NCBI GenBank assembly: GCA_045631325.1
Contig: JAZQUO010000060.1
Span: 10,274 to 74,273 of the forward strand
Source: Oscillospiraceae bacterium
GTDB lineage: Bacteria > Bacillota > Clostridia > Oscillospirales > Ruminococcaceae
Length of the DNA stretch: 64,000 nt
Direction of reading: 5' to 3'
The notes beneath the pieces were generated by a model. That model had not been told where the DNA came from and did no database searches. It saw nothing but the letters and a program-made list of their open reading frames with translations. A program made the translations under genes and the position numbers. Below, piece after piece: positions 1 to 64,000 of the stretch (positions within the stretch are counted from its first letter, which is position 1; each line of letters begins with the position of its first letter).

Positions 1-90
1 TTTGGCTCCGCCTTCAGAAGTGTTGCCGCCGCAGGCAGCAAGGCCTAAGACCATTACGAGGGCGAGGGCCAATGCAAGAATTTTTTTCAT
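1..90 (-). CDS. N-terminus of a lipoprotein (gene continues left of window)
   Basis: Reverse complement reads MKKILALALALVMVLGLAACGGNTSEGGAK, with a basic n-region, a hydrophobic core and an L-A-A-C lipobox. A GGGAGG Shine-Dalgarno lies on the minus strand at 98..103. Confidence 0.55.
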   Translation of the reverse strand, partial: MKKILALALALVMVLGLAACGGNTSEGGAK

Positions 91-390
91 GGATAATCCT
101 CCCAATAAATTATTTAGCAGTGTTCACTGCCGGTAAACATAGATTAGCACTTTATATTAAAAATATCAAGGTTTATTCACCGATTTATCAGTTTATATAA
201 ACATTGGGCGGTTTTTATATGTATTTTGACAATATGGGAACCGACTTTGTTTTTCCATGACGAACAAATTGTTCCCCGCGGCGGAATATCTTTAAAAAAT
301 GTATAAAAGACAGCGCAGGAAAATATATGAGATTCATGAGCATAATATTCCCGGGACAGATCGGGAAAAGACCGGCTGATAAAAAATCCC

Positions 391-409
391 CGTGCTCAAA
401 TTGAGCACG
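391..409. repeat. GTGCTCA/TGAGCAC palindrome (hairpin; terminator-like on minus strand)
   Basis: The sequence cgtgctcaaattgagcacg is preceded by aaaaaat on the plus strand, which gives a T-run after the hairpin on the minus strand. Confidence 0.5.
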
Positions 410-543
410 AAGGTTGCGGATACTGCGAAGCGGAAAAAGGAGAGACGAAAAACTGTTCTTCGACGACGGAAAAATCGGGAGAAAAGTTGTTGAAAAGCGG
501 GTCGGGAATTTGCTTGAGCACAAGGAAAACGACGAAAAACAGA

Positions 544-566
544 CCGTGCTCAAAATTTGAGCACGG
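544..566. repeat. GTGCTCA/TGAGCAC palindrome, second copy
   Basis: The sequence ccgtgctcaaaatttgagcacgg is preceded by gaaaaacaga. It shares its core with 391..409, 33171..33196 and 61554..61579. Confidence 0.5.
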
Positions 567-725
567 ATTTCAGGAGGGAAAACGTTGTTTTCGCAAAAGT
601 TGCACAAAACTTTTTTGCGGCAGGAAAAGTACGGAAAGAATGAGACAATTCACATAGATAGTTTCGAAAACGAACAATTTTTTATTCAAAAAAGGGAAAT
701 AAGAACTTTTTTACGGAAAATGCAC

Positions 726-754
726 TTGATTTTATGTTCGATTTGGTTTAATAT
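726..754 (+). promoter_or_regulatory. sigma-A-like promoter upstream of the 831 gene
   Basis: TTGATT (726..731), an exact 17-nt spacer, then TAATAT (749..754). Confidence 0.4.
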
Positions 755-830
755 GAAGGGTGCAATATTTTATTATTATAAAAATAAATTTAACTATAAA
801 TAAATGGAAAAATTTGGAGGAAAAGATTTT

Positions 831-1706
831 ATGAACAGAACCCGGAATGCTATGAAAAAAATACTCATGCTTTTCGTTGCTTTTGTTTTTGTTTTTTGCG
901 GTGCAACCGAAGCTTTTGCGGATGAACCGGAAGCAGGCACAGGAATGCTGCTTGAAGAAAATAAACAGGAAGGTTCATTTATCGGCGGAAGCGGAAATTC
1001 AGGGGTGAATTTTTCCGCCCTTGAAAAACAGATAACTGTTGCGATCGGACTGAACGAGCACGATTATACGAAGGAAAGCTGGAGCAATCTGCAGAAGGCA
1101 CTCAACGCAGGAGTCAAGATAATCGGCAGCAAGGAAAGCACTGACCAGAAAACAGTCGATGAAGCGGTTTTTGATCTTGAAACCGCGATAGCTTCTCTTA
1201 CAAGAGTTGATTATTCGAAACTTGAAAAAGCAATAAACCAGGTTTACAACAAATCCGGAGAAAACGCAGAGTTTCATGAAATCTGGAACAAAATCAATTC
1301 CGCGGTTGAAAGAGCAAAATCTCTTCTTTTAAGCGGCGATCAGGCTGCGGCGGATAATGCGGCGGCGGAAATCGAAGCGCTTCTTGCTGAACTTGAGGGC
1401 TTGGGTGTAATCAGCGGCGAACCGGAAATCGTCATCAAGGAAGTTGAAGTAACGGTTCCGCCCACCGACGATTTCTGCAACATTCCGGGACATAAAGTCT
1501 GGCCGGTTCTTTTCGCAATAAGCGCGGTTATAAACGCTGCACTTGCTGTGGTGATTTACTACATATTCTCGAAGATGAAAAATACCGCGGACGAAATTCC
1601 GCTTATAAAATATGACATCGACGATGATTTCGGTGATGAGATCGAGGACTTCGCTGTCGAAACCGAAGACGAAGCGGAAGAAACTTCCGGCAAAGACGAA
1701 GATTGA
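831..1706 (+). CDS. secreted, C-terminally membrane-anchored protein with FIVAR-like helical repeats and acidic tail
   Basis: GGAGG lies 10 nt upstream of the ATG at 831; the ATG at 804 has no RBS. The signal peptide is MNRTRNAMKKILMLFVAFVFVFCGATEAFA. Helical segments repeat (DYTKESWSNLQKALNAG.. and DYSKLEKAINQV..). A C-terminal TM (VWPVLFAISAVINAALAVVIYYIF) is followed by a D/E-rich tail. Confidence 0.6.
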   Translation: MNRTRNAMKKILMLFVAFVFVFCGATEAFADEPEAGTGMLLEENKQEGSFIGGSGNSGVNFSALEKQITVAIGLNEHDYTKESWSNLQKALNAGVKIIGSKESTDQKTVDEAVFDLETAIASLTRVDYSKLEKAINQVYNKSGENAEFHEIWNKINSAVERAKSLLLSGDQAAADNAAAEIEALLAELEGLGVISGEPEIVIKEVEVTVPPTDDFCNIPGHKVWPVLFAISAVINAALAVVIYYIFSKMKNTADEIPLIKYDIDDDFGDEIEDFAVETEDEAEETSGKDED

Positions 1707-1749
1707 TCCAAAGGGGAAAAGAAAGATTTTTCTGAGGTGATTGCTTAAT

Positions 1750-3225
1750 ATGACAGATTTTGAAAACAGCTGGAAACGAACAGAATATCAGACATGGGAG
1801 GAAGCCTTCCACGGACTTGCCCCGGCGATCCGCCAGCAGTCCGTAAGGGTTGCGGCATATACCCAGGCTCTTTATGTAAAGGCCTGCGAAGGAAAATTCG
1901 GAACAGAAACAAAAGAAGGTTCCGAAAGAATGAAAGGCAAATATGCCGACCTTGCCTATAAATGCGGTATGTACCACCAGCTCGGCAAGGCGCTTGTTCC
2001 TCCGGAATATCAGTTCTGGAACGAAAAATTCAGCGAAGAGGAACAGGCGGTTTATAAAAAATATACCACCGACGGCCGAATTCTTGCGGCAACTTTGCAG
2101 GAAAAAGGAAGCCTTTTCGGAAGACGCAAAAACGAATTTGCGGAACAGCCGACAAAGAATATTCCGATGCTTATGATCCGCGAAAGCTGCGAACAGCATA
2201 TGGAACGCTGGGACGGAAAAGGTTTTCCGGCAGGACGCGGAACAACCGCAATAAGCCCCATTGCACAGATAGTCGGTATTGCGAAGGAACTTGACAGACT
2301 TGCTTCCGAAACAAAATCCGAAGATCCTTTTGCAGAAGCAATGCAGGTTCTTATCGACCAGAGCGGAAGCGCCTGGAACCCGGCGCTTGTTGAAGTTCTT
2401 GAAGCTTCCCGTTCCAAATGCAGAGCGATTTACAATAAATACATACACTACACCGCCGCTCTTCCGAAGACCGTTCCTCTTGTTGAAAAACGCAAGGACC
2501 GCCCCATGGGTCTTAAATACAGACCGATGGTAAGCGGAGTTGAAGGAAACGTTGTCGCATACGAAGCGGTTCCCTGGTTTGGCGGAGTTCTTGGAAGACC
2601 CGGCGAAACCGAAGGAATTCCGGAAGTTGAGGAAATGCTTGTCCGCAAAAAGATGGTCGAGGATATTTCCCGCTATTTCCTTTACGAAGCAGCGGATGCG
2701 ATTCTCCGAATCGAAAACTGCGAACTCGATCTTAAACATATCGTTCTGAGAATGCTTCCGAGCTTCTATCAGCTCAGCAGCCAGCTTCAGAACTTCAACC
2801 AGCTTTTCAAGGATCAGCCGATTCCGAAAGAAAAACTTATTCTTACGATTCCGGCGGATTTTGTTGCAGGAGCAGGAAAAAGCGCTTCCACCCTTATCGA
2901 AAGATATCTCCGCAACGGAATCGCGCTTATGCTTGACGATTACGACCCGGCAAAACACGGCGAAAAACTTCCTCTTCAGAGAATCAGGGAGCTTGGTTTC
3001 AATAACGTCCGTTTTGCGCCGGAAACTTATATGAAACAGGAAACCGCAAACCTTATGGATGATTTCAGAAGAGAAGGAATTGTTCTTTTCGGCGGCGGCG
3101 CAGACAGCAGAGACATCATCGGTTGGCTTGAAAGCTGCGGCGCATTTGGAATTTGCGGAACCGTTACCGGAATTATGGTAAGCGAAGACGAGCTTATCCG
3201 CGATTCCCTCATAAGGGAGAGATAA
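1750..3225 (+). CDS. tandem degenerate HD-GYP-like and EAL-like domain protein (probable c-di-GMP-related regulator)
   Basis: HMERWDGKGFPAGRG resembles HHExxDGxGYP, and YHQLGK stands where HD-GYP proteins have LHDIGK. The C-terminal half is EAL-like: LKYRPMVS..AYEAVPWF, LDDYD, ELGFNNVRFAPE. GAGGTG RBS precedes the ATG at 1750. Confidence 0.6.
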   Translation: MTDFENSWKRTEYQTWEEAFHGLAPAIRQQSVRVAAYTQALYVKACEGKFGTETKEGSERMKGKYADLAYKCGMYHQLGKALVPPEYQFWNEKFSEEEQAVYKKYTTDGRILAATLQEKGSLFGRRKNEFAEQPTKNIPMLMIRESCEQHMERWDGKGFPAGRGTTAISPIAQIVGIAKELDRLASETKSEDPFAEAMQVLIDQSGSAWNPALVEVLEASRSKCRAIYNKYIHYTAALPKTVPLVEKRKDRPMGLKYRPMVSGVEGNVVAYEAVPWFGGVLGRPGETEGIPEVEEMLVRKKMVEDISRYFLYEAADAILRIENCELDLKHIVLRMLPSFYQLSSQLQNFNQLFKDQPIPKEKLILTIPADFVAGAGKSASTLIERYLRNGIALMLDDYDPAKHGEKLPLQRIRELGFNNVRFAPETYMKQETANLMDDFRREGIVLFGGGADSRDIIGWLESCGAFGICGTVTGIMVSEDELIRDSLIRER

Positions 3226-3229
3226 GCCG

Positions 3230-4507
3230 ATGGATTTAAATAAATTCAGGCCCAAGGCGAACAAAGAGCCGGAAAAGCTTGAAACTTATATGATTGCGGC
3301 GGATAACCCTGTCGGTCATTCCCAGCTTCGTCCGATTTTCAAACGAAAAAGGACAAGGGAAGTTCTCACGAGGGAACAGGTTGCCGCAATCAAGAAAGGA
3401 CGCAAGCTTCTTTGGAAGGAAATGAAATCCCAGGGAATGCGGAGGATCGATTTTGAGGTCACCGCAACCAATATGGGGCTTTATTTCGACAGAAACCGGT
3501 TTTTATGGCCGTTTTTCCTTTGGCTTATCCGCGACAACACCGTCCTTAAAGTTCTTGTAACAACGGCGGTTATCACAACGGCGGTCACCGTTTCGGTTCC
3601 GGTTATCGAATATCTTCAGGAATTTGTTGACCGATATATCGAACAGATCGTCGAAAGAATCGTTCAGGAAGAAGTTGAAAAGGAAGTCGACCGTTTCACA
3701 ATAAGCCTTTCGGACGAAATGCTCAATTCCGGTTTCAGTTTAAGCGAGGATTTCACCTTTGAAAACGCGACAACAAACCTTGTTGCGGCTTCGGTCGAAG
3801 GCGTTCCCTGTATTTCGATACGCGATATTCCCCTTGACGTAAACGATTACGAAGGAAGATATCCGGACGAATCGTTCTTCGCATACACCTTCTATTGCCG
3901 TTACGAAAGCACCGTTTCCGAAGCCATTGACTATACCTGGTCGGTAAATATCACAAGGGAAGACGAGGTTGTTGTCGAAGACCCGGAAACCCTTGAACAG
4001 AAACATTATTTTGTTTCCGACGCGATCTGGGTTATGGTTTTTGAGGACAACAAAATGATGTTCTTCGCAAAAGTCGGCGAGGACGGCGAAATTGAAGCGC
4101 TTCCGGCGCAGGATATCACCGACCGCGGTTATGAAAACGGACCGCTTATCGAACATTCAAAATTGCCGGAAGAACAGTATGAAATCATTAAGGAAGGAAA
4201 TTATTTCGACTATTACAGAGTAAAGCCGATGAATTACGTTTCCGAAACGGTTGTTGCAACCGGCCTTATGGAAGGCGTTCTTCCTTTTGATATAAACCTT
4301 CACAACCCGGAAGCTCCTTACGACCCGGAAAACCCCAACGGAATCCATAAATACACCGTTGTAATCTGGCTTGAAGGGGACGACCCGGAATGCACCGACG
4401 CACTCATCGGCGGAAGCATCGGAATGAACTTCAAAATCCAGTTCCTTGACGAAGTCACCGAAGAGGAAGAAGGAGAAGAAGAAAATTCCGGCGAGGAAGG
4501 CGCTTAA
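3230..4507 (+). CDS. membrane protein with cytoplasmic basic N-terminus, internal TM region and extracellular domain sharing the C-terminal motif of the TasA-like paralogs
   Basis: TM region is FLWPFFLWLIRDNTVLKVLVTTAVITTAVTVSVPVI. The C-terminus YTVVIWLEGDDPECTDALIGGSIGMNFKIQF matches LWLEGQDSEC..NIQF (7308 gene) and IWLEGQDIDC..NIEL (13055 gene). A 4-nt gap separates it from the upstream gene. Confidence 0.6.
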   Translation: MDLNKFRPKANKEPEKLETYMIAADNPVGHSQLRPIFKRKRTREVLTREQVAAIKKGRKLLWKEMKSQGMRRIDFEVTATNMGLYFDRNRFLWPFFLWLIRDNTVLKVLVTTAVITTAVTVSVPVIEYLQEFVDRYIEQIVERIVQEEVEKEVDRFTISLSDEMLNSGFSLSEDFTFENATTNLVAASVEGVPCISIRDIPLDVNDYEGRYPDESFFAYTFYCRYESTVSEAIDYTWSVNITREDEVVVEDPETLEQKHYFVSDAIWVMVFEDNKMMFFAKVGEDGEIEALPAQDITDRGYENGPLIEHSKLPEEQYEIIKEGNYFDYYRVKPMNYVSETVVATGLMEGVLPFDINLHNPEAPYDPENPNGIHKYTVVIWLEGDDPECTDALIGGSIGMNFKIQFLDEVTEEEEGEEENSGEEGA

Positions 4508-4860
4508 ATTATAATTTGATGGGATTTAAAAGAAAACCCTCCGGGTTGACTGAAATCCCTCATCCGTCTTTTTCGCGGAAAACCGCGAAAAATCCACCTT
4601 CCCCTCTGGGAAGGCTTGAAGTTTGTATATGCTTTCCACTTTTGCTTTAAGTCGACAAAAGCAAAGGAATGGATTTCATAGAACTCCGGCGGGAGTTTAA
4701 ACACAGCAAAATCTTTTTAAGCTGTTTTTTTAAAAATTGCAGAAGCCGCAAAAATTTTTGCAATTTCAAATTGGGGTAATGAAAAAGCGGATTTTTTAAA
4801 GCAGATGTTTATTTTACGAAAAGAACAGCGGCGAAAAGAAAAAATTTATTTTTGAAAGGA

Positions 4861-7119
4861 ATGAAAAAAGACATGGTAAGTAAATCTCATGCAAAGCGTC
4901 GCCAGGATATTAAGACCAAACTTATGGCCGCAATTGCGATGCTTCTTGTATCTTCCATCATGATGGTATCTTCCACCTATGCATGGTTCACCCTGTCTAC
5001 TGCACCCGAGGTAACCGGTATCTCCACTCAGGTTGGCGCTAACGGTAACCTTGAAATGGCATTGCTTCCTGCAGATGCTATCACCGGTGGCAGCGCAAAA
5101 GACCCTAACTTCGGAATCACTTCCGGTTCCGGCGACAGCGGGCTTGCCGATGACCTCAGAAACAAAACCTGGGGCAACCTTGTTGACGTAAGCAACAACA
5201 CCTTCTACGGTCTGGATAAAATTTCCCTTTATCCTGCCGCGCTTAACGTAACGAGCGGAACTCTTGCAGCATCTATGCTCAGAACCCCCGAATACGGTTC
5301 CGACGGCCGTGTTGCAGGCCTTGCCGCAAATACCGTAACCGGTATTTATAACAACGGAGCAAACGGATTCCCCCAGGACTCCGACGCATGGGGCGTTCGT
5401 GCAGTTGGTGTTTCCTCCGCAATGACTCCCCGTCAGCTTGCATACCGCAACGCAATTTCTGCGGCAAACACTGCAATGTCCACAGCAAAATCCCTTGCAA
5501 GTTCTTCTCTTAACCTTAACGGTTCCACCCTTGCAAACATTGCGGTAACTCATGCAACTAATGATGCTGCACTTCATACTGCAGGGGAAGTTACTTCCCT
5601 TGGAAATATTGTAACAAGCCTTACCGGTACAGCAGAAGGCGTTGACGGTATTATCGAATACATCGAAAGCGCATATAAGAACTATGTTCTTGCATGGGTC
5701 GCTTCCAACGCAAACTCCGAAATCAACGATGAACAGTTCACTCTTGTTCAGGCATGGATCGAAGCAAACGATATTTACACCATCGCAGGCAGCACCACTG
5801 TTGATCTCGGCGCCGGAAATACCGTTACCCTTACTGTTCCGGATGCAGTAAAAACTCCTATTAATGCTCTTGCAACAACCAAAACCAACGTTACTTCCGC
5901 AAGCAATATGCTCAGCAACCTTGCTGGCGATGATTCCGCTGGTTATCCTTGGAGCACCAAGGAAACCGGTAAATATGGCATCGGCGACGTTCTTCACATT
6001 CTTGCAGAAACCAGCGCAATGAAAGTTAACGGAATTGAAGTTTCCAAAGTTACAGACGACGCAAGCGTCAACCAGCTTATGAAAGATGTTTCCGGCGGTA
6101 AAGGCGTTACTGTAACAATGGCAACCGGCGGCGGCGTTTATGCCGATATCGCAGACCATTGCGGCGATTACAAAGCAGCCATCACCATGAACCTTGTTTA
6201 CGGAAACCTTGAATTCGAAGGTTTGTCCGCAAATATGGCAACCGCTTCCACTATTACCCCCAGCTATCTTTCCCGTATGGGCAGCCAGTTCGGCAGCGGC
6301 GACGGCAAGTTTGATGCTCCTTCCGGCGGCGGCGCAGGTTCCGATATGCCTATCACCGAATATTACGGATATGTAATCGACCTTGCTTTCCGTACCAACG
6401 CAGCAGAATCCAACCTTCTTCTCCAGACCGAAGCAGTAAACCGCATTTATGATGAAAACGGAAGCGAGGAAACTCTTGGCCACGGTTCCACCATGACCTT
6501 CACTTCCACCACCCCCGACTTCACCGCAGAACAGCTTGCAGGTCTTATGGAAGCAATCCGCGTTGTATTCTTCGACCCGACCAACAACAACGTTTATGCT
6601 TACGCAAAACTTGATATGGAGCAAGGCAAATATACCGTAACCGGCGGTAACACTATCACTGCAAAACTCTATATCTATGAGACCACTGCAGAAAGCTATA
6701 ATCTTGTTCCGGCAGATACCGCATTGGTTGAAGGCACCGATTATTACACCAAAAACGGAGACGGTTCTTATGTAAAAGCAACCGTAACTCTTCCTGCAAC
6801 TGCACCCGCAGATACTTATTACACCAAGACCGAAGCAAGCGAAAACCTTCTTAACGGAACTGGTGAACAGCAGGTAATCACTGGTCTTAACCAGAATACC
6901 GCAAAAGCTGTTTCCGTTCTTGTATATCTTGACGGTGAAAACATCGAAAACGCAGACGTTGCAGCAACCGCAGCAACTTCCATGACCGGTACCATGAACC
7001 TTCAGTTCGCTTCTTCCGCAAACCTTGTTCCTATGAACTATGCACCCCTTATGAACCAGGGCGGAACCGCAACCAATCCTGACGATCCTAACAAAGAGCA
7101 GGGCGGCGAAAACGGCTGA
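4861..7119 (+). CDS. TasA/camelysin-like secreted protein with SipW-type signal peptide; candidate major fibre subunit
   Basis: N-terminus is KRRQDIKTKLMAAIAMLLVSSIMMVSSTYAWFTLSTAPEVTGISTQVGANGNLEMAL (compare TasA/camelysin GGTYAYFSD...GTLDL). C-terminal VYLDGENIEN...MNLQFASS is shared with the 19321 gene. The composition is Ala/Thr/Gly/Asn-rich. A strong hairpin follows. The start could also be TTG 4852 or ATG 4873. Confidence 0.7.
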   Translation: MKKDMVSKSHAKRRQDIKTKLMAAIAMLLVSSIMMVSSTYAWFTLSTAPEVTGISTQVGANGNLEMALLPADAITGGSAKDPNFGITSGSGDSGLADDLRNKTWGNLVDVSNNTFYGLDKISLYPAALNVTSGTLAASMLRTPEYGSDGRVAGLAANTVTGIYNNGANGFPQDSDAWGVRAVGVSSAMTPRQLAYRNAISAANTAMSTAKSLASSSLNLNGSTLANIAVTHATNDAALHTAGEVTSLGNIVTSLTGTAEGVDGIIEYIESAYKNYVLAWVASNANSEINDEQFTLVQAWIEANDIYTIAGSTTVDLGAGNTVTLTVPDAVKTPINALATTKTNVTSASNMLSNLAGDDSAGYPWSTKETGKYGIGDVLHILAETSAMKVNGIEVSKVTDDASVNQLMKDVSGGKGVTVTMATGGGVYADIADHCGDYKAAITMNLVYGNLEFEGLSANMATASTITPSYLSRMGSQFGSGDGKFDAPSGGGAGSDMPITEYYGYVIDLAFRTNAAESNLLLQTEAVNRIYDENGSEETLGHGSTMTFTSTTPDFTAEQLAGLMEAIRVVFFDPTNNNVYAYAKLDMEQGKYTVTGGNTITAKLYIYETTAESYNLVPADTALVEGTDYYTKNGDGSYVKATVTLPATAPADTYYTKTEASENLLNGTGEQQVITGLNQNTAKAVSVLVYLDGENIENADVAATAATSMTGTMNLQFASSANLVPMNYAPLMNQGGTATNPDDPNKEQGGENG

Positions 7120-7170
7120 TTTTCAAGCTAAGTCTTACATAAGACAAATTTTTTCAAGCACACCCCAAAA

Positions 7171-7210
7171 GGTTCATACCCGCTCCGGAAATCCGGAGCG
7201 GGTATGAACC
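7171..7210 (+). terminator. perfect 18-bp stem-loop after the candidate major subunit gene (partial terminator or mRNA stabiliser)
   Basis: ggttcatacccgctccgg-aaat-ccggagcgggtatgaacc. No clean T-run follows on the plus strand. Confidence 0.6.
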
Positions 7211-7307
7211 GAAAAGCTTGGTTGGCGGCTGCCTTTTGCGGTTTTAAAAAACGGAAAACGCAAAAGGGAACCTTCAACTTGTTGAAGAATTTTTGAAGAA
7301 AGGAGAA

Positions 7308-8414
7308 ATGCTTTTGGGAAAACATAAACACCATAAATTAAACAAGCAGCGAAAGCGAACGATTATATATTCCTATATGCTTTTGATTCTCCTTTCGTTT
7401 CTTGTTACGGCATCCTATACATGGTTCAGCATAAGCCGGACGCCGAAAGTTTCCAACATGAACGTATATATTACGAGCCAACCGGGACTTGAAATGTCGG
7501 TGGATAAAGAAGAATGGCTTTTGCAGCTTGATTTTTGGGAAGCGGTTAACGCAACGACGGAACTTAACCCGGAAAAGGACAACCCTGTTCTGCGTCCGGT
7601 AACCTGGTCTAATGAAAACCAATGTTTCTATGCGGCGGCATACGGAATTGACGGAAGGCTTCTTGCTTTTCCGGATTGGTTACAGCTTTCGGACGACCGG
7701 AACGCGAACAAGCAGAACTTTGAAGGATATTACATAAAGGCGACGTTCTTCATGCGATGCGGACAGAACGCGGAAATTTCTCTTTCGCCGGCGGTTGAAG
7801 TCAACGAAGGGGTTGACGGTTCCGGAACCTATGTCAGGGGAATTCCGGTATGGAATCCGGGATATTATGAGGAAAAAGAGGATGAGGACGGAAACATTAT
7901 GCAGGAACTCGTCGGTTTCGGGCATGAAAACTCCGGCCAGGGTGCGGAAAACGCAATTCGTGTAGGTTTCCTCATAACGACCCTTGAACCGAACGAAGAA
8001 GGGGAATATGTTCCGATTGAGGACGAGGAACCGGTTTTCATGATTTACGAACCGAACTGCGATATCGGTTACGGGGGACTTCGGGAAGAATATATTCCGA
8101 CTCCAAGCATGGACGGAACGGAAAACCTTGTTGACGTCGAACATCTGATTTTGCAGACCGCGACAACATGGACCGAAGCGGACCCCATTGAAAACGGAGT
8201 TGTAATCCATACCCTCGGGGAATTTGTTGAGGAAAAAACGCTTTTCAAGATAAAGGCGGCGCAGATTGTGCAGATCGACCTTTATCTCTGGCTTGAAGGA
8301 CAGGATTCCGAATGCATCAACCGGGGAAGCGAAGCACAGATTCAGGCGAACATTCAGTTTGCAGGAAAGAACGAAACCCAGACAGGTTTTGTACCAATTG
8401 AAGATAATGAATAA
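7308..8414 (+). CDS. TasA/camelysin-like secreted protein with SipW-type signal peptide
   Basis: N-terminus is KQRKRTIIYSYMLLILLSFLVTASYTWFSISRTPKVSNMNV. C-terminus is DLYLWLEGQDSECINRGSEAQIQANIQFAG. The start is ambiguous (TTG 7293, ATG 7308 or TTG 7314; AGGAG at 7301..7305). Confidence 0.65.
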   Translation: MLLGKHKHHKLNKQRKRTIIYSYMLLILLSFLVTASYTWFSISRTPKVSNMNVYITSQPGLEMSVDKEEWLLQLDFWEAVNATTELNPEKDNPVLRPVTWSNENQCFYAAAYGIDGRLLAFPDWLQLSDDRNANKQNFEGYYIKATFFMRCGQNAEISLSPAVEVNEGVDGSGTYVRGIPVWNPGYYEEKEDEDGNIMQELVGFGHENSGQGAENAIRVGFLITTLEPNEEGEYVPIEDEEPVFMIYEPNCDIGYGGLREEYIPTPSMDGTENLVDVEHLILQTATTWTEADPIENGVVIHTLGEFVEEKTLFKIKAAQIVQIDLYLWLEGQDSECINRGSEAQIQANIQFAGKNETQTGFVPIEDNE

Positions 8415-8486
8415 AATGCAGTAATTGCAATTGCAGGTATTGCTTTTATATATAATGTTTTTTAAAAAGAAGGGAGCGACCCACAA

Positions 8487-9410
8487 ATGAAAAACGAGAA
8501 AGAAAAGATCGCGGCACCTATTGCACAGGAAGGCGAAGGAGAAATTGTCGTCGAAGAAGAAAGCAAAGGCAAAAAAATTCTGAACACAGTCGTTAACGTT
8601 GTTCTTGTAATTGCCATTGCGCTTGCGGCAGTTTGCACCTATGCATCCTATGTTTCAACTTCCGGCAACGGCGTTCCGAACATTTTCGGTATCCGAATCT
8701 TCTCGATTCAGACCGAATCTATGTACCCGACCCTTTTGCCCGGCGACCTTATTTTCGACACCGGCGTTAAAGACCCCGGCGAACTTCGCAGAGATGATAT
8801 CATCACCTATTGGACCGTAATCAACGGCGAGCGTGTTCTCAACACCCATAGAGTTTACGAAATCTATGACGGCGGCGGCTATCTTATCTTCTCCACCAAA
8901 GGTGATAACAACACTTCTGCCGACCCTCTTACGGTTCATGAATCCGAAGTTGTGGGTAAATATTCCTTCCGTGTTCCCGGAGTCGGCAAAGTTTTTGACT
9001 ATCTCCAGACAAGCACCGGCTTCCTTATTGTAATTGTAATTCCGGTTTTCCTTTTCTTCCTTTTCCATCTTGTTCAGTTCTTCAGAGTTCTCTTTGAATA
9101 TCAGAACGTCAAGAACAGAATCAAATTCGAACAGGAACGCGGAAGAACCGAAGACCTTATCGATGCGGAACAGAAACGACAGAGCGAAGAACAGGCCGCC
9201 GCAAGGGCGAAAATTGAAGCTGAACTTCGCGAAAGACTGAAAGCGGAAATTATGGCTTCCATGGCGGCGCAGGCTGCTGCGGCCGCGGCACCGGCGGAAG
9301 AACCCTCTCCTGAAGCTGTTCAGGAAGAGGTTGTTGCCGAAGAAGTTCCGGAAGAACCCGCAGAAGAAACCGCAGAAGAAGAAAAAGCGGAGGAAACAGC
9401 CGAAGTCTGA
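8487..9410 (+). CDS. SipW-type (archaeal/ER-type) signal peptidase I with long C-terminal tail
   Basis: Catalytic-type blocks are IQTESMYPTLLPGDLI, NTHRVYEI and STKGDNN. There is an N-terminal TM, a second TM (FLIVIVIPVFLFFLFHLVQFF), then a tail of about 110 aa that is coiled-coil and A/E/P-rich. Confidence 0.8.
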   Translation: MKNEKEKIAAPIAQEGEGEIVVEEESKGKKILNTVVNVVLVIAIALAAVCTYASYVSTSGNGVPNIFGIRIFSIQTESMYPTLLPGDLIFDTGVKDPGELRRDDIITYWTVINGERVLNTHRVYEIYDGGGYLIFSTKGDNNTSADPLTVHESEVVGKYSFRVPGVGKVFDYLQTSTGFLIVIVIPVFLFFLFHLVQFFRVLFEYQNVKNRIKFEQERGRTEDLIDAEQKRQSEEQAAARAKIEAELRERLKAEIMASMAAQAAAAAAPAEEPSPEAVQEEVVAEEVPEEPAEETAEEEKAEETAEV

Positions 9411-9438
9411 TTTTCCTCCGGGAAAATAGGTGTAAAGC

Positions 9439-11007
9439 ATGAACAATTTCTTTAACTATTTCAAAGAGGATATCGGGCAGGTTTTTGATGCCTTTGTTGA
9501 AATATTGAGCGCAATTTTCAACTTCATCAACTATCTGTTCAACTTCCCGATGAGAATGAACATAATCAAGGAGCACAGCGCCGATTTCAGCACCACCGAC
9601 TGGGTGATGCTGCTTATTGCAAACATAATGATAATCGCCCTTTGCTGTCTTATTATCTATTTCATCGGAAAACTTATCCGCAACATTTTCTTCGGCGGAA
9701 TTTCGAAGAAAGAATATGAAAGAATGGCCGGCCAGGTCCGCACCCTTCAAAGGGATCTTATGCGTTCAAACTATGAAAAGGATAAGATCCTTGCAATGAC
9801 CATGGGTAACCCGGAAATTCCTCCGGAAGAGGAAGAAAAAACCGAAGAAAACGGGGAAGAAGGGGAAGAATTTGCTGTTTCTTCCAACAGAAACACCTTC
9901 GATTCTCCTTGCGTCGATCCTTCGGACAGCCGTTTCTTCCGTCTTACCAGCGTTGATAACTATTACAAAACCGAATATATAAAACCTGAATACGACAACG
10001 AGATCACTCTTGAGGAAATTTGCGAAAGATTCAGAAAATTCGCCGCTTCCCAGCTTAAACTTTATTACGATCTCGACATGATGAGATACTTCCTTGCTTC
10101 GATGGGAACTTCGAGAATCATAATTCTCCAGGGTATTTCCGGTACCGGTAAAACCTCGCTCCCTTATGCGTTCGGTAAATTTGTTCAGAAAGATACAACC
10201 GTTGTTTCCGTCCAGCCTTCCTGGCGTGAACGTACCGAGCTTTACGGTTATTTCAACGAATTTACAAAACGCTATGCCGAAACGGAATTCCTTCAGGCAA
10301 TTTATGAATGCAACTATTACCGCGACCCGCATATTGTAATCCTTGACGAGATGAACATCGCCCGTGTTGAGTATTATTTTGCGGAAATGCTTTCAATTCT
10401 CGAAATGCCCCTTCAGGAAGAATGGAAAGTTGACGTTGTAACAGCTGTATGGGACAACGACCCCTGCCTTATCGAAGGCGGTAAGATCCAGATCACCAAC
10501 AACGTCTGGATCGTCGGCACCATCAACAACGACGACTCGACTTTCGCCGTCGCGGATAAAGTTTACGACCGTGCAATCCCGATAGACCTTGACAGCAGGG
10601 CTGATCCCTTTGAATGTGAGATAACCGATCCGGTTTATATTTCCACCGACCACCTCAACGAACTTTTCGACGAAGCGAAGGCTGCGCATCCTGTTTCCCA
10701 GGAAATTATGGATAAGCTTGAACTTGTTAATACATATCTTATAAAGAACTTCCGTCTTGCATTCGGTAACCGAATCATGAAACAGATAGGCGACTTTGTT
10801 CCCTGCTTCATCGGCTGCGGCGGTACGGAAATTCAGGCAATCGACTTTATTGTTGCAAAAAAAGTTCTCCGTAAGTTTGAATCCCTCAGCCTTGGTTTCA
10901 TGAAGGATGAACTTACAAAGTTCAGCGCATACCTTGACAAGGTTTTCGGCAAAAACCAGATGAAAATCTGCAAGGAATATATTGAACAGCTTAAAAAGAA
11001 CAACTGA
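9439..11007 (+). CDS. membrane-anchored McrB-family AAA+ NTPase
   Basis: TM is WVMLLIANIMIIALCCLIIYFIG. Walker A is GISGTGKTS. VSVQPSWRERTELYGYF resembles McrB VQFHPSYSYEDF. Walker B block is IVILDEMNIARVEYYFAEMLSILE. WIVGTINNDDSTFAVADKVYDRA resembles McrB IGTMNTADRS. Confidence 0.72.
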   Translation: MNNFFNYFKEDIGQVFDAFVEILSAIFNFINYLFNFPMRMNIIKEHSADFSTTDWVMLLIANIMIIALCCLIIYFIGKLIRNIFFGGISKKEYERMAGQVRTLQRDLMRSNYEKDKILAMTMGNPEIPPEEEEKTEENGEEGEEFAVSSNRNTFDSPCVDPSDSRFFRLTSVDNYYKTEYIKPEYDNEITLEEICERFRKFAASQLKLYYDLDMMRYFLASMGTSRIIILQGISGTGKTSLPYAFGKFVQKDTTVVSVQPSWRERTELYGYFNEFTKRYAETEFLQAIYECNYYRDPHIVILDEMNIARVEYYFAEMLSILEMPLQEEWKVDVVTAVWDNDPCLIEGGKIQITNNVWIVGTINNDDSTFAVADKVYDRAIPIDLDSRADPFECEITDPVYISTDHLNELFDEAKAAHPVSQEIMDKLELVNTYLIKNFRLAFGNRIMKQIGDFVPCFIGCGGTEIQAIDFIVAKKVLRKFESLSLGFMKDELTKFSAYLDKVFGKNQMKICKEYIEQLKKNN

Positions 11008-11034
11008 TAATATTCTTTATGAAAGGAGCCGCTT

Positions 11035-12987
11035 ATGGCTGCATCCACGAAAAAGAATTCCGGAAAAACCGGAGCAAAAAAGAAGGATTCAATTATTGAT
11101 CCTCTTTACGAAAAATACACTAAAAGTGTCATAAGAGCTCTTGGAAGCACGGAATTTTACGAATTTTTCATGGACTCGGTTTCAAGAGCGGAAAATCAGT
11201 TCCAGTTTTCCAACAGGAGAATGGAAAAAACCGTTGACCTTAACTGGGTCGATGCAATTGAGGACACTTTGCCGGCAATTCAGAACATTATTTCAAGCCC
11301 CAGAAACATAATCCGTGAAGACGAGCTTATTGTCAACGTTGCAAATGCGAAAAAGGCAGGTTCGGACGTTGTACGCCACCTTGCCCAGCACGCAAGCCTT
11401 GTTGAAAAATACGATTTTGAAACCGGCGAGGTCCGCCCGAGCAAACTTATGCAGAAATACCGCGAGGATACGATCGGTCTTTATGAAAACCGCCTTGTTT
11501 TCACCGCCCTTGAAACTGCCTTTGAGTTTGTAAAAATCCGTCACGATGCTCTCTTTTCTGCGATGAGCGACGAGTTCGGCGCAAAACTCAAAGTTGATTC
11601 CACAATGGAAACTTCGACGGAGATGGTGCATCTTGATATGTTCATGCATATCAGGGAAATTGACGGCGCCATTGAAACCGACGACAAGAACGCCGACGTT
11701 TTCGGAAGAATTTCCAAGATGTACAGGGTTCTTAGTATTCTTATGAACAGCCAGTTTGCCCAGCAGATGGAAAGACTTCCGAGGGTAAAGGGTACTCTTA
11801 CAAAGACAAACGTTCTTAAAAAGAACCCTTATTACAGAAAAGTTATGGCGCTTCTTGAATATCTCCGAAGCTATGACGATATCGGTTACACGATCCGCGT
11901 TGTTGAACAGAACCCTGAGATAAACGAAACCATGGAAAGGGATATTTATCACAATATTCTTTTCAACTATCTTATCCTTAAAGGATATCTTGAGGACGAG
12001 AGGGAACGCAGAATCCCCGCGCCCACAAAAGAAAGAAAACGCACTCTTAAACCGAAATTCATCAAAGAAATTATTGAGGAATTTACGGAAGATTACGACC
12101 TTCCGGATATTGAGATCCGCAAGGTCCTTATAGAAGAACTCACCAAAGAACAGCTTATGCTTGAAGAGGAAGCGGAACGCAGAAGACTTGTTGAAGAACA
12201 GGAACAGCGTAAACGCGAAGAAGAGGAAAGACTTCGTCTTGAAGCGGAAGCGGAAAGCGAAAGAATCCGCAAGGAAGAAGAGGCCGAAAAACAGCGTCTT
12301 TGGATCGAGCAGATGGAAAGAGAAGCGGAGGACAGACGCAGAAGCAAGATTTTCCAGGAGGAACTTACTTTCTTCATAGAAAAACTTCCGGAGCGGCTTG
12401 AGGCAAGGGAAGAAGCCATTGCCCGCCGTCTTGAGGAAATGAAGGCATTTGAGGAAGCGCAGAGAAAGATCGAAGAAGAAAAACAGCGCAAACTCGAGGC
12501 CGAAGAAAAACTCCGCAGAGAAAAAGAGGAAGAGGAACAGCGCAGCCAGAAGATTCTTGTTGAAAAACAGGCGGAGGAAGAGCGCAGAACCGAAATCTTT
12601 AAAAATGAATTCGATAAATTTGCCGCAAACCTTGAAAACCGCAAAGAGGCAAGGGAAACCGCCGAAGCGAAAAGAATCAGGGATAAAGAAGAATTCCTTG
12701 AAGCGGCAAGAATCCTTGAAGAAGCGGAACAGGTTAAAATCGACGCTGAAATCAAGGAAAGAGAGGAAAGAGAAAAACTTCGCCTTGAAAAAGAGCAGAA
12801 GCGCGAGCAGGACGAAAAAGACACCGAACTTACAAAACCTTACCTCGAAGAAGTTGTTGTTTTCATGGATTCCCTTCCGAAGCGAATTGCTTTGCGCGAA
12901 GCGGAAAACAGAAAGTATCTTGCGGAAAAAGAACGGCTTGAAATTGAACGCCAGCGCCGCCTTGCCGCAAGGGCAGCAAGAAGATGA
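11035..12987 (+). CDS. McrC/DUF2357-like N-terminal domain fused to long E/R/K coiled coil with three 82-aa repeats; no recognisable nuclease motif
   Basis: LYENRLVFTALE resembles the ENR block of McrC-type partners. The last ~270 aa are E/R/K-rich, and repeat units start exactly 246 nt apart at 12349, 12595 and 12841. GGAG RBS; 28 nt after the AAA+ gene. Confidence 0.45.
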   Translation: MAASTKKNSGKTGAKKKDSIIDPLYEKYTKSVIRALGSTEFYEFFMDSVSRAENQFQFSNRRMEKTVDLNWVDAIEDTLPAIQNIISSPRNIIREDELIVNVANAKKAGSDVVRHLAQHASLVEKYDFETGEVRPSKLMQKYREDTIGLYENRLVFTALETAFEFVKIRHDALFSAMSDEFGAKLKVDSTMETSTEMVHLDMFMHIREIDGAIETDDKNADVFGRISKMYRVLSILMNSQFAQQMERLPRVKGTLTKTNVLKKNPYYRKVMALLEYLRSYDDIGYTIRVVEQNPEINETMERDIYHNILFNYLILKGYLEDERERRIPAPTKERKRTLKPKFIKEIIEEFTEDYDLPDIEIRKVLIEELTKEQLMLEEEAERRRLVEEQEQRKREEEERLRLEAEAESERIRKEEEAEKQRLWIEQMEREAEDRRRSKIFQEELTFFIEKLPERLEAREEAIARRLEEMKAFEEAQRKIEEEKQRKLEAEEKLRREKEEEEQRSQKILVEKQAEEERRTEIFKNEFDKFAANLENRKEARETAEAKRIRDKEEFLEAARILEEAEQVKIDAEIKEREEREKLRLEKEQKREQDEKDTELTKPYLEEVVVFMDSLPKRIALREAENRKYLAEKERLEIERQRRLAARAARR

Positions 12988-13054
12988 GTTTTTGAGCATA
13001 TTGCCAAAAACCGCATGAGCATCAGATAAAACCGTTACGGAAGGGGGAATTGCC

Positions 13055-14371
13055 TTGAATAAAATTCATATTAAACTCATCGCAATGGCCCTTGCGCTCA
13101 CCCTTTCCGTTTCCGTGCTCATAATGTCTTCCTACGCATGGATGGTCCTTTCATCAAACCCCGCCGCAACGGGAATTCAGGTTATAATCGGCGGCGGCAA
13201 CACGATTCTTATTGCGCCGAATATGGAACACGAATATAACGGAAAAACATATAACCTTCCCGGGAATTTTTCCGACAAGATGAATTTCAGCGGATACGGA
13301 ATGGAAGAATCCTACGGATATCTTTCCGAAGTTGCGGGACTTACCCCGGTTTCAACTTCCAACGGAAGGGAATGGTTTGTTTCCGGTAACAAAGTTGATA
13401 TGTTTTATGAAAACGCCAATCTTCCGAAATACGTTGAAGACGAAAACGGCGGACAGATTCCGAACAAAAAAGTCGGCGAAGGAAACTATATTTATCTTGA
13501 TTTCTGGGTCGTTTCCCCAAGCGGAAATTACGATTTAAGAATTTCCACCGGCGATGGAACTTCCGACGGCGGAAGCTTTGTAATAGACCTTCCGGAACCG
13601 AAAATTGAAACCGAAGGAGAGATTACGACAGGAACTCTTCATCAGGAAGACGGAAAAAGCGCCGCAGCTTCCGTAAGAATCGGCTTTCTTGCAAATCCTA
13701 TTTTGCTTGAAGAAGAAATGCAGGCTTATGTAAACAGCGTTTACAATGATGACCGTTTTAAATCTCTTCGGGGATTTTACAGGGAACCAGACAGCGGAAG
13801 TTTTGAAATTGATTCCGAAAAGTTCACCATTTATGAGCCTAACGGGGATTTCCACCCCCTTGACGAAGAACTTGACGGAAGCTATGTTCAGACAAAACCT
13901 TTGATGCTTGAAAACGGTGCAATCAAAGAAAACACGGATATCTGGGACCATCTTACGGTTCAGCTTAAAAGCGATTGGGAAGAAAGCGGACTTATCGGAC
14001 AGAAATTCAATGCCGCGGTTATTCAATATGGCAAAGATTGGACGGACAAAACTCCGGCGGAACTTTCTGCGCTTTTTTACGGAAGATATCTTGGCGGGCA
14101 GTTTTCGACTTACGTTAAAAAAGGCGATTTTATAACAAAAACATCGACACTTGAAGCTGCCGTAAATGCGGCAAACGGTGCCGCGGATATTTCCGGATTG
14201 GGACAATCCGGCGCAACGGAAGACGTTGTTATTATTGAATTGGAACAGAACGTTCCCCAAAGAATCCGTATGTTCATCTGGCTTGAAGGACAGGATATAG
14301 ACTGCCCCGCAAGCGCAAATTCCGCAAGATTTGCGGTGAACATCGAACTTGCCGGCGGAACAAAAGAATAG
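13055..14371 (+). CDS. TasA/camelysin-like secreted protein with SipW-type signal peptide
   Basis: N-terminus is KLIAMALALTLSVSVLIMSSYAWMVLSSNPAATGIQV. C-terminus is RMFIWLEGQDIDCPASANSARFAVNIELAG. TTG start with a GGGGGA RBS. Confidence 0.65.
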   Translation: MNKIHIKLIAMALALTLSVSVLIMSSYAWMVLSSNPAATGIQVIIGGGNTILIAPNMEHEYNGKTYNLPGNFSDKMNFSGYGMEESYGYLSEVAGLTPVSTSNGREWFVSGNKVDMFYENANLPKYVEDENGGQIPNKKVGEGNYIYLDFWVVSPSGNYDLRISTGDGTSDGGSFVIDLPEPKIETEGEITTGTLHQEDGKSAAASVRIGFLANPILLEEEMQAYVNSVYNDDRFKSLRGFYREPDSGSFEIDSEKFTIYEPNGDFHPLDEELDGSYVQTKPLMLENGAIKENTDIWDHLTVQLKSDWEESGLIGQKFNAAVIQYGKDWTDKTPAELSALFYGRYLGGQFSTYVKKGDFITKTSTLEAAVNAANGAADISGLGQSGATEDVVIIELEQNVPQRIRMFIWLEGQDIDCPASANSARFAVNIELAGGTKE

Positions 14372-14376
14372 ATATT

Positions 14377-15135
14377 ATGAATGAAAATAAGTTTGAAAAA
14401 GGCGATTACCGTCTTCACCATTGGATAAGCACCCTTGTTACGGTGCTTCTTGTGGTGGCTGTGGTGTTTTGTCTTTATGCAGTTATACAGGTTTTAAGCA
14501 ACGGATATGTAAACATAGGCGGGTTCATGATGTTCCGGATTGTTACCGGAAGTATGGAACCGACAATGCCGATAGGAACCTTGCTTATTACAAGAGAAGT
14601 TGATATTGAAACCGTTATGGTTGACGATATAATTTGTTTCAGGACACAGGTCCAGGAAATCTGGGGGAAAATTGTTACTCACAGAGTTGTTGAAATAATG
14701 GAAACGGCGGGCGGAGTTCTTTTGGAAACAAAGGGCGACGCAAACCTTGCTTCGGACGTTTTTTACGTTGACAGCAGCAATTTTGTGGGAAAAGTTGTCT
14801 GGCATTCGGGAGATGACAATATTTTGGCTGACTTATTATCATTGTTCACAAGCAAAATCGGATTTTTGGGCTGTATTGCCCTTCCGAGCATTCTTCTTGC
14901 CGCTTTTATACTTAAAAGCAGCGTCGGAAGCATTCAGCAGGAGCTGAACGCCATTCTTGAAATGGAAAAACTCAAAAACGAAACGGTTTCGGAAGAAACA
15001 GAACCGGTTGTTTCCGAAGAAGAATACAACGAGATGTACGAACGAATTAAAGCAGAACTTATTGAGGAGCTGACGCATGTTGAAGAAGTTCAATTGGGAT
15101 CCGGAGAAGATTCCGAAGATTCTGAAACTGAATAA
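14377..15135 (+). CDS. second SipW-type signal peptidase I
   Basis: Blocks are FRIVTGSMEPTMPIGTLLI, VTHRVVEI and ETKGDANLASD. It has N- and C-terminal TM helices and an acidic tail. Confidence 0.8.
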   Translation: MNENKFEKGDYRLHHWISTLVTVLLVVAVVFCLYAVIQVLSNGYVNIGGFMMFRIVTGSMEPTMPIGTLLITREVDIETVMVDDIICFRTQVQEIWGKIVTHRVVEIMETAGGVLLETKGDANLASDVFYVDSSNFVGKVVWHSGDDNILADLLSLFTSKIGFLGCIALPSILLAAFILKSSVGSIQQELNAILEMEKLKNETVSEETEPVVSEEEYNEMYERIKAELIEELTHVEEVQLGSGEDSEDSETE

Positions 15136-17194
15136 TAATTCTGCGGAAAGTTCCGTTTCGCCGGAACTTATTAAGGCGCAGAAAAATATCCTGATGAAGG
15201 CTGCCCTTGCTTTTCTTACAATTGTTCTTACCATTGTAATTCTTTTTGCGATGACTTCGGCATGGTACACGAACATTGTTCACACAAGCGGACTTGTTTT
15301 TGAGGTTGAATCCTGGGGATTTGACGGAGAAATCACGGTGGAACAGGGACCGATTCTTGCAGGCCCCGGTGACAGCGGAATTATCGGACTTTCGATGGAC
15401 GGAACAGCAGGAGAAATTCTTGACGTAAGTATCGGCGTTTCTAAAGAAGCTATGCTGAATTCCATTGGAATAAGCGGACAGGAATCGACGGCGGACACAG
15501 ATGCCATGAAGAAAAGATTTTTCTTCTATGTTGACAAACCGGGAATCAAAAACGGCGAGCAGGTTGACAGATTCTATATAAATAACACAGAAGATTATAC
15601 TTATACCGTTTTCAGCGAAGGTTCCATCAGAATTTCTGAAGATTTTTCGAACGTTCCGGAACTTAAATGGCAATGGGTTTATGACGTTCTCGGATATTAC
15701 GTAAGAGCGAATGATGACGGAAACGGAACATTTATTGTGCAGGAATATCTTCGTCCGATTGAATATGATTTTGACAGTGTGACTTTCACCGAAGTTGCGA
15801 CAGTTGTTGAAGCGGACGGAGAGGAAATAACAATTCCTAAAAAAGTTATTGAAACCATTGATGGAGTTCCGACGGAAGTTTTTCTTGAGGAATTTTCCAA
15901 AAACGACGGTTATGCCGGTGAAATAATTGTTATTCCCGAAGCAGGAGAAACTGCGACTGACACTGTTGAGACTGCCGACGGAACATATTACAAAGTTGCG
16001 GAAGGAATTTACGCATATCTTTGCGATTATCAGGAAATTGAGGACGCAACTGTGTTTGATACCGTTCTCGGGAAAATGGCGGGAAATAAAAGTGAAATGA
16101 CGCAGGATGAACTCGAAGCATTGCGGTTTCCGGCGACAGTAAATGTTTCTGTTCAGAACAGAACAGAAGCGGAAAGCGTTGAGGTGACAACGCTTAATAC
16201 TGATATTATTTCCGGAAACAGCGGAAAAGTTATTAAACTTGCAAACGACGTTGCTTTAACGGAATCTCTCGTAATTCCGGAAAACGCGAATGTTGAAATA
16301 GATCTTAACGGAAAATCAATCAGTTTTTCCGGAATTGAAGCCAAGGGAAATGCGATTGAAGTTCCGGAGGGAAGTTCTCTTCTTATGCTCAACGGCAAGG
16401 TTGAGAATGAATATTCCGCAAAAAAAACGGGAAGAGGAATTCTTGCTTCCGGTGCGGAAGTCACACTCAGCGGAGTTGAAATCAACGGTTTTGATTACGG
16501 ACTTCGTGTAACCGATAATGCCGCAGGAAATAAAACGGATTCTGTGATTCGTCTTTATAACTGCAAAACAGACGCCGGAACCTGCGGAGTTTACATCCTT
16601 GGAAATGGAGAAGCTTCGGAACAGAAAACCCAGCTTATTATTGAAAAATCCGAACTTAAAGCAGAGGGATTTGTAATCTGCGGAGGCGGAAACCCGGACA
16701 GCAGGGGAACCGATATCCGGATTATAGGAAGCACTCTTGAATCTATCGGAGAGTATAGCGTTGGTATTTATCAGCCGCAGAAAGACGGCGAAACCGTTAT
16801 TTATAACAGTACGATTACAGCCCGCACGGGAATTGCCCTTAAAGCAGGTGTTGTCGAAATTATCGATTCGCATATTTACGGAAAAGGTCCTTATGGAGAC
16901 CCCGGATATGCGGTAAGCGGTTCGAAAGATACGGGCGACGCGGTTTATATTGAAGCAAACTACGGACATCCAATCAGCCTTATCATAAAAGGGGAATCCG
17001 AACTTAAAGCAAGTGATCCCAGGAGCATGGCTCTTCGTGTTTATGAAGAAGATGCACCGAACGTAACAGTTGAAATCATAAGCGGAATTTTCAGTTCGGA
17101 AGTTTTGGAAAACTGGGTTGCGGACGGTTCCGTTTTGAGCAGCGACAAAAAAACTGTAAGCGTTTCTGCATCCGCGCAGGAAGAAACCGAATAA
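15077..17194 (+). CDS. SipW-type signal peptide protein with C-terminal right-handed beta-helix-like repeats (candidate adhesin or enzyme subunit)
   Basis: N-terminus is AALAFLTIVLTIVILFAMTSAWYTNIVHTSGLVFEV. The C-terminal ~330 aa has beta-helix-type repeats (NGKSISFSG.., GILASGAEVTLSGVEINGFDYGLRV.., IRIIGSTLES.., IYNSTITARTGIAL..). GAGGAG RBS. It overlaps the upstream gene by 59 nt. Confidence 0.6.
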   Translation: MLKKFNWDPEKIPKILKLNNNSAESSVSPELIKAQKNILMKAALAFLTIVLTIVILFAMTSAWYTNIVHTSGLVFEVESWGFDGEITVEQGPILAGPGDSGIIGLSMDGTAGEILDVSIGVSKEAMLNSIGISGQESTADTDAMKKRFFFYVDKPGIKNGEQVDRFYINNTEDYTYTVFSEGSIRISEDFSNVPELKWQWVYDVLGYYVRANDDGNGTFIVQEYLRPIEYDFDSVTFTEVATVVEADGEEITIPKKVIETIDGVPTEVFLEEFSKNDGYAGEIIVIPEAGETATDTVETADGTYYKVAEGIYAYLCDYQEIEDATVFDTVLGKMAGNKSEMTQDELEALRFPATVNVSVQNRTEAESVEVTTLNTDIISGNSGKVIKLANDVALTESLVIPENANVEIDLNGKSISFSGIEAKGNAIEVPEGSSLLMLNGKVENEYSAKKTGRGILASGAEVTLSGVEINGFDYGLRVTDNAAGNKTDSVIRLYNCKTDAGTCGVYILGNGEASEQKTQLIIEKSELKAEGFVICGGGNPDSRGTDIRIIGSTLESIGEYSVGIYQPQKDGETVIYNSTITARTGIALKAGVVEIIDSHIYGKGPYGDPGYAVSGSKDTGDAVYIEANYGHPISLIIKGESELKASDPRSMALRVYEEDAPNVTVEIISGIFSSEVLENWVADGSVLSSDKKTVSVSASAQEETE

Positions 17195-17230
17195 ATATTT
17201 TTAAATTTTTTGAAAGGGGGAGCGCCGGTT

Positions 17231-17842
17231 TTGGAACAGAAAAAAAACAGAAGTTTCGTCTGGCATTTTGCCGCTTTGGCGCTTCTTCTTTGCATTGCGT
17301 TTTTTGTGATTTCCGTATCTCCCGCTTTTGCGAGATACCGCGAGGGATTTGAAAATAAAATTATATTTGAAGTCCGGGAACCGGAACATATTTGCTTCGG
17401 AAGTTTTAATGAAGAGAAATTTGTTCCATTTACGGACAGCGGGGATATCAAATGGAAAATTTCTGGGGATATGGCGACGATTACCCTTACTGTTGCAAAC
17501 GGAACTTCCGGAACGGATTTTTTTTCGAAAGACCAGAAAATAAATATCCAGCTTGCGGCAGGACCGGAATTTAAGGATAAGAATGTTACATTGAGTTTTC
17601 CGGAAGGAAGTTCTCAAAAAAATATTTTGGGTACAGCATCGGAAATTAAGGACGATTCAACTTTTGATAAATCTTACGGAACGGGAGTTCTGTTCAGCTT
17701 TACGGAAAACGAAGAGGAATTTTCTTATATTTTAAAGGGCGGAAAATTTTCTTATTTTACGTTCATGATATCTTTTGATACAAGCGGATTAAATGAAACA
17801 AGCCTTCTTCAGCCGCATGTTGTGGCGGAAGTTATTCAATAA
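17231..17842 (+). CDS. small secreted or anchored protein of the fibre locus (ARY-motif class)
   Basis: N-terminus is FAALALLLCIAFFVISVSPAFARYREGFENKIIFEVREPE. GGGGGAG RBS. The start is TTG 17231 or TTG 17210. Confidence 0.5.
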   Translation: MEQKKNRSFVWHFAALALLLCIAFFVISVSPAFARYREGFENKIIFEVREPEHICFGSFNEEKFVPFTDSGDIKWKISGDMATITLTVANGTSGTDFFSKDQKINIQLAAGPEFKDKNVTLSFPEGSSQKNILGTASEIKDDSTFDKSYGTGVLFSFTENEEEFSYILKGGKFSYFTFMISFDTSGLNETSLLQPHVVAEVIQ

Positions 17843-17878
17843 AACTGATTAAAAAAACGGAAAGGAGAGTGCGTTTTT

Positions 17879-19312
17879 TTGAAAAACAACAGAATAAAAG
17901 CATGCGTTCTCCTTTCGGCAGCTCTTTTTGCCGGGACTCTCGGAATTTCTGTCGGGGAGACCCAGGCAAGATATAACAACAGGATTTTTTGCAGTACGGT
18001 TCTTGAAATTCCGGAACCGGAAATTGAAAGCGAAGTTCTTTTTAAAAACGGCGAAACGCCGGTTACGGTTTATCTTGGAAAAGCCGAAGAAGGAAAAACT
18101 TTTTCGATTCCCCTTAAATCTTCCGGAGCGGGAACGAAAGAAAAAATAAGCTGGAATATTAAATCCGAGGGAACAGGAACCGAGGATGTTGAGGTGGAAT
18201 TCATAACCGGAGAAAAAGTTCTTGTTTCCGGGGAAGAAATCGAAATCGGAAACGAAACCGAAACGGCGGTTGAAATGAAAATAATTCCTCCTTCCGGCGA
18301 ACACGGCGAAATTACGACAACAGTTGAAGTTGCGGTAGGAGAAGAACTTTCCGGCAAATTTAAAGTTGTTTTTTCGGAAGCAACCGTTTCCGGTGAAGTT
18401 TCCGGAGAATCCGGAACAACCGATATTCCTCCGGAAGGCGGAAATATGGAAACTCCTCCGGCTGAAGAACCGGAAAACGGCGGTTCGGAAAATTCTTCCG
18501 GAAACACCGAAGGAAGCGCACCCACCGTTAACGCAGGAACAAATGCGGAGATAAAAACAATTCCGTATTTTGATTCGGATGGAAAACTTCCGGTTGCGAT
18601 GAATCTTCCGGGCGGAATCCGAACAGTTAAAATCGGAATCAGCGAAGAAGGAAGCTTTAAAAATCTTCCGGCGGGAACAAAAATAAGTCTTGATAACGGA
18701 GAAAGTTACTATATGGTTTCCGAAGGGGCGGATGCAGAATTCCCGGTTTCGGAATTTTACGTGCTTGAATCCGGATATGCGCTTTTGCTTGATTTTGAAA
18801 AAGCGGAAATTGATACCGCAAAAGAACTTGTTATTGCGATTGAAACAACATCAACATCGGGAGCAACGACAAATTATAGCGTTTCATCAACTCCCGTTGA
18901 TTTTGAAAGCGGAAAAATGAAAATTGCTTCTTCTGTCGAGCAGCTTGTTGACGCGGAGGAAAGCGGTAAACCCTGTATTCTTTCTCAAGGCGATTGGATT
19001 GAAACCGAGTTTATGAAAGAATGGATCAGCAACGGAATAACTTACAGCTGTGACGTGATGATTCTTTCCGAGTTTATTGATGGGAAACCTGTTTTTTACG
19101 ATACGGGAGAGGATTTTGACAAAGGAACTTACACCGTTAACGAAGAGGAAGGTTCCTGCGTTCGTATTTTAAAGCCGGGGAAATTTGTTCCCGCGGCGGG
19201 AACTTACGAAATGATTATTCGTTGGGAATTTGAAGGGATTTGTTTTTATAACGAACGAACCACCTTTTTTATAAATTATCTTTCCGACATATATTCAACC
19301 TTTGAAAGTTAG
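17879..19312 (+). CDS. secreted protein of the fibre locus (ARY-motif class) with Ig-like or acidic regions
   Basis: N-terminus is ACVLLSAALFAGTLGISVGETQARYNNRIFCSTVLEIPEPE, which shares ARY..IF..(V/L)E(V/I)xEPE with the 17231 protein. GGAAAGGAG RBS. Confidence 0.55.
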   Translation: MKNNRIKACVLLSAALFAGTLGISVGETQARYNNRIFCSTVLEIPEPEIESEVLFKNGETPVTVYLGKAEEGKTFSIPLKSSGAGTKEKISWNIKSEGTGTEDVEVEFITGEKVLVSGEEIEIGNETETAVEMKIIPPSGEHGEITTTVEVAVGEELSGKFKVVFSEATVSGEVSGESGTTDIPPEGGNMETPPAEEPENGGSENSSGNTEGSAPTVNAGTNAEIKTIPYFDSDGKLPVAMNLPGGIRTVKIGISEEGSFKNLPAGTKISLDNGESYYMVSEGADAEFPVSEFYVLESGYALLLDFEKAEIDTAKELVIAIETTSTSGATTNYSVSSTPVDFESGKMKIASSVEQLVDAEESGKPCILSQGDWIETEFMKEWISNGITYSCDVMILSEFIDGKPVFYDTGEDFDKGTYTVNEEEGSCVRILKPGKFVPAAGTYEMIIRWEFEGICFYNERTTFFINYLSDIYSTFES

Positions 19313-19320
19313 GAGGTGCC

Positions 19321-22300
19321 TTGAAGTTGACAGAAACACAGAGACGAATTGAGGCATATCAAAAGGCATTACCCGGAATAAGGGAGAAAGTTACGGCGGT
19401 GGCAATGCTGCTTGCGCTTTCTGTTATTATGCTTACTTCCGCATCTTTTGCCTGGCTTACGATTTCGTATGCGCCGGAAGTTTCGGAAATCAGCACGACC
19501 GTTGCGGCAAACGGTAACCTGGAAATTGCATTGGCAACAGGAAACGGATTGCTTCCGCCCGGAGAATCGCAGATCGGAGATTCGGCGGCAGCGGAGAATC
19601 AAACCATTGTTAATGCGAATAACACATGGGGTAACCTTATCAACCTGAACGATGCTGCATACGGTTTGGAAAACCTTGTTTTGAGACCGGCACAGCTCAA
19701 CAGGTCCGACCTCCTGGGAAGCCCTTTGTACGGCGCTCTTTACACTACTGACGGTCGTATTGAAAAACTGAGCAGTGACTTTGCATATACGTCATGGGTT
19801 CCGCCGCAAGATCCCCGTCCGGGTTATTTCGGTCTCAGTTCCGGCGTTGGCGTAAGGGCGATTTCTTCCACAAAGGTAACCGCAGAAGGCGCATGGGTCG
19901 TTATAAACCAGCTTAAGGGCGACGCAGAATCTGCCAATGCTGCTGCGGGTGACAAATATATCGAGCTCACCAAAAACCAGGGATATATGGAATCTCTTTC
20001 GTATATCATGGGCGTATTCATGACGGACAGAATGAACCCGGATTCAGGTGATGAATATAACAACCAGAGCATAGATACAACCCACCTTGGAAACCTTGTC
20101 AAGATGTATAATGCTTTTGAGGATGTTTTTGAACTTGAAGCACAGGCTCTTGTAAAAATGCTGAATCTTCAGCTTTATTTGCTGAATGGCGGACACACGG
20201 ATCAATATACTGAATTTACGGTAGAGACTATGATGGCCAACGACCAGGCATCTTTGAACAGACTCGGCCTTAAAATCACAGATTTCAATACTTTCAAAAA
20301 TGACTACAACCTCATTAAAAACGACAGAGCTGTTCTTGAAGCAATATCCGGGGCAGGAAATGTAAAATGGCTCGGAGATCCTAATGTTGCAGGAGGACGT
20401 TCACTTAAACAGGTTATAGGTTCTCTTGTAAACCTTTCGACCTGTACCGTAAACGGAGATCCTATCAGTTCCATAGGTGCGTCAAAAGCTCTTGAACTGA
20501 ACAACAAGAAGAAAGTTCCGGCAATTATTACAAACGGAGTAATTTACAACTTCGAGCGCCGCGTTGGTGTTTATATGGAGGTTGGTAAAGAATATAACAG
20601 CGGAAATGGTCTTAAAATTATAGCAAAAGGTACGCGCTATGGTATGTCTATGAACGGTACCATTTATGCATATATTACTACTTCCGCTACACCGCCCAGC
20701 CTTTTCTTTACTGATCTTGAAAATTCCATTGACCTTGCAGGTGAATTTGAAGGCGAAATCGTTGCGCAGGATACATACGGAATGGCTGTGGACTTCTGGG
20801 TACGCACAAACACCCCAAACAGCTACCTTGTTCTTGAAGGCAACGTTCTTACAACCAGCGAACAGGTCGTTGCAACCGGCGAAGATGCAGACGGAAATAC
20901 GGTCGAAATCTATACCGTTACAAGAGAAGAAACTGTGACAAATGAGGAAACAAACGAAACCGAAAAAGTTATTGTACCGATAGATGTTTACAAGAAAGAA
21001 GTGGACGGAACAGAAAAATGGTATTATGCAACCGGTCACAGGGAGTTTACTCTTAATGATGGAGAAACACCGACCAAAAAGATGGATACCATTACAACCG
21101 TTATCGGATTTGAGGGAGAAAACCGCGTTTGGGACGATTCCATGCTTTCAGTCGATGCAACAACTCAGGGCGGAGGAAGCTGTTATGTTTACTATGCGGA
21201 TACTCCGGAAGACCAGGCAAAATCCCTTAAACTTCTGAACGCTTTCAAAGTAGCTTTTGTAGGCGCTGACGGTAAACTTCTTGCCGAAGCGGAGATGGAT
21301 ACTGCAAAGTTTTTTGCGGAAAGCGGACGTGTTACTGTACCGTTGGTGCTTTCTCCGAGCGCAAGTGTAAGCCTTGGAACCGATGATGCCGGAAATGAAA
21401 TTTTCGGTATTACCAAGCTTGAAAAAAATCAGGCAACAAGAATAACCGCAATAGTTTATCTTGACGGTACCAAACTTACAAACGAAGAAGTTCTTGCGGC
21501 AGCAGATATTCAGGGACAGCTTAATATCCAGTTCGGTTCAAGCGGCGATATGGTTCCGATTGACAATGAGGAACTTGAACAGAAAGAAAGAACAGTAACG
21601 GCAACTGTTGACAACACAAGTTTCGACTATGACACGCATGTGGGTGATATGAAATCCACTGTTACAGTTACTGTTATGGGAGAACAGCCGAAAAACGTAA
21701 CTGCATTTTTCCTTCGCCAGATCAACGCGACCCAGGGTTCCCGTGAAGAGAAAATGACTTTTACAAAGAATGCAAACGGCGATTGGACAGCGGATTACAT
21801 ATTTACTTCTCCCGGTAAATATATTTTGAGAAGCGTTAAACTTGACGGCGTCGATTATGACCTTGCTTCTCCGCCGCAGGTTGTTATTACCGGTTTCAGA
21901 GTTGAAAACCTTACCTGCGCAGCTGCAGACGAGGACAGAAATATAAAAGTTCTTTCTACGGAAAACTCTTATACGACCGACTTTACAATTAAATTCGCTG
22001 CTGACAGCGAGGAAAAAATGCCTAAATCCGTCCAGGGACGTTTTACCAAAGAGGACGGAACGATGGTAAATATCAACTTCAAGTATGACCCGACAACCCA
22101 TATCTGGAGCGGTTCCGGCACTTTTGCCGCGTCGGGCGACTATACAATGCAGTACGTTGTTCTTGACGGAAGACATGTTGAACTTGAAGAGGGAATGAGA
22201 TTTACCGCAGACATCACTCTTGGTATTAAAGTTGCGGTTTATACAACAAGCCCCACTTCTTTCAAGTTCGACCTTGATGAAATGAAACCGAACGAAAGAC

Positions 22301-23916
22301 TTCTTGGAATGCAGGTTCGTATTATGGACAACGCGGGCGACGCGATGACCGCAATGACCGATATAGACCTTTACTATAAGATGGAAGGTTCCGCAAGAAC
22401 CATGCATACCGAACTTGAATGGGATTCGAGCATTGGATATTATACGGGTAATCTTACAACACTCGGTGAAGGACGCTGGAACTTCGAAAGACTTGAAATG
22501 GGTACTAACGTTATTACTTCCGCAATAACTTCGCCTGTTTTCACGATTTTCTCTTCCAATATGCCGAAGCTTTATAATGATCCTTACGTTACCAGTCCTT
22601 ATCAGTTTGTTCCCGACAGGGACGCAAAGATGAGCATTCGTCTTGTAAATGCAAACGGCGCGGAAGTTAATGCGATTTTTGTTAACACAAAAACCAACCT
22701 TGAATATACGGTTCCGTATACCAACAGCGTTTCTTCCGAAACGGAGGAAGGAATTGTTGAATACACCGAGTTCATGTTTGCGCTTCCGAAAGATTCGGTT
22801 CAGGATGGCATCTGGCGTATGGACCAGATTCTTGTAACGAACTGTATCGGCGATGACGGAAGCTATATTCCCGCAGGTTCCAGCAGACCTTATGTTATTG
22901 ACCTTGAAGATAAAAACTACACAACGAAAGTTGTTGAAACGGTAAGTGTTTCTATTCCCGCGGGTCAGAATATCGTAAGAGGTGCAAATGACGGTGACGG
23001 AAACGGAACGATTGAAAGCGGAGAAATCAGCGGAGCATTTATGCAGAGCCAGAGTATCTCCGGATTTAAAATCAAGGTTCTGGACTTTGAAAATGTGCCT
23101 ATTAAAAATGCCGACGCTGTTACAATTCCTTTCAGTTACCATGATGACAGTGAAAGCTACGGCGGATACACCATAAACAACGCCGGCGATATCACAGACG
23201 ACGATTTCACGCTTTCTTTCACATGGAATGAGGGAGAAGGCTGTTATGTCAGCGGAGAAGTAAGCCGTCCTTATGCGGGTACTTATACTGCGGAATCGAT
23301 AGCGGTTCGTTTCAGCACAAAGACATTCACATTCTCCGGAGAAACAGCTCCGGCAAATATGCCGAACGTTGCAATCTATTCTGTGAAACCGACGGTCGAA
23401 ATTGCTTCTATGGATCCAAACCCAGAAAATGGCCAATATACCACAATAAACGCAGATGCAGAAGAAATGAAAGTTAGTACGACTGTAGAAGGAAGAACAA
23501 TTAAAATTTTCCCTGAAATTGTATTGACAAAAGATGGAAGGGGATGCACTACAGGAACATCACTGACAAGACAAGCTATGGTAGAATTAGAATTGATTGG
23601 TCTTGGAAGCGGCAGCAAGGCAACATTGAAATTTACCTCAAATTACTCCAATGGCACGGTTTATATGTATGCTGTTAATGCAAACAACGGAAAAGGAAGC
23701 CAGACCGGAAATTATGAATGGACAAACGGTACGAATCTTGTTACAAGAATCATCGGTAACTATTTGACTGCAGGCTGCAGCGAGATGTCTCAGATAAAAA
23801 ATGCAGGAACGCTAACATCTGACAGCTTTATTACCATTGAATACACGGTCAGCGGCACTACCACAACCATTACTTTCACTGTTGCTGTGGAACCTATCAC
23901 AATTATTCAGGAATAA
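19321..23916 (+). CDS. giant TasA/camelysin-like paralog (1531 aa) with SipW-type signal peptide; candidate tip or adhesin subunit
   Basis: N-terminus LLALSVIMLTSASFAWLTISYAPEVSEISTTVAANGNLEIAL closely parallels the 4861 protein. An internal TAIVYLDGTKLTNEE..QLNIQFGSS block (around 21450..21540) matches the C-terminus of the 4861 protein and is followed by ~790 aa of extra domains. AGGAGG RBS with TTG start. Confidence 0.7.
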   Translation: MKLTETQRRIEAYQKALPGIREKVTAVAMLLALSVIMLTSASFAWLTISYAPEVSEISTTVAANGNLEIALATGNGLLPPGESQIGDSAAAENQTIVNANNTWGNLINLNDAAYGLENLVLRPAQLNRSDLLGSPLYGALYTTDGRIEKLSSDFAYTSWVPPQDPRPGYFGLSSGVGVRAISSTKVTAEGAWVVINQLKGDAESANAAAGDKYIELTKNQGYMESLSYIMGVFMTDRMNPDSGDEYNNQSIDTTHLGNLVKMYNAFEDVFELEAQALVKMLNLQLYLLNGGHTDQYTEFTVETMMANDQASLNRLGLKITDFNTFKNDYNLIKNDRAVLEAISGAGNVKWLGDPNVAGGRSLKQVIGSLVNLSTCTVNGDPISSIGASKALELNNKKKVPAIITNGVIYNFERRVGVYMEVGKEYNSGNGLKIIAKGTRYGMSMNGTIYAYITTSATPPSLFFTDLENSIDLAGEFEGEIVAQDTYGMAVDFWVRTNTPNSYLVLEGNVLTTSEQVVATGEDADGNTVEIYTVTREETVTNEETNETEKVIVPIDVYKKEVDGTEKWYYATGHREFTLNDGETPTKKMDTITTVIGFEGENRVWDDSMLSVDATTQGGGSCYVYYADTPEDQAKSLKLLNAFKVAFVGADGKLLAEAEMDTAKFFAESGRVTVPLVLSPSASVSLGTDDAGNEIFGITKLEKNQATRITAIVYLDGTKLTNEEVLAAADIQGQLNIQFGSSGDMVPIDNEELEQKERTVTATVDNTSFDYDTHVGDMKSTVTVTVMGEQPKNVTAFFLRQINATQGSREEKMTFTKNANGDWTADYIFTSPGKYILRSVKLDGVDYDLASPPQVVITGFRVENLTCAAADEDRNIKVLSTENSYTTDFTIKFAADSEEKMPKSVQGRFTKEDGTMVNINFKYDPTTHIWSGSGTFAASGDYTMQYVVLDGRHVELEEGMRFTADITLGIKVAVYTTSPTSFKFDLDEMKPNERLLGMQVRIMDNAGDAMTAMTDIDLYYKMEGSARTMHTELEWDSSIGYYTGNLTTLGEGRWNFERLEMGTNVITSAITSPVFTIFSSNMPKLYNDPYVTSPYQFVPDRDAKMSIRLVNANGAEVNAIFVNTKTNLEYTVPYTNSVSSETEEGIVEYTEFMFALPKDSVQDGIWRMDQILVTNCIGDDGSYIPAGSSRPYVIDLEDKNYTTKVVETVSVSIPAGQNIVRGANDGDGNGTIESGEISGAFMQSQSISGFKIKVLDFENVPIKNADAVTIPFSYHDDSESYGGYTINNAGDITDDDFTLSFTWNEGEGCYVSGEVSRPYAGTYTAESIAVRFSTKTFTFSGETAPANMPNVAIYSVKPTVEIASMDPNPENGQYTTINADAEEMKVSTTVEGRTIKIFPEIVLTKDGRGCTTGTSLTRQAMVELELIGLGSGSKATLKFTSNYSNGTVYMYAVNANNGKGSQTGNYEWTNGTNLVTRIIGNYLTAGCSEMSQIKNAGTLTSDSFITIEYTVSGTTTTITFTVAVEPITIIQE

Positions 23917-23925
23917 AAAATATAG

Positions 23926-23960
23926 CGGTCTTCCGGTTTCTTTCAAAAACCGGAAGACCG
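23926..23960 (+). terminator. 14-bp stem-loop after the 1531-aa gene
   Basis: cggtcttccggttt-ctttcaa-aaaccggaagaccg. No strong T-run follows. Confidence 0.5.
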
Positions 23961-24027
23961 GCAACCACATTGGCAAAAATTTATTGCGGATTTATTTTCG
24001 AATAAGTTTTTTGCAGGAGGGTTTGAT

Positions 24028-24744
24028 ATGAATTTAATTATCAAAGAAATTGCAGATCTGGGTTTGTCGAAAACTTTTTACGACGTATTTTTTGCGTTAG
24101 GTTTTGTTTCGGTTTTTCTGTTTATCTTCTATCTTGGAAGAAAAATGGACGTAAAACCATTGAAAATAGCGGAAATCGTTCTGACGGTTTATCCTTTGTC
24201 AGTACTGTGGATGTTTGTAATGTACTGGATTGAAACCGGCTATTTCGGTGGGAACAACATTGTAAGAGTCTTTGTTTACGTTCCGGTGATTGCATATCCG
24301 ATGGCAAAAACTTTTGAGCTGCCTTATAAAAAAGTTTTGAGCATGGTTGCTCTTGGTCCTGCGGCGGTACACGCAATAAGCCATTACGGATGCATATTTG
24401 AAGGATGCTGCTGCGGATATATACAGGATTGGGGAATTTACAGCCCGATAACCGGGGCACTGCATTTTCCGTCACAGCCGATAGAAGCCACAGCTGCCTT
24501 GCTTATTGTTTTTTATTTGCTTTACAGAGCAAATAAACGCGATTATGTTCCCGACGGACTGGAATATCCGTTGATGCTTACTTTGTTTGGTTCAAGCAGA
24601 TTTATCTTTGAGTTTTTGAGAGATAACGAGAAGATATGGCTTGGATGTTCTTCTCTTGCATTCCATGCACTGTTCATGTTTGTTGTGGGAATCGTCTGGA
24701 TTATTGTTGCGAAAAGAAAATCAAAGGACTTGAAAATCTTTTGA
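24028..24744 (+). CDS. divergent prolipoprotein diacylglyceryl transferase (Lgt)-like membrane protein
   Basis: The protein is polytopic. HYGCIFEGCCCGY resembles Lgt GRLGCFxxGCCxG, FPSQPIEATAALLIVFYLLY resembles P-x-Q-L-Y-E, and SSRFIFEFLRDNE resembles RFxIEFxR. AGGAGG RBS. Confidence 0.5.
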   Translation: MNLIIKEIADLGLSKTFYDVFFALGFVSVFLFIFYLGRKMDVKPLKIAEIVLTVYPLSVLWMFVMYWIETGYFGGNNIVRVFVYVPVIAYPMAKTFELPYKKVLSMVALGPAAVHAISHYGCIFEGCCCGYIQDWGIYSPITGALHFPSQPIEATAALLIVFYLLYRANKRDYVPDGLEYPLMLTLFGSSRFIFEFLRDNEKIWLGCSSLAFHALFMFVVGIVWIIVAKRKSKDLKIF

Positions 24745-24769
24745 TTTATGGGTAAAAGGAGGCACCACT

Positions 24770-26602
24770 ATGTTAAGTGCAGTAAATAAATATATTTCAC
24801 GTCTTCTGGCGGTGCTTCTTGCGGCGGTGATATGCTTTGGTTTTGCGCCGGTTGCTTTTGCAATGGAAGGCGTTGAAGAAACACCGGAAACTCAGGAAGA
24901 AAATGTTGAAACCCAGGAAGAAAACAAACCGGAAGTTCCGAAAGTTACAAGCGGAAACTGCGGAGCGGGACTTTCCTGGAATTTTTCCGGAGGAACTCTT
25001 TCGATTTCCGGTTCCGGAGAAATGGACAATTATTCGGAAAACCGTTTTGCCCCCTGGTATGATTTAAGAGATGAAATTGTAAGAGTTTCGCTTCCGAACG
25101 GACTTGGTTCTGTTGGCAGCCTTGCTTTTTACAGATGCAAAAACATTACCGCCGTTACGATTCCCGGATCTGTTGAAAAAATAGGCCAATATGCTTTCGC
25201 GGATTGCCGCGGATTGCAGATACTTAATCTTGGAGGCGGAGTCAGAAGCATAGGCGAGGGCGCTTTTTCGGATTGTCTTTCAATTGTTTCGCTCAATCTT
25301 CCCGGATCCTTGAATTCCATAGGAATGAAGGCGTTTTACCGTTGTGAAACAATAACAACAGTTATGATCCCCGCAAGTGTAACAAATATCGGACTTTCTG
25401 CTTTCGGTTATTGCAAAAACCTTGTTTCCGCAACTATAAATGCGCAGATTTCCGTTTTGCCGGAATTCATGTTTTACGGATGTGAAAAACTTTCTTCGGT
25501 AACTCTTCCGGAAACACTCAGAGACGTTGGGGAATATTGTTTTGAGGAATGCGACAACCTTACAAACGTTTATTATAACGGGGAAAGTATTCCTTCTGAA
25601 GATCTTGAAAAAGAAATCGGAGGAACTGTAAGCAAGGGAGAGGCTCCCGGCGAAAGTTCCGGAGGCATTCTTAAAGAAAATGAGGACGGAACTGTTATTT
25701 CAGAAAATACTTCCGTTTCCGAAGGGGAAGATTCGACAGTTACAACCACAACGGAAACCGTTATCGACCCGGAAGAGGGAACAGTCGAGAGTTCGAAATC
25801 TGACATTATGGTAAGTATTGAAGGAGATAAAGGCTGGGAAGAGGCAACCAAAAAAATCGAAAATATTCTTGATGAAATCGAAGCGGATGAGAGTAATTCG
25901 GAAAAGCACACAGACATTTATCTTTTTATAACAAAGACAGAAAATATTTCCAAGGAATTCATTGAGACTGTTGCGGGAAGAGATGTTACCGTTACAATTA
26001 CCACCGAAAACGGTTCGGTCTGGATTATAAACGGAAAGGATATTGACACGGCGCAGCTTTCGGGAAATTACAGCCTTGCTTACGTTCTTGAAGCGGGTTC
26101 GGCGGAACTTTCCGAGAAGCTCGGAGCGGGAACAAGCTTTGTGCTTAAATTCCTTGCGCCGGCGGAGATAAACGCGGAAGTTCTTATCCGAATCGGCGGA
26201 AATTACGCAAGACAGAACGCAAGCCTTTTCCAGGACGGAAAAGAACTTACGAAAGTTCAGAGCGTTGTTGTTGATAATGAAGGATATGCGCATTTTTACC
26301 TTGGTTCCGTAACCGAAAAGACGGAATATTATATCGGAATGAATGTTCCGGGTGCTTCTGAAGAAGCGATTGTTCCGCAGAACATGCTTGCGGAATACGG
26401 AAACGCGGAATTTACCGAACCGATAAAATATGAAATTACCGGAAGAACTTCTTCCTGGGGAATGGGTCTTGGGCAGGTTATGAGCATTCTTGCGGCGGTA
26501 ATGGTTACTGTAATAATTATTGTCGGCGCGGTTATGTTCTTCTGGAACAGGCAAAGACTTAAAAACGGTTATGTACCGGATCTTGATGAAGAAGAAACTT
26601 AA
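24770..26602 (+). CDS. BspA-type leucine-rich-repeat surface protein with C-terminal TM anchor
   Basis: It has a signal peptide and tandem repeats of about 23 aa (VTIPGSVEKIGQYAFADCRGL, LNLGGGVRSIGEGAFSDCLSI, LNLPGSLNSIGMKAFYRCETI, VMIPASVTNIGLSAFGYCKNL). C-terminal TM is VMSILAAVMVTVIIIVGAVMFFW. Confidence 0.75.
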   Translation: MLSAVNKYISRLLAVLLAAVICFGFAPVAFAMEGVEETPETQEENVETQEENKPEVPKVTSGNCGAGLSWNFSGGTLSISGSGEMDNYSENRFAPWYDLRDEIVRVSLPNGLGSVGSLAFYRCKNITAVTIPGSVEKIGQYAFADCRGLQILNLGGGVRSIGEGAFSDCLSIVSLNLPGSLNSIGMKAFYRCETITTVMIPASVTNIGLSAFGYCKNLVSATINAQISVLPEFMFYGCEKLSSVTLPETLRDVGEYCFEECDNLTNVYYNGESIPSEDLEKEIGGTVSKGEAPGESSGGILKENEDGTVISENTSVSEGEDSTVTTTTETVIDPEEGTVESSKSDIMVSIEGDKGWEEATKKIENILDEIEADESNSEKHTDIYLFITKTENISKEFIETVAGRDVTVTITTENGSVWIINGKDIDTAQLSGNYSLAYVLEAGSAELSEKLGAGTSFVLKFLAPAEINAEVLIRIGGNYARQNASLFQDGKELTKVQSVVVDNEGYAHFYLGSVTEKTEYYIGMNVPGASEEAIVPQNMLAEYGNAEFTEPIKYEITGRTSSWGMGLGQVMSILAAVMVTVIIIVGAVMFFWNRQRLKNGYVPDLDEEET

Positions 26603-26604
26603 TA

Positions 26605-26638
26605 AAAAATCCCCGGAAAATTTTTCCGGGGATTTTTT
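26605..26638 (+). terminator. Rho-independent terminator (bidirectional form)
   Basis: aaaaatccccggaaaa-t-ttttccggggattttt. Confidence 0.8.
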
Positions 26639-26670
26639 CTATATAATATTATATATATTATAAAAAAGTA

Positions 26671-26699
26671 TTGCATTTTAAAGGAAGCGGTGGTAAAAT
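26671..26699 (+). promoter_or_regulatory. sigma-A-like promoter of the giant surface protein gene
   Basis: TTGCAT, a 17-nt spacer, then TAAAAT. An AT-rich UP-like tract lies upstream. Confidence 0.5.
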
Positions 26700-26805
26700 A
26701 ACAATGAATATTTATGATGGAAAGTGGGGTATTGCCTCACTCGGTTTCGACCGGTTTTGTATCATAAATAAAAAGTGCGAAAGCACGTAAATCATAGGAG
26801 GAGAT

Positions 26806-29800
26806 ATGATGAAAACAAGAACACCGATTCTGTCCAAATGCATCGCCGTTCTTCTTGCTGTAATGTTGGCTTTCTCCAACGTTCCGGGAATTATGGTTAC
26901 TGCATTTGCAGCAGAGCATGCTGTTTCCGCAGGTCATGTAATGGCTGAAACTTACGACCTTCCGGACGCAGTTGAAGCAATTCTTGAATCCGGCTATCTT
27001 ACCATGGATTATTCTATTGAATATGATGATCCCAAAGATAACTGGGTAACCGTTGACCACGAAAACAAAACCATCACCGCCGAAGAAAAAGACGGTTGGG
27101 TTGCAACTGATGCACACATCGTTGTTGACGGAACTTCTGTTGAAGACGTGGTTCTTACCGATGGCGAAGGCACTTACACTTATGATGAAAATGCTTTCTC
27201 CGTAAAAGTATGCTATGAATTCATTACCGAAGTTTACAACCAGGCAGAAATGATCGAAGCAATCCTTGCTCTCAGACAGGGACTTGCAAACACCGAAGCT
27301 GTTTCTGCACAGGGCGGTAATCTTTACATTCTTGAGCAGGCAATGCCCGAACTCGTAAAATTTGCAAACGAAGGTGTTGAAACTTCCTTCACCACCGTAA
27401 AATTTGCAGAAAACGTTAAAGCTGCTGTAAATGCTCTTGATGCACAGATGACTGCAAACGGAGGCAAACTCAATCTTTCCGTAATGGTTGAAGAGTATGA
27501 CGCTTCCAGCGAAACCGCTTATATCATCAATGACGGCGCAGCAATGTATAACGAAGTTATCGAACTTCATGAAAGCGTTTCTGAACTTAACATTGCGCTT
27601 ACCACCATGATCGAAAACCTTGCTCTTTTCATTCAGAACGGATGGATCGACGCAGAAACTGCTGACAAACTTGAAATGCTTGCAGGCGTTTGTGCAAACC
27701 TTGAAGAAGGTCTTGCAGCTCCCGCAGCAGACGATTGGTTTGCAGCAACCACCGATCCGGTTGTAAATTATGTCGGCGCAGAACTTGACGTTCTCGTAAA
27801 AGCTCTCGGCGAATTTGATTTCCCGGAACTCGAACCCTTCCTCACCGTTGCAGCTGCTGAACTTTCCGTTAACATGAACATGAAGAACGTTACCGTTAAA
27901 GTTGTTCTTAATGTTGTTACCGACGAAGCAGACAGCAGAGAGCTTGTTGAAGAAGAATCCGTAACCGAAGTTCTCACCCTCAGCGACGGCGCAGCAAAAG
28001 CTGAAATCGAAGCTGAAGCACAGAGCATCATCGATGCTGCTCTTGCAGATTGGGCAGAAGTTTACTCCGCAGAAAACTTCCTTCCCACTTATTCCGAACT
28101 TCCCGAAACCCTTACCGAAGACATTGAATACGTAATCACTTACAATCCTGTTGATTACACCGTTGACCTCGGTTGGGCAGACGATATCAAAGTTCCTTAC
28201 GGTTATAAATACACCCTTCCCAGACATGAAAATGCTGAACAGGCATATGACTATTATGTTGACGGCGTTCTTTATGCACAGGGACAGATTGTTGTAATTC
28301 TTGCTGACACCGTTATCACCCGCGAAGCAGGCAAATCCTACACCGCAGGCGACCTTTACGGAATCGTTGCTGATAACTACGGCGATGAAGTTGCAAAAGC
28401 AATTCTCAAATCCGGCGCTCTCTTCGACGACGTAGCAGTCAGCTACCGTAAACCCGACCCGGCAGACGCAGCTGCTGTTCTCGAACTCAAAGACGGTAAA
28501 CTTACCGCAAACGAATACGATTCCGACTACGAAGGTCTCGTATGGGTTCCCTACAGCTACGGCGTAACCGGAACCGAAAACCTCTTTGAAGGCAACTACA
28601 CCGTAGATTGCACCGACAAAGAAGTTAAAGTTCAGTACAGACTTGCTCTTACCAACTTCGGTCAGGAAAAAGCACAGGAAGTACTTGATCTTGCAAAAAC
28701 CCTTAAAGCTGAAGCAGAAGGCCAGAAATCCGCAATGGACAGCCTTGCAGGACTTGAAGACACTCTTGCACAGCTTGATAAAACCAAACTCGGCGCTCTT
28801 AACGGCGTTATCGACGTAACCGATTTCTCTGCTGATCCTGCTGAAAACGCAGAAATCAAAGCAGAACTCAAAGAAATCGTAAGCGCAATCATTGCTAACA
28901 ACCTTGAAGGAAACCAGCTCAGAATCCTCACTATGGTTGTTCAGTACAACAACAACGGCCTCAGATATTATTATCAGAACTATGCCGCAATCAAAAACGA
29001 AATCGACAGCCTTGCAGATTACATGGGCGACCTCATGGATAACGAAGAAGCACTCAGAATCATGTGCGAAGCTGCAGGTTACGGCGAATATGCCGACAAG
29101 ATTTCCGACGTTGAAGGAAAACTTAACGATTACCGTGCAAGAATGAGCGCTCCCAACGCAGCAATCGACGTTAACAGCGCAAAACTCGGTGCACTTGTAA
29201 CCGCACTTAACATGGCAGGCACCGCAGACTGCACCGCAGCTGATGCTCCTTACGTTCTTTCCGAAATGCTTACCGCACTTGACGAAAGCCAGGTTAACGT
29301 ACAGGTTGTTATCAACACCCCCGCAGGCAACGCAACCGTTACCACTCCTTCTATGGAACGCGGAACCGTTCTTACCCAGAGCGATATCGAAACCCTTAAA
29401 GCACTCGTTGAAGCTGAAGTAGCAAACCTTCTCGGCGCAAACGAAAAATATTACAGCTTTGAAGCAAGCGCTGATCTCGATGCAATGGCAGGCAGCGAAC
29501 TCTCCTCCGCTGTTACTGTATATTATAACTATACATATAAAGAATACACCGTTGTAATCGAAGGCGAAGCAGATCAGGTTGTAACTATTGCTGAACTTGA
29601 AATCGTTCTTCCCAAACACACCGAAGCAGGCTGGACTTACAAATACACCATTGACGGTGTTGCAGATATTGTAAGCGATACCTACACCTTCACTGCTGAA
29701 CAGCTTGACAGACTCTTTGTTGACGGTGTTTACACCATCACCCGTACTGCAAGCAACGACGCAATGGAAGATATCGAAGGTTCTTCTATTGACAAATGGC

Positions 29801-32800
29801 TTGTTAAAGACGCAGAAGGCAACCTCACCGGCGTTTACGCAAAAGTTGAAGGCAACCAGGGCGGTCTTATGGGCTTTGTAATGGATTTTGTAAACTCCGG
29901 TTACAGCTACATTGCAATCAATGGCCAGCCTCTCCTTTATCTTGCTGCTGACAATTCCCTTGAAATTTCCGTACAGACTCTTGTTGACGCTCTTATGAAC
30001 GACAACACCTTCGGAAGCCACACCGTTATCAGCCTCGGTGAAAACGGCAGAGGTGAATTCCTTAAAGCAAAAATGGATCTTGGTAACAGCGAAGACGATA
30101 TCACTTTCGAAGAACTCGACTTCACTCTTTACCTCAACAGCGTTCCTTCCCAGATGGGAACCGTTGCAAAAGGTCTTAAAGCAGTTAAATCCTACATGAC
30201 TTTCAACTCCAATAACGGCGTTATGGACGTTGAACTCAACCTTCCCGAAAAAGTTTATGAAGTATATCTTGCAGCACTTATCGCAACCGGTAACGTTGAC
30301 AAATATACCATGAACGAACTCAACTCCGAAGTTGCATTCCAGTTCCTCTGGGACTACATCGAAGTTGTTAAAAACAGCGAAGCTGATACCGAAACCTTCA
30401 CCAACACCCTTGCAAAAGTAGGCATCAACAAAGATCTTACCGGTGCAGAAGAATATTATCAGCTTGTAAAACGCGCACTCAACAACGAAGGTCTTGTAAT
30501 CAACCCTGAAGATGACAATGATCTTGTTGACATTTCCGTAACCGGAAAGAGCCAGAAAGCTATCAACGGAATCATCAGCCTCCTTGGCATCGACGTTTCT
30601 GATTATCAGCTCTATCTCGGAATGCTCAAAGAATACAAATATGATGATGCTGAACTTTCTGTTGCAATGAGCGCAAAACTCCGCAACACCGACAAAGATT
30701 TCGAAGCTGCACTTGTTGACGTTCGTCATCCTGTAAGCGGTACTGCTGATTATCTCAAGAAATTTGACTTCACCGACAATCTCCCCGCACGCGCACAGAG
30801 CATTGCAGGCGAAGCAGCAATCATCCTTCTCGGAGACATTGACGGCGACCTTACCTTCAATGATGCAACCATCATCGACCTTAACGGCTTTACCATCAAC
30901 GGTAACATCACCGCAAACGGCAAAACCCTTATCTTCGATACCAGCCTTGACACTTACAACTGCGGCGGCGTTAACGGAAATGTTTCCGGTAACCTCACCA
31001 TCGTAGGCGGTAAATACACCGCAGACGTTACCGCATACATTCCCGACGGTTATGAAGTTGAAGACGGCGTTGTTCGCAACGTTCTCTACACCATCAGCAA
31101 CGGCGTTGCTGAAAGCAGAAACTTCTTCTCCGCTGCAAAAGCAATCAACGGCGAAAAAGTAATCTTCAACATCGATACCGACATCCTCAACAAAGACGTT
31201 GCAAGCTACACCGAAGCAGCAGCAATGATCGCAGTAGATATGGCTCTTGAGCTTGTTCTCAACTACTTCACTGCAGCAAGCCTTACCGCTGACGGTTACA
31301 GCCTTTACAACATCAGCGTTGAAGACATCATCGGTCTTTACGACAGCACCAACCGCAAAGAAGAACTTATCAACACTGTTCTTAACTTTGTTGACGTAAA
31401 CGACATCAACGGTTTCATCAACGTTACCATCGACAAAATGATGGATTATGCAGCAATTGAAGAAGCAATTCGTGCAAACGAAGAATTCATCAGCTACGAC
31501 GTTGTAACTGAACCCTGGTCCGTAAAAGTTGCTCATATCACTTCCGGCGACTACCTCACCTTCGGAATTGTTCCCAACGCAGACCTTGCAAAAGAATTTG
31601 CTGTTGGCCTCAGAATCGAAGGCAGCAAGAAAGACTTTGCTGCAAACCTTGCAGGCGGCCTTTCCGATATCATTGTAGATTCCGAAACTGACGCACAGGT
31701 CGAAATCCACAGACCTTCCTATGCTGACAAACATCTTACTGTTTCCGGCGAAGGTTCCCTTGTTGTAACCGTTGACTTCACTGCTGACCAGAACACTGCA
31801 AACGCAATGAGCTACACCAACGATGAATATCTTGAAGTTCTTGCAGTTGCATTTGCTTACGGTCTTGACAACGATGCATTCGTTGCAGCAATCGGCAACG
31901 ACAAAGCTCTTAAAGCTGAAATCGACAAACTCACCATTGCTGACGTATTCACTGCTCTTAAAGCAATGAACGTTCCTAACAGATTCGCTGAAATGTGCGA
32001 AGCAGTTGGTTACACCACTGGCAGCAATGCTGACAAACTCGAATCCATTTACCACCTCATCGCTGTTGCAGCAGGCGAAGTTCTTGATGTTCTTGACATC
32101 ACCGGACCGGCAAAGACTCTTGGCAGCCTTTACAACGAAGTTTCCGGTTATTATGAACTTTCCGTTGCACGTGCAGCAGACAAAGATATCAGCAGAAGCG
32201 GTTATACCCTTACTGTTGGCGCAGAAATCACTGAACTTACTCTTAAAGTAAAACTCTTTGATGACGCAGAACATGTTCATACCGAAGCAACCAGAAAAGA
32301 AGATTACATCGAAGCAAATTGTACCGAAGATGGTTCTTACACTCTCGTAACTTACTGCTCCGAATGCGGAACTGTTATCAGAACCGAAAAAGTAATTCTT
32401 CCTGCTCTTGGACATGACTTTGGCGAATGGTACGTATCTGTTGAACCTACCTGCACCGAAGAAGGCGAAGAACGCAGAGATTGCCAGAGAGTAAAAGTTT
32501 GCGATCATTACGAAACCCGCAAAGTTGCTGCTCTTGGTCATACCGAAGTAATCGATGCAGCAGTTGCACCTACTTGCACCGAAACCGGTCTTACCGAAGG
32601 TAAACATTGCTCCGTTTGCGGCGAAGTTCTTGTTGCACAGGAAGTAATTCCTGCAACCGGTCATAAATATGACAAAGAAGTCGGACGCCAGGAAGCAACC
32701 TGCTGTGAAGAAGGTTGGATCCTTTGGGAATGCGTATGCGGCGACCAGTTCACCGAAATCCTTCCTGTTGATCCCGATGCTCACAACTGGGTACTCGTAA

Positions 32801-33129
32801 GCGAAACCGATCCTACTTGCGATAAAGCAGGTACCGCAACTTACGAATGCGCAAACGGCTGCGGCGAAAAATTCACCGTTGATACCGATCCTGCACTCGG
32901 CCACAAATGGTCCGCTTGGGAAGTTGTAAGACCTGCAACTTACACCAGCTATGGCCTCATGCGCCGTTACTGCCTCAACTGCGGCGACGTTCAGGAAAGA
33001 ATCATCCCGATGCTTACTGAAGACAAAGAAGACGAAGTTAACCCCGGAACCGGTGCTCCTATCTCCGCTTTCGGCGCAATCGCAGTTCTTGCAGCAGCAG
33101 TTGTTATCGCAAAATCCAAAAGAGGTTAA
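26806..33129 (+). CDS. giant (2107 aa) cell-surface protein with signal peptide, C-terminal Cys-rich GH..C..CxxCG repeats and sortase-type sorting signal
   Basis: The signal peptide ends in ..VTAFAAEHA. Four or more repeats of (A/P)(L/T)GH-x8-12-(P)TC-x2-x-G-x5-6-C-x2-CG occur (ALGHDFGEWYVSVEPTCTEEGEERRDC, ALGHTEVIDAAVAPTCTETGLTEGKHCSVCG, ATGHKYD.., ALGHKWS..). The C-terminus is NPGTG + hydrophobic APISAFGAIAVLAAAVVIA + KSKRG. Confidence 0.75.
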   Translation: MMKTRTPILSKCIAVLLAVMLAFSNVPGIMVTAFAAEHAVSAGHVMAETYDLPDAVEAILESGYLTMDYSIEYDDPKDNWVTVDHENKTITAEEKDGWVATDAHIVVDGTSVEDVVLTDGEGTYTYDENAFSVKVCYEFITEVYNQAEMIEAILALRQGLANTEAVSAQGGNLYILEQAMPELVKFANEGVETSFTTVKFAENVKAAVNALDAQMTANGGKLNLSVMVEEYDASSETAYIINDGAAMYNEVIELHESVSELNIALTTMIENLALFIQNGWIDAETADKLEMLAGVCANLEEGLAAPAADDWFAATTDPVVNYVGAELDVLVKALGEFDFPELEPFLTVAAAELSVNMNMKNVTVKVVLNVVTDEADSRELVEEESVTEVLTLSDGAAKAEIEAEAQSIIDAALADWAEVYSAENFLPTYSELPETLTEDIEYVITYNPVDYTVDLGWADDIKVPYGYKYTLPRHENAEQAYDYYVDGVLYAQGQIVVILADTVITREAGKSYTAGDLYGIVADNYGDEVAKAILKSGALFDDVAVSYRKPDPADAAAVLELKDGKLTANEYDSDYEGLVWVPYSYGVTGTENLFEGNYTVDCTDKEVKVQYRLALTNFGQEKAQEVLDLAKTLKAEAEGQKSAMDSLAGLEDTLAQLDKTKLGALNGVIDVTDFSADPAENAEIKAELKEIVSAIIANNLEGNQLRILTMVVQYNNNGLRYYYQNYAAIKNEIDSLADYMGDLMDNEEALRIMCEAAGYGEYADKISDVEGKLNDYRARMSAPNAAIDVNSAKLGALVTALNMAGTADCTAADAPYVLSEMLTALDESQVNVQVVINTPAGNATVTTPSMERGTVLTQSDIETLKALVEAEVANLLGANEKYYSFEASADLDAMAGSELSSAVTVYYNYTYKEYTVVIEGEADQVVTIAELEIVLPKHTEAGWTYKYTIDGVADIVSDTYTFTAEQLDRLFVDGVYTITRTASNDAMEDIEGSSIDKWLVKDAEGNLTGVYAKVEGNQGGLMGFVMDFVNSGYSYIAINGQPLLYLAADNSLEISVQTLVDALMNDNTFGSHTVISLGENGRGEFLKAKMDLGNSEDDITFEELDFTLYLNSVPSQMGTVAKGLKAVKSYMTFNSNNGVMDVELNLPEKVYEVYLAALIATGNVDKYTMNELNSEVAFQFLWDYIEVVKNSEADTETFTNTLAKVGINKDLTGAEEYYQLVKRALNNEGLVINPEDDNDLVDISVTGKSQKAINGIISLLGIDVSDYQLYLGMLKEYKYDDAELSVAMSAKLRNTDKDFEAALVDVRHPVSGTADYLKKFDFTDNLPARAQSIAGEAAIILLGDIDGDLTFNDATIIDLNGFTINGNITANGKTLIFDTSLDTYNCGGVNGNVSGNLTIVGGKYTADVTAYIPDGYEVEDGVVRNVLYTISNGVAESRNFFSAAKAINGEKVIFNIDTDILNKDVASYTEAAAMIAVDMALELVLNYFTAASLTADGYSLYNISVEDIIGLYDSTNRKEELINTVLNFVDVNDINGFINVTIDKMMDYAAIEEAIRANEEFISYDVVTEPWSVKVAHITSGDYLTFGIVPNADLAKEFAVGLRIEGSKKDFAANLAGGLSDIIVDSETDAQVEIHRPSYADKHLTVSGEGSLVVTVDFTADQNTANAMSYTNDEYLEVLAVAFAYGLDNDAFVAAIGNDKALKAEIDKLTIADVFTALKAMNVPNRFAEMCEAVGYTTGSNADKLESIYHLIAVAAGEVLDVLDITGPAKTLGSLYNEVSGYYELSVARAADKDISRSGYTLTVGAEITELTLKVKLFDDAEHVHTEATRKEDYIEANCTEDGSYTLVTYCSECGTVIRTEKVILPALGHDFGEWYVSVEPTCTEEGEERRDCQRVKVCDHYETRKVAALGHTEVIDAAVAPTCTETGLTEGKHCSVCGEVLVAQEVIPATGHKYDKEVGRQEATCCEEGWILWECVCGDQFTEILPVDPDAHNWVLVSETDPTCDKAGTATYECANGCGEKFTVDTDPALGHKWSAWEVVRPATYTSYGLMRRYCLNCGDVQERIIPMLTEDKEDEVNPGTGAPISAFGAIAVLAAAVVIAKSKRG

Positions 33130-33166
33130 TTTGAGATTAATTAAATAATCCGGTTTTAACCGATTT

Positions 33167-33200
33167 AAAAATGAGCACGGCTTTGGCCGTGCTCATTTTT
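33167..33200. terminator. bidirectional Rho-independent terminator built on the TGAGCACGG palindrome
   Basis: aaaaatgagcacggc-tttg-gccgtgctcattttt. Confidence 0.8.
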
Positions 33201-33271
33201 GTTGTTGACGAAAGCAAAGAAATAGAATAAAATAGAAAACGGAAAAAGTTTTTATCAAGAGGTTTTTTGTT

Positions 33272-33775
33272 ATGAATTTTATTAAAAAAGCCGCCGCGGT
33301 TTTCTTTGCGTTTTTTATTATTTTCGGTGTTTCGGCTTTTCCGGTTTTTGCAATGGAAACCGAAGAACAACAGATAAATATGGAAGAAATTCAGACTCAG
33401 ATGGAAAACGAGGGACTTGAGGTCACCGTTTTGTTCGATAAGGAAGTTTATGAAGAGGGGGAACCCATCACCGCGAAAATTATTGTAAAAAATATAAGCG
33501 GAGAAACGGCGATTATCCGGGACGTTGAACAGCTTGTTCCGGAAGGTTACGTTCTTTCGGAAAATCTTCCGGAATATGAGGAGGATTTTCTTCTTGAACC
33601 GGATGGAACCATTGAACTTGAAGTAACTTACGGAGAAGTTATTGAAAATCCGGAAGAGGAGGGTGCCGAGGCTTTTTTTGACAAAGTTATCTTTGGCGAA
33701 ACCCTTGGTATTCCGAATATTCTGATTGCGGTTTTACTTGTTATTGCAGTCGCGCTTTTTTATCATTTTACGTAA
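33272..33775 (+). CDS. small secreted protein with Ig-like or CARDB-like core and C-terminal TM anchor
   Basis: The signal peptide ends in ..GVSAFPVFAMETEE. C-terminal TM is IPNILIAVLLVIAVALFYHF. Confidence 0.5.
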   Translation: MNFIKKAAAVFFAFFIIFGVSAFPVFAMETEEQQINMEEIQTQMENEGLEVTVLFDKEVYEEGEPITAKIIVKNISGETAIIRDVEQLVPEGYVLSENLPEYEEDFLLEPDGTIELEVTYGEVIENPEEEGAEAFFDKVIFGETLGIPNILIAVLLVIAVALFYHFT

Positions 33776-33817
33776 GAAAAGAGAAAATCCCCGCCGTAAG
33801 GCGGGGATTTTTTGTTT

Positions 33818-35164
33818 TCAGGTGCTCTTGATAAAATCTTTATAGAAAACAACACATTCACCGATGTTTTCGATTTTAATGTTTTCGTTTGCGCCGTGGA
33901 TGGTTTTAAACTGGGATTTTGACAAATCAATAGGAGCAAAGCGAAGAATATTATCCGCAACGTCGGTGAGCCTTCGGGCGTCGGTTCCTGCGGTAAGCAG
34001 GAAGGGTGCAACGATTACGTCCGGGAAATTTTTATGAAGAAGGTTTTCGATTTTTTTGAAAGATTCGCCGTTAAAATCGGTGGGCTTGCAGTAATCCCGA
34101 AGAGTTTCTTCAATTTTAATTCCGTATTTTTCGGCGATCTTTTTTATTTCGGAAAGACCGCGGTAAAGATCTTCCTCCCGGACACAGCGAAGATACATTG
34201 TTGTTTCGGCCGTTTTGGTCTGAGCACCGGGAACAGCTTCCGTGCTCAGATCAGTGAAAGAAATTCCTGTTGTGAGCATGGGGCTTGCGGCGGGAATTTT
34301 CGACATGATTTTCTTTATGATCGGGGCGAAAATAGCGATATTTCCGAAGAGAATGTTCATGGGAAAGGACATATAAGGAACATGTCTTTCGAAGGTTGCA
34401 CGGACTTCCGGATAGAATTCCGGCTTATAGATTTTTTTGCTTTTTTCGGTGACTTCGGTTACAAAGAGGCAGATTCGTTCAGCAGGAGTTGCGGTTTTTG
34501 CGGCAAAGCTTCCGTGGCCGCTTTGGGGAATATTGGTTGTTTTGCAGCGGAAAAGATGGCGGCTTTTTTCGTGTACAGCCACAACCGCGCTTTTTTGTTT
34601 TACTCCGGGAATCATGCCTTCGGTAATGGCGCCGCCTTCGTCAAGGACGGTTTCAAAACGGATTTTATTTTCAGCAAAATATTTAGCGGCAAGGACCATT
34701 CCGTCGCCGGAACATTCTTCGTTGTTGGAAGAACCTATCCAGAGATTGAATCCTTCAAAATCAAAACCTTCGGAAAGAAGTTCTTCCGCCGCCATAAGTT
34801 CGGCGAAAAGGGGAGTTTTTGTGTCGATCGCGCCTCTTCCGAAGAGATAGCCATCTTTTTCAGTTGCGGAAAAAGCAGAGGTTTCCCAGCCTTCGCAGGA
34901 ATCCACAACGTCATGATGGGACATCAGAAGAATATTTTTCTTCGGTTTTTTGCCTTCGATCATATAGAAAAAGCAGCCGCTTCCGAAATTCAGTTTTTTT
35001 GCCTTTGCGGTAAGATTCGGAAAGGATTCTTCGATTACGGAACAGAATTTTTTGAATTCCGCTTCGTTTTCGCCGTTTTCGGTGAAAACGGTTTTGCAGT
35101 TTATCATCTTTTTAAGGATTTCGGTATATCCGGAAATTTTTTCCGGAGAAACGTTTTTGCGCAT
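33818..35164 (-). CDS. M20-family metallopeptidase/deacylase
   Basis: LLMSHHDVVD and FGRGAIDTKTP blocks are typical of the M20 (ArgE/DapE/CPG2) family. AAGGAG RBS. Confidence 0.7.
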   Translation of the reverse strand: MRKNVSPEKISGYTEILKKMINCKTVFTENGENEAEFKKFCSVIEESFPNLTAKAKKLNFGSGCFFYMIEGKKPKKNILLMSHHDVVDSCEGWETSAFSATEKDGYLFGRGAIDTKTPLFAELMAAEELLSEGFDFEGFNLWIGSSNNEECSGDGMVLAAKYFAENKIRFETVLDEGGAITEGMIPGVKQKSAVVAVHEKSRHLFRCKTTNIPQSGHGSFAAKTATPAERICLFVTEVTEKSKKIYKPEFYPEVRATFERHVPYMSFPMNILFGNIAIFAPIIKKIMSKIPAASPMLTTGISFTDLSTEAVPGAQTKTAETTMYLRCVREEDLYRGLSEIKKIAEKYGIKIEETLRDYCKPTDFNGESFKKIENLLHKNFPDVIVAPFLLTAGTDARRLTDVADNILRFAPIDLSKSQFKTIHGANENIKIENIGECVVFYKDFIKST

Positions 35165-35178
35165 TGGATTTTCTCCTT

Positions 35179-37077
35179 TTATTTCATTTTACATTCGAAG
35201 AGGAAGGAGGATTTTGGCGGAAGGTTAAGAATCACATTGTTTCCGTCGGATTTTGAAACGGAAAAATCCTTTCCGAAAACTTCGCGAAGGAAAGATTCCG
35301 CGCCGATTGCACCGAGAGGAAGAGAAATTTTTGTTTCGGTTTCCTCGGCGGAAATTACAGCGACAAAAGCTTCGTCATTCTGGAAACGGGTGATTGCAAA
35401 GATTCTATTTTCCGCAAAAAGGAACTTGAAACCGCCGCGGCGGAGAGATTTTTTATCCCGGCGAAGATCGGTCATTGTTTTATAAAGGTTGTAGTTATTC
35501 GTTTTTTCAATATCCTTTTTCCAGGGCATCGGATAGCGGCAGCCTTCCATGGAATCAATTCTGCCTTCGATTTCCGCTTCGTCGCCGTAATAAATCGAGG
35601 GAGCGCCGCAGAGCATGAACTGGAAGATTACGGCGGCTTTATATTCTTCGAAAGATATTGCGGGGTTATTATGGAGCCTTGGAGTGTCGTGGCTGTCGAA
35701 AAGGTTGAACTGGTTTTCCCAGAAAGCGAAGGGAAGTTTTGCGTAATGTTCCATTACACGGTTTTTGACGTCGGAGGCAGTCATTTTATAGCGGATTTTT
35801 TTGAGGAGAGGATGGTCGCTCATAAAAAGATCCGGTTCGCCGAGGAATTGGCGGATTATTCTTCCGCAACCGTAATAGTTCATGGGGGAATCCCATTGAT
35901 CGCCCCGAAGATGTTCCGGGCAATCGCCCCAATCTTCCGCGAGGATATATGCGTTGGGGTTTACGGATTTTATTGCAGAGCAGATTTCCGGCCAGAGCTT
36001 TGTGTCAAGTTGGGTTTCGTTGTTTCTTGCAAAAACGTCAGCAACGTCGAAGCGCCAGCCATCGATTGAATAGGGCGGGCGGAGCCATTTTTTGATTACC
36101 GAATCTTCCGCGCGGTAGATTATATCCCGAAGGGCGAGGGAATTATAGTTGAGGGTGGGCATTGTATCAACGCCGTGCCAGCCGAAATAGCAGTTGTTTT
36201 CATCGAAGAAATAATAACCGCGTTCGGTGGAATCGGGGTTGTTATATGCGCCGACGGATTTTTCGAACCAGGTGCAATCCCGGTTGAACCACTTATGTTC
36301 GATTCCGGTATGGTTTATTGAGATATCGAGGATTATTTTCATTCCGTTTTCATGGAGGGCAGAGCAGAGTTTTTCGAGAGCTTCGTCGCCGCCGAAATGT
36401 GGGTCAACATGAAAATAATCTATGCAGTCATATTTATGGACGGTCGGGGAAAGAAAAATCGGGTTAAGATAAAGGGCGGTTACGCCGAGCTTTTTGAGAT
36501 AGGGGATTTTTTCGGTTATTCCTTCAAGGTCACCGCCGTAAAAATCGAGGCAGTGGCCTTTTTCGTAATCGAGGGGGATTTCTTCCCAGTTTTGCATTTT
36601 TATTGTTTTATAGCCGTTCTGGGAATATTCGCCGGGTTTTACGTCGTTTTCTTCGTTTCCGTTATAAAAGCGTTCCGGGAAAATCTGATAGAAGACGGAA
36701 TCCTTTACCCATTCGGGCTGTTTATAATCTGCAAGGAGGACGAAATCGTAGGTATGGTCCGGAATATAGGTTGTGATTCCGTTCTGGGTATAATAATAGA
36801 TCACATCGTCGCAGAGAAGATAGAACTGATATGCGATCCGGTTTTCGGTGATTTTAAGTTCCGCTTCATAATAATCGAGCCCATGTTCGGTTTTCAGATA
36901 CTGCATTTCGGTATAATTATCTTCGCCGTTCTGGAAGGAGAGGAGGAGAACGTTTTTTACCGGGGAATCTTTTTGGAAACGGATGCGGATTTTTACTGTT
37001 TCGGAAAGATTCGGGTTGAGGTTCGACAGAAATTCTTCTGTTCCGTCGCTATGGACGCTTAAAAGCCAATTTTCCAT
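35179..37077 (-). CDS. GH13 alpha-glycosidase (neopullulanase/cyclomaltodextrinase/maltodextrin glucosidase-like)
   Basis: All four conserved GH13 regions are present: LDISINHTG, DGWRFDVADV, ILAEDWGD, FDSHDTPR. Confidence 0.85.
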   Translation of the reverse strand: MENWLLSVHSDGTEEFLSNLNPNLSETVKIRIRFQKDSPVKNVLLLSFQNGEDNYTEMQYLKTEHGLDYYEAELKITENRIAYQFYLLCDDVIYYYTQNGITTYIPDHTYDFVLLADYKQPEWVKDSVFYQIFPERFYNGNEENDVKPGEYSQNGYKTIKMQNWEEIPLDYEKGHCLDFYGGDLEGITEKIPYLKKLGVTALYLNPIFLSPTVHKYDCIDYFHVDPHFGGDEALEKLCSALHENGMKIILDISINHTGIEHKWFNRDCTWFEKSVGAYNNPDSTERGYYFFDENNCYFGWHGVDTMPTLNYNSLALRDIIYRAEDSVIKKWLRPPYSIDGWRFDVADVFARNNETQLDTKLWPEICSAIKSVNPNAYILAEDWGDCPEHLRGDQWDSPMNYYGCGRIIRQFLGEPDLFMSDHPLLKKIRYKMTASDVKNRVMEHYAKLPFAFWENQFNLFDSHDTPRLHNNPAISFEEYKAAVIFQFMLCGAPSIYYGDEAEIEGRIDSMEGCRYPMPWKKDIEKTNNYNLYKTMTDLRRDKKSLRRGGFKFLFAENRIFAITRFQNDEAFVAVISAEETETKISLPLGAIGAESFLREVFGKDFSVSKSDGNNVILNLPPKSSFLFECKMK

Positions 37078-37153
37078 TTTATGGACCGCCTTTTTCTGAA
37101 AAATTTATATATACTTATTAAAACATAAATCGGGGGAAAGTCAAGAAAAAGAG

Positions 37154-38030
37154 CTAATCTTCAAATTCGGATTTATGTTCCATGAAGAAATCAAAATACA
37201 GCCTTACGTTCGGAAGTTCGGTCCAGTTTTTTTCTGAAACGGGTTTTGAATCGAGGTCATAAATTTTTGCATCGGGAATTGAAAGAAAAATCGGAGAATG
37301 GCTTGCGATTATGAACTGGCATCCGAAAAATCTTGCGGAATCCATAATATATTTTTTCAGTTCGATCTGAAGCGGAAGGGAAAGACTGTTTTCCGGTTCA
37401 TCAAGGAGATAGAGAGCATCGGAAGTTATTCTGTCAACAAAGAACTTCAATGCACTTTCGCCGTTTGAGAACATATCGACATTTTTCATAAGGCGCTTGT
37501 TAACAAAGTTTGAGGGATTGTTGCGCTTTCGCTTTGCGTCAACAACTTCCTTCATATTTTCATAATCTTCCATTCCTCTGAAATGATAAGGAGTACATCT
37601 TTTATCGGTGAATTCATCAAAAAGTTAAAGACGGCGTTTATCGATTCCGTTGTTGAGGCATCTTATATTTATAAGATAATCGAAAACGTCGTCGCTTGTT
37701 AAAATCTGGCTGTTTTCCGGGATTTCTGCGGATTGTTTTTTGCAGAATCCGAGATAATCTTCAAAAAAAGCACCGCCGGAAAAAGGGGAATGGCGGGTTA
37801 TTTTTGCAGATTCGGCGATCAGGTTAAGGACGGTTGATTTTCCGGAGCCGTTTCCGCCATAGAAAATTGTAATCGGCGAAAAATCAATTTTTTTAAAACC
37901 CTTTTCCGGGAAAATTTTGAAAGGATAAATTCCGTTGTAACAGGTGCGGCGCTGGTTAGCGATAAAACCAACTTCGTCATCATAGGAAGCAAATTCGAAA
38001 GAGTTTATATAAGTTTCCAAAAAAACACCG
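37154..38030 (-). pseudogene. AAA/ABC-type ATPase interrupted by one in-frame TAA
   Basis: The N-fragment has Walker A FYGGNGSGKSTVLN. The C-fragment has Walker B LYLLDEPENSLS and IIASHSP. The two ORFs are in the same frame: stop at 37625..37627, 51 nt (17 codons) to the next ATG at 37573. Confidence 0.6.
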
Positions 38031-38171
38031 CCTTTCTGCTTTTTATTAAAACATAAATAAAACAAAATGCAACGGAATTTAAGGGCGTTGGTGCAATTAA
38101 GGGATAATAGCTATGGAAAATTTTTTGATGTGGTGTTATAATGCAGTTAGAACAGCAAGGAGGGACAGAGA

Positions 38172-39359
38172 ATGGCTTTTGATTTTAATTATTATTCTCC
38201 GACAAAGGTTTGCTTCGGGAGAAAAGCGGAGGAGCAGGTTGGAAAGCTTATCAAAGAATTCGGCGGAAAAAGGGTTCTTTTGCATTACGGCGCAGGAAGC
38301 GCAGTTCGCAGCGGTCTTATTGACAGAATAAAATCCATTCTTGATTCCGAAGGGATTTTTTACGTTGAATTCGGCGGTGCGGTTCCGAATCCGAGGCTTT
38401 CGCTTGTTTATGAGGGAATTGAAATCGGCAAAAGGGAAAACATCGATTTTGTTCTTGCAGTTGGCGGCGGAAGCGCTATTGATTCCGCAAAAGCCATTGC
38501 ATACGGCCTTGGAGAGCCGGATAAAGACGTATGGGAACTTTATCTTAAAAAGAGAAAAGCAGCGGTATGCCTGCCCTTGGGCGCGCTTATAACCATTGCT
38601 GCGGCGGGAAGCGAAACAAGCGCAAGCAGCGTTATAACCAATTGGGAAACCGGAGAAAAACGTTCCTGCAACAATGATATCTGCCGCCCGAAATTTGCGA
38701 TTATGAACCCGGAACTCACCTTCGGACTTCCGGATTATCAGACCCAGGCGGGTTGTGCGGATATAATGATGCACACAATGGAAAGATATTTTACCAATGG
38801 CGGAAATATGGAAATTACCGACGAAATTTCCGAAGGACTTTTGAGGACAGTTATCAAAAACGCGCTTGTTCTTAAAAAAGACCCGAAAAATTATGAGGCG
38901 AGAGCGGAAATTATGTGGGCGGGAAGTCTTTCGCACAACAACCTTACCGGTTGCGGAAACAACGGCGGAGATTTTATGTCCCATAAACTTGAACATGAAA
39001 TCGGCGGAATGTTTGATGTTACCCATGGTGCCGGACTTACGGCAATATGGCCAAGCTGGGCAAGATATGTATATAAAGACTGTCTTCACCGTTTTGAGAA
39101 ATTTGCTGTAAAGGTTATGGGGGTTTCTCCGGCGGAAAGCGCGGAAGAAACCGCTCTTCTCGGAATTGAAGCGATGGAAAAATTCTATCGGGAAATCGGA
39201 ATGCCGACGAATCTTCGGGAACTTGGAATTGAGCCGACGGACAAAGAAATTGAAAAAATGGCTGAAAGTTGCTTCAGAGCATGCGGTGAAAAAGCTTCCG
39301 GTTCGGCAAAGCTTCTTTGCAAAGAGGATATGATCAAAATATACAGAATGGCGAAATAA
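38172..39359 (+). CDS. iron-containing (group III) alcohol dehydrogenase, butanol dehydrogenase/YqhD-like
   Basis: FNYYSPTKVCFGRKAEEQVGKLIKEFGGKRVLLHYG, AVGGGSAIDSAKAI and HKLEHEIGGMFDVTHGAGL are typical of Fe-ADH. Confidence 0.85.
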   Translation: MAFDFNYYSPTKVCFGRKAEEQVGKLIKEFGGKRVLLHYGAGSAVRSGLIDRIKSILDSEGIFYVEFGGAVPNPRLSLVYEGIEIGKRENIDFVLAVGGGSAIDSAKAIAYGLGEPDKDVWELYLKKRKAAVCLPLGALITIAAAGSETSASSVITNWETGEKRSCNNDICRPKFAIMNPELTFGLPDYQTQAGCADIMMHTMERYFTNGGNMEITDEISEGLLRTVIKNALVLKKDPKNYEARAEIMWAGSLSHNNLTGCGNNGGDFMSHKLEHEIGGMFDVTHGAGLTAIWPSWARYVYKDCLHRFEKFAVKVMGVSPAESAEETALLGIEAMEKFYREIGMPTNLRELGIEPTDKEIEKMAESCFRACGEKASGSAKLLCKEDMIKIYRMAK

Positions 39360-39633
39360 GGCGGAAAAATACTTTTTGTTTATTGATGTACCCCCATTTC
39401 TTTGACAGCGCAAAGAAACGGCGGTACGCCGCCAAAGAAACGCTTTCTATCCCCTGCTGTCGCTCCCGCGACCGCTGTCCCCTTATCAAAGGGGACAAGA
39501 TGCACCACTGGATGAAAGGCGGTTTTGATTTATGACCGCCATCGTTCAGGCCGACGGCGGTTTTCATTTTATATTTTTTGCTCGGGTATGTTGTTAAGAT
39601 ATAATTTGGATTTACAAAACGGCAAAACAGAGT

Positions 39634-39676
39634 AAAAAAATACTCTCCGTTTATAAAAACGGAGAGTATTTTTTGT
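39634..39676. terminator. bidirectional Rho-independent terminator between convergent genes
   Basis: aaaaaaatactctccgt-ttataaaa-acggagagtatttttt. Confidence 0.8.
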
Positions 39677-39694
39677 TTTTAACAGGGAGATTTA

Positions 39695-39994
39695 TTAAAG
39701 AATTGCAAGGATGCTTGCTTTTATTCCGGTTTCAATAGTGCGGGCGATTATTTTTCCGCTTTTTACAAGCGCCATTGAAGGGACGTGTTTTATATTGAGT
39801 TCGGCGGAAAGTTCCGGGGAATCGTGGGCATTAAGCCTTACGACTTTTATGTCTTCCCTTTCGGAAGCGATTTCCTCCGCAATTTTTTTGGAATTTCTTC
39901 CGGACCAGGGCGCCCAGATATCCAGAAGGACGGGCTTTTCGGATTCGAGAACTTCTTTTTTGAAGCTGTGTTTGTTTATATTGATAACGGACAT
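39695..39994 (-). CDS. thioredoxin-fold protein lacking the CxxC active site
   Basis: VLLDIWAPWSGRNSKK aligns to thioredoxin VLVDFWAxWCGPCK, with both Cys replaced (S and N). HVPSMALVKSGK aligns to SIPTLxLFKxG. GGAGG RBS. Confidence 0.65.
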   Translation of the reverse strand: MSVININKHSFKKEVLESEKPVLLDIWAPWSGRNSKKIAEEIASEREDIKVVRLNAHDSPELSAELNIKHVPSMALVKSGKIIARTIETGIKASILAIL

Positions 39995-40156
39995 TTTTCG
40001 TCCTCCTTTTCTTTTTGTTTGATTTTATTATAGCGGCGGGAAAAAGATTTTTCCGTAACCTTGTTACAAAAAGGAGATTTTTGAAAAATATTGCAAAAAT
40101 TTTTCCGAAGGTTTATTATATAATCAGAAATTTATTTTTGCGGAGGCGGATTCCGG

Positions 40157-41428
40157 ATGCTTTGTAAGAAAGTTGAAAAAGATTTCCTGGATATTCTTGA
40201 AGAAGAGCTTATTCCGGCTATGGGATGCACCGAGCCCATTGCCCTTGCTTTTGCTGCGGCAAAAGCAAAAGAGGTTCTCGGAAATGATCCGGAAAAAATT
40301 ATTGCGAAATGCAGCGGAAATATTATAAAAAACGTGCGTTGTGTTAATATTCCGAATTCGGACGGAATGACCGGAATTGAAGCCGCCTGCGTTCTTGGAG
40401 CACTTTGCGGCGACGTTTCAAGGGAGATGGAAGTTCTTGAAGCGGTTACTCCGGAGGGACTTGCAAAATCTGTTGAATTCATTGAGAAGGGAAATTGCGA
40501 AGTTGTTTATCTGGAATCTCCGATTCCGCTTCATTTTATAATCCGTCTTGAAAAAAACGGAGAGAACGTTGAGGTTGAGGTCCGCCACAGCCACACAAAC
40601 ATTACAAGAATTTCGAAAAACGGCGAAACGCTTTTCGGCAAAGAAGACAGAGGCGAAATGGTCGCATATTCCGAAAGAGGAAAACTTTCGGTGGAAAATA
40701 TTTTTGAATTTGCGAACGAAGTTGAAATTTCTAAAATTGAAAAATTTGCAAGACGCCAGATCGAATGCAATATGGCAATTGCAGAAAAGGGAATGGAAGG
40801 CGGATACGGAATCGGAATCGGAAAAGAGATGCTTGAAATGAATCCGGGTTCCGTTTTTACGAAGATGAAGGCTTTTGCGGCGGCGGGTTCCGAAGCAAGA
40901 ATGTGTGGATGCAATATGCCGGTTATCATAACTTCCGGAAGCGGAAACCAGGGAATTGCTTCTTCCGTTCCGGTTATTGTTTACGCAAGGGAAAAGGGAA
41001 TTTCCGAAGAGAAAATGTTCCGTGCGCTTGCTTTTTCGAGCCTTCTTACGGTTTTTCAGAAAGAATATATCGGTAAACTTTCCGCTTTTTGCGGTGCGGT
41101 TTCCGCTTCCTGCGCAGCGGGCGCGGCAATTACATATATTGACGGCGGAACAGTTGAACAGATCAAAAACACAATTGACAATACCCTTGCGGATATTCCG
41201 GGAATTATCTGCGACGGGGCAAAATCCTCCTGCGCAGTAAAAATTGCTTCGGCGCTTGATGCTTCGCTTTTTGCGCACGTTCTTGCGATGAAAGGTAAAG
41301 TTTATCAGGCAAACACCGGTATTATTCAGAGCGACGCGGGAAAGACCATCCGAAGTGTCGGACATATCGGAAAAGTCGGAATGAAGCAGACGGATTCGGA
41401 AATTGTTAAACTGATGATTGAGAATTAA
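40157..41428 (+). CDS. L-cysteine desulfidase / UPF0597 (serine dehydratase alpha-like) family protein
   Basis: The N-terminal block LIPAMGCTEPIALAFAAAKAKEVLG..GNIIKNVRCVNIPNSDGMTG is characteristic of the family. Confidence 0.75.
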   Translation: MLCKKVEKDFLDILEEELIPAMGCTEPIALAFAAAKAKEVLGNDPEKIIAKCSGNIIKNVRCVNIPNSDGMTGIEAACVLGALCGDVSREMEVLEAVTPEGLAKSVEFIEKGNCEVVYLESPIPLHFIIRLEKNGENVEVEVRHSHTNITRISKNGETLFGKEDRGEMVAYSERGKLSVENIFEFANEVEISKIEKFARRQIECNMAIAEKGMEGGYGIGIGKEMLEMNPGSVFTKMKAFAAAGSEARMCGCNMPVIITSGSGNQGIASSVPVIVYAREKGISEEKMFRALAFSSLLTVFQKEYIGKLSAFCGAVSASCAAGAAITYIDGGTVEQIKNTIDNTLADIPGIICDGAKSSCAVKIASALDASLFAHVLAMKGKVYQANTGIIQSDAGKTIRSVGHIGKVGMKQTDSEIVKLMIEN

Positions 41429-41435
41429 TAAAATA

Positions 41436-41466
41436 AAAAGGTGTGCCGGAAGGCACACCTTTTTTA
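41436..41466. terminator. bidirectional Rho-independent terminator
   Basis: aaaaaggtgtgcc-ggaa-ggcacaccttttt. Confidence 0.8.
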
Positions 41467-41946
41467 TATGGAGAATTCGATTTTTACGCTGTTTTCGTTT
41501 TTGTTTTTGTGACCTTCGTCCCGGGCGGTTATTGTTCCGCCCATTTTTTTATAAAAGGCAAGGGCGTTTTTGTTTTCGGGATGACAGCCCAGATAAAATT
41601 TTCTGATTTCCATTTCACGGCAGAAATTTCGGATGTAGGCGAAAACTTCCGTTCCGATTCCTTTTCTCCGGAAAGATTCCAGAAGATAGAGGGATTGGAC
41701 ATAGAGCGGATCGGTTTTTTGTAAAATAAGATAACCCGCTTTTTCGGAATTTGCGGTTATGAAAAAGACGGAAAAATCTTCCGAATTTATCATTGAGAGA
41801 TTTTTTGCGTCATGGAAGGGATAATCAAATTCGTCGAGCATTTTATCCGGATAGATTCCGCGGTAGGTGGTAAGCCAGACGCTGCGGCGCATTTCGGAAA
41901 GTTCCCGGGCGTGCTCGGATTTAAGAGGAAGAAAATCGATTTTCAT
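41464..41946 (-). CDS. GNAT-family N-acetyltransferase
   Basis: The acetyl-CoA binding block is LYLLESFRRKGIGTEVF. Size is ~160 aa. AGGAG RBS. Confidence 0.75.
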   Translation of the reverse strand: MKIDFLPLKSEHARELSEMRRSVWLTTYRGIYPDKMLDEFDYPFHDAKNLSMINSEDFSVFFITANSEKAGYLILQKTDPLYVQSLYLLESFRRKGIGTEVFAYIRNFCREMEIRKFYLGCHPENKNALAFYKKMGGTITARDEGHKNKNENSVKIEFSI

Positions 41947-42794
41947 TTCTGTGACTCCTGTGGAAGTTTTTTAGCTGAATCTCTTCGGAGATTTTCGGCA
42001 ATTTCGGCGGAAGTTCCGAAGGAAAGTTTTTGAACAAAGCCGCTTTCGAGTTCATCCGAAACTTCCGGAAGATATTGCCAGAAGCGCTTTGGCATATGAG
42101 CACGGCGGCAGGTTGGATTATAGCGGCTTGTGATTGCAATATGGCGGTAATAGCTTTTCCAAAGGTTTTTATAGAAGGAATCTTCCGTTTCGGGCAGTTC
42201 GAGATTTTCGACCGGGATTATTGCGGTGCGTTCTGGGGTGTGGATCAGAGCGGCACCGTGCTCGGCATCGTAAATCATAAAATGTTCATTCTTTATCCGG
42301 GCGCAGAAGAAGGATTTTATAAGCGGAAGGACAAAATGTTTCGGATGGATCACTGCCACAAGAGCACCGTTTGAATCGGAAAAGCGGGTGAATTGGCGGA
42401 AGCGTTCCGCTTCGTTGTTGACTGCGACACACATTTTATAGACTTTATTGACGGTTTCTTCCCCGATTCGGTTTCCGATTGCCCTGCCTTCGGCAAAAGC
42501 CTTCTTAATGAAGAGAAGAATGGAGATTTCTTTGCCTTCACCGTCGAAAAGATAGGCGCGTTTCACCATATTGAGCACCGTTTCACCGAGTTTTTCGAGG
42601 ATTCCGGTTTCAACGCGTTTTGCGTGCTCAGAATCGGTTTCAATATAATGTATTTTGAGCAGGGAGGGTTCGAGGTCATCATTTATGACGATATCGGAAG
42701 GGATGACTTTCATTGCAAAAGAATCAAAAACAGCGGAAAGAAAACCTTCGAAGGTTCCGTCATAGGAAAAAATCAGAACTCCCCGGTCAGACAT
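41943..42794 (-). CDS. putative DNA metabolism/repair protein (DUF4130, uracil-DNA-glycosylase-like partner of the radical SAM protein)
   Basis: It overlaps the upstream radical SAM gene by 22 nt, which is the usual pairing. The size is ~280 aa. Assigned by context and overall resemblance only. Confidence 0.5.
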   Translation of the reverse strand: MSDRGVLIFSYDGTFEGFLSAVFDSFAMKVIPSDIVINDDLEPSLLKIHYIETDSEHAKRVETGILEKLGETVLNMVKRAYLFDGEGKEISILLFIKKAFAEGRAIGNRIGEETVNKVYKMCVAVNNEAERFRQFTRFSDSNGALVAVIHPKHFVLPLIKSFFCARIKNEHFMIYDAEHGAALIHTPERTAIIPVENLELPETEDSFYKNLWKSYYRHIAITSRYNPTCRRAHMPKRFWQYLPEVSDELESGFVQKLSFGTSAEIAENLRRDSAKKLPQESQK

Positions 42795-44077
42795 TCCATC
42801 ACATCCTCTCCTTTGAGCACCGGTTGGAAGAGCGAAAGCTGTTCCATTCCGTAATCGGTGAAACCGCCCATATTATTGGGAGAAGTTATTGCCCAGAGCA
42901 TGGATTCTGTTGTTTCCGGAAGTTTCTGGAGAGTCTTTCCGTTGCAGGTTACAAAAAACTTTGCCCGTTTGAGCACGATGCCGAGTCTTTTGAGAGCGTC
43001 GAAATCAAGCTTTTGGGTTCTTCTTGCCCGGACTATTCTTTTTGCACCTTTTACGCCGATTCCGGGAACACGCAGGAGCATTTCATAATCGGCTGTGTTG
43101 ACTTCAACAGGAAATTCATCGAGATGGTTCACTGCCCAGGAGCATTTCGGATCGACTTCCGGATGAAGCATAGGCTTTTTCGGATCGATTATTTCGGAAG
43201 CTTCAAAGCCATAGAAGCGCAAAAGCCAGTCTGCCTGATAAAGGCGGTGCTCACGAAGAAGAGGCGGTCTTGTATCAAGGCTTGGCAAAAGGGCGTCTTC
43301 CTGCAAGGGAACGTAGGCGGAAAAATAAACTCGTTTTAAACCGTATTTCTGATAGAGTTTTTCGGTGAGATGCAGGATATGGTAATCCGTTTCCGGCGAA
43401 GCACCGACAATCATCTGGGTGCTTTGGCCTGCCGGAACAAATTTCGGGGTATGGCGGTATTTCATAAGGTCTTCGCGGTTTTCGGAGATTCCGGTCTGAA
43501 TAAGACCCATAGGTTCAAGAATATTGTGTTTTGTCTTATCCGGAGCAAGGCTTAAAAGGGATTTTTCCGAGGGCAGCTCGATATTGACGCTTACTCTGTC
43601 CGCAAGAAGACCAAGCCTTTGTGTCAAAACCGGATCGGCGCCGGGAATTGCTTTTGCGTGGATATAGCCGGCGAAACCGTAATCTTCACGAAGGATACGG
43701 AGAGTTTCAATCATTCTTTCCATAGTCCAATCCGGAGTTCCGACAACGGCGGAAGACAGAAAAAGCCCTTCGATATAGTTTCTTCGGTAAAATTCTATTG
43801 TGAGATGCGCAAGTTCTTCGGGAGTGAAAGTTGCCCGGGGGAAATCGTTTGTGCGGCGGCTTATGCAATATTTACAGTCATAGACGCAGGCGTTGGACAT
43901 CAATACTTTAAGAAGGCTTATGCATCTTCCGTCAGCGGTGAAGGAATGGCAGCAGCCGGAAGGGGTTGCGGCGCCGATTATTCCTTCACTGCTGTCGCGG
44001 CCGTTTCCGCTTGATGAACAGGAAGCATCGTATTTTGCGGCTTCGGCAAGAATTTTAAGTTTTTCGTACATATCCAC
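42773..44077 (-). CDS. putative DNA modification/repair radical SAM protein
   Basis: CVYDCKYC is a CxxxCxxC radical SAM cluster motif. The C-terminal helix-hairpin-helix is LLRVPGIGVKGAKRIVRAR. Confidence 0.75.
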   Translation of the reverse strand: MDMYEKLKILAEAAKYDASCSSSGNGRDSSEGIIGAATPSGCCHSFTADGRCISLLKVLMSNACVYDCKYCISRRTNDFPRATFTPEELAHLTIEFYRRNYIEGLFLSSAVVGTPDWTMERMIETLRILREDYGFAGYIHAKAIPGADPVLTQRLGLLADRVSVNIELPSEKSLLSLAPDKTKHNILEPMGLIQTGISENREDLMKYRHTPKFVPAGQSTQMIVGASPETDYHILHLTEKLYQKYGLKRVYFSAYVPLQEDALLPSLDTRPPLLREHRLYQADWLLRFYGFEASEIIDPKKPMLHPEVDPKCSWAVNHLDEFPVEVNTADYEMLLRVPGIGVKGAKRIVRARRTQKLDFDALKRLGIVLKRAKFFVTCNGKTLQKLPETTESMLWAITSPNNMGGFTDYGMEQLSLFQPVLKGEDVMECLTGEF

Positions 44078-44300
44078 AAAACCACTTCCTTTTAAATACG
44101 AACAAATGTTCTTACTGGAATTCTATTCTATAATATAAAAGGAAATGTGTCAAGGACAAAAATGTACCGGGAAAGGGAATTTTTACCGATAAAATTAAAA
44201 ATAAGAACAACCCCATTTCTTTTAAAAAAAGAAACCGGGTTGTGCCTGCTTTTATGTGGATATAAAAAATGCCTCCCTTTTTTGAAGGAGGGCATTTATC

Positions 44301-44912
44301 TTAATATTTCTGGCGGCATTCGACGACTTTTCCGAAGATATGGACGGGGAGTTTTTCGATTTCTTCGTTGGAATAGAAAATCGGATCATAGGAAGGGTTG
44401 AAGGGTTTAAGGAAAATTCCGTTTGGATGGAACTGGATTTTTTTAACCGTTGCTTCGCTTCCGTCGACCATTACGACGGCTATTTCACCGTTTTCAACGG
44501 AGCTTTGGACACGGACGATTACAACGTCGCCGTCATACATTCTGGGTTCCATGCTGCTGCCTTGAATTTTAAGGGCGACAAATTCGCCGGAAGCGGCGGT
44601 TTCGGAAGAGATTTCCTCGTAATCGAGGATGTTTTCGACGGCGGTTATGGGGATTCCGGCGGCAACTTTTCCGAGAACAGGAATTTTTGTTCCGGAAAGA
44701 GGATTTTTTTCGGAATTGTTTCCGAGAAGGGTGTTCATATTTACGCCGAAGCAATTTGCGATTTTTTCAAGGGTTTCAAAATCCGGTTCACGCTGGGCCC
44801 TTTCGTACATTCCGACGGTGCTTGTTGCAACGCCGAGTTTTTTTGCCAGTTCCGATTGGGTGAGATTATTATCCTTGCGGAGGTTTTTGAAAACTTTGCT
44901 GAATTCGGACAT
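44301..44912 (-). CDS. phage CI/Xre-like repressor (XRE HTH + S24 LexA-like peptidase domain)
   Basis: The HTH is NLTQSELAKKLGVATSTVGMYERAQREP. The S24 domain is VLGKVAAGIP..., ALKIQGSSMEP, VKKI. AAAGGAG RBS before the ATG at 44912. The longer 263-aa ORF start lacks an RBS. Confidence 0.85.
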   Translation of the reverse strand: MSEFSKVFKNLRKDNNLTQSELAKKLGVATSTVGMYERAQREPDFETLEKIANCFGVNMNTLLGNNSEKNPLSGTKIPVLGKVAAGIPITAVENILDYEEISSETAASGEFVALKIQGSSMEPRMYDGDVVIVRVQSSVENGEIAVVMVDGSEATVKKIQFHPNGIFLKPFNPSYDPIFYSNEEIEKLPVHIFGKVVECRQKY

Positions 44913-44943
44913 TGATAAAACTCCTTTTTGTTTTGATAAGACA

Positions 44944-44971
44944 ATAATACCACATTTTGTGAGAATGTCAA
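44944..44971 (-). promoter_or_regulatory. repressor promoter (minus strand)
   Basis: The minus strand reads TTGACA (44971..44966), a 16-nt spacer, then TATTAT (44949..44944). The spacer contains a CAC-N5-GTG site. Confidence 0.55.
44952..44962. promoter_or_regulatory. operator-like inverted repeat CAC-N5-GTG (site 1)
   Basis: cacattttgtg lies inside the spacer of the repressor promoter. Confidence 0.45.
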
Positions 44972-44991
44972 GCGCTGGTGCGAAAATGTCG

Positions 44992-45002
44992 CACATATCG
45001 TG
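44992..45002. promoter_or_regulatory. operator-like inverted repeat CAC-N5-GTG (site 2)
   Basis: cacatatcgtg directly abuts the -35 TTGACA of the rightward promoter. Confidence 0.5.
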
Positions 45003-45031
45003 TTGACAATTTGTAAATTCGGTGGTATAGT
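45003..45031 (+). promoter_or_regulatory. near-consensus rightward promoter driving the structural gene block
   Basis: TTGACA (45003..45008), an exact 17-nt spacer, then TATAGT (45026..45031). Confidence 0.65.
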
Positions 45032-45039
45032 ACGAACTG

Positions 45040-45050
45040 CACGAAACGTG
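45040..45050. promoter_or_regulatory. operator-like inverted repeat CAC-N5-GTG (site 3)
   Basis: cacgaaacgtg lies 9 nt downstream of the -10. The flanking ttgtttgtttg is the reverse complement of the caaacaaacaa flank at 59930. Confidence 0.5.
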
Positions 45051-45267
45051 TTGTTTGTTTGGAGTGTTTTTGAAAGCGGTGAAACCGGGCAAAAAAAGAA
45101 AAACGGCCGGCAGAGTTTCAGTTTGCTTTTAAAAAACGCAGATACGGATGCATTTTACAGAAAAGGGACTCCGTTTTCGGTTTTGACCGAGGGATTTCAG
45201 GCAGGGGCAGCTTTTGCTCATATTATCGGGAGCATTTTTGGAGAGGTATCTTTTTAAGAATTAATAA

Positions 45268-45278
45268 CACATATCGTG
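45268..45278. promoter_or_regulatory. operator-like inverted repeat CAC-N5-GTG (site 4)
   Basis: cacatatcgtg is identical to site 2. It lies 68 nt upstream of the terminase small subunit start. Confidence 0.45.
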
Positions 45279-45345
45279 CTAAAACAAAGGCGAAACGGAA
45301 GTGGTTTAAATGAAAAAAGAAATTTAGGAAGGGAAGGAGGTTCCT

Positions 45346-45801
45346 TTGAAATTGGCGCTTGAGGGAAAGATGGAAAAATTTTGTGAAGAATATATCGTCG
45401 ATTACAACCCGATAAGGGCGGCGATCCGGGCGGGATATTCGGTTTCCGGCGCAAAATCTTACAGTTACCAGCTTCTTAAAAAAGAAAAGGTTGTTTCAAG
45501 AATTTGTGAACTTCAGGCGGAATATATCCGTAAGGGACTTTTTGACAACAGGAACAGGGTTATCAAAGAGTTTTGGGAGATGTATGAAAGAGCCGTTCAG
45601 GCAAAGCCGGTTGAAATTTGGGACAAGGAACTTAAGGAATATGTTGCGACGGGGGAATATCAGTTTGACGATAAGATTGCAATGAAATGTCTTGAATTTA
45701 TCGCAAAAATCGGCGGGATGCTTTCGGAAAAGGAAGGCGAAAAGGAAAAGAAGAAAGAAAATTATGAAATCATATTGAAGGTGGATCCGGATGAGGACTG
45801 A
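45346..45801 (+). CDS. phage terminase small subunit
   Basis: MEKFCEEYIVDYNPIRAAIRAGYS matches the Terminase_2-type N-terminus (FxxEYLxxxNxxxAAxxAGYS). GGAGG RBS with TTG start. It overlaps TerL. Confidence 0.75.
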   Translation: MKLALEGKMEKFCEEYIVDYNPIRAAIRAGYSVSGAKSYSYQLLKKEKVVSRICELQAEYIRKGLFDNRNRVIKEFWEMYERAVQAKPVEIWDKELKEYVATGEYQFDDKIAMKCLEFIAKIGGMLSEKEGEKEKKKENYEIILKVDPDED

Positions 45802-47128
45802 GATAAAAGTTTTTCCGAAACAGATGGAATTTATTGAATCCACCGGAAAGGCGGATGAAGTTCTTTACGGCGGAGCGGCCGGCGGAGGAAAAAGTTTCGG
45901 ACAGCTTTGCGACGCGCTTGTTTACGCGATGAAATATCCGAAAAGCAGACAGCTTATTCTCCGAAGGACTCTTCCGGAACTTGAAAAAAGTCTTATAAGG
46001 GTTTCGCTTGAACTTTTTCCGAAGGAAATTTACAGATATTCCGAATCGAAGCATACGGGAACTTTTGTGAACGATTCGGTTATTGACTTTGGATATTGCG
46101 ACAGCGAAATGGACGTTTACCGATATCAATCCGCGGAATATGACGTTATAAGATTTGATGAACTTACCCATTTTACAGAGCAGATGTATCTTTATCTGAT
46201 GTCGAGACTCAGGGGAACGAACGATTTTCCGAGAGCGATGAAAAGTTCCACAAACCCGGGCGGAATCGGCCACAGCTGGGTCAAGGGCAGATTTATTGAT
46301 ATTGGTGAACCGGGAAAGATTCACAATATAAAAGGCGGAAGAAGACTTTTTATTCCTGCGACGGTTTTTGAAAACAAGGCTTTGATAAAAAACGATCCTG
46401 ATTATGTAAAAAGGCTTCGGAATCTTTCCGAAAAAGACCGAAGGCAGCTTCTTGACGGGGATTGGGACACGAACGAAGGGCAATATTTTTCTGAATGGAG
46501 AAGGGAAATTCACGTTTGCAAACCTTTTGAGATTCCGAAGGATTGGCGAAGATTTTTCGTTATGGACTACGGACTTGATATGCTTGCCGGGTATTGGATT
46601 GCGGTGGATTCCTTCGGAAACGCTTTTGTTTACCGGGAGATTTACCGAAGCGGACTTATTATCAGCGAAGCGGCGAAAAAGATCCTTGAAACCCAGGGAA
46701 GCGACATTCCGGAAATTTATATTGCGCCGCCGGATATGTGGAACAGGAGACAGGATACGGGAAAAAGCGTTGCGGAAATTTTTCTTGATTACGGGATTTT
46801 GCTTTTCAAAGCGAGCAACGACAGAATTCAGGGTTGGTATTGTCTTAAAGAATGGCTGCATCCGAGACTTAACGAATTCGGAGAAAAGAAACCGAAACTC
46901 CGGATTTTTGCAAACTGTACCGAAGTTATAAGGACCCTTCCGGCGCTTTGTTTTGACAGCAGGAACCCGAATGACGTCGGAGATAAAGTTCACGAATACA
47001 CTCATGCGGCGGATGCTCTTAGGTATTGGGCGGCGGCAAGGCCTGTTGAAACCGGGAAGGTTTTTGAGGAAGAAAAGACGGATTACGACGCCGGGGTTGA
47101 AGATTTTATGGGATACGGGGTTAATTGA
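45791..47128 (+). CDS. phage terminase large subunit
   Basis: Walker A is LYGGAAGGGKSF. ATPase and nuclease halves have typical length (445 aa). DELTHF is the Walker B-like block. Confidence 0.85.
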   Translation: MRTEIKVFPKQMEFIESTGKADEVLYGGAAGGGKSFGQLCDALVYAMKYPKSRQLILRRTLPELEKSLIRVSLELFPKEIYRYSESKHTGTFVNDSVIDFGYCDSEMDVYRYQSAEYDVIRFDELTHFTEQMYLYLMSRLRGTNDFPRAMKSSTNPGGIGHSWVKGRFIDIGEPGKIHNIKGGRRLFIPATVFENKALIKNDPDYVKRLRNLSEKDRRQLLDGDWDTNEGQYFSEWRREIHVCKPFEIPKDWRRFFVMDYGLDMLAGYWIAVDSFGNAFVYREIYRSGLIISEAAKKILETQGSDIPEIYIAPPDMWNRRQDTGKSVAEIFLDYGILLFKASNDRIQGWYCLKEWLHPRLNEFGEKKPKLRIFANCTEVIRTLPALCFDSRNPNDVGDKVHEYTHAADALRYWAAARPVETGKVFEEEKTDYDAGVEDFMGYGVN

Positions 47129-47171
47129 ACCGATCCGCCGCCGGATGAGATAACAGAGAAAGGAAAAGAAA

Positions 47172-47789
47172 ATGGAAAAAGAAGAAAAAATTTTTGTTTC
47201 GGAACTTCTTGAAGAGGCTGAAAACCAGGAAAAAGAAAAGACCGAAAAGGAAGAAAAAAAGGACGAAGATTCGGAGATTTTTGAAAAGCTTGCGCAGATC
47301 CGCGGAATTTCGAAAGAAGAAATGAAAAACGAGATTCTCTGGGCGCTTGAAAAGGCGGAAACAGAAAAGGCTGTTCAGGAGATTCTTGAAGGGAACCCGG
47401 GAATGAACAGGGAAACAGCAAAGGAACTTGCGAAATTCAGAAAGGAAGCAAAAAAGCCAAAGGAAGAAAAGAAAGAGGACAAGAACAGGGAAAAACTTTC
47501 GGAACTTGATGAATTTATTCTTAAACATTCGGAAGAGGCGCTTCTGACCCTTGCGAACAGCGTTATTGAGGAATGGGAAGGCGGAATTCCGCTTGAAACC
47601 GCTTTTGAAAAATACAGAGCGATTGAAGAAAAGAAAAAGCTTTTTGAGGAAGTTGAAAAACTCCGAAGCGAAAAAACAAAAGAAGAACAGAAAAAACACG
47701 CAAAGGAATTCGGTCCGGGAAGCGCGGTTTCTGCCGCAGGAATTTTCGGAATCGACGAATTTGCCGAAGGACTTTTTAAAGAATATTGA
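47172..47789 (+). CDS. E/K-rich helical protein, candidate scaffolding protein
   Basis: It sits between terminase and capsid genes. The composition is highly charged and coiled-coil-like. Confidence 0.45.
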   Translation: MEKEEKIFVSELLEEAENQEKEKTEKEEKKDEDSEIFEKLAQIRGISKEEMKNEILWALEKAETEKAVQEILEGNPGMNRETAKELAKFRKEAKKPKEEKKEDKNREKLSELDEFILKHSEEALLTLANSVIEEWEGGIPLETAFEKYRAIEEKKKLFEEVEKLRSEKTKEEQKKHAKEFGPGSAVSAAGIFGIDEFAEGLFKEY

Positions 47790-47829
47790 TTTTTAAAACA
47801 GTTAATTTTGAAAGGAGAAATTATTAATT

Positions 47830-48909
47830 ATGTCAGTTAATCTTGCAAGCAAATATGCGAACGAACTTGCGCAGGCATTTACCCAGAAATCTTTTGTTGA
47901 CGGAATTGCCTGCAAGGACTATGAATTCACCGGGGTAAAAAATCTTAAGGTTTACACCGCGGTTTCCCAGGAACTTAACGACTATAAACGAAGCGGTACC
48001 AACCGTTACGGCGAACCGAAAGAGGCACAGGACACCGTTCAGGATATGATCGTTGAAAGAGACAGATCTTTTTCCATCACTGTGGATAAAGGCAACAATG
48101 CCGAACAGATGGGCGCAAAGGAAGCTTCCAAAATCCTCAACATTGAAATGAGCGAACAGGCTATTCCCGAAATGGACAAATATGCGCTTCGCAAATTCAT
48201 CGATTATGCGGGTACGGTTGAACCCATTGCGGAAGAACCCACCGAAGAAACCATTGTCAAAATGATTTCCGACGGCATGGTTAAAATGGGCAACAAGAAA
48301 GTTCCTGCCGAAGGAAGATATATTTTCATCGGTTGGAGCTGGTTCGGAATGCTTCGACTTTCCAAGCAGTTCATCGGAGTTGAGGCTCTTGCCAAAGAAG
48401 CTCTTGTTAAAGGTGCGGTCGGTACTTTTATGGGCGCACAGGTTGTCACTGTTCCGGACGATTACCTTATGAAAGGAGAAAACAGAGCTTATTTCCTTAT
48501 TGTTTATAAAAACTCCGTTCTCCAGCCGAAAAAGGTTCAGGATTATTTCATCAAGGAAAATCCTGCGGGCATCAACGGCGCGCTTATTGAAGGCAGATTT
48601 ATCTATGACGCATTTGTAATCGGCGCAAAATGCGACGGTGTTTATGCGGCGGTTGAGGGCGACAAAGTTCAGGCTGTTCCCGAATTTGCGCTTTCCGGAA
48701 AAAATCTTGTTGTAACTTCTGCGGGTGCAAAGAAAATTCGTGTTACCACCGACGGCACCGACCCCAGATTCAGCGATACCGCTTTTGAAACCACCAGCGG
48801 CGGCAGCGTTGCTCTTTCCGAAGGCAGTTATACCGCAAAGGCTGTTGCTTTCAGCGACGAACTTTTTACTTCCGCAGTTGCGGTTGACGAAAAAAGAACC
48901 GTTGCTTAA
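47830..48909 (+). CDS. major capsid protein with C-terminal Ig-like (chitobiase/hexosaminidase C-terminal-type) decoration domain
   Basis: The N-terminal region SKYANELAQAFTQKSFV..DYEFTGVKNLKVYT..LNDYKR..NRYG..DRSFSITVD resembles N4-gp56-type capsid proteins. The C-terminal IRVTTDGTDPRFSDTAFETTSGGSVALSEGSYTAKAVAF is a CHB_HEX_C-like module. Confidence 0.6.
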   Translation: MSVNLASKYANELAQAFTQKSFVDGIACKDYEFTGVKNLKVYTAVSQELNDYKRSGTNRYGEPKEAQDTVQDMIVERDRSFSITVDKGNNAEQMGAKEASKILNIEMSEQAIPEMDKYALRKFIDYAGTVEPIAEEPTEETIVKMISDGMVKMGNKKVPAEGRYIFIGWSWFGMLRLSKQFIGVEALAKEALVKGAVGTFMGAQVVTVPDDYLMKGENRAYFLIVYKNSVLQPKKVQDYFIKENPAGINGALIEGRFIYDAFVIGAKCDGVYAAVEGDKVQAVPEFALSGKNLVVTSAGAKKIRVTTDGTDPRFSDTAFETTSGGSVALSEGSYTAKAVAFSDELFTSAVAVDEKRTVA

Positions 48910-48996
48910 TTTTAATAATTTGCCGGGGACAAAAAATTCTTGTCCCCGGTTTTAAAAAAGCAGACAAAGATTATTTTTTTCGGAAGGAGAAAGTTT

Positions 48997-49473
48997 ATGG
49001 AAAACAGCAGAAATATTTTTGAACCGGGTTTTTTGAAAAATCCGGAAGAAAAGAAAAAAGAAGAACAGCCGAAGGCAGAAGAAAAAGCAGAAACCACCAT
49101 TGCGGAACTTCGGAACAGATATGCGGAAAAAGTCCGCGAGCAATATGAAAGCGAAGCAAAGAAACTTCGTGAAGAAAGGGATTCTGCTCTTCGGGAAAAC
49201 TGGATTCTTCAGCAGCAGGCGGAAGCAAACCTTCCGGAAAGACTTGCGGCCGGAGGAATCAACGGCGGCGCGACCGAAACTGAAATTTCGAAAATTAGAG
49301 CGGAATATCAGGGAAACAGAAACGATATCCGCGAAGATTATTCGGAAGAATTAAACAAAATCGGCGAGGAAAGCAGAAAAGAACTTTTTGAAAATGAAAA
49401 GGATTTCAACAAGGAATGGCTTGAGTATCTTCTTGGAATTGCGAAGGCGGAAGAAACGGGAAAATTTAAATAA
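48997..49473 (+). CDS. phage hypothetical protein (charged, helical)
   Basis: GGAAGGAG RBS precedes the ATG at 48997. It lies in the structural block. Confidence 0.45.
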   Translation: MENSRNIFEPGFLKNPEEKKKEEQPKAEEKAETTIAELRNRYAEKVREQYESEAKKLREERDSALRENWILQQQAEANLPERLAAGGINGGATETEISKIRAEYQGNRNDIREDYSEELNKIGEESRKELFENEKDFNKEWLEYLLGIAKAEETGKFK

Positions 49474-49485
49474 AGGGGTGGTTTT

Positions 49486-51522
49486 ATGCCAAAGATTCTG
49501 AATTTCAGGGCAGGAGCGGAACCGGCGAAAAAGGTTCTTGAAATCACATCCTTTGCAGGGATAGATCTTTCGTCATCGCCTGCGGACGTTGACAGAAGGA
49601 GAAGCCCGGACGCGCCGAACATGATGCCGGATTCGCTTGGAAACCCGGTTAAAAGACCGGGTTTTGAACTTTTCGGAAAGTTTCTGGGAAGATTGAACGG
49701 AAGTTTTCAGTTCGGAGAACAGAGGATCATCCACGCAGGAAAGGCGCTTTTTAACGAAGAAAGGCAGATCTGGGACGGAATGGCGGACGAAATATCCTGC
49801 GGGATCGTAACAGGAAACAGGCTTTTTATCTTTGACGGGCAGGAAGCGCTTTGTTTTGACGGTGAGCACGTTGTTCCCCTTTGCGATATCGCGTATGTTC
49901 CGACGGTGCTCATTTCCAAAAACGCGGACGAAGCGGAAAAGGAAACGGTGCTTAAAGGAGACGGAACGAGCACGGAATTTGTTCTTCCGGAAGAACCAAA
50001 GGAGATTCTTTCCGTTACAAAAGGCGAAACCGACATCGATTATACATATTCCGACGGGAAAATCGTTTTTAAAACCGCACCGGAAGAGGGAGCGGAAATC
50101 AAAGTCAGAATGATTGTTGCAAAGGAACCGGGCGGAAGCGCAAAAGAGGAATTCAACCTCATTTCTTCCAGATGGAAAGAGAGCTTTCTTTGCGATACCG
50201 GAACGGAAAAGAAATTCAGCCTTTCGAAAGGAAAGCTTTTCGGAAACGTGAGAGCCTGGATCATGGACGAAAAAGGCGAAATGCAGGAAAAGACAGAAGG
50301 AACGGATTTTTCCGTTGACAGAGAAGCGGGAAAAATCGAATTCTTTGAGGCTGTTCCAAAAACTCCAGTCACCGGGCAGGATAACCTTGTTATTGAGGCG
50401 GGAGCTTTTTTTGAAGGTTACAGAGAAAGAATAAACAATTGCCGAAGGGGAATTGCATTCGATTCCGGCGGCACAAGCACAAGAATCTTCCTTTGCGGAA
50501 ACAAGGACGAACCTAACAGGGACCATTGGTGTGCGGCAGGAGACCCGACATACTGGCCGGACACATATTATTCCGAAATCGGAAGCGCGAAATCCGAAAT
50601 AGTCGGTTATTCCGTTATAGAAGGATATCTTGCGGCGCATATTTCACCGGCTTTTGACGGAAGGAGCATTGTTCTTCGTACGGCGAACGTTGACGAAGAA
50701 GGAAACGTCAGCTTTCCTATTATAAAGCATCTTCAGGGCGAAGAGGCGGTTGCTCCTTATTCTTTTGTATATATGGAGAAAGAACCACTTTTTCTTACGA
50801 AAAGAGGGGTTTACGCCATTACTGCGGAGGACGTTTCCGGCGAGAAATACACCCAGAACAGAAGCTTTTATATCAATAAGGTTCTTTGCAATGAGGATAT
50901 TGAAAATGCTTTCTGCGGGAAATGGCGGCAGTTTTACGTTGTTCTGACCAAAGGTAAAATGTTCCTTCTTGACACAAGCCAGAAGAGTTACCAGAGGGGC
51001 GAACCTCTTTCGACTTTCCAGTATGAATGTTACCTTTGGAAGGATTTTGAGGCGAGGATTTTTTGGGAACAAGGCGGAAAACTCTTTTTCGGGGACGAAG
51101 AGGGAAACATCTTCCGGTTCACCGAAGGAAGATATTCCGACAACGGAAAAGCGATCAATGCTTACTGGACGGTTCCGGATTTTTCCGGAGAAAGTTTTTG
51201 GAGGAACAAAACGATTCGCACCGTTGCGATCCAGGCGGCGGCAGTTCCGCAGAACGAAGTCCGGCTTGAAGTCCGGGAAAACGGATTCTGGAAGGTGCTC
51301 AAAGAATGGAAAGGCAAGATTTCCTATTTCGCATGGGACAGATTCAGCTGGGACGATTTTTCATGGAGCGGAAACAGCGATTACAGGACCATTACTCTTA
51401 AAACAAAGATAAAGAAATTCGATAAAGCGGGATTCAGAATTGTCGGCGACAGCAGAGACAGAGGGTTCGGGCTTTACGGATTTGCGATTGAGTTTGAAGA
51501 GAACGACAGATTCAGGAAATGA
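49486..51522 (+). CDS. large phage structural protein (678 aa), function unknown
   Basis: It is tightly packed in the structural block with an RBS of GGGGTGG. No family was recognised by eye. Confidence 0.5.
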   Translation: MPKILNFRAGAEPAKKVLEITSFAGIDLSSSPADVDRRRSPDAPNMMPDSLGNPVKRPGFELFGKFLGRLNGSFQFGEQRIIHAGKALFNEERQIWDGMADEISCGIVTGNRLFIFDGQEALCFDGEHVVPLCDIAYVPTVLISKNADEAEKETVLKGDGTSTEFVLPEEPKEILSVTKGETDIDYTYSDGKIVFKTAPEEGAEIKVRMIVAKEPGGSAKEEFNLISSRWKESFLCDTGTEKKFSLSKGKLFGNVRAWIMDEKGEMQEKTEGTDFSVDREAGKIEFFEAVPKTPVTGQDNLVIEAGAFFEGYRERINNCRRGIAFDSGGTSTRIFLCGNKDEPNRDHWCAAGDPTYWPDTYYSEIGSAKSEIVGYSVIEGYLAAHISPAFDGRSIVLRTANVDEEGNVSFPIIKHLQGEEAVAPYSFVYMEKEPLFLTKRGVYAITAEDVSGEKYTQNRSFYINKVLCNEDIENAFCGKWRQFYVVLTKGKMFLLDTSQKSYQRGEPLSTFQYECYLWKDFEARIFWEQGGKLFFGDEEGNIFRFTEGRYSDNGKAINAYWTVPDFSGESFWRNKTIRTVAIQAAAVPQNEVRLEVRENGFWKVLKEWKGKISYFAWDRFSWDDFSWSGNSDYRTITLKTKIKKFDKAGFRIVGDSRDRGFGLYGFAIEFEENDRFRK

Positions 51523-51761
51523 GGTTGGTTTTATTGGATTTTTTGATTGAGGCGGTTTTGTTTTTTGTTCTTGGTTTTCTTTTTGGAAAGGAACGGAAAA
51601 AAGAAATTGTTCCGAAGACGGAGGAAGAGGAAATCCCTTTGTTTTCAGATTCTTTTTCAGTAACAAGAACAAAGAACCCGACCGCATTGGAACAATGGAT
51701 TAATATTATGAATTATTGCGGCGAAAGCCAGACGGAGGGAGATTATGAAGAAACCGAATAA
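51519..51761 (+). CDS. small phage membrane protein
   Basis: ATGA overlap with the upstream stop. N-terminal TM is LVLLDFLIEAVLFFVLGFLFG. Confidence 0.4.
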   Translation: MRLVLLDFLIEAVLFFVLGFLFGKERKKEIVPKTEEEEIPLFSDSFSVTRTKNPTALEQWINIMNYCGESQTEGDYEETE

Positions 51762-53301
51762 GATTACGCCGGAGAAAATCTGGGAGGAATATCTTCGGGG
51801 CGAGGATTTTAACAGGCAGACGCAGCTTCACGAAACAGTTGAACGAAACGAGGATTTTTATGAGGGAAATCAATGGAAGGGGCTTAACGCGCCGGACCTT
51901 GAAAAACCGGTTATCAATATTTTTAAGAGGGCAGTAACATATCTCGGAAGCCAGATTGTCAGCGACGATATCGGAATAAGCCTTGAACCTTTCGGAGAAA
52001 ACGGCGAAAATTCCCGAATCTGTAAAATCCTTGGAAGGGAAATTGAAAGAATCGTTGAAATCACAAAGGCAAAGACAAAAAACAGGGAACTTATCAAGGA
52101 TGCGGCAATTACCGGCGACGGAATTTTTTATGCGTGGTTCGATCCCGAAAAAGGAAAAAACGGCGAAATTGAACTTGAGAATCTTGAAAATGAAAAAGTT
52201 ATTTTTCGAAATCCTTTTGAACAGGACGTTCAGAGGCAGAGAAGCATTATTGTTGTAAAAAGAATGCTTCTTGAGGACGCAAGGGAGCTTGGAAAGGCAA
52301 ACGGACTTTCTGAAGACGAAATCCGCAGCATCAGGCCGGATTTTTACGGAAATTATTCCGCGGAAAAAGAAGAAAGCGGACAGAGTCTTGTTACCGTTTT
52401 ACTGCGTTTCTGGAAGGAGGACGGGACTGTATGGTTTTCCGAAAGCACAAAGGATATTTTTATCCGGAAGCCGGTTAAAACCGGGGCGAAACTTTATCAT
52501 ATTGCATGGATGCCCTGGGAAAAAAGGCGCGGAAATTACCACGGAAGCGCGGTTATGACTCCCTATATCCAGAACCAGATTTACGTCAACAAGATGTGGG
52601 CGCTTGCGATGGTTTACAGTTCAAAAATGGCATGGCCGCAAAGATTTTATGATGCGACCAAAATCCGCGGAAATCTTTCCAACAAGGTCGGACAGGCAAT
52701 CGGTGTTGCGGGCGACCCGAAAAGCGCGGTTTATTTTGATGCGCCCGCGGGAAATATGAGCGCGCAGGTTCTTGAACTTGTTGAAAGGACTATCCGATAT
52801 ACAAAGGAAAGCCTTGGCGTAAGCGATGCGGCTCTTGGCAACATTAAACCGGAAAACACTTCCGCAATTATTGCGGCTTCGGAACAAAGCGCGGCGCCTC
52901 TTATTTTCCAGAAACTTGCTAATCACCAGCTTTGGGAAGACCTTATACATATTTTTCTTGATATTATCGGGGAGATGTACGGAAAAAGAGAGATTTTTTG
53001 CGAGAAAATTCTTTCCGGCGGAGAAAAGGTTTTTGAAAAAACGGAATTTGATTTTTCAAAAATCGATTACGATTCTTTTGATATAAAAATCAACATCGGA
53101 AGCGCATCTTACTGGAGCCAGCTTATGCAGGTTCAGACGATGGATTCTTTCTTTAAAAACGGAATTATCGAAGACGCGATCGTTTACCTTGAACATATTC
53201 CGGAAGGTTATGTTTCCGGAAAGAACGAACTTATTAATGATTTGAGAGAAAGAAAAAAGAACCTTTTTGCGGAAAAGAAAGGAGAACTGAATGGAACTTA
53301 A
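51745..53301 (+). CDS. phage portal-like protein
   Basis: The N-terminal NEDFYEGNQWKG block is typical of portal proteins (NxxFYxGxQW). The size is 518 aa. Confidence 0.55.
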   Translation: MKKPNKITPEKIWEEYLRGEDFNRQTQLHETVERNEDFYEGNQWKGLNAPDLEKPVINIFKRAVTYLGSQIVSDDIGISLEPFGENGENSRICKILGREIERIVEITKAKTKNRELIKDAAITGDGIFYAWFDPEKGKNGEIELENLENEKVIFRNPFEQDVQRQRSIIVVKRMLLEDARELGKANGLSEDEIRSIRPDFYGNYSAEKEESGQSLVTVLLRFWKEDGTVWFSESTKDIFIRKPVKTGAKLYHIAWMPWEKRRGNYHGSAVMTPYIQNQIYVNKMWALAMVYSSKMAWPQRFYDATKIRGNLSNKVGQAIGVAGDPKSAVYFDAPAGNMSAQVLELVERTIRYTKESLGVSDAALGNIKPENTSAIIAASEQSAAPLIFQKLANHQLWEDLIHIFLDIIGEMYGKREIFCEKILSGGEKVFEKTEFDFSKIDYDSFDIKINIGSASYWSQLMQVQTMDSFFKNGIIEDAIVYLEHIPEGYVSGKNELINDLRERKKNLFAEKKGELNGT

Positions 53302-54058
53302 TAAAATCACACAGGAAGAAGTTGAAGAAAAAAGCGTAGTCGGAATGGCGGAAGTTCCGGGACTTCCTGCAGAAGAGATGCAGTACAGAATCGAACAGCT
53401 TGTTCGCGAGATTGCTATTCCGAAGATAAACGAAGTTATTGAATATATTGCCGGAAAAGTTGCGACGCAGGAGGATCTTGAAAAACTTCTTATTGATTCC
53501 GGTTCCGTTACTTCCGTTTTCGGAAGGGCGGGAGCAGTTGTTGCAAAAAGCGGAGATTATACCCCGGAAATGGTCGGCGCGGCGGCAAAAAGCCACGCAA
53601 AGGAACATTCTTCTGAGGGCAAAGATCCGATTAAAGCAAAAGACATCGGAGCGGCGGAAAAGGAACACGTTCACGGAAATATTACCGCGGACGGAAAAAT
53701 CGGAAACGCAAACGGGATGGTCCTTATGACCGGGATCGGCGGAAAAATTGAAGCAAAAGCAAAGGCGGATTCCGGATTTGTTCTTCCGGCGGAGGTTGTT
53801 CCGGTTACCGGGGAATTTACCGCACAGAACAACAAAATTTATTTCGGAAACGATATTTCCGATTTTATCTTTAATTGCGACAGCGCAAAGGCCGCGGATT
53901 GCAGAGGATTTGTCACTTTCGGGACACCCGGAAGAATTGAACTTAAAGGATTCGATTTTGTTGACGATTCCGACGGAATTGCAGAAGCGGCGGCAGGAAG
54001 CAGATGGGAATTCGACCTTTCCTACGGCTGTCTTATTATTCGGAAAAGGAGTGAATAA
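53291..54058 (+). CDS. phage fibre or appendage-like structural protein
   Basis: SHAKEHSSEGKDPIKAKDIGAAEKEHVHGNITADGKIG resembles the His-containing repeats of phage tail fibre proteins. AAAGGAG RBS. Confidence 0.4.
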   Translation: MELNKITQEEVEEKSVVGMAEVPGLPAEEMQYRIEQLVREIAIPKINEVIEYIAGKVATQEDLEKLLIDSGSVTSVFGRAGAVVAKSGDYTPEMVGAAAKSHAKEHSSEGKDPIKAKDIGAAEKEHVHGNITADGKIGNANGMVLMTGIGGKIEAKAKADSGFVLPAEVVPVTGEFTAQNNKIYFGNDISDFIFNCDSAKAADCRGFVTFGTPGRIELKGFDFVDDSDGIAEAAAGSRWEFDLSYGCLIIRKRSE

Positions 54059-54061
54059 AGA

Positions 54062-55231
54062 ATGGAGCTTTTGAGATTTACAGTAAGGAATCAGAGACTT
54101 TCCGGCGGGCGAATCCGTCTTGTTTCCGATTCCATAGATTACGTTGAAGCTTTCTTTGATTTCCGCACCGAAGATTGGAAAGGACTTTCAAAATGGGCGC
54201 ATTTCAGCAAAGGGGAAGTTACTTATGACATAAACCTTGCTGAAGACAGAATCACAAAGGATATGTACCTTAACCTCGAAGAGGGCACTTGGGAAGTCAA
54301 ACTCCACGGAACAGATTCCGCAGGAACCATGAGGATCACCACCGACACGGCCTTTGTTATTGTTGAGGCTTTTGGGGAAGGATTTAATCCTCTTCCGGAG
54401 ATTCCGCTTTCCGCAGCGGAACAGATCGACGCAAAAGCACAGCTTGCTCTTGAAACGGCGCAGGGAGCTGTCGGAACGTCTTCCGAAGCGGTTGAGATTG
54501 CAATGGAAATCAAACGCAGAGCGGACGAGGGAGAATTTGACGGAAAAGACGGAGAAACCGGAAAGACCCCGGAAATTCAGATCGGAAACATTGAAACTCT
54601 TCCCCCGGAAGCGGAAGCAACGGTTTCCATCGGAGGAACGGCAGAGAAACCTATTCTTAACTTCGGAATTCCGAAAGGAAACACCGGCGAAGACGGAATC
54701 GGAATCGAAGACGTTGAAACGCAGATGAGCGCCGAGGACGGAGGTTTTAACGTTCTTACAATCAGGCTTACTGACGGAAGAACTTTTTCCTGGGCGATTA
54801 TGAACGGACACAAAGGCGAAACCGGAAAAGCGGGAAGTCCCGGTTTAGTCTGGGCAGGAGAATGGACCCCGGAAGGAGATTACAGAGCGATCCGCGACGG
54901 ACAGGTTTCGAGAGACGTTGTTATGTATAACGGTTCCGCATACGTTGTTGCGGTAAATAACCCTGCGCCGGTTATGGGAATTATCCCCGAAGGGGACACC
55001 ACCGGAAGATGGGCGCTTCTTGCGGCAAAAGGCGAAAAGGGCGAACCCGGAGAAAAGGGCGAAGAAAAAAGAACGGTTGCAGTTGACCTTTCCGGTTTTG
55101 AGACCGAAGGAAAGATTGTTGAAACCTATTCGGACGGGACTTCGGTTGAATACAGTTTTGAATTCGATTCCGAAGGAAATCCGACAAAAATTACGGACAG
55201 CGACGGAAACGAAACTGTTCTTACCTGGTAA
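54062..55231 (+). CDS. phage fibre protein with short collagen-like Gly-X-Y tracts
   Basis: Gly-X-Y tracts are GKDGETGKTP, GNTGEDGIG, GHKGETGKAGSPG and GEKGEPGEKGEE. Confidence 0.55.
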   Translation: MELLRFTVRNQRLSGGRIRLVSDSIDYVEAFFDFRTEDWKGLSKWAHFSKGEVTYDINLAEDRITKDMYLNLEEGTWEVKLHGTDSAGTMRITTDTAFVIVEAFGEGFNPLPEIPLSAAEQIDAKAQLALETAQGAVGTSSEAVEIAMEIKRRADEGEFDGKDGETGKTPEIQIGNIETLPPEAEATVSIGGTAEKPILNFGIPKGNTGEDGIGIEDVETQMSAEDGGFNVLTIRLTDGRTFSWAIMNGHKGETGKAGSPGLVWAGEWTPEGDYRAIRDGQVSRDVVMYNGSAYVVAVNNPAPVMGIIPEGDTTGRWALLAAKGEKGEPGEKGEEKRTVAVDLSGFETEGKIVETYSDGTSVEYSFEFDSEGNPTKITDSDGNETVLTW

Positions 55232-55243
55232 AGGGGTGATTTG

Positions 55244-56074
55244 ATGGGATTTGATATTTTATCTTTTGCACTTGGAAAAGCAGCGGGTAAAAACGCAGGA
55301 GGTTCTTCCGAAACTGTTATTTTTGCGGAGCAGACTTTAGGTTTTGAATACAGCGAAGGCTTTGGAGCTTACTACGCAGGATTTAACACTTCGCCTTTTT
55401 CACTTGTTGACGGACAGGAATATATCGTAGTCTGGGACGGAATTGAAAACAAAAGAACAGCTTTTGCTTTCACAAACCCAAGAGACGGTACTTCCTGCGT
55501 TGCTTTGGGAAATCCGCTTGTAACAGGCGGAGCGGCGAACGAAGATAAATTTGCGGTTGTTGAGGATAAAACAAATGACAATGCTTATTTCTTTTCCCTT
55601 GAAACAAGCGCAGAACATACCGTTAAAATTTATCAGAAAACAAATGGTGGCGGTGGAGATAGCGGGGATACTTCAAAAGAATATTCAATTCAAGAAGGCA
55701 GTTTTGAAGCAACCTCAAAGCAAATGACAGTCAGCCACGGCGGAAACAAAATTCCGGATATCATTATTGTTTCGACAACTAATGTACCTACGGCAAATAT
55801 TTTGTACCTTGCGTATGGTTTCAGTCAGGCTATGCTTGATAAACTTGGTGGGGGTTATTTAAGCAAAGTCAGAGGTCTTGCACCCACAGGCGGTGCTATG
55901 GTTATGAGCACAAATGTCGGAATAGATAAAGTTTCTTCTACGGATATGTATTCTACATATGGCGGAATAAGAAATGTAACAGACAAAACTTTTACCGTTG
56001 GAGGTGCATCTGCAATGGGATACCTTAATGTTGGCAAAGGTTACAGCTATACGGCAATTTTCGGTCTGACTTAA
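55244..56074 (+). CDS. phage structural or receptor-binding candidate, unknown family
   Basis: It follows the fibre gene. Its codon usage (CAA, ACA, TCA present) differs from neighbouring genes. Confidence 0.4.
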   Translation: MGFDILSFALGKAAGKNAGGSSETVIFAEQTLGFEYSEGFGAYYAGFNTSPFSLVDGQEYIVVWDGIENKRTAFAFTNPRDGTSCVALGNPLVTGGAANEDKFAVVEDKTNDNAYFFSLETSAEHTVKIYQKTNGGGGDSGDTSKEYSIQEGSFEATSKQMTVSHGGNKIPDIIIVSTTNVPTANILYLAYGFSQAMLDKLGGGYLSKVRGLAPTGGAMVMSTNVGIDKVSSTDMYSTYGGIRNVTDKTFTVGGASAMGYLNVGKGYSYTAIFGLT

Positions 56075-56091
56075 CGGAAAGGAGCGATATT

Positions 56092-56304
56092 ATGAAGCTT
56101 TTATGCGTTATAACGATTCTTAATATCGTTATGCTTCTTTTGAATGTGTGGCTTCGGATCGACAGCGAGAAAACCCTTGATGAAATTAAAGAACGGACAT
56201 ATACAGAGGGAGCGGGAACCGGAGAAGAATCATTCCACCGTGCCTGCGGCAACGGTCTCCATTCCTTTGACAAGGGAGGTAAATTATGGGCAGACGAAGA
56301 ATGA
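56092..56304 (+). CDS. small phage membrane protein
   Basis: GGAAAGGAG RBS. N-terminal TM is LLCVITILNIVMLLLNVWL. Confidence 0.4.
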   Translation: MKLLCVITILNIVMLLLNVWLRIDSEKTLDEIKERTYTEGAGTGEESFHRACGNGLHSFDKGGKLWADEE

Positions 56305-56630
56305 TGCTTGGAGGGGACAAGGCTCTTGCTGAATTCAGGCATATAAACGGACTTAACAAAGCGGTATGGATCGAAGAAAACGGAAGAAAGATTTTTGATC
56401 CGGAGATTTTTAAAATCCGCAGAAACGAAAAAATTGTTTTTTACATAAACGCGCCGATGGGAAACGGAATTATTAACCTTAACGGGAAAGAGATTTTTAA
56501 GAAAAGGGGAAATGTTTCTTGCGAATTCCCGGTTAAGAAAAACATTCTTATAACGGCGAAAAGGAAAACATATTCTTCGGAATACGGATTTATGATAACG
56601 GATTACGTTATTGAAATTACTGAAAGATAA
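56286..56630 (+). CDS. phage hypothetical protein
   Basis: AGGGAGG RBS. It overlaps the upstream gene by 19 nt. Confidence 0.4.
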   Translation: MGRRRMMLGGDKALAEFRHINGLNKAVWIEENGRKIFDPEIFKIRRNEKIVFYINAPMGNGIINLNGKEIFKKRGNVSCEFPVKKNILITAKRKTYSSEYGFMITDYVIEITER

Positions 56631-56644
56631 GGAGGTGGAGAAAA

Positions 56645-57019
56645 ATGACTGTCAAGGAATGTTTTGAAGAGGCCATAGGTTTTCTTCCGGAACTTCCGGA
56701 AGAAAACCCGGAAATCAAAAAGTTTGCGGTAAACTGGTGCAATTTTTTGCTTTCGGAAACTTTCAGAAACGAAAATTTTTACAGAGAGGCAAACAAAATT
56801 GAAAAGCTTGCCGAAATTCCGAAGCTTGGGAAAATTGAAGACGAGATTCCATATAATGAGGAACTTGTGAAAACGGCTTTTCCATACGGAATGGCAAGAT
56901 TTGTTTTCAGGGAAAACGGCGATATTTCCGGAAGCAGGGAATTTTATCAGCTTTACGTAATTGCGCTTTCGGAAGCAACTCCGGTTGTTTTAAGGGAGGT
57001 TGAAGATATTTACAGATGA
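56645..57019 (+). CDS. phage hypothetical protein
   Basis: GGAGGTGGAG RBS. ATGA overlap with the downstream gene. Confidence 0.45.
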   Translation: MTVKECFEEAIGFLPELPEENPEIKKFAVNWCNFLLSETFRNENFYREANKIEKLAEIPKLGKIEDEIPYNEELVKTAFPYGMARFVFRENGDISGSREFYQLYVIALSEATPVVLREVEDIYR

Positions 57020-58425
57020 ACAGACCACTTAAAACAAAGGACGAACTTAAAGAAGAAACAAGAATGGTTCTTGAGGAGGAGCAGGAAAATTTTGAAAGGG
57101 CGGCGGAGAAAACCGCCGCCAAAGAGGAAAGGGAAAGAGAAACAGGAAGAATTGTTCGGGGAATACTTGAAAAGCCTCTTGGAAAAGCAAAATTTACTGA
57201 CCCAGAACCGGTTTTGTTCAGCGAAGAGGACCGGGAAAAAGACGAAAAAAGCCCGCTTTGGTATAAAGAATTTGAAGAGAATTTAAAGGAAGAAAACGAA
57301 AAAGAAGCGGAAAGCAACGTTAAAAACATTTCGCAAAAAGAGAGCAAAAAGGAAGAAACAAAGTATCTTTCGCCTATGGTAAGGGCAAGCAATCAAAGGT
57401 CAAATAATATATATAACGCATATAAATCCGGAGAAGAATGGCTTATGAGCGAGGATGACGAAGACCTTATAAAAGGGATTATCAACAATATACGCTCGGC
57501 TATAGGAACGGGAGTTGAGGAACTTGCTTATGCTATAAACGATTTTGCGCCCCGGTATAAGCCGGCAAAAGACGTTCTTGAAAAGAACACGGCAGGAATA
57601 ATAAGCGAAAAAGCACAAGAACAGTTCAAAAACGCGAAAGAGAAAGGAGCGGGAGAAAACCTTGTAAACGGACTTGACATATTATCGAAGAACGCGGGTT
57701 ACAATATTTTCGGAGCGAAAGCAGGAAATTATATTGAAGCATTGAGCGAAGGATTCGGAGAATACAAAAAGCTTCGTGAACAGGGTTACAGCAAGGAAGA
57801 AGCGATAAACAAAACTCTTCTGAATATCGGTATTTCGTTTGCGGAAGAGAAACTTTTTGATAAAGCGAATGAGTGGACAAGCAATAAAATTAAATCCGTA
57901 TTAGATTCATATACGAACGGAAAAGCTTTGTCTGCAGGTGGATGGAACGACAAAAGAAATCGGCTGGACAAAATCGAAAGGCGTGATATAATGGAAACAC
58001 AAACAGGTTTTACATGTTTTCCGGATGACTTGCAAAATGAATATGCCAAAAAGATAAAACCAGAAAAATACATGGATAACGGTGTCGAAAAAACGTATTT
58101 CGATGTTGCAATGCATGGAACGCCGCAGGCAGTTGGATTTTGGTCGGAAGAAATGAATATGTCGCCAGGCTTTTTAGCTGAAATAATAACACACAATTCA
58201 AAATACAAAAAAGGTCAAAAAGTTCGTTTGCTATCCTGCAATACAGGTGAAAAAACAGGTAATGGGTATTGTTTTGCTGAAGAATTGGCAAATATAATGG
58301 GAGTTGAAGTAGAAGCACCAAATAAAGATTTATATATGTATCCAACCGGTAAGATGAAGATAGGCTTTTTTAATGAGGGTGAAATGGTTTTGTATAAACC
58401 AAATGACAGGAGGAGATTCAGATGA
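57016..58425 (+). CDS. polymorphic-toxin-like phage protein: charged N-terminus, conserved central region, variable C-terminal domain with His...Cys motif
   Basis: The central segment NLVNGLDILSKNAGYNIFGAKAGNYIEALSEGFGEYKKLREQGYSKEEA is duplicated at 58825. The C-terminal VAMHGTP-x35-VRLLSCNTG...VEVEAPN resembles clan CD (CPD/C80-like) His-Cys order. Confidence 0.55.
   Translation: MNRPLKTKDELKEETRMVLEEEQENFERAAEKTAAKEERERETGRIVRGILEKPLGKAKFTDPEPVLFSEEDREKDEKSPLWYKEFEENLKEENEKEAESNVKNISQKESKKEETKYLSPMVRASNQRSNNIYNAYKSGEEWLMSEDDEDLIKGIINNIRSAIGTGVEELAYAINDFAPRYKPAKDVLEKNTAGIISEKAQEQFKNAKEKGAGENLVNGLDILSKNAGYNIFGAKAGNYIEALSEGFGEYKKLREQGYSKEEAINKTLLNIGISFAEEKLFDKANEWTSNKIKSVLDSYTNGKALSAGGWNDKRNRLDKIERRDIMETQTGFTCFPDDLQNEYAKKIKPEKYMDNGVEKTYFDVAMHGTPQAVGFWSEEMNMSPGFLAEIITHNSKYKKGQKVRLLSCNTGEKTGNGYCFAEELANIMGVEVEAPNKDLYMYPTGKMKIGFFNEGEMVLYKPNDRRRFR
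57656..57803 (+). repeat. 148-bp direct repeat, copy A (inside the full-length toxin gene)
   Basis: Identical at 147/148 positions to 58825..58972; the single mismatch is t/g in gacaTatt versus gacaGatt. Confidence 0.95.
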
Positions 58426-58730
58426 AAGCTTTTGGGTGTTTAAAAGGAATGCCGCATGAGGATTGTAATGAAGAGTTTAACGATTATAAAAAGTATAAAA
58501 ATACAATTCCTAAAGAAAAGGTAATAGAATATCTGGAATCCGACAAGGTTGTAAGGTGTTATGGATTTATGGTATCGAGGGATATGTTTACCGGAGAAAA
58601 AATAGAATGTGGTTTATTGGAAGACGCCGAATATATAATCCCTATGGAATTTCTTCATTATTACAAAAACTATGATATAGGAATCCCTTACGATTATGAG
58701 GAATACCTCAAAAAAATAATTGATTATTAA
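58422..58730 (+). CDS. candidate cognate immunity protein
   Basis: ATGA start/stop overlap with the toxin gene. It is 102 aa, acidic and AT-rich. No family was recognised. Confidence 0.45.
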   Translation: MKAFGCLKGMPHEDCNEEFNDYKKYKNTIPKEKVIEYLESDKVVRCYGFMVSRDMFTGEKIECGLLEDAEYIIPMEFLHYYKNYDIGIPYDYEEYLKKIIDY

Positions 58731-58768
58731 TTATTTTTAAATGAAGGTATTTTTATAGAACCAGGAAA

Positions 58769-58779
58769 CACAAAACGTG
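58769..58779. promoter_or_regulatory. CAC-N5-GTG site (late-region copy 1)
   Basis: aacacaaaacgtgca. The following ..cgatagg parallels 59942..59967. Confidence 0.35.
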
Positions 58780-58791
58780 CACATTGCGATA

Positions 58792-58813
58792 GGCGGCGGA
58801 AAAAACCGCCGCC
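58792..58813 (+). terminator. GC hairpin ggcggcgg-aaaaaa-ccgccgcc (copy 1)
   Basis: 8-bp GC stem. The same sequence recurs at 59899..59919. Confidence 0.55.
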
Positions 58814-58823
58814 GGAGTTTTAG

Positions 58824-59360
58824 CAAAACCTTGTAAACGGACTTGACAGATTATCGAAGAACGCGGGTTACAATATTTTCGGAGCGAAAGCAGGAAATTA
58901 TATTGAAGCATTGAGCGAAGGATTCGGAGAATACAAAAAGCTTCGTGAACAGGGTTACAGCAAGGAAGAAGCAGCGGCAATTTCTCTTGGAAAAATCTCT
59001 TCGGAATTTCTTTTTTCAAAAGCAGACGATTATCTTTTGAAAAACAATACATTGAATAATATTGAAAAAAATAATAAAAGCAATATAATTAATATAGATG
59101 TGCAGTTTTTCGCAGAAAAAGATTTAATGAATCAATCTTCCAATGCTTTAAAACGAGGAATAAGAAGTCTTACAAAAGAAATAAAATTACATGAAGAAAA
59201 AATTAAAAACCCGAAAAACTATGATAGAAACTGGGACACAAAAAGTGAAATTGCCAAGAAAGGTCTTCTTAAACATTGGGAAAAAGAGATAAAAAATCTG
59301 AAAGATTCAATAAACAACAGAATCGAAGAATTGTCAAAAAGGGGAGATTACAATGACTGA
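58824..59360 (+). other. orphan (displaced) toxin C-terminal cassette without its own start
   Basis: The frame opens directly after TAG at 58821..58823. The first 49 codons repeat the central region of the 57016 protein, then diverge into a different ~125-aa C-terminal domain (..KIKNPKNYDRNWDTKSEIAKKGLLKHWEKEIKNL..). There is no RBS or ATG at its 5' end. Confidence 0.6.
58825..58972 (+). repeat. 148-bp direct repeat, copy B (5' end of orphan cassette)
   Basis: See 57656..57803. Confidence 0.95.
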
Positions 59361-59571
59361 TTATGGTTTTCAGTTTATTATTGAAAGAATTTTAAAAAAT
59401 GCATATGAATCTCTTAAGGATGCAGAAGAGAACCCGGGTGTTGAATACTATGAAGGCCATAAAATAGCCCATTATGAAATCCTGGATATCATAAAAGCAG
59501 AGCTTGAAGTTCGGGAAGAAGATTTGAAAGAATACGGTCTTGATATTGACTTGGAACAAGTGTTTTTGTAA
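59353..59571 (+). CDS. candidate immunity protein for the orphan cassette
   Basis: It overlaps the end of the orphan cassette by 8 nt. It is a 72-aa acidic helical protein. Confidence 0.4.
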   Translation: MTDYGFQFIIERILKNAYESLKDAEENPGVEYYEGHKIAHYEILDIIKAELEVREEDLKEYGLDIDLEQVFL

Positions 59572-59608
59572 TCGCGCCAAATTCGTGACCGAAGGAGGAA
59601 ATGAAGAA

Positions 59609-59770
59609 GTGATTGATATTTGGAATCTTAGAGATTATTATGGTAGGATTAAAATTACTACATTAAACGGAAAAGAACACATAGGAACTTTTTGCTGTAT
59701 TTTAGAAAAAGACAAAGATGAAAAATTTATTGATGATATTCTTTATCTCGATTGTGAGGACGGAACATGA
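59609..59770 (+). CDS. small hypothetical ORF (GTG start)
   Basis: GAAGGAGG RBS lies ~10 nt upstream of GTG 59609. The longer 76-aa ORF start lacks an RBS. Confidence 0.3.
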   Translation: MIDIWNLRDYYGRIKITTLNGKEHIGTFCCILEKDKDEKFIDDILYLDCEDGT

Positions 59771-59850
59771 GGAATGTTTAAATGTGAAATAAAAAAGATG
59801 GAAACGATTGATTAAATGAGCAAGCCAATAGTTTTTTTAAAACACAACAA

Positions 59851-59861
59851 CACAAATTGTG
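59851..59861. promoter_or_regulatory. CAC-N5-GTG site (late-region copy 2)
   Basis: aacacaaattgtgtt. Confidence 0.35.
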
Positions 59862-59898
59862 TTATAGACTGAAAACAGCACTTTGAACCTTGAAAAGA

Positions 59899-59919
59899 GG
59901 CGGCGGAAAAAACCGCCGC
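59899..59919 (+). terminator. GC hairpin ggcggcgg-aaaaaa-ccgccgc (copy 2)
   Basis: Same sequence as 58792..58813. Confidence 0.55.
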
Positions 59920-59941
59920 AATATATTTTACAAACAAACAA

Positions 59942-59959
59942 CACGAAATGTGCTATATT
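59942..59959 (+). promoter_or_regulatory. CAC-N5-GTG site (late-region copy 3) overlapping an extended -10 (TGCTATATT) upstream of the lysis genes
   Basis: cacgaaatgtgctatatt. The caaacaaacaacacg flank matches the reverse complement of 45048..45062. Confidence 0.4.
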
Positions 59960-59980
59960 TACGATAGGAAGGAGAAGAGA

Positions 59981-60277
59981 ATGGAGAACGAAGAAATTGC
60001 AAGGGAACATCAGCTTATTTTTGACCTTGCAAAATCGAACAAAAGGAGAATTGATAACCTTGAGGAAGAACAGAAAGAACTGCGGAATTTAACAAACGCG
60101 GTGAGCCAGATGGTCGTTGAACAAAAGAATATGCGCGATGATCTTGCGGAAATGAAAAATGACGTTAAACAGATAAGAGAAAAACCCGGCAAACGTTGGG
60201 AAACGGCGGCGGATAAAGTGCTTACACTTGTTATTGCGGCGGTTGTTGCCTGGATGCTGGGGCAGATTGGACTTTAA
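59981..60277 (+). CDS. XhlA-like lysis-associated protein (coiled coil + C-terminal TM)
   Basis: GGAAGGAG RBS. It has a coiled-coil N-terminus and a C-terminal TM (VLTLVIAAVVAWMLGQIGL). It lies immediately upstream of the holin and amidase genes, as in PBSX-type lysis cassettes. Confidence 0.5.
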   Translation: MENEEIAREHQLIFDLAKSNKRRIDNLEEEQKELRNLTNAVSQMVVEQKNMRDDLAEMKNDVKQIREKPGKRWETAADKVLTLVIAAVVAWMLGQIGL

Positions 60278-60289
60278 GGAGGGAGAACT

Positions 60290-60583
60290 ATGAACATTAT
60301 AAAAAATATCAACTGGAAGGTAAGAATCAGAAATCCGATTTTTTGGGCAACGGTTGTTCCTGCGGCGGTGAGCTTTATTTATTGTGTGCTCGGCGCTTTT
60401 GGAATTGTTCCGGCGCTTACCGAAAATATGGTGCTCAACTTTGTGGGAGCGGTTATCACCATGCTCACAACTCTCGGGGTGCTTGTTGACCCGACCACTT
60501 CGGGAATCAAAGACTCGGCACTTGCTATGACTTACGATTCACCGAGAAAGGACGATTTTTCCGAAGAAGGTTTTGAAGAATGA
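60290..60583 (+). CDS. phage holin (phi LC3 / LL-H-like)
   Basis: The N-terminus is NINWKVRIRNPIFWATVVPA. It has two TM helices, is 97 aa, and sits directly before the endolysin. Confidence 0.7.
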   Translation: MNIIKNINWKVRIRNPIFWATVVPAAVSFIYCVLGAFGIVPALTENMVLNFVGAVITMLTTLGVLVDPTTSGIKDSALAMTYDSPRKDDFSEEGFEE

Positions 60584-61293
60584 AAGCAATTATCGGAATT
60601 GATGCGGGGCACGGCGGAAGTTCTTCCGGAACGTATTCAGTAAACACCGTTTACGACGGACTTTTTGAGAAAGATTTGGCTCTTGAACAGGCGCTTCTTG
60701 TTGAAAAACATCTGCTTCGGAACGGGTTCGGAGTTATTATGACAAGGCGCAGCGACAAAAATCCGGGAAACGTAAACGATCGGGCAAAAATTTGCGTAAA
60801 CGGAAACTGCAATTTTGCGCTTTCGATTCATTTCAACGGATTCGGAACAGAAAGCGCAAACGGAACGGAGGTTTTTGTGCCCTATCAGGAAAAAATTGCG
60901 GAAGTCGAAACGGGATTTTATAATGTCCTCGGGAAATATTTCAAAAGAAGGGCGCCTTTTGCAAGAAGCAATAATTATTATAATCGGAACGAAATTTTCG
61001 ATAAGAAGCTGAACGCCGGAAAAAGGCGTTTTGATGGGTTTTCCGGGGAAAAGGATTATTTCGGTTTTGTAAGAAATTGTTGGAAAAACGGAATTTCCGC
61101 GGACCTTTTGGAAATTTGTTTTCTGACCAATCCGAAGGATTTTAAAACCTATATTGAAAATAGGGAGGAAATTGCGGCAGGAATTGCAAAAAGCATTGTT
61201 GAAGGTTTTGGTGAGGAATTTGTTTTTGAAGAAGAAAAGGAAAAAATTGCCGCAAAACCAAGAATAAGGAGAAAATTTGACGTTTTAAACTGA
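60580..61293 (+). CDS. N-acetylmuramoyl-L-alanine amidase (Amidase_3) endolysin
   Basis: IGIDAGHGG, ALSIHFNGF and NGTEVF blocks. ATGA overlap with the holin gene. Confidence 0.8.
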   Translation: MKAIIGIDAGHGGSSSGTYSVNTVYDGLFEKDLALEQALLVEKHLLRNGFGVIMTRRSDKNPGNVNDRAKICVNGNCNFALSIHFNGFGTESANGTEVFVPYQEKIAEVETGFYNVLGKYFKRRAPFARSNNYYNRNEIFDKKLNAGKRRFDGFSGEKDYFGFVRNCWKNGISADLLEICFLTNPKDFKTYIENREEIAAGIAKSIVEGFGEEFVFEEEKEKIAAKPRIRRKFDVLN

Positions 61294-61337
61294 ATAAAAA
61301 TCGGATTCGGAGAAAAAATAATCCCGAGGTGATTAAA

Positions 61338-61571
61338 ATGAGTCCGAAAAAACAAAAGACGCCGATACCTCATCACGGAAAAAAGGTTAACGATTGGGAA
61401 ACTTTGCGCCCTTATGTGGAAATGGCGGCGCCGCCTCTTCGGGATAATATTGCCGGAGAAGGGGAAGCAAACGCAAAAATCGACCCGAAATGGGGATTCG
61501 GTTATCAGGCAGAACTTTCCGGCAACAATTCAACCTTTTCGCCGGAAGAAAAAAGCCGTGCTCAAAAATGA
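61338..61571 (+). CDS. hypothetical protein (cargo or end of element)
   Basis: GAGGTG RBS precedes the ATG at 61338. The stop lies inside the terminator hairpin. Confidence 0.35.
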   Translation: MSPKKQKTPIPHHGKKVNDWETLRPYVEMAAPPLRDNIAGEGEANAKIDPKWGFGYQAELSGNNSTFSPEEKSRAQK

Positions 61572-61583
61572 GCACGGCTTTTT
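61554..61583 (+). terminator. Rho-independent terminator built on the GTGCTCA/TGAGCAC palindrome
   Basis: agccgtgctca-aaaa-tgagcacggct followed by tttt. An extra half-site tgagcacg lies at 61589..61596. Confidence 0.8.
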
Positions 61584-61612
61584 GAAAATGAGCACGAAAA
61601 ATCGGAGGAAAA

Positions 61613-61789
61613 ATGGACGAGAAAGAATTTGAATTTTATCTTAAAGAAGTTGCGCCAAGCCAGAAAGGATTCCGCAGCGAAGCGGCAAAGAAAGGCGAAA
61701 GAATGTCGCCCCAATGGATGCCGGACGATATCGGAACGGAAGGGTTCGACAAAAACGGCGACACTTTATATTTAAGAAAAATGCATTAA
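61613..61789 (+). CDS. 58-aa ORF below the ORF-track threshold
   Basis: GGAGG RBS lies 4 nt upstream of the ATG (61606..61610). It translates to MDEKEFEFYLKEVAPSQKGFRSEAAKKGERMSPQWMPDDIGTEGFDKNGDTLYLRKMH and ends at a terminator. Confidence 0.4.
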   Translation: MDEKEFEFYLKEVAPSQKGFRSEAAKKGERMSPQWMPDDIGTEGFDKNGDTLYLRKMH

Positions 61790-61817
61790 AAAAGGCACAC
61801 GGAAGTGTGCCTTTTTT
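61790..61817. terminator. bidirectional Rho-independent terminator
   Basis: aaaaaggcacac-ggaa-gtgtgcctttttt. Confidence 0.8.
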
Positions 61818-61827
61818 ATTTAAAATT

Positions 61828-62757
61828 TCAGCAGAAAGCATTTGCAACTTCAAGGAAAATTTCTTCCGCTTTTGCTTCATCGCCATAGTTTCCTTCAACG
61901 TTGATTATATAGTAAACGCCGTCTTTCATGATATAACCGTCGTAAGAGAAGGTGTAATCCAAAGCTTTGTTGCGAAGATAGGAAGTAGTTAAAATATCTT
62001 CGGAATTAACGGGAACAGTTTTTACCATAAGGCATTGTTCTCCGTTTTCAAGGGTGACGTAACTTTCCTCGGATTTTACCGGAACATTATAGCCAAATCC
62101 CAAAGCATAGTTTACTTTCATATAAGGGTTTTCGATGAGCATGTCTGCGGTGATATTTATGCCGATTCCTTCGTGAAGATAACTCGAACACATATTTATG
62201 CTGCTTATGGAAAATTCGTCCTTGTTTCCGGAAAGGTGGAGGAAAGTTGCGGCGTGTTCATAATCAAGGTTTGGAACAACAAGTTTTTCATAACCTATAA
62301 GGGAAGCCGCTTCCGCGGGGCTGTCATAAAAAACGGTGTTGTAATGGCCATAAACCTTATGGAAATCACAGGCGTTGGGTGCTAAATTAAGACATTCGGA
62401 GCATCCGCCGGAATAATCGGTAACACGGGAAAGGCGTTCCTCAAGTTCGTGGAACCTTTCGCCGAAAACGCTTTCAGGAAGATAAACGGGTTCCGCGTTT
62501 TCAATTCGATAGGAATATACCGTATATTCTCTTCCGTATAGATTTTCATAAATTTCTTCGCGGTTTCCAAGAAATTTAAATTCAATCATTTCCGCCACAA
62601 CAGCAATTCCGCTTACCGCAAGAAGACAAATGCAGGCCGCAAGGGCAAGCCATTTTTTAATAGGAACGATTCTTGCGGCTTTTTCTTCGGAATGAACTTC
62701 CGCGATGAATTCGTCATCAATTTCACCGAGAATTTTTGTGAATTTTTCTTCTTTCAT
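61828..62757 (-). CDS. anti-sigma-factor-like single-pass membrane protein
   Basis: 4-nt overlap with the upstream ECF sigma gene. It has a short cytoplasmic N-terminus, a TM (WLALAACICLLAVSGIAVVA) and a ~240-aa extracytoplasmic domain. Confidence 0.5.
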   Translation of the reverse strand: MKEEKFTKILGEIDDEFIAEVHSEEKAARIVPIKKWLALAACICLLAVSGIAVVAEMIEFKFLGNREEIYENLYGREYTVYSYRIENAEPVYLPESVFGERFHELEERLSRVTDYSGGCSECLNLAPNACDFHKVYGHYNTVFYDSPAEAASLIGYEKLVVPNLDYEHAATFLHLSGNKDEFSISSINMCSSYLHEGIGINITADMLIENPYMKVNYALGFGYNVPVKSEESYVTLENGEQCLMVKTVPVNSEDILTTSYLRNKALDYTFSYDGYIMKDGVYYIINVEGNYGDEAKAEEIFLEVANAFC

Positions 62758-63314
62758 AATTCAAAACCCCTTTCTTTAAGGTGTTTTATAAGTTTCGTTC
62801 TGGTTCGGTTAAGGGTGTTCCGGATATAAATTTTGTTTTTGCCGGTTCGTTTTGAAATTTCTTCCGCGCTTTCAAAAAACCAATAGCGTGCAACGAAAAT
62901 TTTTCGCTTTTCTTTCGGAAGCGAAGCAAGAAAGGCGTTTATTTCGGAAATAAGTTCCGTTTCCTCAATTTTTTCTTCCGGGTTTTCTTTGCCGGAAACA
63001 AATTCGGAAATTTCGTCAAGAACCGCAAAAGTTTCGTTTCCGCCGCGCTTTTCGGCGTTTTTCTTCCGGAAATTATTAAGAGCGATGTTTCTTGAAATTT
63101 TTCCAATAAAAGCGGAAAGATTTTCCGGGCGTTTCGGCGGAATTGAATTCCAAAGCACCAACAGAACGTCGTTAAGACATTCCTTTGCGTCCTCTTCGTT
63201 TCCAAGAACGTTTTTTGCGATTGAAACGCAAAGTTTTCCGAATTTTTCTTCCGTTTCAGGAATAGCCTCTTCGCTTCGGGAAAAATAAAGTTCAATTATT
63301 CTTTCGTCTTCCAT
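62754..63314 (-). CDS. ECF-type RNA polymerase sigma-70 family factor
   Basis: Region 2 is DAKECLNDVLLVLWNSIP...LSAFIGKISRNIALNNFRK. Region 4 is LPKEKRKIFVARYWFFESAEEISKRTGKNKIYIRNTLNRTRTKL. The ATG at 63314 follows AAAGGAGG. Confidence 0.8.
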   Translation of the reverse strand: MEDERIIELYFSRSEEAIPETEEKFGKLCVSIAKNVLGNEEDAKECLNDVLLVLWNSIPPKRPENLSAFIGKISRNIALNNFRKKNAEKRGGNETFAVLDEISEFVSGKENPEEKIEETELISEINAFLASLPKEKRKIFVARYWFFESAEEISKRTGKNKIYIRNTLNRTRTKLIKHLKERGFEL

Positions 63315-63404
63315 TATAAAACCGAAACCTCCTTTCAATTTAATTTCAAAGGCCTTCAACCATATAATCGCAATTTTTGAGGAAAGTTCTCACAAAATTT
63401 TAAC

Positions 63405-63441
63405 AAAAAACGCCTTTTTTTGAAAAAAGGCGCAGATTTTT
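63405..63441 (-). terminator. Rho-independent terminator of the TRIC-family gene
   Basis: cgcctttttt-tg-aaaaaaggcg, with a T-run on the minus strand. Confidence 0.7.
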
Positions 63442-64000
63442 TTATTCAAAATCCTCCTTTGCTTTCGGAAGGCTCCAACGGAATTTTGCCGCAAGAAGCC
63501 GAAGGGCGGTTACAGCAAAAGCACATCCGAAAACGGCCGCGGACTGTCCGGAAATATTCCAGAGAACGATAAAGATAAACGCGCCGATAAGCGAAGCGCT
63601 TGCATAAAAATGCTTGACGAAAATATAAGGGGTGTTTCCGGAAAGAACGTCGCGCAAAACTCCGCCGCCGATTCCGGTTATCATTCCGACGAAAACAAGA
63701 AGAAAAATGCTTCTGTGTCCCGCAATGCAGGCGGTTTCGATTCCGACTGCGGTAAAAATTCCAAGACCGAGGGAATCCATTAAAAGCATTGTTTTTTCAT
63801 AAATACTCTGTTTTCTGAAAAGGAAACGGCGGACGGCAGGAATAAATATAATTACCGAAACAAAAATCGCAACAAGCGCATAAACCGGATTCCGGAAGGT
63901 TGCAGGAGGGGTGTTTCCAAGAATAAGGTCGCGGATAACTCCGCCGCCGACGGAAGTTACGGTTCCGAGAACGGTTACACCGAAAATATCCATCTTCTTT
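63442..64000 (-). CDS. TRIC / UPF0126 (YicG/YadS-like) membrane channel protein, 5' end outside window
   Basis: The UPF0126 motif occurs twice: TSVGGGVIRDLILGNTPP and TGIGGGVLRDVLSGNTP. The frame is open to the window edge. Confidence 0.75.
   Translation of the reverse strand, partial: KKMDIFGVTVLGTVTSVGGGVIRDLILGNTPPATFRNPVYALVAIFVSVIIFIPAVRRFLFRKQSIYEKTMLLMDSLGLGIFTAVGIETACIAGHRSIFLLVFVGMITGIGGGVLRDVLSGNTPYIFVKHFYASASLIGAFIFIVLWNISGQSAAVFGCAFAVTALRLLAAKFRWSLPKAKEDFE

Follow-up and report, generated by a model that had tools for sequence, protein, structure and literature searches.

The locus analyzed here raises the question of what is built by a run of genes in which signal peptidases are encoded among large exported proteins. 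Within the window, that is, the whole 64-kb stretch of Oscillospiraceae DNA that was analyzed, the sequence-only reading had assigned positions 3230-24744 to a TasA-like extracellular fibre locus lying on one strand. ORF mapping placed every gene of the array, including all ORFs of that span, on the plus strand; the conserved unit, however, is larger (1741-26638) and extends on both sides, adding a degenerate HD-GYP/EAL gene upstream and a BspA-type leucine-rich-repeat (LRR) gene downstream. The 15 genes of this 25-kb cluster encode two dedicated signal peptidases, a GTPase of the McrB type that is anchored in the membrane, a McrC-like partner of this GTPase, and exported proteins of a large family that lacks annotation. 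A prophage is also present within the 64 kb.

Comparative genomics supported the treatment of the array as a unit. The genes were co-conserved in about 80 species-level genomes of uncultured gut Oscillospiraceae, all carriers being uncultured MAGs. The core order (named by start position: 4861, 7308, peptidase, GTPase, DUF2357, 13055, peptidase, 15077) was kept in 49 of 51 full-length related loci, and the GTPase/DUF2357 pair was flanked by peptidase genes in 49/51. A relative of the 13055 protein was encoded in 106 species genomes. At the blastp threshold used, homologs of 17210 occurred in some of the related loci only (about 40), and homologs of 17879 in fewer (17 loci).

The first gene of the unit (1741-3225, plus strand) encodes a degenerate HD-GYP and EAL protein (Pfam HD_5, 5.6e-12; EAL, 7.7e-07); in its family H-Q replaces the H-D dyad and the DDFGTG-type EAL motif is lacking. 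Such a gene was found directly 5' of the 3230 homolog in all 10 loci reaching far enough, with a median gap of 3 nt (42 loci); its product is a probable c-di-GMP sensor or regulator. Toward the other end, a gene for an Lgt-like membrane protein of the prolipoprotein diacylglyceryl transferase family (24028-24744, plus strand; PF01790, 1.6e-11) followed the 19321 homolog in 8 of 13 loci reaching far enough, and an LRR gene was present downstream in 13 of 13. The latter, the last gene of the unit (24770-26602, plus strand; LRR_5, 1.2e-58), encodes a BspA-type surface protein with a signal peptide and a C-terminal transmembrane (TM) anchor (TM helices 12-30 and 573-591). A canonical bidirectional intrinsic terminator (26604-26638, plus strand; 16-bp stem, A and U runs on its flanks) is the probable 3' end of the unit, and Rfam gave sub-threshold matches of leader/terminator type at 26508-26696.

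Four of the exported proteins matched each other better than chance in blastp and profile-profile comparisons (4861 with 19321, E 8e-79; 7308 with 13055, E 6e-34; 4861 with 7308, E 3e-12) and, as judged from these alignments, are true paralogs of one new beta-rich family. Five paralogous substrates had been claimed; the fifth, 15077, resembles the rest in its signal region alone (hhalign probability at most 56%). The 4861 gene (4861-7119, plus strand; alternative TTG start at 4852) encodes a protein of 752 aa with a signal-anchor helix, the site SSTYA↓WF (↓, predicted cut), and an N-terminal segment that is invariant; its beta core contains a large helical insert. It has >2284 homologs, none of them annotated, and its AF2 model reached a pLDDT of 87.5 and a pTM of 0.74. 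The minimal core paralog, 7308 (7308-8414, or from 7293; plus strand; 368 aa; 722 homologs), has the site TASYT↓WF, an all-beta body, and the motif WLEGQDSEC; its model (pLDDT 84.5, pTM 0.80) matched nothing in PDB or BFVD at E<=0.001 (Foldseek). Another core paralog, 13055 (13055-14371, plus strand; 438 aa; 1304 homologs), which hhalign aligned with 7308, has the site MSSYA↓WM and the motif WLEGQDIDC. The giant paralog, 19321 (19321-23916, plus strand; 1531 aa), has a full 4861-like module at 1-756 (hhalign to the 4861 family, 616 columns, E 7.8e-79), continues in a C-terminal extension of roughly 775 aa, and had no Pfam or PDB match. In P0494, a distant member of the family, the N-terminal module is joined to DUF285/LRR_5 (BspA-type) repeats.

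Two further proteins are connected with this family in part. The 3230 protein (3230-4507, plus strand) is a membrane-anchored relative with a conserved basic cytoplasmic N-terminus, a TM helix at 108-126, and an ectodomain that closes with WLEGDDPEC. The C-terminal domains of this protein and of 7308 are homologs (residues 281-409 against 225-357; E 1.1e-7, probability 94%, hhalign); 3230 carries no signal of the cleavage-type motif and had no match in Pfam or NCBIfam. The 15077 protein (15077-17194, plus strand) is exported with a signal of the same type as the others (AMTSA↓WY), and FAMTxAWYTN was conserved in 77 homologs. Its mature region is unrelated, had no Pfam or PDB match, and, judged by sequence, may consist of beta-helix-type repeats. 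The first ATG of this gene gives a 59-nt overlap with the 3' end of the second peptidase gene, and an internal Met lies at 15194.

Inspection of the translations bore out the N-terminal motifs as quoted for 4861, 7308, 13055, 15077, and 19321 (SSTYAWFTLS, TASYTWFSIS, MSSYAWMVLS, MTSAWYTNIV, and SASFAWLTIS), as well as the block APEV..IST.V.ANGNLE and the late motifs WLEG.D..C and VYLDG...N(L/I)QF. A six-frame scan of the 64 kb returned nine occurrences of the core [YFS][AT]W[FMLY], five of which were exactly these five N-termini. Signal-anchor helices were present at the N-terminus of six or seven locus proteins. The five N-termini end in a family-specific predicted site, (S/T)-x-(A/T)↓W-(F/Y/M/L), which follows the same logic as T-x-A↓(A/Y)-F in TasA/CalY, and the motif was conserved within each family. 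As an alternative to cleavage, the N-terminal helices could stay as anchors. The small exported protein 17210 (17210-17842, plus strand; site ..AFA↓RY, consensus VGxAYARY) and a second exported protein, 17879 (17879-19312, plus strand), have a different "ARY" signal type, and their N-terminal 48 aa are alike (E 1.4e-7, hhalign). Across all translations, a TM scan, and family scans, we found no type IV pilus features (prepilin G↓F-x-x-x-E leader, prepilin peptidase, PilB/PilC); the same searches revealed no sortase and no LPXTG or C-terminal sorting signal on the subunits.

Both claimed signal peptidases of the archaeal/ER type were recovered in the array, with the motifs SM(Y/E)PT, THRV, and TKGD(N/A)N. 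The first (8487-9410, plus strand) and the second (14377-15135, plus strand) scored 91.9 and 78.3 bits on TIGR02228 (cutoff 51.85), and the catalytic Ser/His, not Ser/Lys, was invariant (S78/H121 in 71 homologs and S59/H102 in 81 homologs, respectively). Long charged C-terminal tails, of roughly 110 aa (cytoplasmic) in the first and roughly 73 aa in the second, were kept across the same sets of 71 and 81 homologs. On the Bacillus SipW equivalog model NF046067 the two enzymes scored 100.7 and 80.4 bits, below the cutoff of 190; by these scores they are of the same enzyme type as Bacillus SipW and are not its orthologs.

The presence of SipW-type peptidases in the operon, together with a predicted site that has a small residue at -1 and an aromatic residue at +1/+2, would suit a true, if divergent, member of the TasA/camelysin/BsaA matrix fibres with a classical SipW-cognate signal, as the sequence-only reading had it. 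Model searches did not show this homology: no locus protein matched Peptidase_M73, NF046066 (TasA), or TIGR04090 (BsaA) at E<=0.01, and the seven N-termini examined gave no match to the SipW-cognate signal model TIGR04088 at E<=10. The positive controls were strong (TasA/CalY N-termini, 38-54 bits on TIGR04088 with a cutoff of 19; TasA, 513.8 bits on NF046066), so that the lack of a match to any of these four models even at E<=10 argues against membership, as does the hhalign probability of 0.2% for the 7308 family against TasA. Foldseek searches of PDB with the two confident AF2 models gave nothing at E<=0.001, and TasA was absent from both top-50 lists. The weak jelly-roll-like matches, none significant, included donor-strand archaeal filaments (Sulfolobus thread 7pnb, E 0.2, TM 0.39; AbpA 7ueg, E 0.24), which were the sole filament proteins in the lists (TM 0.21-0.39); no significant fold match to TasA, AbpA, thread subunits, or any pilin was obtained. 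We consider membership in this group very improbable. By these searches the locus is unrelated to TasA; what is left of the TasA interpretation is an analogy, through the two TIGR02228 peptidases of the array and the similar site logic.

As in Bacillus tapA-sipW-tasA and B. cereus sipW-tasA-calY, an ER/archaeal-type peptidase is encoded beside exported substrates, the predicted site places a small residue at -1, with aromatics just after it, a conserved N-terminal segment (the donor strand in TasA) follows the cut, and there is an anchoring or accessory partner, TapA there and 3230 here. In contrast, the mature domains show no sequence or fold-search similarity to those of Bacillus, the TIGR04088 signal class is missing, and a three-gene operon compares with 15 genes, two peptidases, subunits of up to 1531 aa, and a GTPase-McrC pair. 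The clostridial sipW-bsaABC-bsaRS operon of Clostridium perfringens is a SipW-linked operon whose several paralogous exported subunits polymerise into a matrix (PMC7395162, PMC11580942). It resembles the locus in its clostridial host, SipW-type peptidase, and several paralogous exported proteins, and differs from it in that the locus has no TIGR04090 match and carries a degenerate HD-GYP/EAL gene instead of a two-component regulator, while the bsa operon has no McrBC-like pair. The bundling pili AbpA of Pyrobaculum (7UEG) and the Sulfolobus threads (7PNB) are built of beta-rich subunits released by signal peptidase I and joined by N-terminal donor strands (PMC9245690). The subunits here are likewise beta-rich, but 2 to 8 times larger, and the archaeal loci have no dedicated peptidase (PMC9245690) and no GTPase.

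The reported NTPase pair was right for one partner only. The protein encoded at 9439-11007 (plus strand) is a membrane-anchored McrB-family GTPase with a conserved N-terminus, a TM helix at 58-76, a conserved short coil, an acidic linker, and an AAA+ domain. It matched AAA_5 and McrB (Pfam/NCBIfam), McrB in PDB (6hz4, E 2e-4), and PADLOC PDC-M26A (E 1.2e-40), and Walker A (GISGTGKTS), Walker B (ILDEMN), and GTINNDDS were invariant in 72 homologs. Its partner (11035-12987, plus strand) is not an NTPase; it is a McrC-like coiled-coil protein with an N-terminal DUF2357 domain (residues 39-173; 28.2 bits, cutoff 23.3) and a roughly 300-aa E/K/R-rich coiled coil; its residues 1-395 are conserved, unlike the variable coil. 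Beyond DUF2357, sequence searches gave no Pfam, NCBIfam, or PDB-sequence match for this partner and no nuclease, and neither a PD-(D/E)xK nuclease nor a GTPase DNA-binding domain was found in Pfam, NCBIfam, PADLOC, or PDB-sequence searches. The pair shares with canonical McrBC the AAA+ GTPase core with Walker A, Walker B, and McrB signature region, and the McrC N-terminal domain, which plugs the hexamer in McrBC. It differs in having a membrane anchor instead of a DNA-binding domain, in the lack of a detected PD-(D/E)xK nuclease, and in its position inside an export/surface-protein operon.

The architecture had been taken as one not described before. Bell et al. 2024 (PMC11090510) have in fact named the gene association: their "CoCoPALM" comprises TM/coiled-coil McrB-like GTPases, coiled-coil McrC homologs, and signal peptidases. 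That paper covers it in one paragraph with its analysis deferred, and we found no follow-up study in the literature; the claim of an undescribed architecture is right in part. The locus fits this class, with membership judged by architecture only: the GTPase has an N-terminal TM helix and a short coil, the DUF2357/McrC homolog carries a long coiled coil and no detected nuclease, and signal-peptidase-family genes share the operon. As the paragraph describes it, the CoCoPALM GTPase is fused to an FtsB-like TM and coiled-coil domain (PMC11090510); the N-terminus here has the TM helix at 58-76 with the conserved short coil after it, and gave no DivIC/FtsB Pfam match at E<=10 (HMMER). The CoCoPALM GTPase also carries an NxD variant of the McrB signature (PMC11090510); NNDD here can be read as NxD followed by D, in line with that description, or as NxxD. 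The paragraph itself gives no substrates, gene order, taxa, or mechanism, and it says nothing of several components seen here: the leader RNA element, the tails of the peptidases, the family of substrates, and the HD-GYP/EAL, Lgt-like, and LRR genes.

Bell et al. (PMC11090510) read the association of McrBC with signal peptidases as linked to pilus assembly, and placed CoCoPALM beside the CoCoNuT type IV restriction-like systems. The latter placement, the PADLOC match of the GTPase domain to the defence candidate PDC-M26A, and the prophage in the same window would agree with an McrBC-derived conflict system, anti-phage or inter-bacterial, in which the GTPase/McrC-like core serves as sensor or effector, as in the related CoCoNuT, and the exported proteins are accessory, for example as a barrier, decoy, or receptor-masking layer. 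We find this improbable: no effector domain, nuclease or other, could be detected in the McrC-like protein, the GTPase carries a membrane anchor in place of a nucleic-acid-binding domain, most coding capacity is devoted to exported structural protein, and the pair is fixed inside an ordered array of 15 genes in about 80 species, unlike a mobile defence island.

The two longer intergenic gaps of the sequence-only reading were confirmed, and each contains a hairpin. The gap at 4508-4851 (or to 4860) holds a leader element 5' of 4861 (4670-4722, plus strand), consisting of a 6-bp hairpin, NNYYCC-GGCG-GGRRNN, followed by RAAACACGCAA. The hairpin covaries, with 30 cells altered on both sides, a count reached by none of 500 shuffles (9.6 under shuffling); slid controls gave much lower values. 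Its covariance model, R1, gave 37 matches at E<=0.012 in 1.57 Mb searched, all on the plus strand and all at positions corresponding to just 5' of 4861-type genes; no Rfam match was found. The hairpin in the gap at 7120-7292 is a perfect 18-bp stem-loop lacking a U-tract (7171-7210, plus strand), and is likely an attenuator or mRNA-stability element (7120-7260, MFE -55 kcal/mol, z -6.7 against shuffles). Across 67 related loci the region after 4861 was the most structured in the core array (median -38.5 kcal/mol per 100 nt), compared with -5 to -27 kcal/mol per 100 nt in the other core gaps upstream of the 19321 homolog. A 14-bp stem-loop after 19321 (23926-23960, plus strand; z -6.5) also has no U-tract, and the equivalent regions of related loci were strongly structured. 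Its own conserved leader hairpin and strong downstream stem-loop make 4861 the candidate major subunit.

Taken together, we read the unit at 1741-26638 as a dedicated system of a monoderm gut anaerobe for the assembly of a cell-surface fibre or fibre-like adhesive structure with 4861 as its major subunit, and give this reading a probability of roughly 55%. Subunits would leave the cytoplasm via Sec and stay tethered to the membrane through the signal-anchor, and both peptidases would cut after the small residue preceding the invariant Trp. The near-invariant N-terminal segment freed in this way (WFTLSxxPEVxGIxTxVGANGNLE in 4861) would bind the following subunit, and would probably do so in the donor-strand manner of TasA or of the archaeal Abp/thread filaments. 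In 4861, T39-E65 is almost invariant and the most conserved stretch, yet residues 36-60 have a pLDDT <50 in the AF2 monomer, as expected of a segment that acts between subunits. A flexible linker could also explain the low pLDDT. The candidate minor or adaptor subunit 7308, and with it 13055, may join this structure, and 3230, a candidate cell-side anchor or base, may fix it to the membrane. The adhesive parts would come from 15077, the BspA-LRR protein, and the candidate adhesin or tip subunit 19321, with its 4861 module and 775-aa extension. The degenerate HD-GYP/EAL protein may tie expression or activity to c-di-GMP.

The export and processing findings fit equally well with dedicated handling of surface proteins that never polymerise, such as adhesins or a surface coat present as monomers or a membrane-bound complex; the peptidases would then free or mature a paralogous set of these proteins. 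Large extensions and LRR partners suit plain adhesins, and filament subunits gave no significant structural match. What such proteins hardly explain is the near-invariant segment right after the predicted cut that is left unplaced in the monomer model, a single small paralog set with expression signals of the major-subunit type, and an anchored paralog with no signal. On this balance we regard a system making no fibre as rather unlikely.

Within the fibre reading, the GTPase-McrC complex might sit at the cytoplasmic face and gate or power processing and assembly, and the long charged peptidase tails could touch it via coiled coils. This role is a guess, since to our knowledge no known fibre of such kind needs an NTPase. 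Only tentatively, and as a proposal that may well prove wrong, we suggest that an McrBC-derived membrane GTPase ring with a nuclease-less McrC-like plug, coupled by coiled coils to two ER-type peptidases, spends GTP on gating or driving two steps, the release of new-fold subunits and their donor-strand polymerisation into an adhesive fibre, under c-di-GMP and leader RNA control. If true, this would be a previously uncharacterised pilus-biogenesis pathway of monoderm bacteria.

The genes on the plus strand run unbroken from 1741 to 33129 in the ORF map and translations, and every ORF that the sequence-only reading had placed in a SipW/TasA-like fibre locus was recovered inside this run. Each ORF in 80 related loci was classified against the window proteins. 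The order 4861, 7308, signal peptidase 1, GTPase, DUF2357 protein, 13055, signal peptidase 2, 15077 (exported proteins are named by gene start) was contiguous in 49 of the 51 loci with full flanks, at identities down to about 35-40%, so that the array is co-conserved as a unit. The 13055-family profile found relatives in 106 species-representative genomes, all of them uncultured gut MAGs from ruminants and humans labelled Oscillospiraceae, Acutalibacteraceae, Faecousia, Vescimonas, Angelakisella, and similar. The array is real, much better than chance, and longer than the 3230-24744 originally given. A gene encoding an HD-GYP/EAL protein (1741-3225) lay directly 5' of the 3230 homolog in all ten loci with enough sequence (median gap of 3 nt in 42 loci), and a BspA-type LRR protein (24770-26602) was encoded 3' of the 19321 homolog in 13 of 13, with an Lgt-like gene between them in eight; genes farther 5' vary from locus to locus. 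Based on these conserved flanks and a canonical terminator at 26604-26638, the probable 3' end in the window, the unit is 1741-26638, about 25 kb with 17 genes. The Lgt family (prolipoprotein diacylglyceryl transferase) gene at 24028-24744 resembles a second copy and lies inside the unit in about 60% of loci; no obvious lipobox was found in any locus protein.

Five exported proteins (4861, 7308, 13055, 15077, and 19321) begin, as previously quoted, with a basic stretch and one hydrophobic helix followed by (S/T)-x-(A/T)-W-(F/M/L/Y), according to translations and a TM scan. A six-frame scan of the full 64 kb gave nine occurrences of the core [YFS][AT]W[FMLY], of which five are exactly these N-termini. 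The APEV..IST.V.ANGNLE block, the late motifs WLEG.D..C and VYLDG..N(L/I)QF, and the peptidase motifs were likewise found in the translations. An alternative start for 4861 is the TTG at 4852, and the 15077 gene shares 59 nt with the second peptidase gene if it does not start at the Met at 15194. Reading the N-terminal helix as type IV pilin-like was rejected because the prepilin motif, peptidase, and ATPase are all missing from the translations.

Kinship among the exported proteins was examined by blastp within the window and by profile-profile comparison, with profiles of about 60-80 orthologs per gene from the related loci. Protein 19321 contains a complete 4861-type module (E 7.8e-79, 616 columns) with a C-terminal extension of about 775 aa, and 7308 and 13055 are paralogs over their full length (E 5.7e-34). 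Similarity over the N-terminal 55-150 residues connects the two pairs (E 1e-12 to 1e-14). The 3230 protein, without a cleavage-type signal and anchored by one internal TM helix, is homologous over its C-terminal 130 residues to the C-terminal half of 7308 (E 1.1e-7), and 17210 and 17879 share a distinct N-terminal type that ends in A-R-Y (E 1.4e-7). By this profile map, four cleavable substrates are paralogs of one another and a further paralog is anchored; one protein with their signal is otherwise unrelated, and two bear the other signal type. The proposal of five paralogous substrates thus stands for 4861, 19321, 7308, and 13055 and fails for 15077, which has the signal region alone in common with the others (probability 56% or less). 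Three exported paralogs have one invariant Cys in their W-L-E-G-x-D-x-(D/E)-C motif (7308 C336, 13055 C417, and 3230 C389), a residue that could bind a metal or link subunits to one another; in the 4861/19321 branch, VYLDG stands in its place and lacks Cys.

A joint 7308 and 13055 profile was searched against 1.84 billion representative proteins, revealing a superfamily of about 4100 clusters at 50% identity (4134 at E<=1e-3, 957 at E<=1e-10, and 232 at E<=1e-30). The divergent members checked carried no source name, and a Pfam scan of ten gave one match only, in P0494, a protein of 1132 aa in which the N-terminal module of the family is fused to DUF285/BspA-type LRR repeats. Through this fusion, the subunit family is tied functionally to the LRR protein whose gene closes the unit. 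PDB sequence and profile searches with 4861, the 7308 family, 11035, 15077, and 19321 returned nothing meaningful; the superfamily has no Pfam family and no PDB relative.

The kinship with TasA and camelysin that had been read from these N-termini was not borne out. The locus proteins did not match Pfam Peptidase_M73 or the NCBIfam TasA, BsaA (TIGR04090), and RER_14450 family models, and TIGR04088, the model of the SipW-cognate signal, matched none of seven N-termini at a threshold as loose as E<=10; control N-termini of TasA and CalY scored 38-54 bits on this model. In hhalign, the 7308 family matched TasA with a probability of 0.2%. AF2 models built on deep alignments were confident (pLDDT 87.5 and pTM 0.74 for 4861; pLDDT 84.5 and pTM 0.80 for 7308), and Foldseek found no match at E<=0.001 for either model in the PDB or for the 7308 model in BFVD. 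TasA was absent from the top 50 matches of both models. The weak matches were beta-sandwich/jelly-roll proteins (picornavirus VP1, F17G/PapG lectins, and laminin LN), and non-significant ones included two archaeal filaments built by donor-strand exchange, the Sulfolobus thread 7pnb (E 0.2, TM 0.39) and AbpA 7ueg (E 0.24). Given the negative model scans, hhalign comparison, and Foldseek lists, membership in the TasA, camelysin, BsaA, or TIGR04088 groups is unsupported. The predicted cleavage site does share with TasA/CalY a small residue at -1, with Trp at +1 and an aromatic or hydrophobic residue at +2, and a passage in PMC10269814 attributes the dependence of the TasA/CalY site on SipW, rather than on the general peptidase, to the aromatic P2' residue. 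A true, very divergent TasA-family operon would account for this likeness and is, against these searches, highly improbable. The locus is not a TasA/camelysin one, yet, as a functional analogy, it plausibly has a TasA-like way of working.

The two archaeal/ER-type signal peptidases recognized earlier within the array (8487-9410 and 14377-15135) were confirmed by TIGR02228, with 91.9 and 78.3 bits against a cutoff of 51.85; both are under the Bacillus SipW equivalog cutoff. Their catalytic Ser and His are invariant in 71 orthologs of the first and 81 of the second. Behind the second TM helix, both peptidases have a long, highly charged, coiled-coil-like C-terminal tail (residues 197-307 and 180-252, respectively; 55-67% E/K/R/Q/A/D), which is kept in the same orthologs with median lengths of 89 and 74 aa. 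The tail of Bacillus SipW is much shorter. Following the usual SipW topology, the tails would be cytoplasmic, and they may be where the GTPase and the McrC-like protein make contact through their coiled coils.

In the McrB-type GTPase encoded at 9439, a conserved N-terminus is followed by a single TM helix (58-76), then by a short conserved coil, and an acidic linker leads to the AAA+ domain. The protein matched AAA_5 and McrB weakly and the PADLOC defence-candidate model PDC-M26A strongly (E 1.2e-40), and 72 orthologs keep its Walker A (GISGTGKTS), its Walker B (ILDEMN), and its McrB signature region (GTINNDDS) without change. The protein encoded at 11035 has the McrC N-terminal domain DUF2357 (28.2 bits, Pfam cutoff 23.3) followed by a coiled-coil-like, E/K/R-rich region of about 300 aa, with no detectable nuclease domain. 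The defence-candidate match would fit a McrBC-derived conflict system with the surface proteins as accessories, which we consider unlikely in a locus where the pair is embedded among co-conserved export genes. A mobile defence island inserted in a surface locus was rejected because the position of the pair is fixed across about 80 species.

In one paragraph, Bell et al. (eLife 2024, PMC11090510) mention CoCoNuT-like McrBC systems that form a large clade and whose GTPase carries a fused FtsB-like TM/coiled-coil domain. They note an association with signal peptidases, which they connect to pilus assembly, and they named the class CoCoPALM and deferred it to 'a separate, forthcoming publication'; this sole published mention gives no anatomy, and full-text searches to mid-2026 found no follow-up. 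The architecture of 9439 and 11035 agrees with that description, with an ambiguous reading of the signature (NNDD versus NxD in CoCoPALM) and no FtsB/DivIC homology of the 9439 N-terminus by HMMER. Judged by architecture, the locus appears to match a class that has been named and not described. The published mention partly anticipates the system; among its components, the fold family of the substrates, the tails of the peptidases, and the RNA motif of the leader are new here.

Three features set 4861 apart. Its most conserved stretch, T39-E65, comes straight after the predicted cut and is the sole internal stretch that AF2 cannot place (pLDDT below 50). The gap 3' of its orthologs is the most structured within the core array in 67 loci, with a median of -38.5 kcal/mol per 100 nt compared with -5 to -27 for the other core-array gaps 5' of the 19321 homolog; its sequences vary among loci, and GC-rich stems occur in all. 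In the window, this gap (7120-7292) contains, as described earlier, a hairpin, a perfect one of 18 bp at 7171-7210 (z -6.7). The third is a leader element 5' of 4861 (4670-4722, plus strand), within the confirmed gap 4508-4860, in which a 6-bp hairpin capped by a GGCG loop precedes RAAACACGCAA. The stem covaries, with 30 cells changed on both sides compared with 9.6 in shuffles (0/500 shuffles as high; slid controls far lower). The 37 copies that a covariance model found at E<=0.012 across 1.57 Mb of loci are all on the plus strand and all at positions matching the region just 5' of a 4861-type gene (e.g., L010:1433-1485 and L070:1615-1667), and nowhere else. One locus with two 4861-type genes has two copies, and L077 carries copies at 591-643 and 2022-2074. 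Taken together, these features mark 4861 as the putative major subunit. Differential-expression signals are typical of major pilus subunit genes, and the three features look like such signals by analogy.

Rfam has no family for the leader element, which could be a 5' mRNA stabiliser or a regulator binding site, and an A/T-rich TAnAT-like box lies directly 5' of its hairpin. About 20-40 nt 5' of the motif, another hairpin (4624-4670 and its counterparts in related loci) is more variable. In many loci it has a conserved loop, GCACTCCG or GCACTTCG, with CTCTAACCC in another subgroup, and it could act as a promoter element or belong to a larger RNA. In the gap that separates 4861 from 7308, a structured element besides the main hairpin (7215-7275) recurs in the closer relatives L005, L006, and L010-L012 with the common sequence GG.GCTGCCCTTTTG...AAAAAACGGAAA... 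No c-di-GMP or other riboswitch family of Rfam was found at E<=1 within 4508-4860 or 7120-7292, and scans for sigma-70 promoters and simple terminators showed no enrichment over shuffles. The HD-GYP/EAL protein is degenerate in both domains family-wide, with HQ in place of HD, no DDFGTG-type motif, and, in the 1741-3225 protein, GFP where the family consensus has GYP. This degeneracy suggests a c-di-GMP receptor or sensor rather than a phosphodiesterase.

Outside the unit, a FIVAR-domain membrane protein (804-1706) is encoded directly 5' of it, as in L001-L004, and is not generally conserved. On the 3' side, a 2107-aa surface protein (26806-33129) combines a signal peptide with a C-terminal TM anchor, and close to its C-terminus lies a Cys-rich repeat region (paired CxxC). 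The protein had no Pfam or NCBIfam match and no homolog in the covered parts of the related loci, which mostly stop short of that point; strong terminator-like hairpins lie 3' of its gene at about 33716-33862. A prophage-like region (45791-53301, probably about 44-60 kb) with a large terminase (45791-47128) and a P22-like portal (51745-53301) is separated from the locus by the housekeeping genes for alpha-amylase, Fe-ADH, and serine dehydratase, and the G+C content falls to 0.33 at 58-60 kb.

These results point to a signal-peptidase-dependent surface fibre, to which we assign a probability of roughly 0.55. The subunits would be exported by Sec, retained by their signal-anchor, and cleaved by the two dedicated peptidases before the invariant Trp, and may then connect through the exposed conserved N-terminal segment. 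Protein 4861 would form the shaft, 19321, 15077, and the LRR protein the adhesive parts, 7308 and 13055 minor or adaptor subunits, and 3230 the membrane anchor. The membrane-anchored GTPase-McrC complex may gate or power the process, perhaps touching the peptidase tails via coiled coils, and expression may be controlled by c-di-GMP sensing and the leader RNA. The export signals and peptidases would equally suit surface proteins that are processed and do not polymerise; with the marks of a major subunit on 4861, we regard this as a possible but less probable account than the fibre.

The Oscillospiraceae and their relatives are abundant, mostly uncultured gut bacteria whose surface structures are essentially unknown, and the locus is kept in at least 80-106 of their species-level genomes, surprising to a specialist and widespread in an important, poorly known gut clade. 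With the gene list, boundaries, cleavage motif, paralogy map, and the RNA motif of the leader, the system can be put to a direct test. If the fibre reading is true, a restriction-enzyme motor (McrBC) would have been co-opted for a cell-envelope function, and if the products form fibres, Gram-positive bacteria would have a new kind of adhesive appendage that bears on gut colonisation.

Follow-up and report, generated by a model that had tools for sequence, protein, structure and literature searches.

A direct repeat of 148 nt in a phage-like gene cluster of an Oscillospiraceae bacterium raises the question of why the central part of one open reading frame should recur, in frame but without a start codon, ahead of a different C-terminus. 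The initial annotation of the 64,000-nt stretch of DNA analysed here (the window) read this arrangement as a polymorphic-toxin locus with a main toxin, a displaced tip and a small immunity ORF for each. We consider it quite probable that the locus is a polymorphic toxin–immunity island of an Oscillospiraceae podovirus-like element, for which we infer toxicity, immunity and a delivery route. Each structural prediction of this reading that can be tested by sequence is borne out.

Table 1. Positions of the features of the island and its borders within the window
Feature	Position	Strand	Remarks and basis
p124, 124-aa gene	56645..57019	+	left neighbour of the variable slot; stop overlaps toxin start
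Full-length polymorphic toxin (putative), 469 aa	57016..58425	+	ORF list; homology breakpoints among homologues
Hairpin H1, GGCGGCGG-AGAAAA-CCGCCGCC	57099..57120	+	within toxin codons 28-35 (RAAEKTAA)
Stub copy 1	57656..57803	+	148-nt putative recombination homology; codes residues 214-263 of the 469-aa toxin
CT1, predicted clan-CD (CPD/caspase-like) cysteine-peptidase-fold domain	57949..58422	+	AF2 model and Foldseek
Candidate catalytic residues of CT1	H367, 58114-58116; C408, 58237-58239	+	invariance
imm1, 102-aa putative immunity protein for CT1	58422..58730	+	pI 4.8; ATGA overlap with toxin stop
Operator-like palindrome AACACAAAACGTG	58767..58779	+	inside cassette junction block
Hairpin H2 (GGCGGCGG-AAAAAA-CCGCCGCC) and GGAGTTTTAG	58792..58823	+	conserved junction ending in TAG just 5' of the orphan stub
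Stub copy 2	58825..58972	+	start of orphan cassette; 147/148 same as copy 1
Orphan linker (AAAISLGK...) and CT2	58974..59360	+	alignment, AF2, dN/dS
imm2, 72-aa acidic putative immunity protein for CT2	59353..59571	+	pI 4.3; follows CT2 across loci
Small ORF	59609..59770	+	TGG to TGA truncation relative to the 68-aa gene of L005/L011; island member
Terminal junction block ahead of lysis genes	59849..59952	+	two palindromes and H3
Elements of the terminal block	palindrome 59849-59861; hairpin H3 59899-59919, then T-rich run; palindrome 59940-59952	+	
XhlA-like gene, holin, N-acetylmuramoyl-L-alanine amidase (lysis cassette)	59948..61293	+	right border of the slot

A repeat search returns the two stub copies as 148 nt at 99% identity, the sole mismatch (T57680 versus G58849) changing Ile to Arg. 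The first copy is read in frame within the 469-aa ORF (product ENLVNGLDILSK...GYSKEEA). The orphan frame opens right after the TAG at 58821-58823 and continues into an unrelated C-terminus of 128 aa; its earliest possible in-frame start is a TTG at 58911 that has a poor Shine–Dalgarno sequence. Both small ORFs overlap the frame before them, imm1 with GGAGGAG 6 nt upstream of its start and imm2 by 8 nt, with a strong RBS (AGGGGAG). The GC content of 0.44 for the element declines to 0.41 in the toxin N-part, 0.36 in CT1, 0.31 in imm1 and 0.28 in CT2, with 0.33 in imm2. The sequence statements of the initial annotation, including the AT-richness of the cassette region, all hold. Collapsed or duplicated reads could produce near-perfect identity of two stub copies, but nothing else speaks for such an assembly artefact: the copies differ at one base, their flanks are unlike on both sides, and the same architecture and junction sequence are found in independent ENA, JGI and NCBI MAG assemblies. 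Because the stub and its 5' edge (toxin nt 641) recur in related elements that were assembled independently (L002-L004, L005/L006 and L011), the comparison indicates that the repeat is neither chance nor an artefact, and we give the latter virtually no credence.

The 264 homologues of the toxin place homology breakpoints near residues 263 and 296, and the protein can be divided into a leader and acidic region (1-99), a conserved N-domain (~100-263), a linker (264-311) and CT1 (312-469). In relatives, the N-terminal region (1 to about 263/296) is joined to at least nine unrelated C-termini, among which is Ntox50 (PF15542, in P0023), a known RNase toxin domain. Irrespective of scaffold, every C-terminus is accompanied by a small ORF of its own just downstream, further pairs being type d with 100 aa, type e with 64 aa, type c with 75 aa and the GGIRITGKSAHF type with 69 aa. 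Tips are also common to other toxin scaffolds, CT1 occurring on MuF1/MuF2 proteins and CT2 on a 'minor capsid protein'. Orphans form arrays of three in L005/L011 and two in L002, which in addition retains a 96% identical imm1 copy without CT1. Finally, CT2 and imm2 constitute the expressed tip of the related element L001, whose P0008 is 88% identical to the orphan frame across all 178 aa. Its order of N-domain, stub, CT2, imm2, small ORF and xhlA is exactly that predicted for stub × stub recombination in the window. These observations support the polymorphic-toxin reading.

The stubs themselves carry traces of exchange. Copies in the window are 1 nt apart, those in L002 4 nt, and L005_P and L005_O1 likewise 4 nt, versus 13-22 nt between lineages, with the exception of the close pair formed by the window and L002 (3-4 nt). 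The histories of stub and tip disagree because the CT2-linked stub of L005 groups with the primary stub of L001 (8 differences versus 13-14), a signature of recombination at the stub. A search for a near-identical strain carrying the swapped allele found none.

In the mechanism we propose, the expressed gene would yield a 469-aa protein whose family-specific N-part, with its helical N-domain, is connected through a linker to CT1, an exchangeable effector at the C-terminus; the overlapping 102-aa ORF would encode the cognate immunity protein of CT1. The silent cassette, lying 3' of the junction block, GC hairpin and TAG, would consist of the stub (the last 148 nt of the N-domain), an alternative linker, CT2 as a second effector that is small, basic and helical, and imm2. 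Homologous recombination between the stubs would delete CT1-imm1 and join CT2 to the resident N-terminus, and gene conversion from a related element could have a similar outcome. Expression of imm2 presumably does not depend on the silent CT2, and its product would guard the cell against CT2-armed relatives.

CT1 has no sequence match in Pfam or the PDB, and none to peptidase family C80. Its AF2 model (pLDDT 82, pTM 0.80) finds the CPD domains (peptidase C80) of MARTX and TcdA/TcdB as best Foldseek PDB matches (E 4e-3, probability 1.0, TM 0.46), with gingipain, legumain and caspase ranking next. H367 and C408 are invariant in 21 CT1 sequences, and the His-Gly and the Cys, in that order, each follow a β-strand as in clan-CD peptidases. 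The model therefore assigns CT1 to a clan-CD (CPD/caspase-like) cysteine-peptidase fold, the match to the CPD fold being moderate. CPD domains are classically self-processing modules, not toxins. CT1 differs from them in that there is no downstream effector for it to release, and a bacterial target makes activation by InsP6 implausible. C-terminal caspase-like domains can be toxins, and those at the extreme C-terminus of polymorphic toxins ('Tox-Caspase') probably are (Zhang et al. 2012, PMC3482391). CT1 shares 42-54% identity with the C-terminal regions of hundreds of PF06152 and PF04233 (MuF) proteins whose genes lie beside portal genes, and on MuF-type phage head proteins an imm1 homologue is always next. 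Such homologues, with 52-62% identity, directly follow CT1 on MuF2 (L007), MuF1 (L009) and P0012 (L010) scaffolds.

The basic core of CT2 (pI 9.3-9.5) begins at an invariant QFFAEKD motif near 59100; FAEKD, H73, H101, W102, K104, E105 and R116 are invariant in alignment A1. AF2 predicts a helical hairpin (pLDDT >90 over residues 51-120) with no PDB fold match and no recognisable catalytic fold, and the best BFVD match is a 401-aa 'minor capsid protein' (E 4.9e-6, 36% identity). Three independent orphan copies of CT2 have dN/dS values of 0.10-0.14, which point to purifying selection; the range for imm2 is 0.03-0.17. imm2 follows CT2 in L001, L002, L005/L011, L028, L035, L037-L039 and L040 at 53-99% identity, a homologue is present in L010 too, and the two products are complementary in charge (pI 9.3 versus 4.3). 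Neither imm1 nor imm2 matches any known Imm family.

Where the island sits bears on how its product might be delivered. The host element was called a phage element in the initial annotation, and it is indeed a phage-like, SOS-type repressor-controlled cluster of podovirus-like character, but it spans only ~17 kb and has no integrase or replication genes; it may form no infectious particles at all. Sequence comparison places the island in a slot between p124, apparently the last structural gene, and the lysis cassette (Pfam Phage_holin_1 2.6e-25, Amidase_3 1.6e-28; PHROG 937). p124, with no Pfam or PHROG match, lies directly 5' of the toxin or cargo gene in 26/26 related loci, empty-slot ones included. 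The slot is empty in three relatives (L012, L026 and L031) and thus accessory; since the particle can do without it, the N-part does not belong to the core virion proteins. The slot is occupied in L024 and L033 by proteins of 2888 and 3066 aa with ART-PolyVal and LPD3 domains.

The N-domain family is tiny (29 clusters among 1.84 billion proteins), is found also in proteins of 1693 and 2262 aa, and shows no recognisable kinship with known trafficking domains. The suspicion that this N-terminus is not MuF proved right: it has no Pfam match, and hhalign probabilities against the MuF1 and MuF2 profiles are only 0.5% and 0.2%, below 1% in both cases. We infer that the 469-aa protein most probably travels inside the particle and enters the target cell with the DNA, because it has no signal peptide, is translationally coupled to late structural genes, has tips in common with MuF head toxins, whose packaging in the phage head has been predicted (PMC3482391), and shares its slot with 'polyvalent' proteins, for which injection with DNA is predicted (PMC5512222). 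Failing this, it could be freed at lysis.

The slot proteins might instead be injected anti-host or anti-defence effectors, that is, short 'polyvalent proteins' that aid establishment of the DNA in the recipient rather than interbacterial competition, with the small ORFs shielding the producer during assembly and the variability arising from an arms race with host defences. This overlaps the polymorphic-toxin reading and differs in biological purpose alone. It draws on the 2-3-kaa slot proteins, the long N-domain proteins, the MuF fusions bearing CT1 and CT2, which are head proteins, and the injection predicted by PMC5512222. However, silent tips with their own protectors and a toxin-less imm1 typify kin-discriminating toxins and are unexpected for anti-defence, and Ntox50-type RNase tips are classical toxins; we regard this purpose as possible but rather doubtful. 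More remote is a virion-associated cell-wall hydrolase or structural protein, whose peptidase would aid DNA entry and whose C-termini would reflect host-range adaptation. The gene does lie among late, tail-proximal genes adjoining the lysis cassette, and C-terminal Cys peptidases are common in virion-associated lysins, but the fold and His-then-Cys order of CT1 indicate clan CD, not CHAP or NlpC, an RNase toxin domain and a helical hairpin are among the other tips, every tip has a dedicated protector gene, and the slot is empty in some relatives, leaving this reading very improbable.

The orphan cassette, for its part, could be an inert remnant left by an earlier replacement of the tip, neither expressed nor reused, the 148-nt identity reflecting recency. 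The lack of a start codon and RBS, the TAG and terminator-like hairpin directly upstream and the nonsense mutation already carried by the nearby small ORF would all fit. Yet CT2 is intact and its low dN/dS recurs in each orphan copy, imm2 is conserved with a strong RBS, the stub has changed together with the resident primary gene whereas CT2 has diverged further, and the same junction is kept in lineages whose stubs differ by 13-16 nt, and we find a relic unlikely. Purifying selection on CT2 would also fit expression of the orphan alone from TTG 58911 (149 aa), in which case it would form with imm2 a toxin–antitoxin-like module, addictive or abortive, and so stabilise the element. The 149-aa ORF is annotated by gene callers in several assemblies, and a promoter-like TTGAAA-16-TATAAT (11/12 matches) is present at 59062-59089. 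That site, however, is downstream of the TTG, promoter-like sites in the region occur at chance level (9 versus 9.7 expected), the TTG has no usable Shine–Dalgarno sequence, and the 5' constraint to match the primary gene is better explained by recombination homology; separate expression is thus a decidedly weak contender.

Among known systems, the MuF toxins of temperate phages (Jamet et al. 2017, PMC5576092; Zhang et al. 2012, PMC3482391) are likewise phage-encoded among late or structural genes, lack a signal peptide and have a variable C-terminal toxin followed by a small ORF; CT1 and its putative immunity gene are literally common to both. The window gene differs in its non-MuF N-terminus, in not directly following a portal gene, in its podovirus-like host element without integrase and in its silent orphan cassettes, the word 'orphan' being absent from the MuF paper. 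Polyvalent proteins (Iyer et al. 2017, PMC5512222) resemble it in slot, in the very long proteins that carry the N-domain and in predicted delivery with DNA. In contrast to them, the window protein combines just one effector domain with a putative cognate immunity gene and orphan cassettes, and behaves as a polymorphic toxin rather than a multi-effector polyprotein. The CDI (CdiA-CT/CdiI) and Rhs systems share with the island an expressed full-length gene, downstream promoterless C-terminus/immunity cassettes that open with homology to the end of the conserved part, allowing tip exchange by homologous recombination, and the keeping of toxin-less immunity genes. The proteins in the window are nonetheless unrelated, with no TPS, FHA, VENN or YD/Rhs features, and belong to a Gram-positive organism and a phage-like context with no T5SS or T6SS; a conserved covarying hairpin at every cassette border also sets the window apart. 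As a functional analogy only, Neisseria pilE/pilS and Borrelia vlsE combine one expression site with an array of promoterless partial copies bearing short homology blocks, and have a nucleic-acid structure beside the expression or cassette region. They vary surface antigens rather than toxins and have no immunity genes, and no dedicated recombination machinery was identified for the window locus. The toxin family and the conserved hairpin at its cassette borders are previously undescribed.

This covarying hairpin is a second conserved border element, missed by the initial annotation. It is GC-rich, with a perfect 8-10-bp stem. One copy lies within codons 28-35 of the toxin gene, and each secondary cassette has one at its 5' edge; the window contains 3 sites versus 0.01 expected. 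H1 folds with a dG of -20.5 kcal/mol (z -4.5) and H2, as RNA, with -23.6 kcal/mol. Stems are perfect in five sequence variants, only the pre-xhlA copy being shorter (7 bp), and the three wobble-dependent pairs show 17 double-sided and 0 single-sided changes, indicating covariation. A junction identical to the H2 block precedes the orphans in L002 and L005/L011. The hairpin marks the 5' border of each secondary cassette and the leader/cargo border of the expressed gene, and most likely serves the cassette system in recombination or insulation. Recombination between hairpins would give no functional fusion here, as the type-A junction of the window is not in the hairpin reading frame. The terminal junction block is terminator-like. 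The palindrome motif occurs 6 times in the window versus 0.8 expected, and also flanks the promoter in the repressor-TerS intergenic region.

The two near-identical segments that the initial annotation placed at the center of this locus form a 148-nt direct repeat with one mismatch, the sole long repeat found in a search of positions 55000-61500. The ORF list and direct reading of the sequence place the first copy (the stub) in frame within the 469-aa toxin, downstream of a leader and acidic region (residues 1-99) and as the last part of an N-domain (residues ~100-263); a linker and the C-terminal tip, CT1 (residues 312-469), follow. The reading frames around the repeat were also described correctly. 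The start of the 102-aa ORF that follows CT1 (imm1) overlaps the toxin stop codon as ATGA and is preceded by a GGAGGAG ribosome-binding site. The second stub copy opens directly after a TAG, with a TTG as its first start codon, and its frame continues into an unrelated 128 aa that include a second tip, CT2. The 72-aa ORF that completes this orphan cassette (imm2) overlaps the end of the orphan frame by 8 nt and has a strong ribosome-binding site. The impression of AT-rich cassettes also holds: GC is 0.44 for the element as a whole and 0.28-0.36 for both tips and their small ORFs. Past imm2 lies a further small ORF, a copy (98% identical) of a 68-aa gene of two related loci, L005 and L011, that is truncated in the window because a TGG has become TGA; the remainder of the reading frame is still recognizable past the stop, and a 67-aa homologue comes after imm2 in related locus L001.

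Sequence databases say little about these proteins. Pfam, PHROGs and NCBIfam gave no usable match for the toxin, imm1, imm2 or the small ORF, PDB sequence searches with single proteins and with a profile gave no match, and a tblastn search of the toxin against 50,697 phage records returned none. The end of the stub encodes GFGEYKKLREQGYSKEEA, which resembles Pfam DUF7218 weakly (E 1.6e-4; 22 bits, where the cut-off is 27) and also gives a sub-threshold match to PHROG 4974. The homology of MuF2 proteins to the toxin begins at GFGEYKKLREQGYSKEEA, at about residue 256.

A search of 5.8 billion proteins yielded 264 matches to the 469-aa protein, which local BLAST sorted into two classes. Members of the first share residues 1 to ~263 or ~296 and then diverge into an unrelated C-terminus, of which there are at least nine types, including the RNase toxin domain Ntox50 (protein P0023). 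The second class consists of hundreds of proteins of 500-577 aa that share only residues ~256/312-469 (42-54% identity); their N-termini are Pfam Phage_min_cap2 or Phage_Mu_F domains, and their genes lie directly 3' of SPP1-type portal genes. CT1 is thus found on the MuF1 and MuF2 scaffolds and also on that of protein P0012, and CT2 is found on a 'minor capsid protein' and on an LGEAGIDALL scaffold. Six tip/small-ORF pairs (CT1-imm1, CT2-imm2 and four more) stay together across loci, whether expressed or silent. Taking polymorphic toxins in the sense of Zhang/Aravind 2012 and of Jamet & Nassif 2015, every hallmark that can be tested in sequence is present, namely a shared N-region, a shared tip pool, co-varying small ORFs and stub-bearing orphans, in agreement with the arrangement first proposed for the locus. 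A further tip on the N-domain matches Pfam DUF6883 (E ~1e-12) in loci L013 and L017 and in protein P0137, and is followed by a 57-aa ORF; from sequence, these two are a further candidate toxin-immunity pair.

The N-domain (residues 100-263) itself defines a tiny family, with 29 clusters at 50% identity among 1.84 billion proteins; two of the clusters are proteins of 1693 and 2262 aa. The suspicion that this region is not a MuF domain was borne out, as Pfam gave no match at E values up to 1 and hhalign profile probabilities were 0.5% for MuF1 and 0.2% for MuF2. The Pfam search of the toxin likewise gave no LXG, WXG or PAAR match, and direct reading of the sequence revealed no signal peptide. 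A protein search with the leader found two matches only, probably because of its low-complexity composition.

An AlphaFold model of CT1 built from a 21-sequence alignment has a pLDDT of 82 and a pTM of 0.80. The top eight Foldseek matches in the PDB are all cysteine protease domain (CPD) structures (E 4e-3 to 6.5e-2, probability 0.92-1.0), the best being those of Vibrio cholerae MARTX and Clostridioides difficile TcdA/TcdB at a TM-score of only 0.42-0.47; gingipain, legumain, CHAT and CED-3, all of clan CD, come later. The features of that clan are evident in the CT1 model: a caspase-like α/β fold and a His-Gly followed by a Cys, each at the end of a β-strand. Neither of the corresponding residues, H367 (AMHG, after model strand 69-72) and C408 (LLSC, after strand 110-113), varies among the 21 sequences. 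Neither Peptidase_C80 nor any other Pfam family matches CT1 by sequence, alone or across the 21 alignment members, and a PDB profile search with CT1 found no match. A CHAP/NlpC-type lysin is ruled out by the fold and by the residue order.

Caspase-like domains at the C-termini of polymorphic toxins probably act as toxins (Zhang et al. 2012, PMC3482391). We likewise read CT1 as a putative effector peptidase, since it forms the C-terminal end of the protein, comes with a partner ORF of its own and precedes no further domain that it could release. The small ORF that follows CT1 in MuF loci is 52-54% identical to imm1, and on the P0012 scaffold (locus L010) CT1 is again paired with an imm1 homologue. 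CT1 offers biochemists an uncharacterized effector family, a CPD-like peptidase with a dedicated putative inhibitor. Locus L002 has an imm1 that is 96% identical to that of the window and stands without CT1, only the last 33 nt of which remain upstream; three to four paralogous 69-aa immunity-like genes follow the 697-aa toxin of the same locus.

CT2 is an 85-aa domain that begins at an invariant QFFAEKD and has conserved H, H-W-x-K-E and R residues in the alignment. It models as a confident basic helical hairpin, for which Foldseek found generic helical hairpins only in the PDB (best E 0.59). In BFVD, CT2 has one significant match, to a siphovirus 'minor capsid protein' of 401 aa (36% identity, E 4.9e-6), which indicates that CT2 circulates on head-protein scaffolds too. 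The start motif, in full (L/M)Q(F/L)FAEKD, is invariant, and on short contigs (proteins P0129 and P0132-P0134; loci L037-L039) ORFs of 84-103 aa have it as their very start (MNLQLFAEKDL...), with imm2 homologues next in line. It may mark either the border of the domain or a site of processing.

A full-length counterpart of the orphan exists in the 394-aa protein P0008: all 178 residues of the orphan frame align with its C-terminal part, at 88% identity. The gene order in its locus, L001, is a 124-aa gene (p124, which also lies upstream of the window toxin), a toxin with CT2, a 72-aa ORF 99% identical to imm2, a small ORF and xhlA, the gene that opens the lysis cassette. This layout is what stub-by-stub recombination in the window would be predicted to yield. 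CT2 can be regarded as an uncharacterized effector family with a candidate cognate immunity protein.

Orphan cassettes are more numerous in some relatives. L005, L006 and L011 each have a primary gene and three orphan cassettes, L002 has two orphans plus the toxin-less imm1 gene, and L034 and L035 carry still more complex arrays that include orphans from another scaffold. The stub has one and the same 5' edge, toxin nt 641, in L002, in L005 and in the window. Stubs differ at 1 nt between the window copies and at 4 nt within L002 and between the L005 primary gene and its first orphan; between lineages they differ at 13-22 nt, except in the closely related window/L002 pair (3-4 nt). The CT2-linked stub of L005 groups with the primary stub of L001 (8 differences) and not with its own neighbors (13-14), unlike the CT2-linked stubs of the window and L002, which are of the resident type. 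Stub and tip therefore have different histories, the outcome that would be expected of crossovers or gene conversion in the stub. Exact DNA-pattern scans for the swapped allele in JGI metagenome contigs and IMG/VR gave zero matches and three chance matches encoding nothing related. The orphan is not simply decaying, since CT2 is intact and under purifying selection among orphan copies (dN/dS 0.10-0.14); dN/dS for imm2 is 0.03-0.17. In L005 and L011 the primary toxin is split into ORFs of 50 aa and 370-390 aa by a frameshift in an A-run just past the hairpin described below; the split is seen in independent JGI, ENA and NCBI assemblies of this lineage, and may reflect genuine disruption of the gene or else programmed slippage.

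A second element borders the cassettes. The pattern GGCGGCGG-N6-CCGCCGC has three sites in the 64-kb window against 0.01 expected, and each forms a hairpin (H1-H3). In every related locus a perfect stem lies over the codons for AAE[KR][ST]AA in the primary gene and again at the 5' edge of each secondary cassette. Stems are 8-10 bp everywhere except in the 7-bp copy before xhlA in the window, and five stem sequences occur. Within the core, five of the eight pairs are fixed by Ala codons and three rest on wobble positions. Across an alignment of 24 hairpin sites from 14 loci, the wobble pairs show 6, 7 and 4 double-sided changes (17 in total) and not one that is single-sided; a single cell is unpaired. 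Covariation scores 0.258, compared with 0.075 in shuffles (none of 500 reach it) and 0.02-0.04 in slid controls. Because of the relatedness of the sequences and the interdependence of copies from one locus, we put the number of independent compensatory events at five or more. The capture and exchange of toxin tips is a long-standing question, and a pairing kept by synonymous compensatory changes within a coding region provides a concrete handle on it.

Three types of junction follow the hairpin: (i) in type A, that of the window, the hairpin is followed by GGAGTTTTAGC and toxin nt 641, out of frame with the hairpin reading; (ii) in type B, seen in L002, L040 and L034, it is fused in frame to ~nt 706 and (iii) in type C, it is followed by the whole remainder of a toxin gene (protein P0006 in L002; L030). 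The hairpin thus marks the start of secondary copies. Its role could be that of a recombination site or hotspot, of a transcriptional insulator or terminator for the silent cassettes, or of an RNA stability or processing element. Promoter and terminator predictions occur at chance level, except that H3 scores as terminator-like. Rfam holds nothing comparable; its one match across hairpin and stub, to isrK, scored 22.8 bits, short of the gathering threshold of 50, and was taken as chance. An in-frame product of H1-H2 recombination is ruled out in the window, where the type A junction reads AAEKTAAGVLAKPCKRT and then stops; in-frame type B junctions exist in relatives only. Long-range translational bypass between hairpins is implausible over >1.6 kb.

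Coordinates of features in the window and, where a locus is named, in related loci
Feature	Position	Remark
Long host ORF	19321-23916	1531 aa
Long host ORF	26806-33129	2107 aa
CI-like repressor gene	44301-44915	minus strand; HTH_3 + Peptidase_S24; first gene of the 44.3-61.3 kb cluster
AACACRAAWYGTG palindromes	44992-45004, 45266-45278	repressor-terminase intergenic region
Promoter TTGACA / TATAGT	45003-45008 / 45026-45031	17-nt spacer
Portal gene	51745-53301	
Tail-fibre-like gene	54062-55231	
Toxin	57016-58425	469 aa
H1	57099-57120	inside toxin, codons 28-35 (RAAEKTAA)
Stub copy 1	57656-57803	toxin residues 214-263; end at 57766-57803
AACACRAAWYGTG palindrome	58767-58779	junction block before orphan
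H2	58792-58813	12 nt ahead of orphan stub
TAG before orphan	58821-58823	
Stub copy 2	58825-58972	end at 58935-58972
First start codon of orphan	58911	TTG
CT2 start motif	near 59100-59120	
Truncated small ORF	59609-59770	TGA at 59768-59770
AACACRAAWYGTG palindromes	59849-59863, 59940-59952	either side of H3, before xhlA
H3	59899-59919	past last cassette, before xhlA; 7-bp stem
imm1 without CT1	L002 8674-8982	
Type B junction	L002 9044	
Split primary toxin	L005 5865-7113; L011 15037-16285	
DUF6883 tip	L013 12065-13579; L017 11304-13085	
Large slot protein	L023 5783-12271	2162 aa
Large slot protein	L024 12024-20690	2888 aa; ART-PolyVal + LPD3
Large slot protein	L033 3960-13160	3066 aa; LPD3
Large slot protein	L029 2841-5648	>=935 aa (contig end)

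Cassette borders also share a palindrome with the control region of the element. AACACRAAWYGTG occurs six times in the window, one site being counted on both strands, against 0.8 expected, and two copies bracket a canonical promoter between the repressor gene and the terminase genes. These palindromes are probably operator sites, and their placement points to possible co-regulation of the cassette junctions and the lysis genes with the main control region.

Ordinary host genes (Fe-ADH, serine dehydratase, DUF4130, radical SAM) extend to ~44.1 kb. After the repressor come genes for the small and large terminase subunits, the major head protein, a 678-aa structural protein, a P22-type portal, a tail fibre and a few uncharacterized proteins, then the toxin locus, an XhlA-like gene, a holin and an amidase, which is followed by an ECF sigma factor gene. 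The portal is ~25% identical to that of the Bacillus podophages Page and Pony. No integrase, replication or tape-measure gene was found in the 44.3-61.3 kb cluster, and from this gene content the 'phage element' is a podovirus-like cluster of ~17 kb. When one genome per species was scanned with the portal protein, 26 related loci emerged; every one lies in a MAG of Oscillospiraceae or Clostridia, and nearly all are from ruminant guts. L011, L012 and L013 have the flanks of the window, with radical SAM/DUF4130 genes on the left where the contig reaches and a 309-aa gene and the ECF sigma factor gene on the right; identity among the flanking proteins of these MAGs is only 34-98%. The right flank of L040 differs. 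The cluster may specify a particle of the PBSX or GTA kind that has become defective or domesticated.

The interval between p124 and xhlA (the slot) is hypervariable, being empty in L012, L026 and L031, 1.8-8.7 kb long in other loci and taken up by one large protein in L023, L024, L029 and L033. The proteins of L024 (ART-PolyVal, LPD3) and L033 (LPD3) carry domains of polyvalent proteins and thus stand, as proteins of that type, where the window has its toxin. As the slot is dispensable, the toxin is cargo and not a core part of the particle. Polyvalent proteins are predicted to be packaged and injected with phage DNA (Iyer et al. 2017, PMC5512222). We infer that loading into the particle is the most likely delivery route, with release at lysis as a fallback, because the slot is shared with polyvalent proteins, the toxin has no signal peptide and is translationally coupled to p124, and its tips are shared with MuF head proteins.

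The closest known system is that of the MuF toxins, with which the locus has tips and immunity genes in common. Those proteins begin with a MuF domain (PF04233 or PF06152), which the window toxin does not have. Their genes lie directly 3' of the portal gene, whereas five genes separate portal and toxin in the window; in many relatives p124 is the only gene that separates them. MuF toxins belong to temperate phages and prophages. The window element has a CI-like repressor with structural and lysis genes, and no integrase or replication genes were found within its ~17 kb. The two systems differ in scaffold, element type, orphan arrays and hairpin; the MuF study makes no mention of orphan arrays (Jamet et al. 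2017, PMC5576092). CDI and Rhs loci follow the same orphan-cassette logic, but the likeness ends there: the toxin has no Pfam domains of CdiA (TPS, FHA, VENN) or Rhs (YD repeats, PxxxxDPxGL) architecture. The LXG/T7SS toxins of Firmicutes have an LXG or WXG100 N-terminus, whereas the window toxin has no Pfam or NCBIfam match. Polyvalent proteins combine several disparate effector or LPD domains; the window toxin has one effector domain, whereas the L024 and L033 slot proteins do have the multi-domain character.

Because the defining N-terminal domains were tested for and are absent, the locus lies outside the MuF, CDI, Rhs and LXG families, and a literature search found no published description of this toxin family. 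To our knowledge, phage-borne polymorphic toxins have so far been known only as MuF fusions, and we know of no description of arrays of orphan toxin-immunity cassettes within a phage-like element. The locus represents a second, unrelated phage-linked scaffold that draws on the same tip pool, which broadens the known ways in which protein weapons may travel in phage-like particles from one gut bacterium to another. A more ambitious reading, which we consider improbable as a whole, would combine (i) a domesticated PBSX/GTA-type particle resident at the same chromosomal site, with the same host flanks, in at least four related Oscillospiraceae assemblies; (ii) a slot that acts as a cargo-exchange system; (iii) a leader and N-domain that load the effector and (iv) a hairpin at which cassettes are captured, insulated or swapped. 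If true, it would define a new trafficking class, in which polymorphic toxins are delivered by phage-derived particles and have their own cassette-border element.

Two features outside the toxin locus are also recorded here. Collagen-like G-x-y stretches occur in the tail-fibre-like protein, whose C-terminus also matches RHS repeats weakly (E 8e-4), and the host genes upstream of the element include two very long ORFs.
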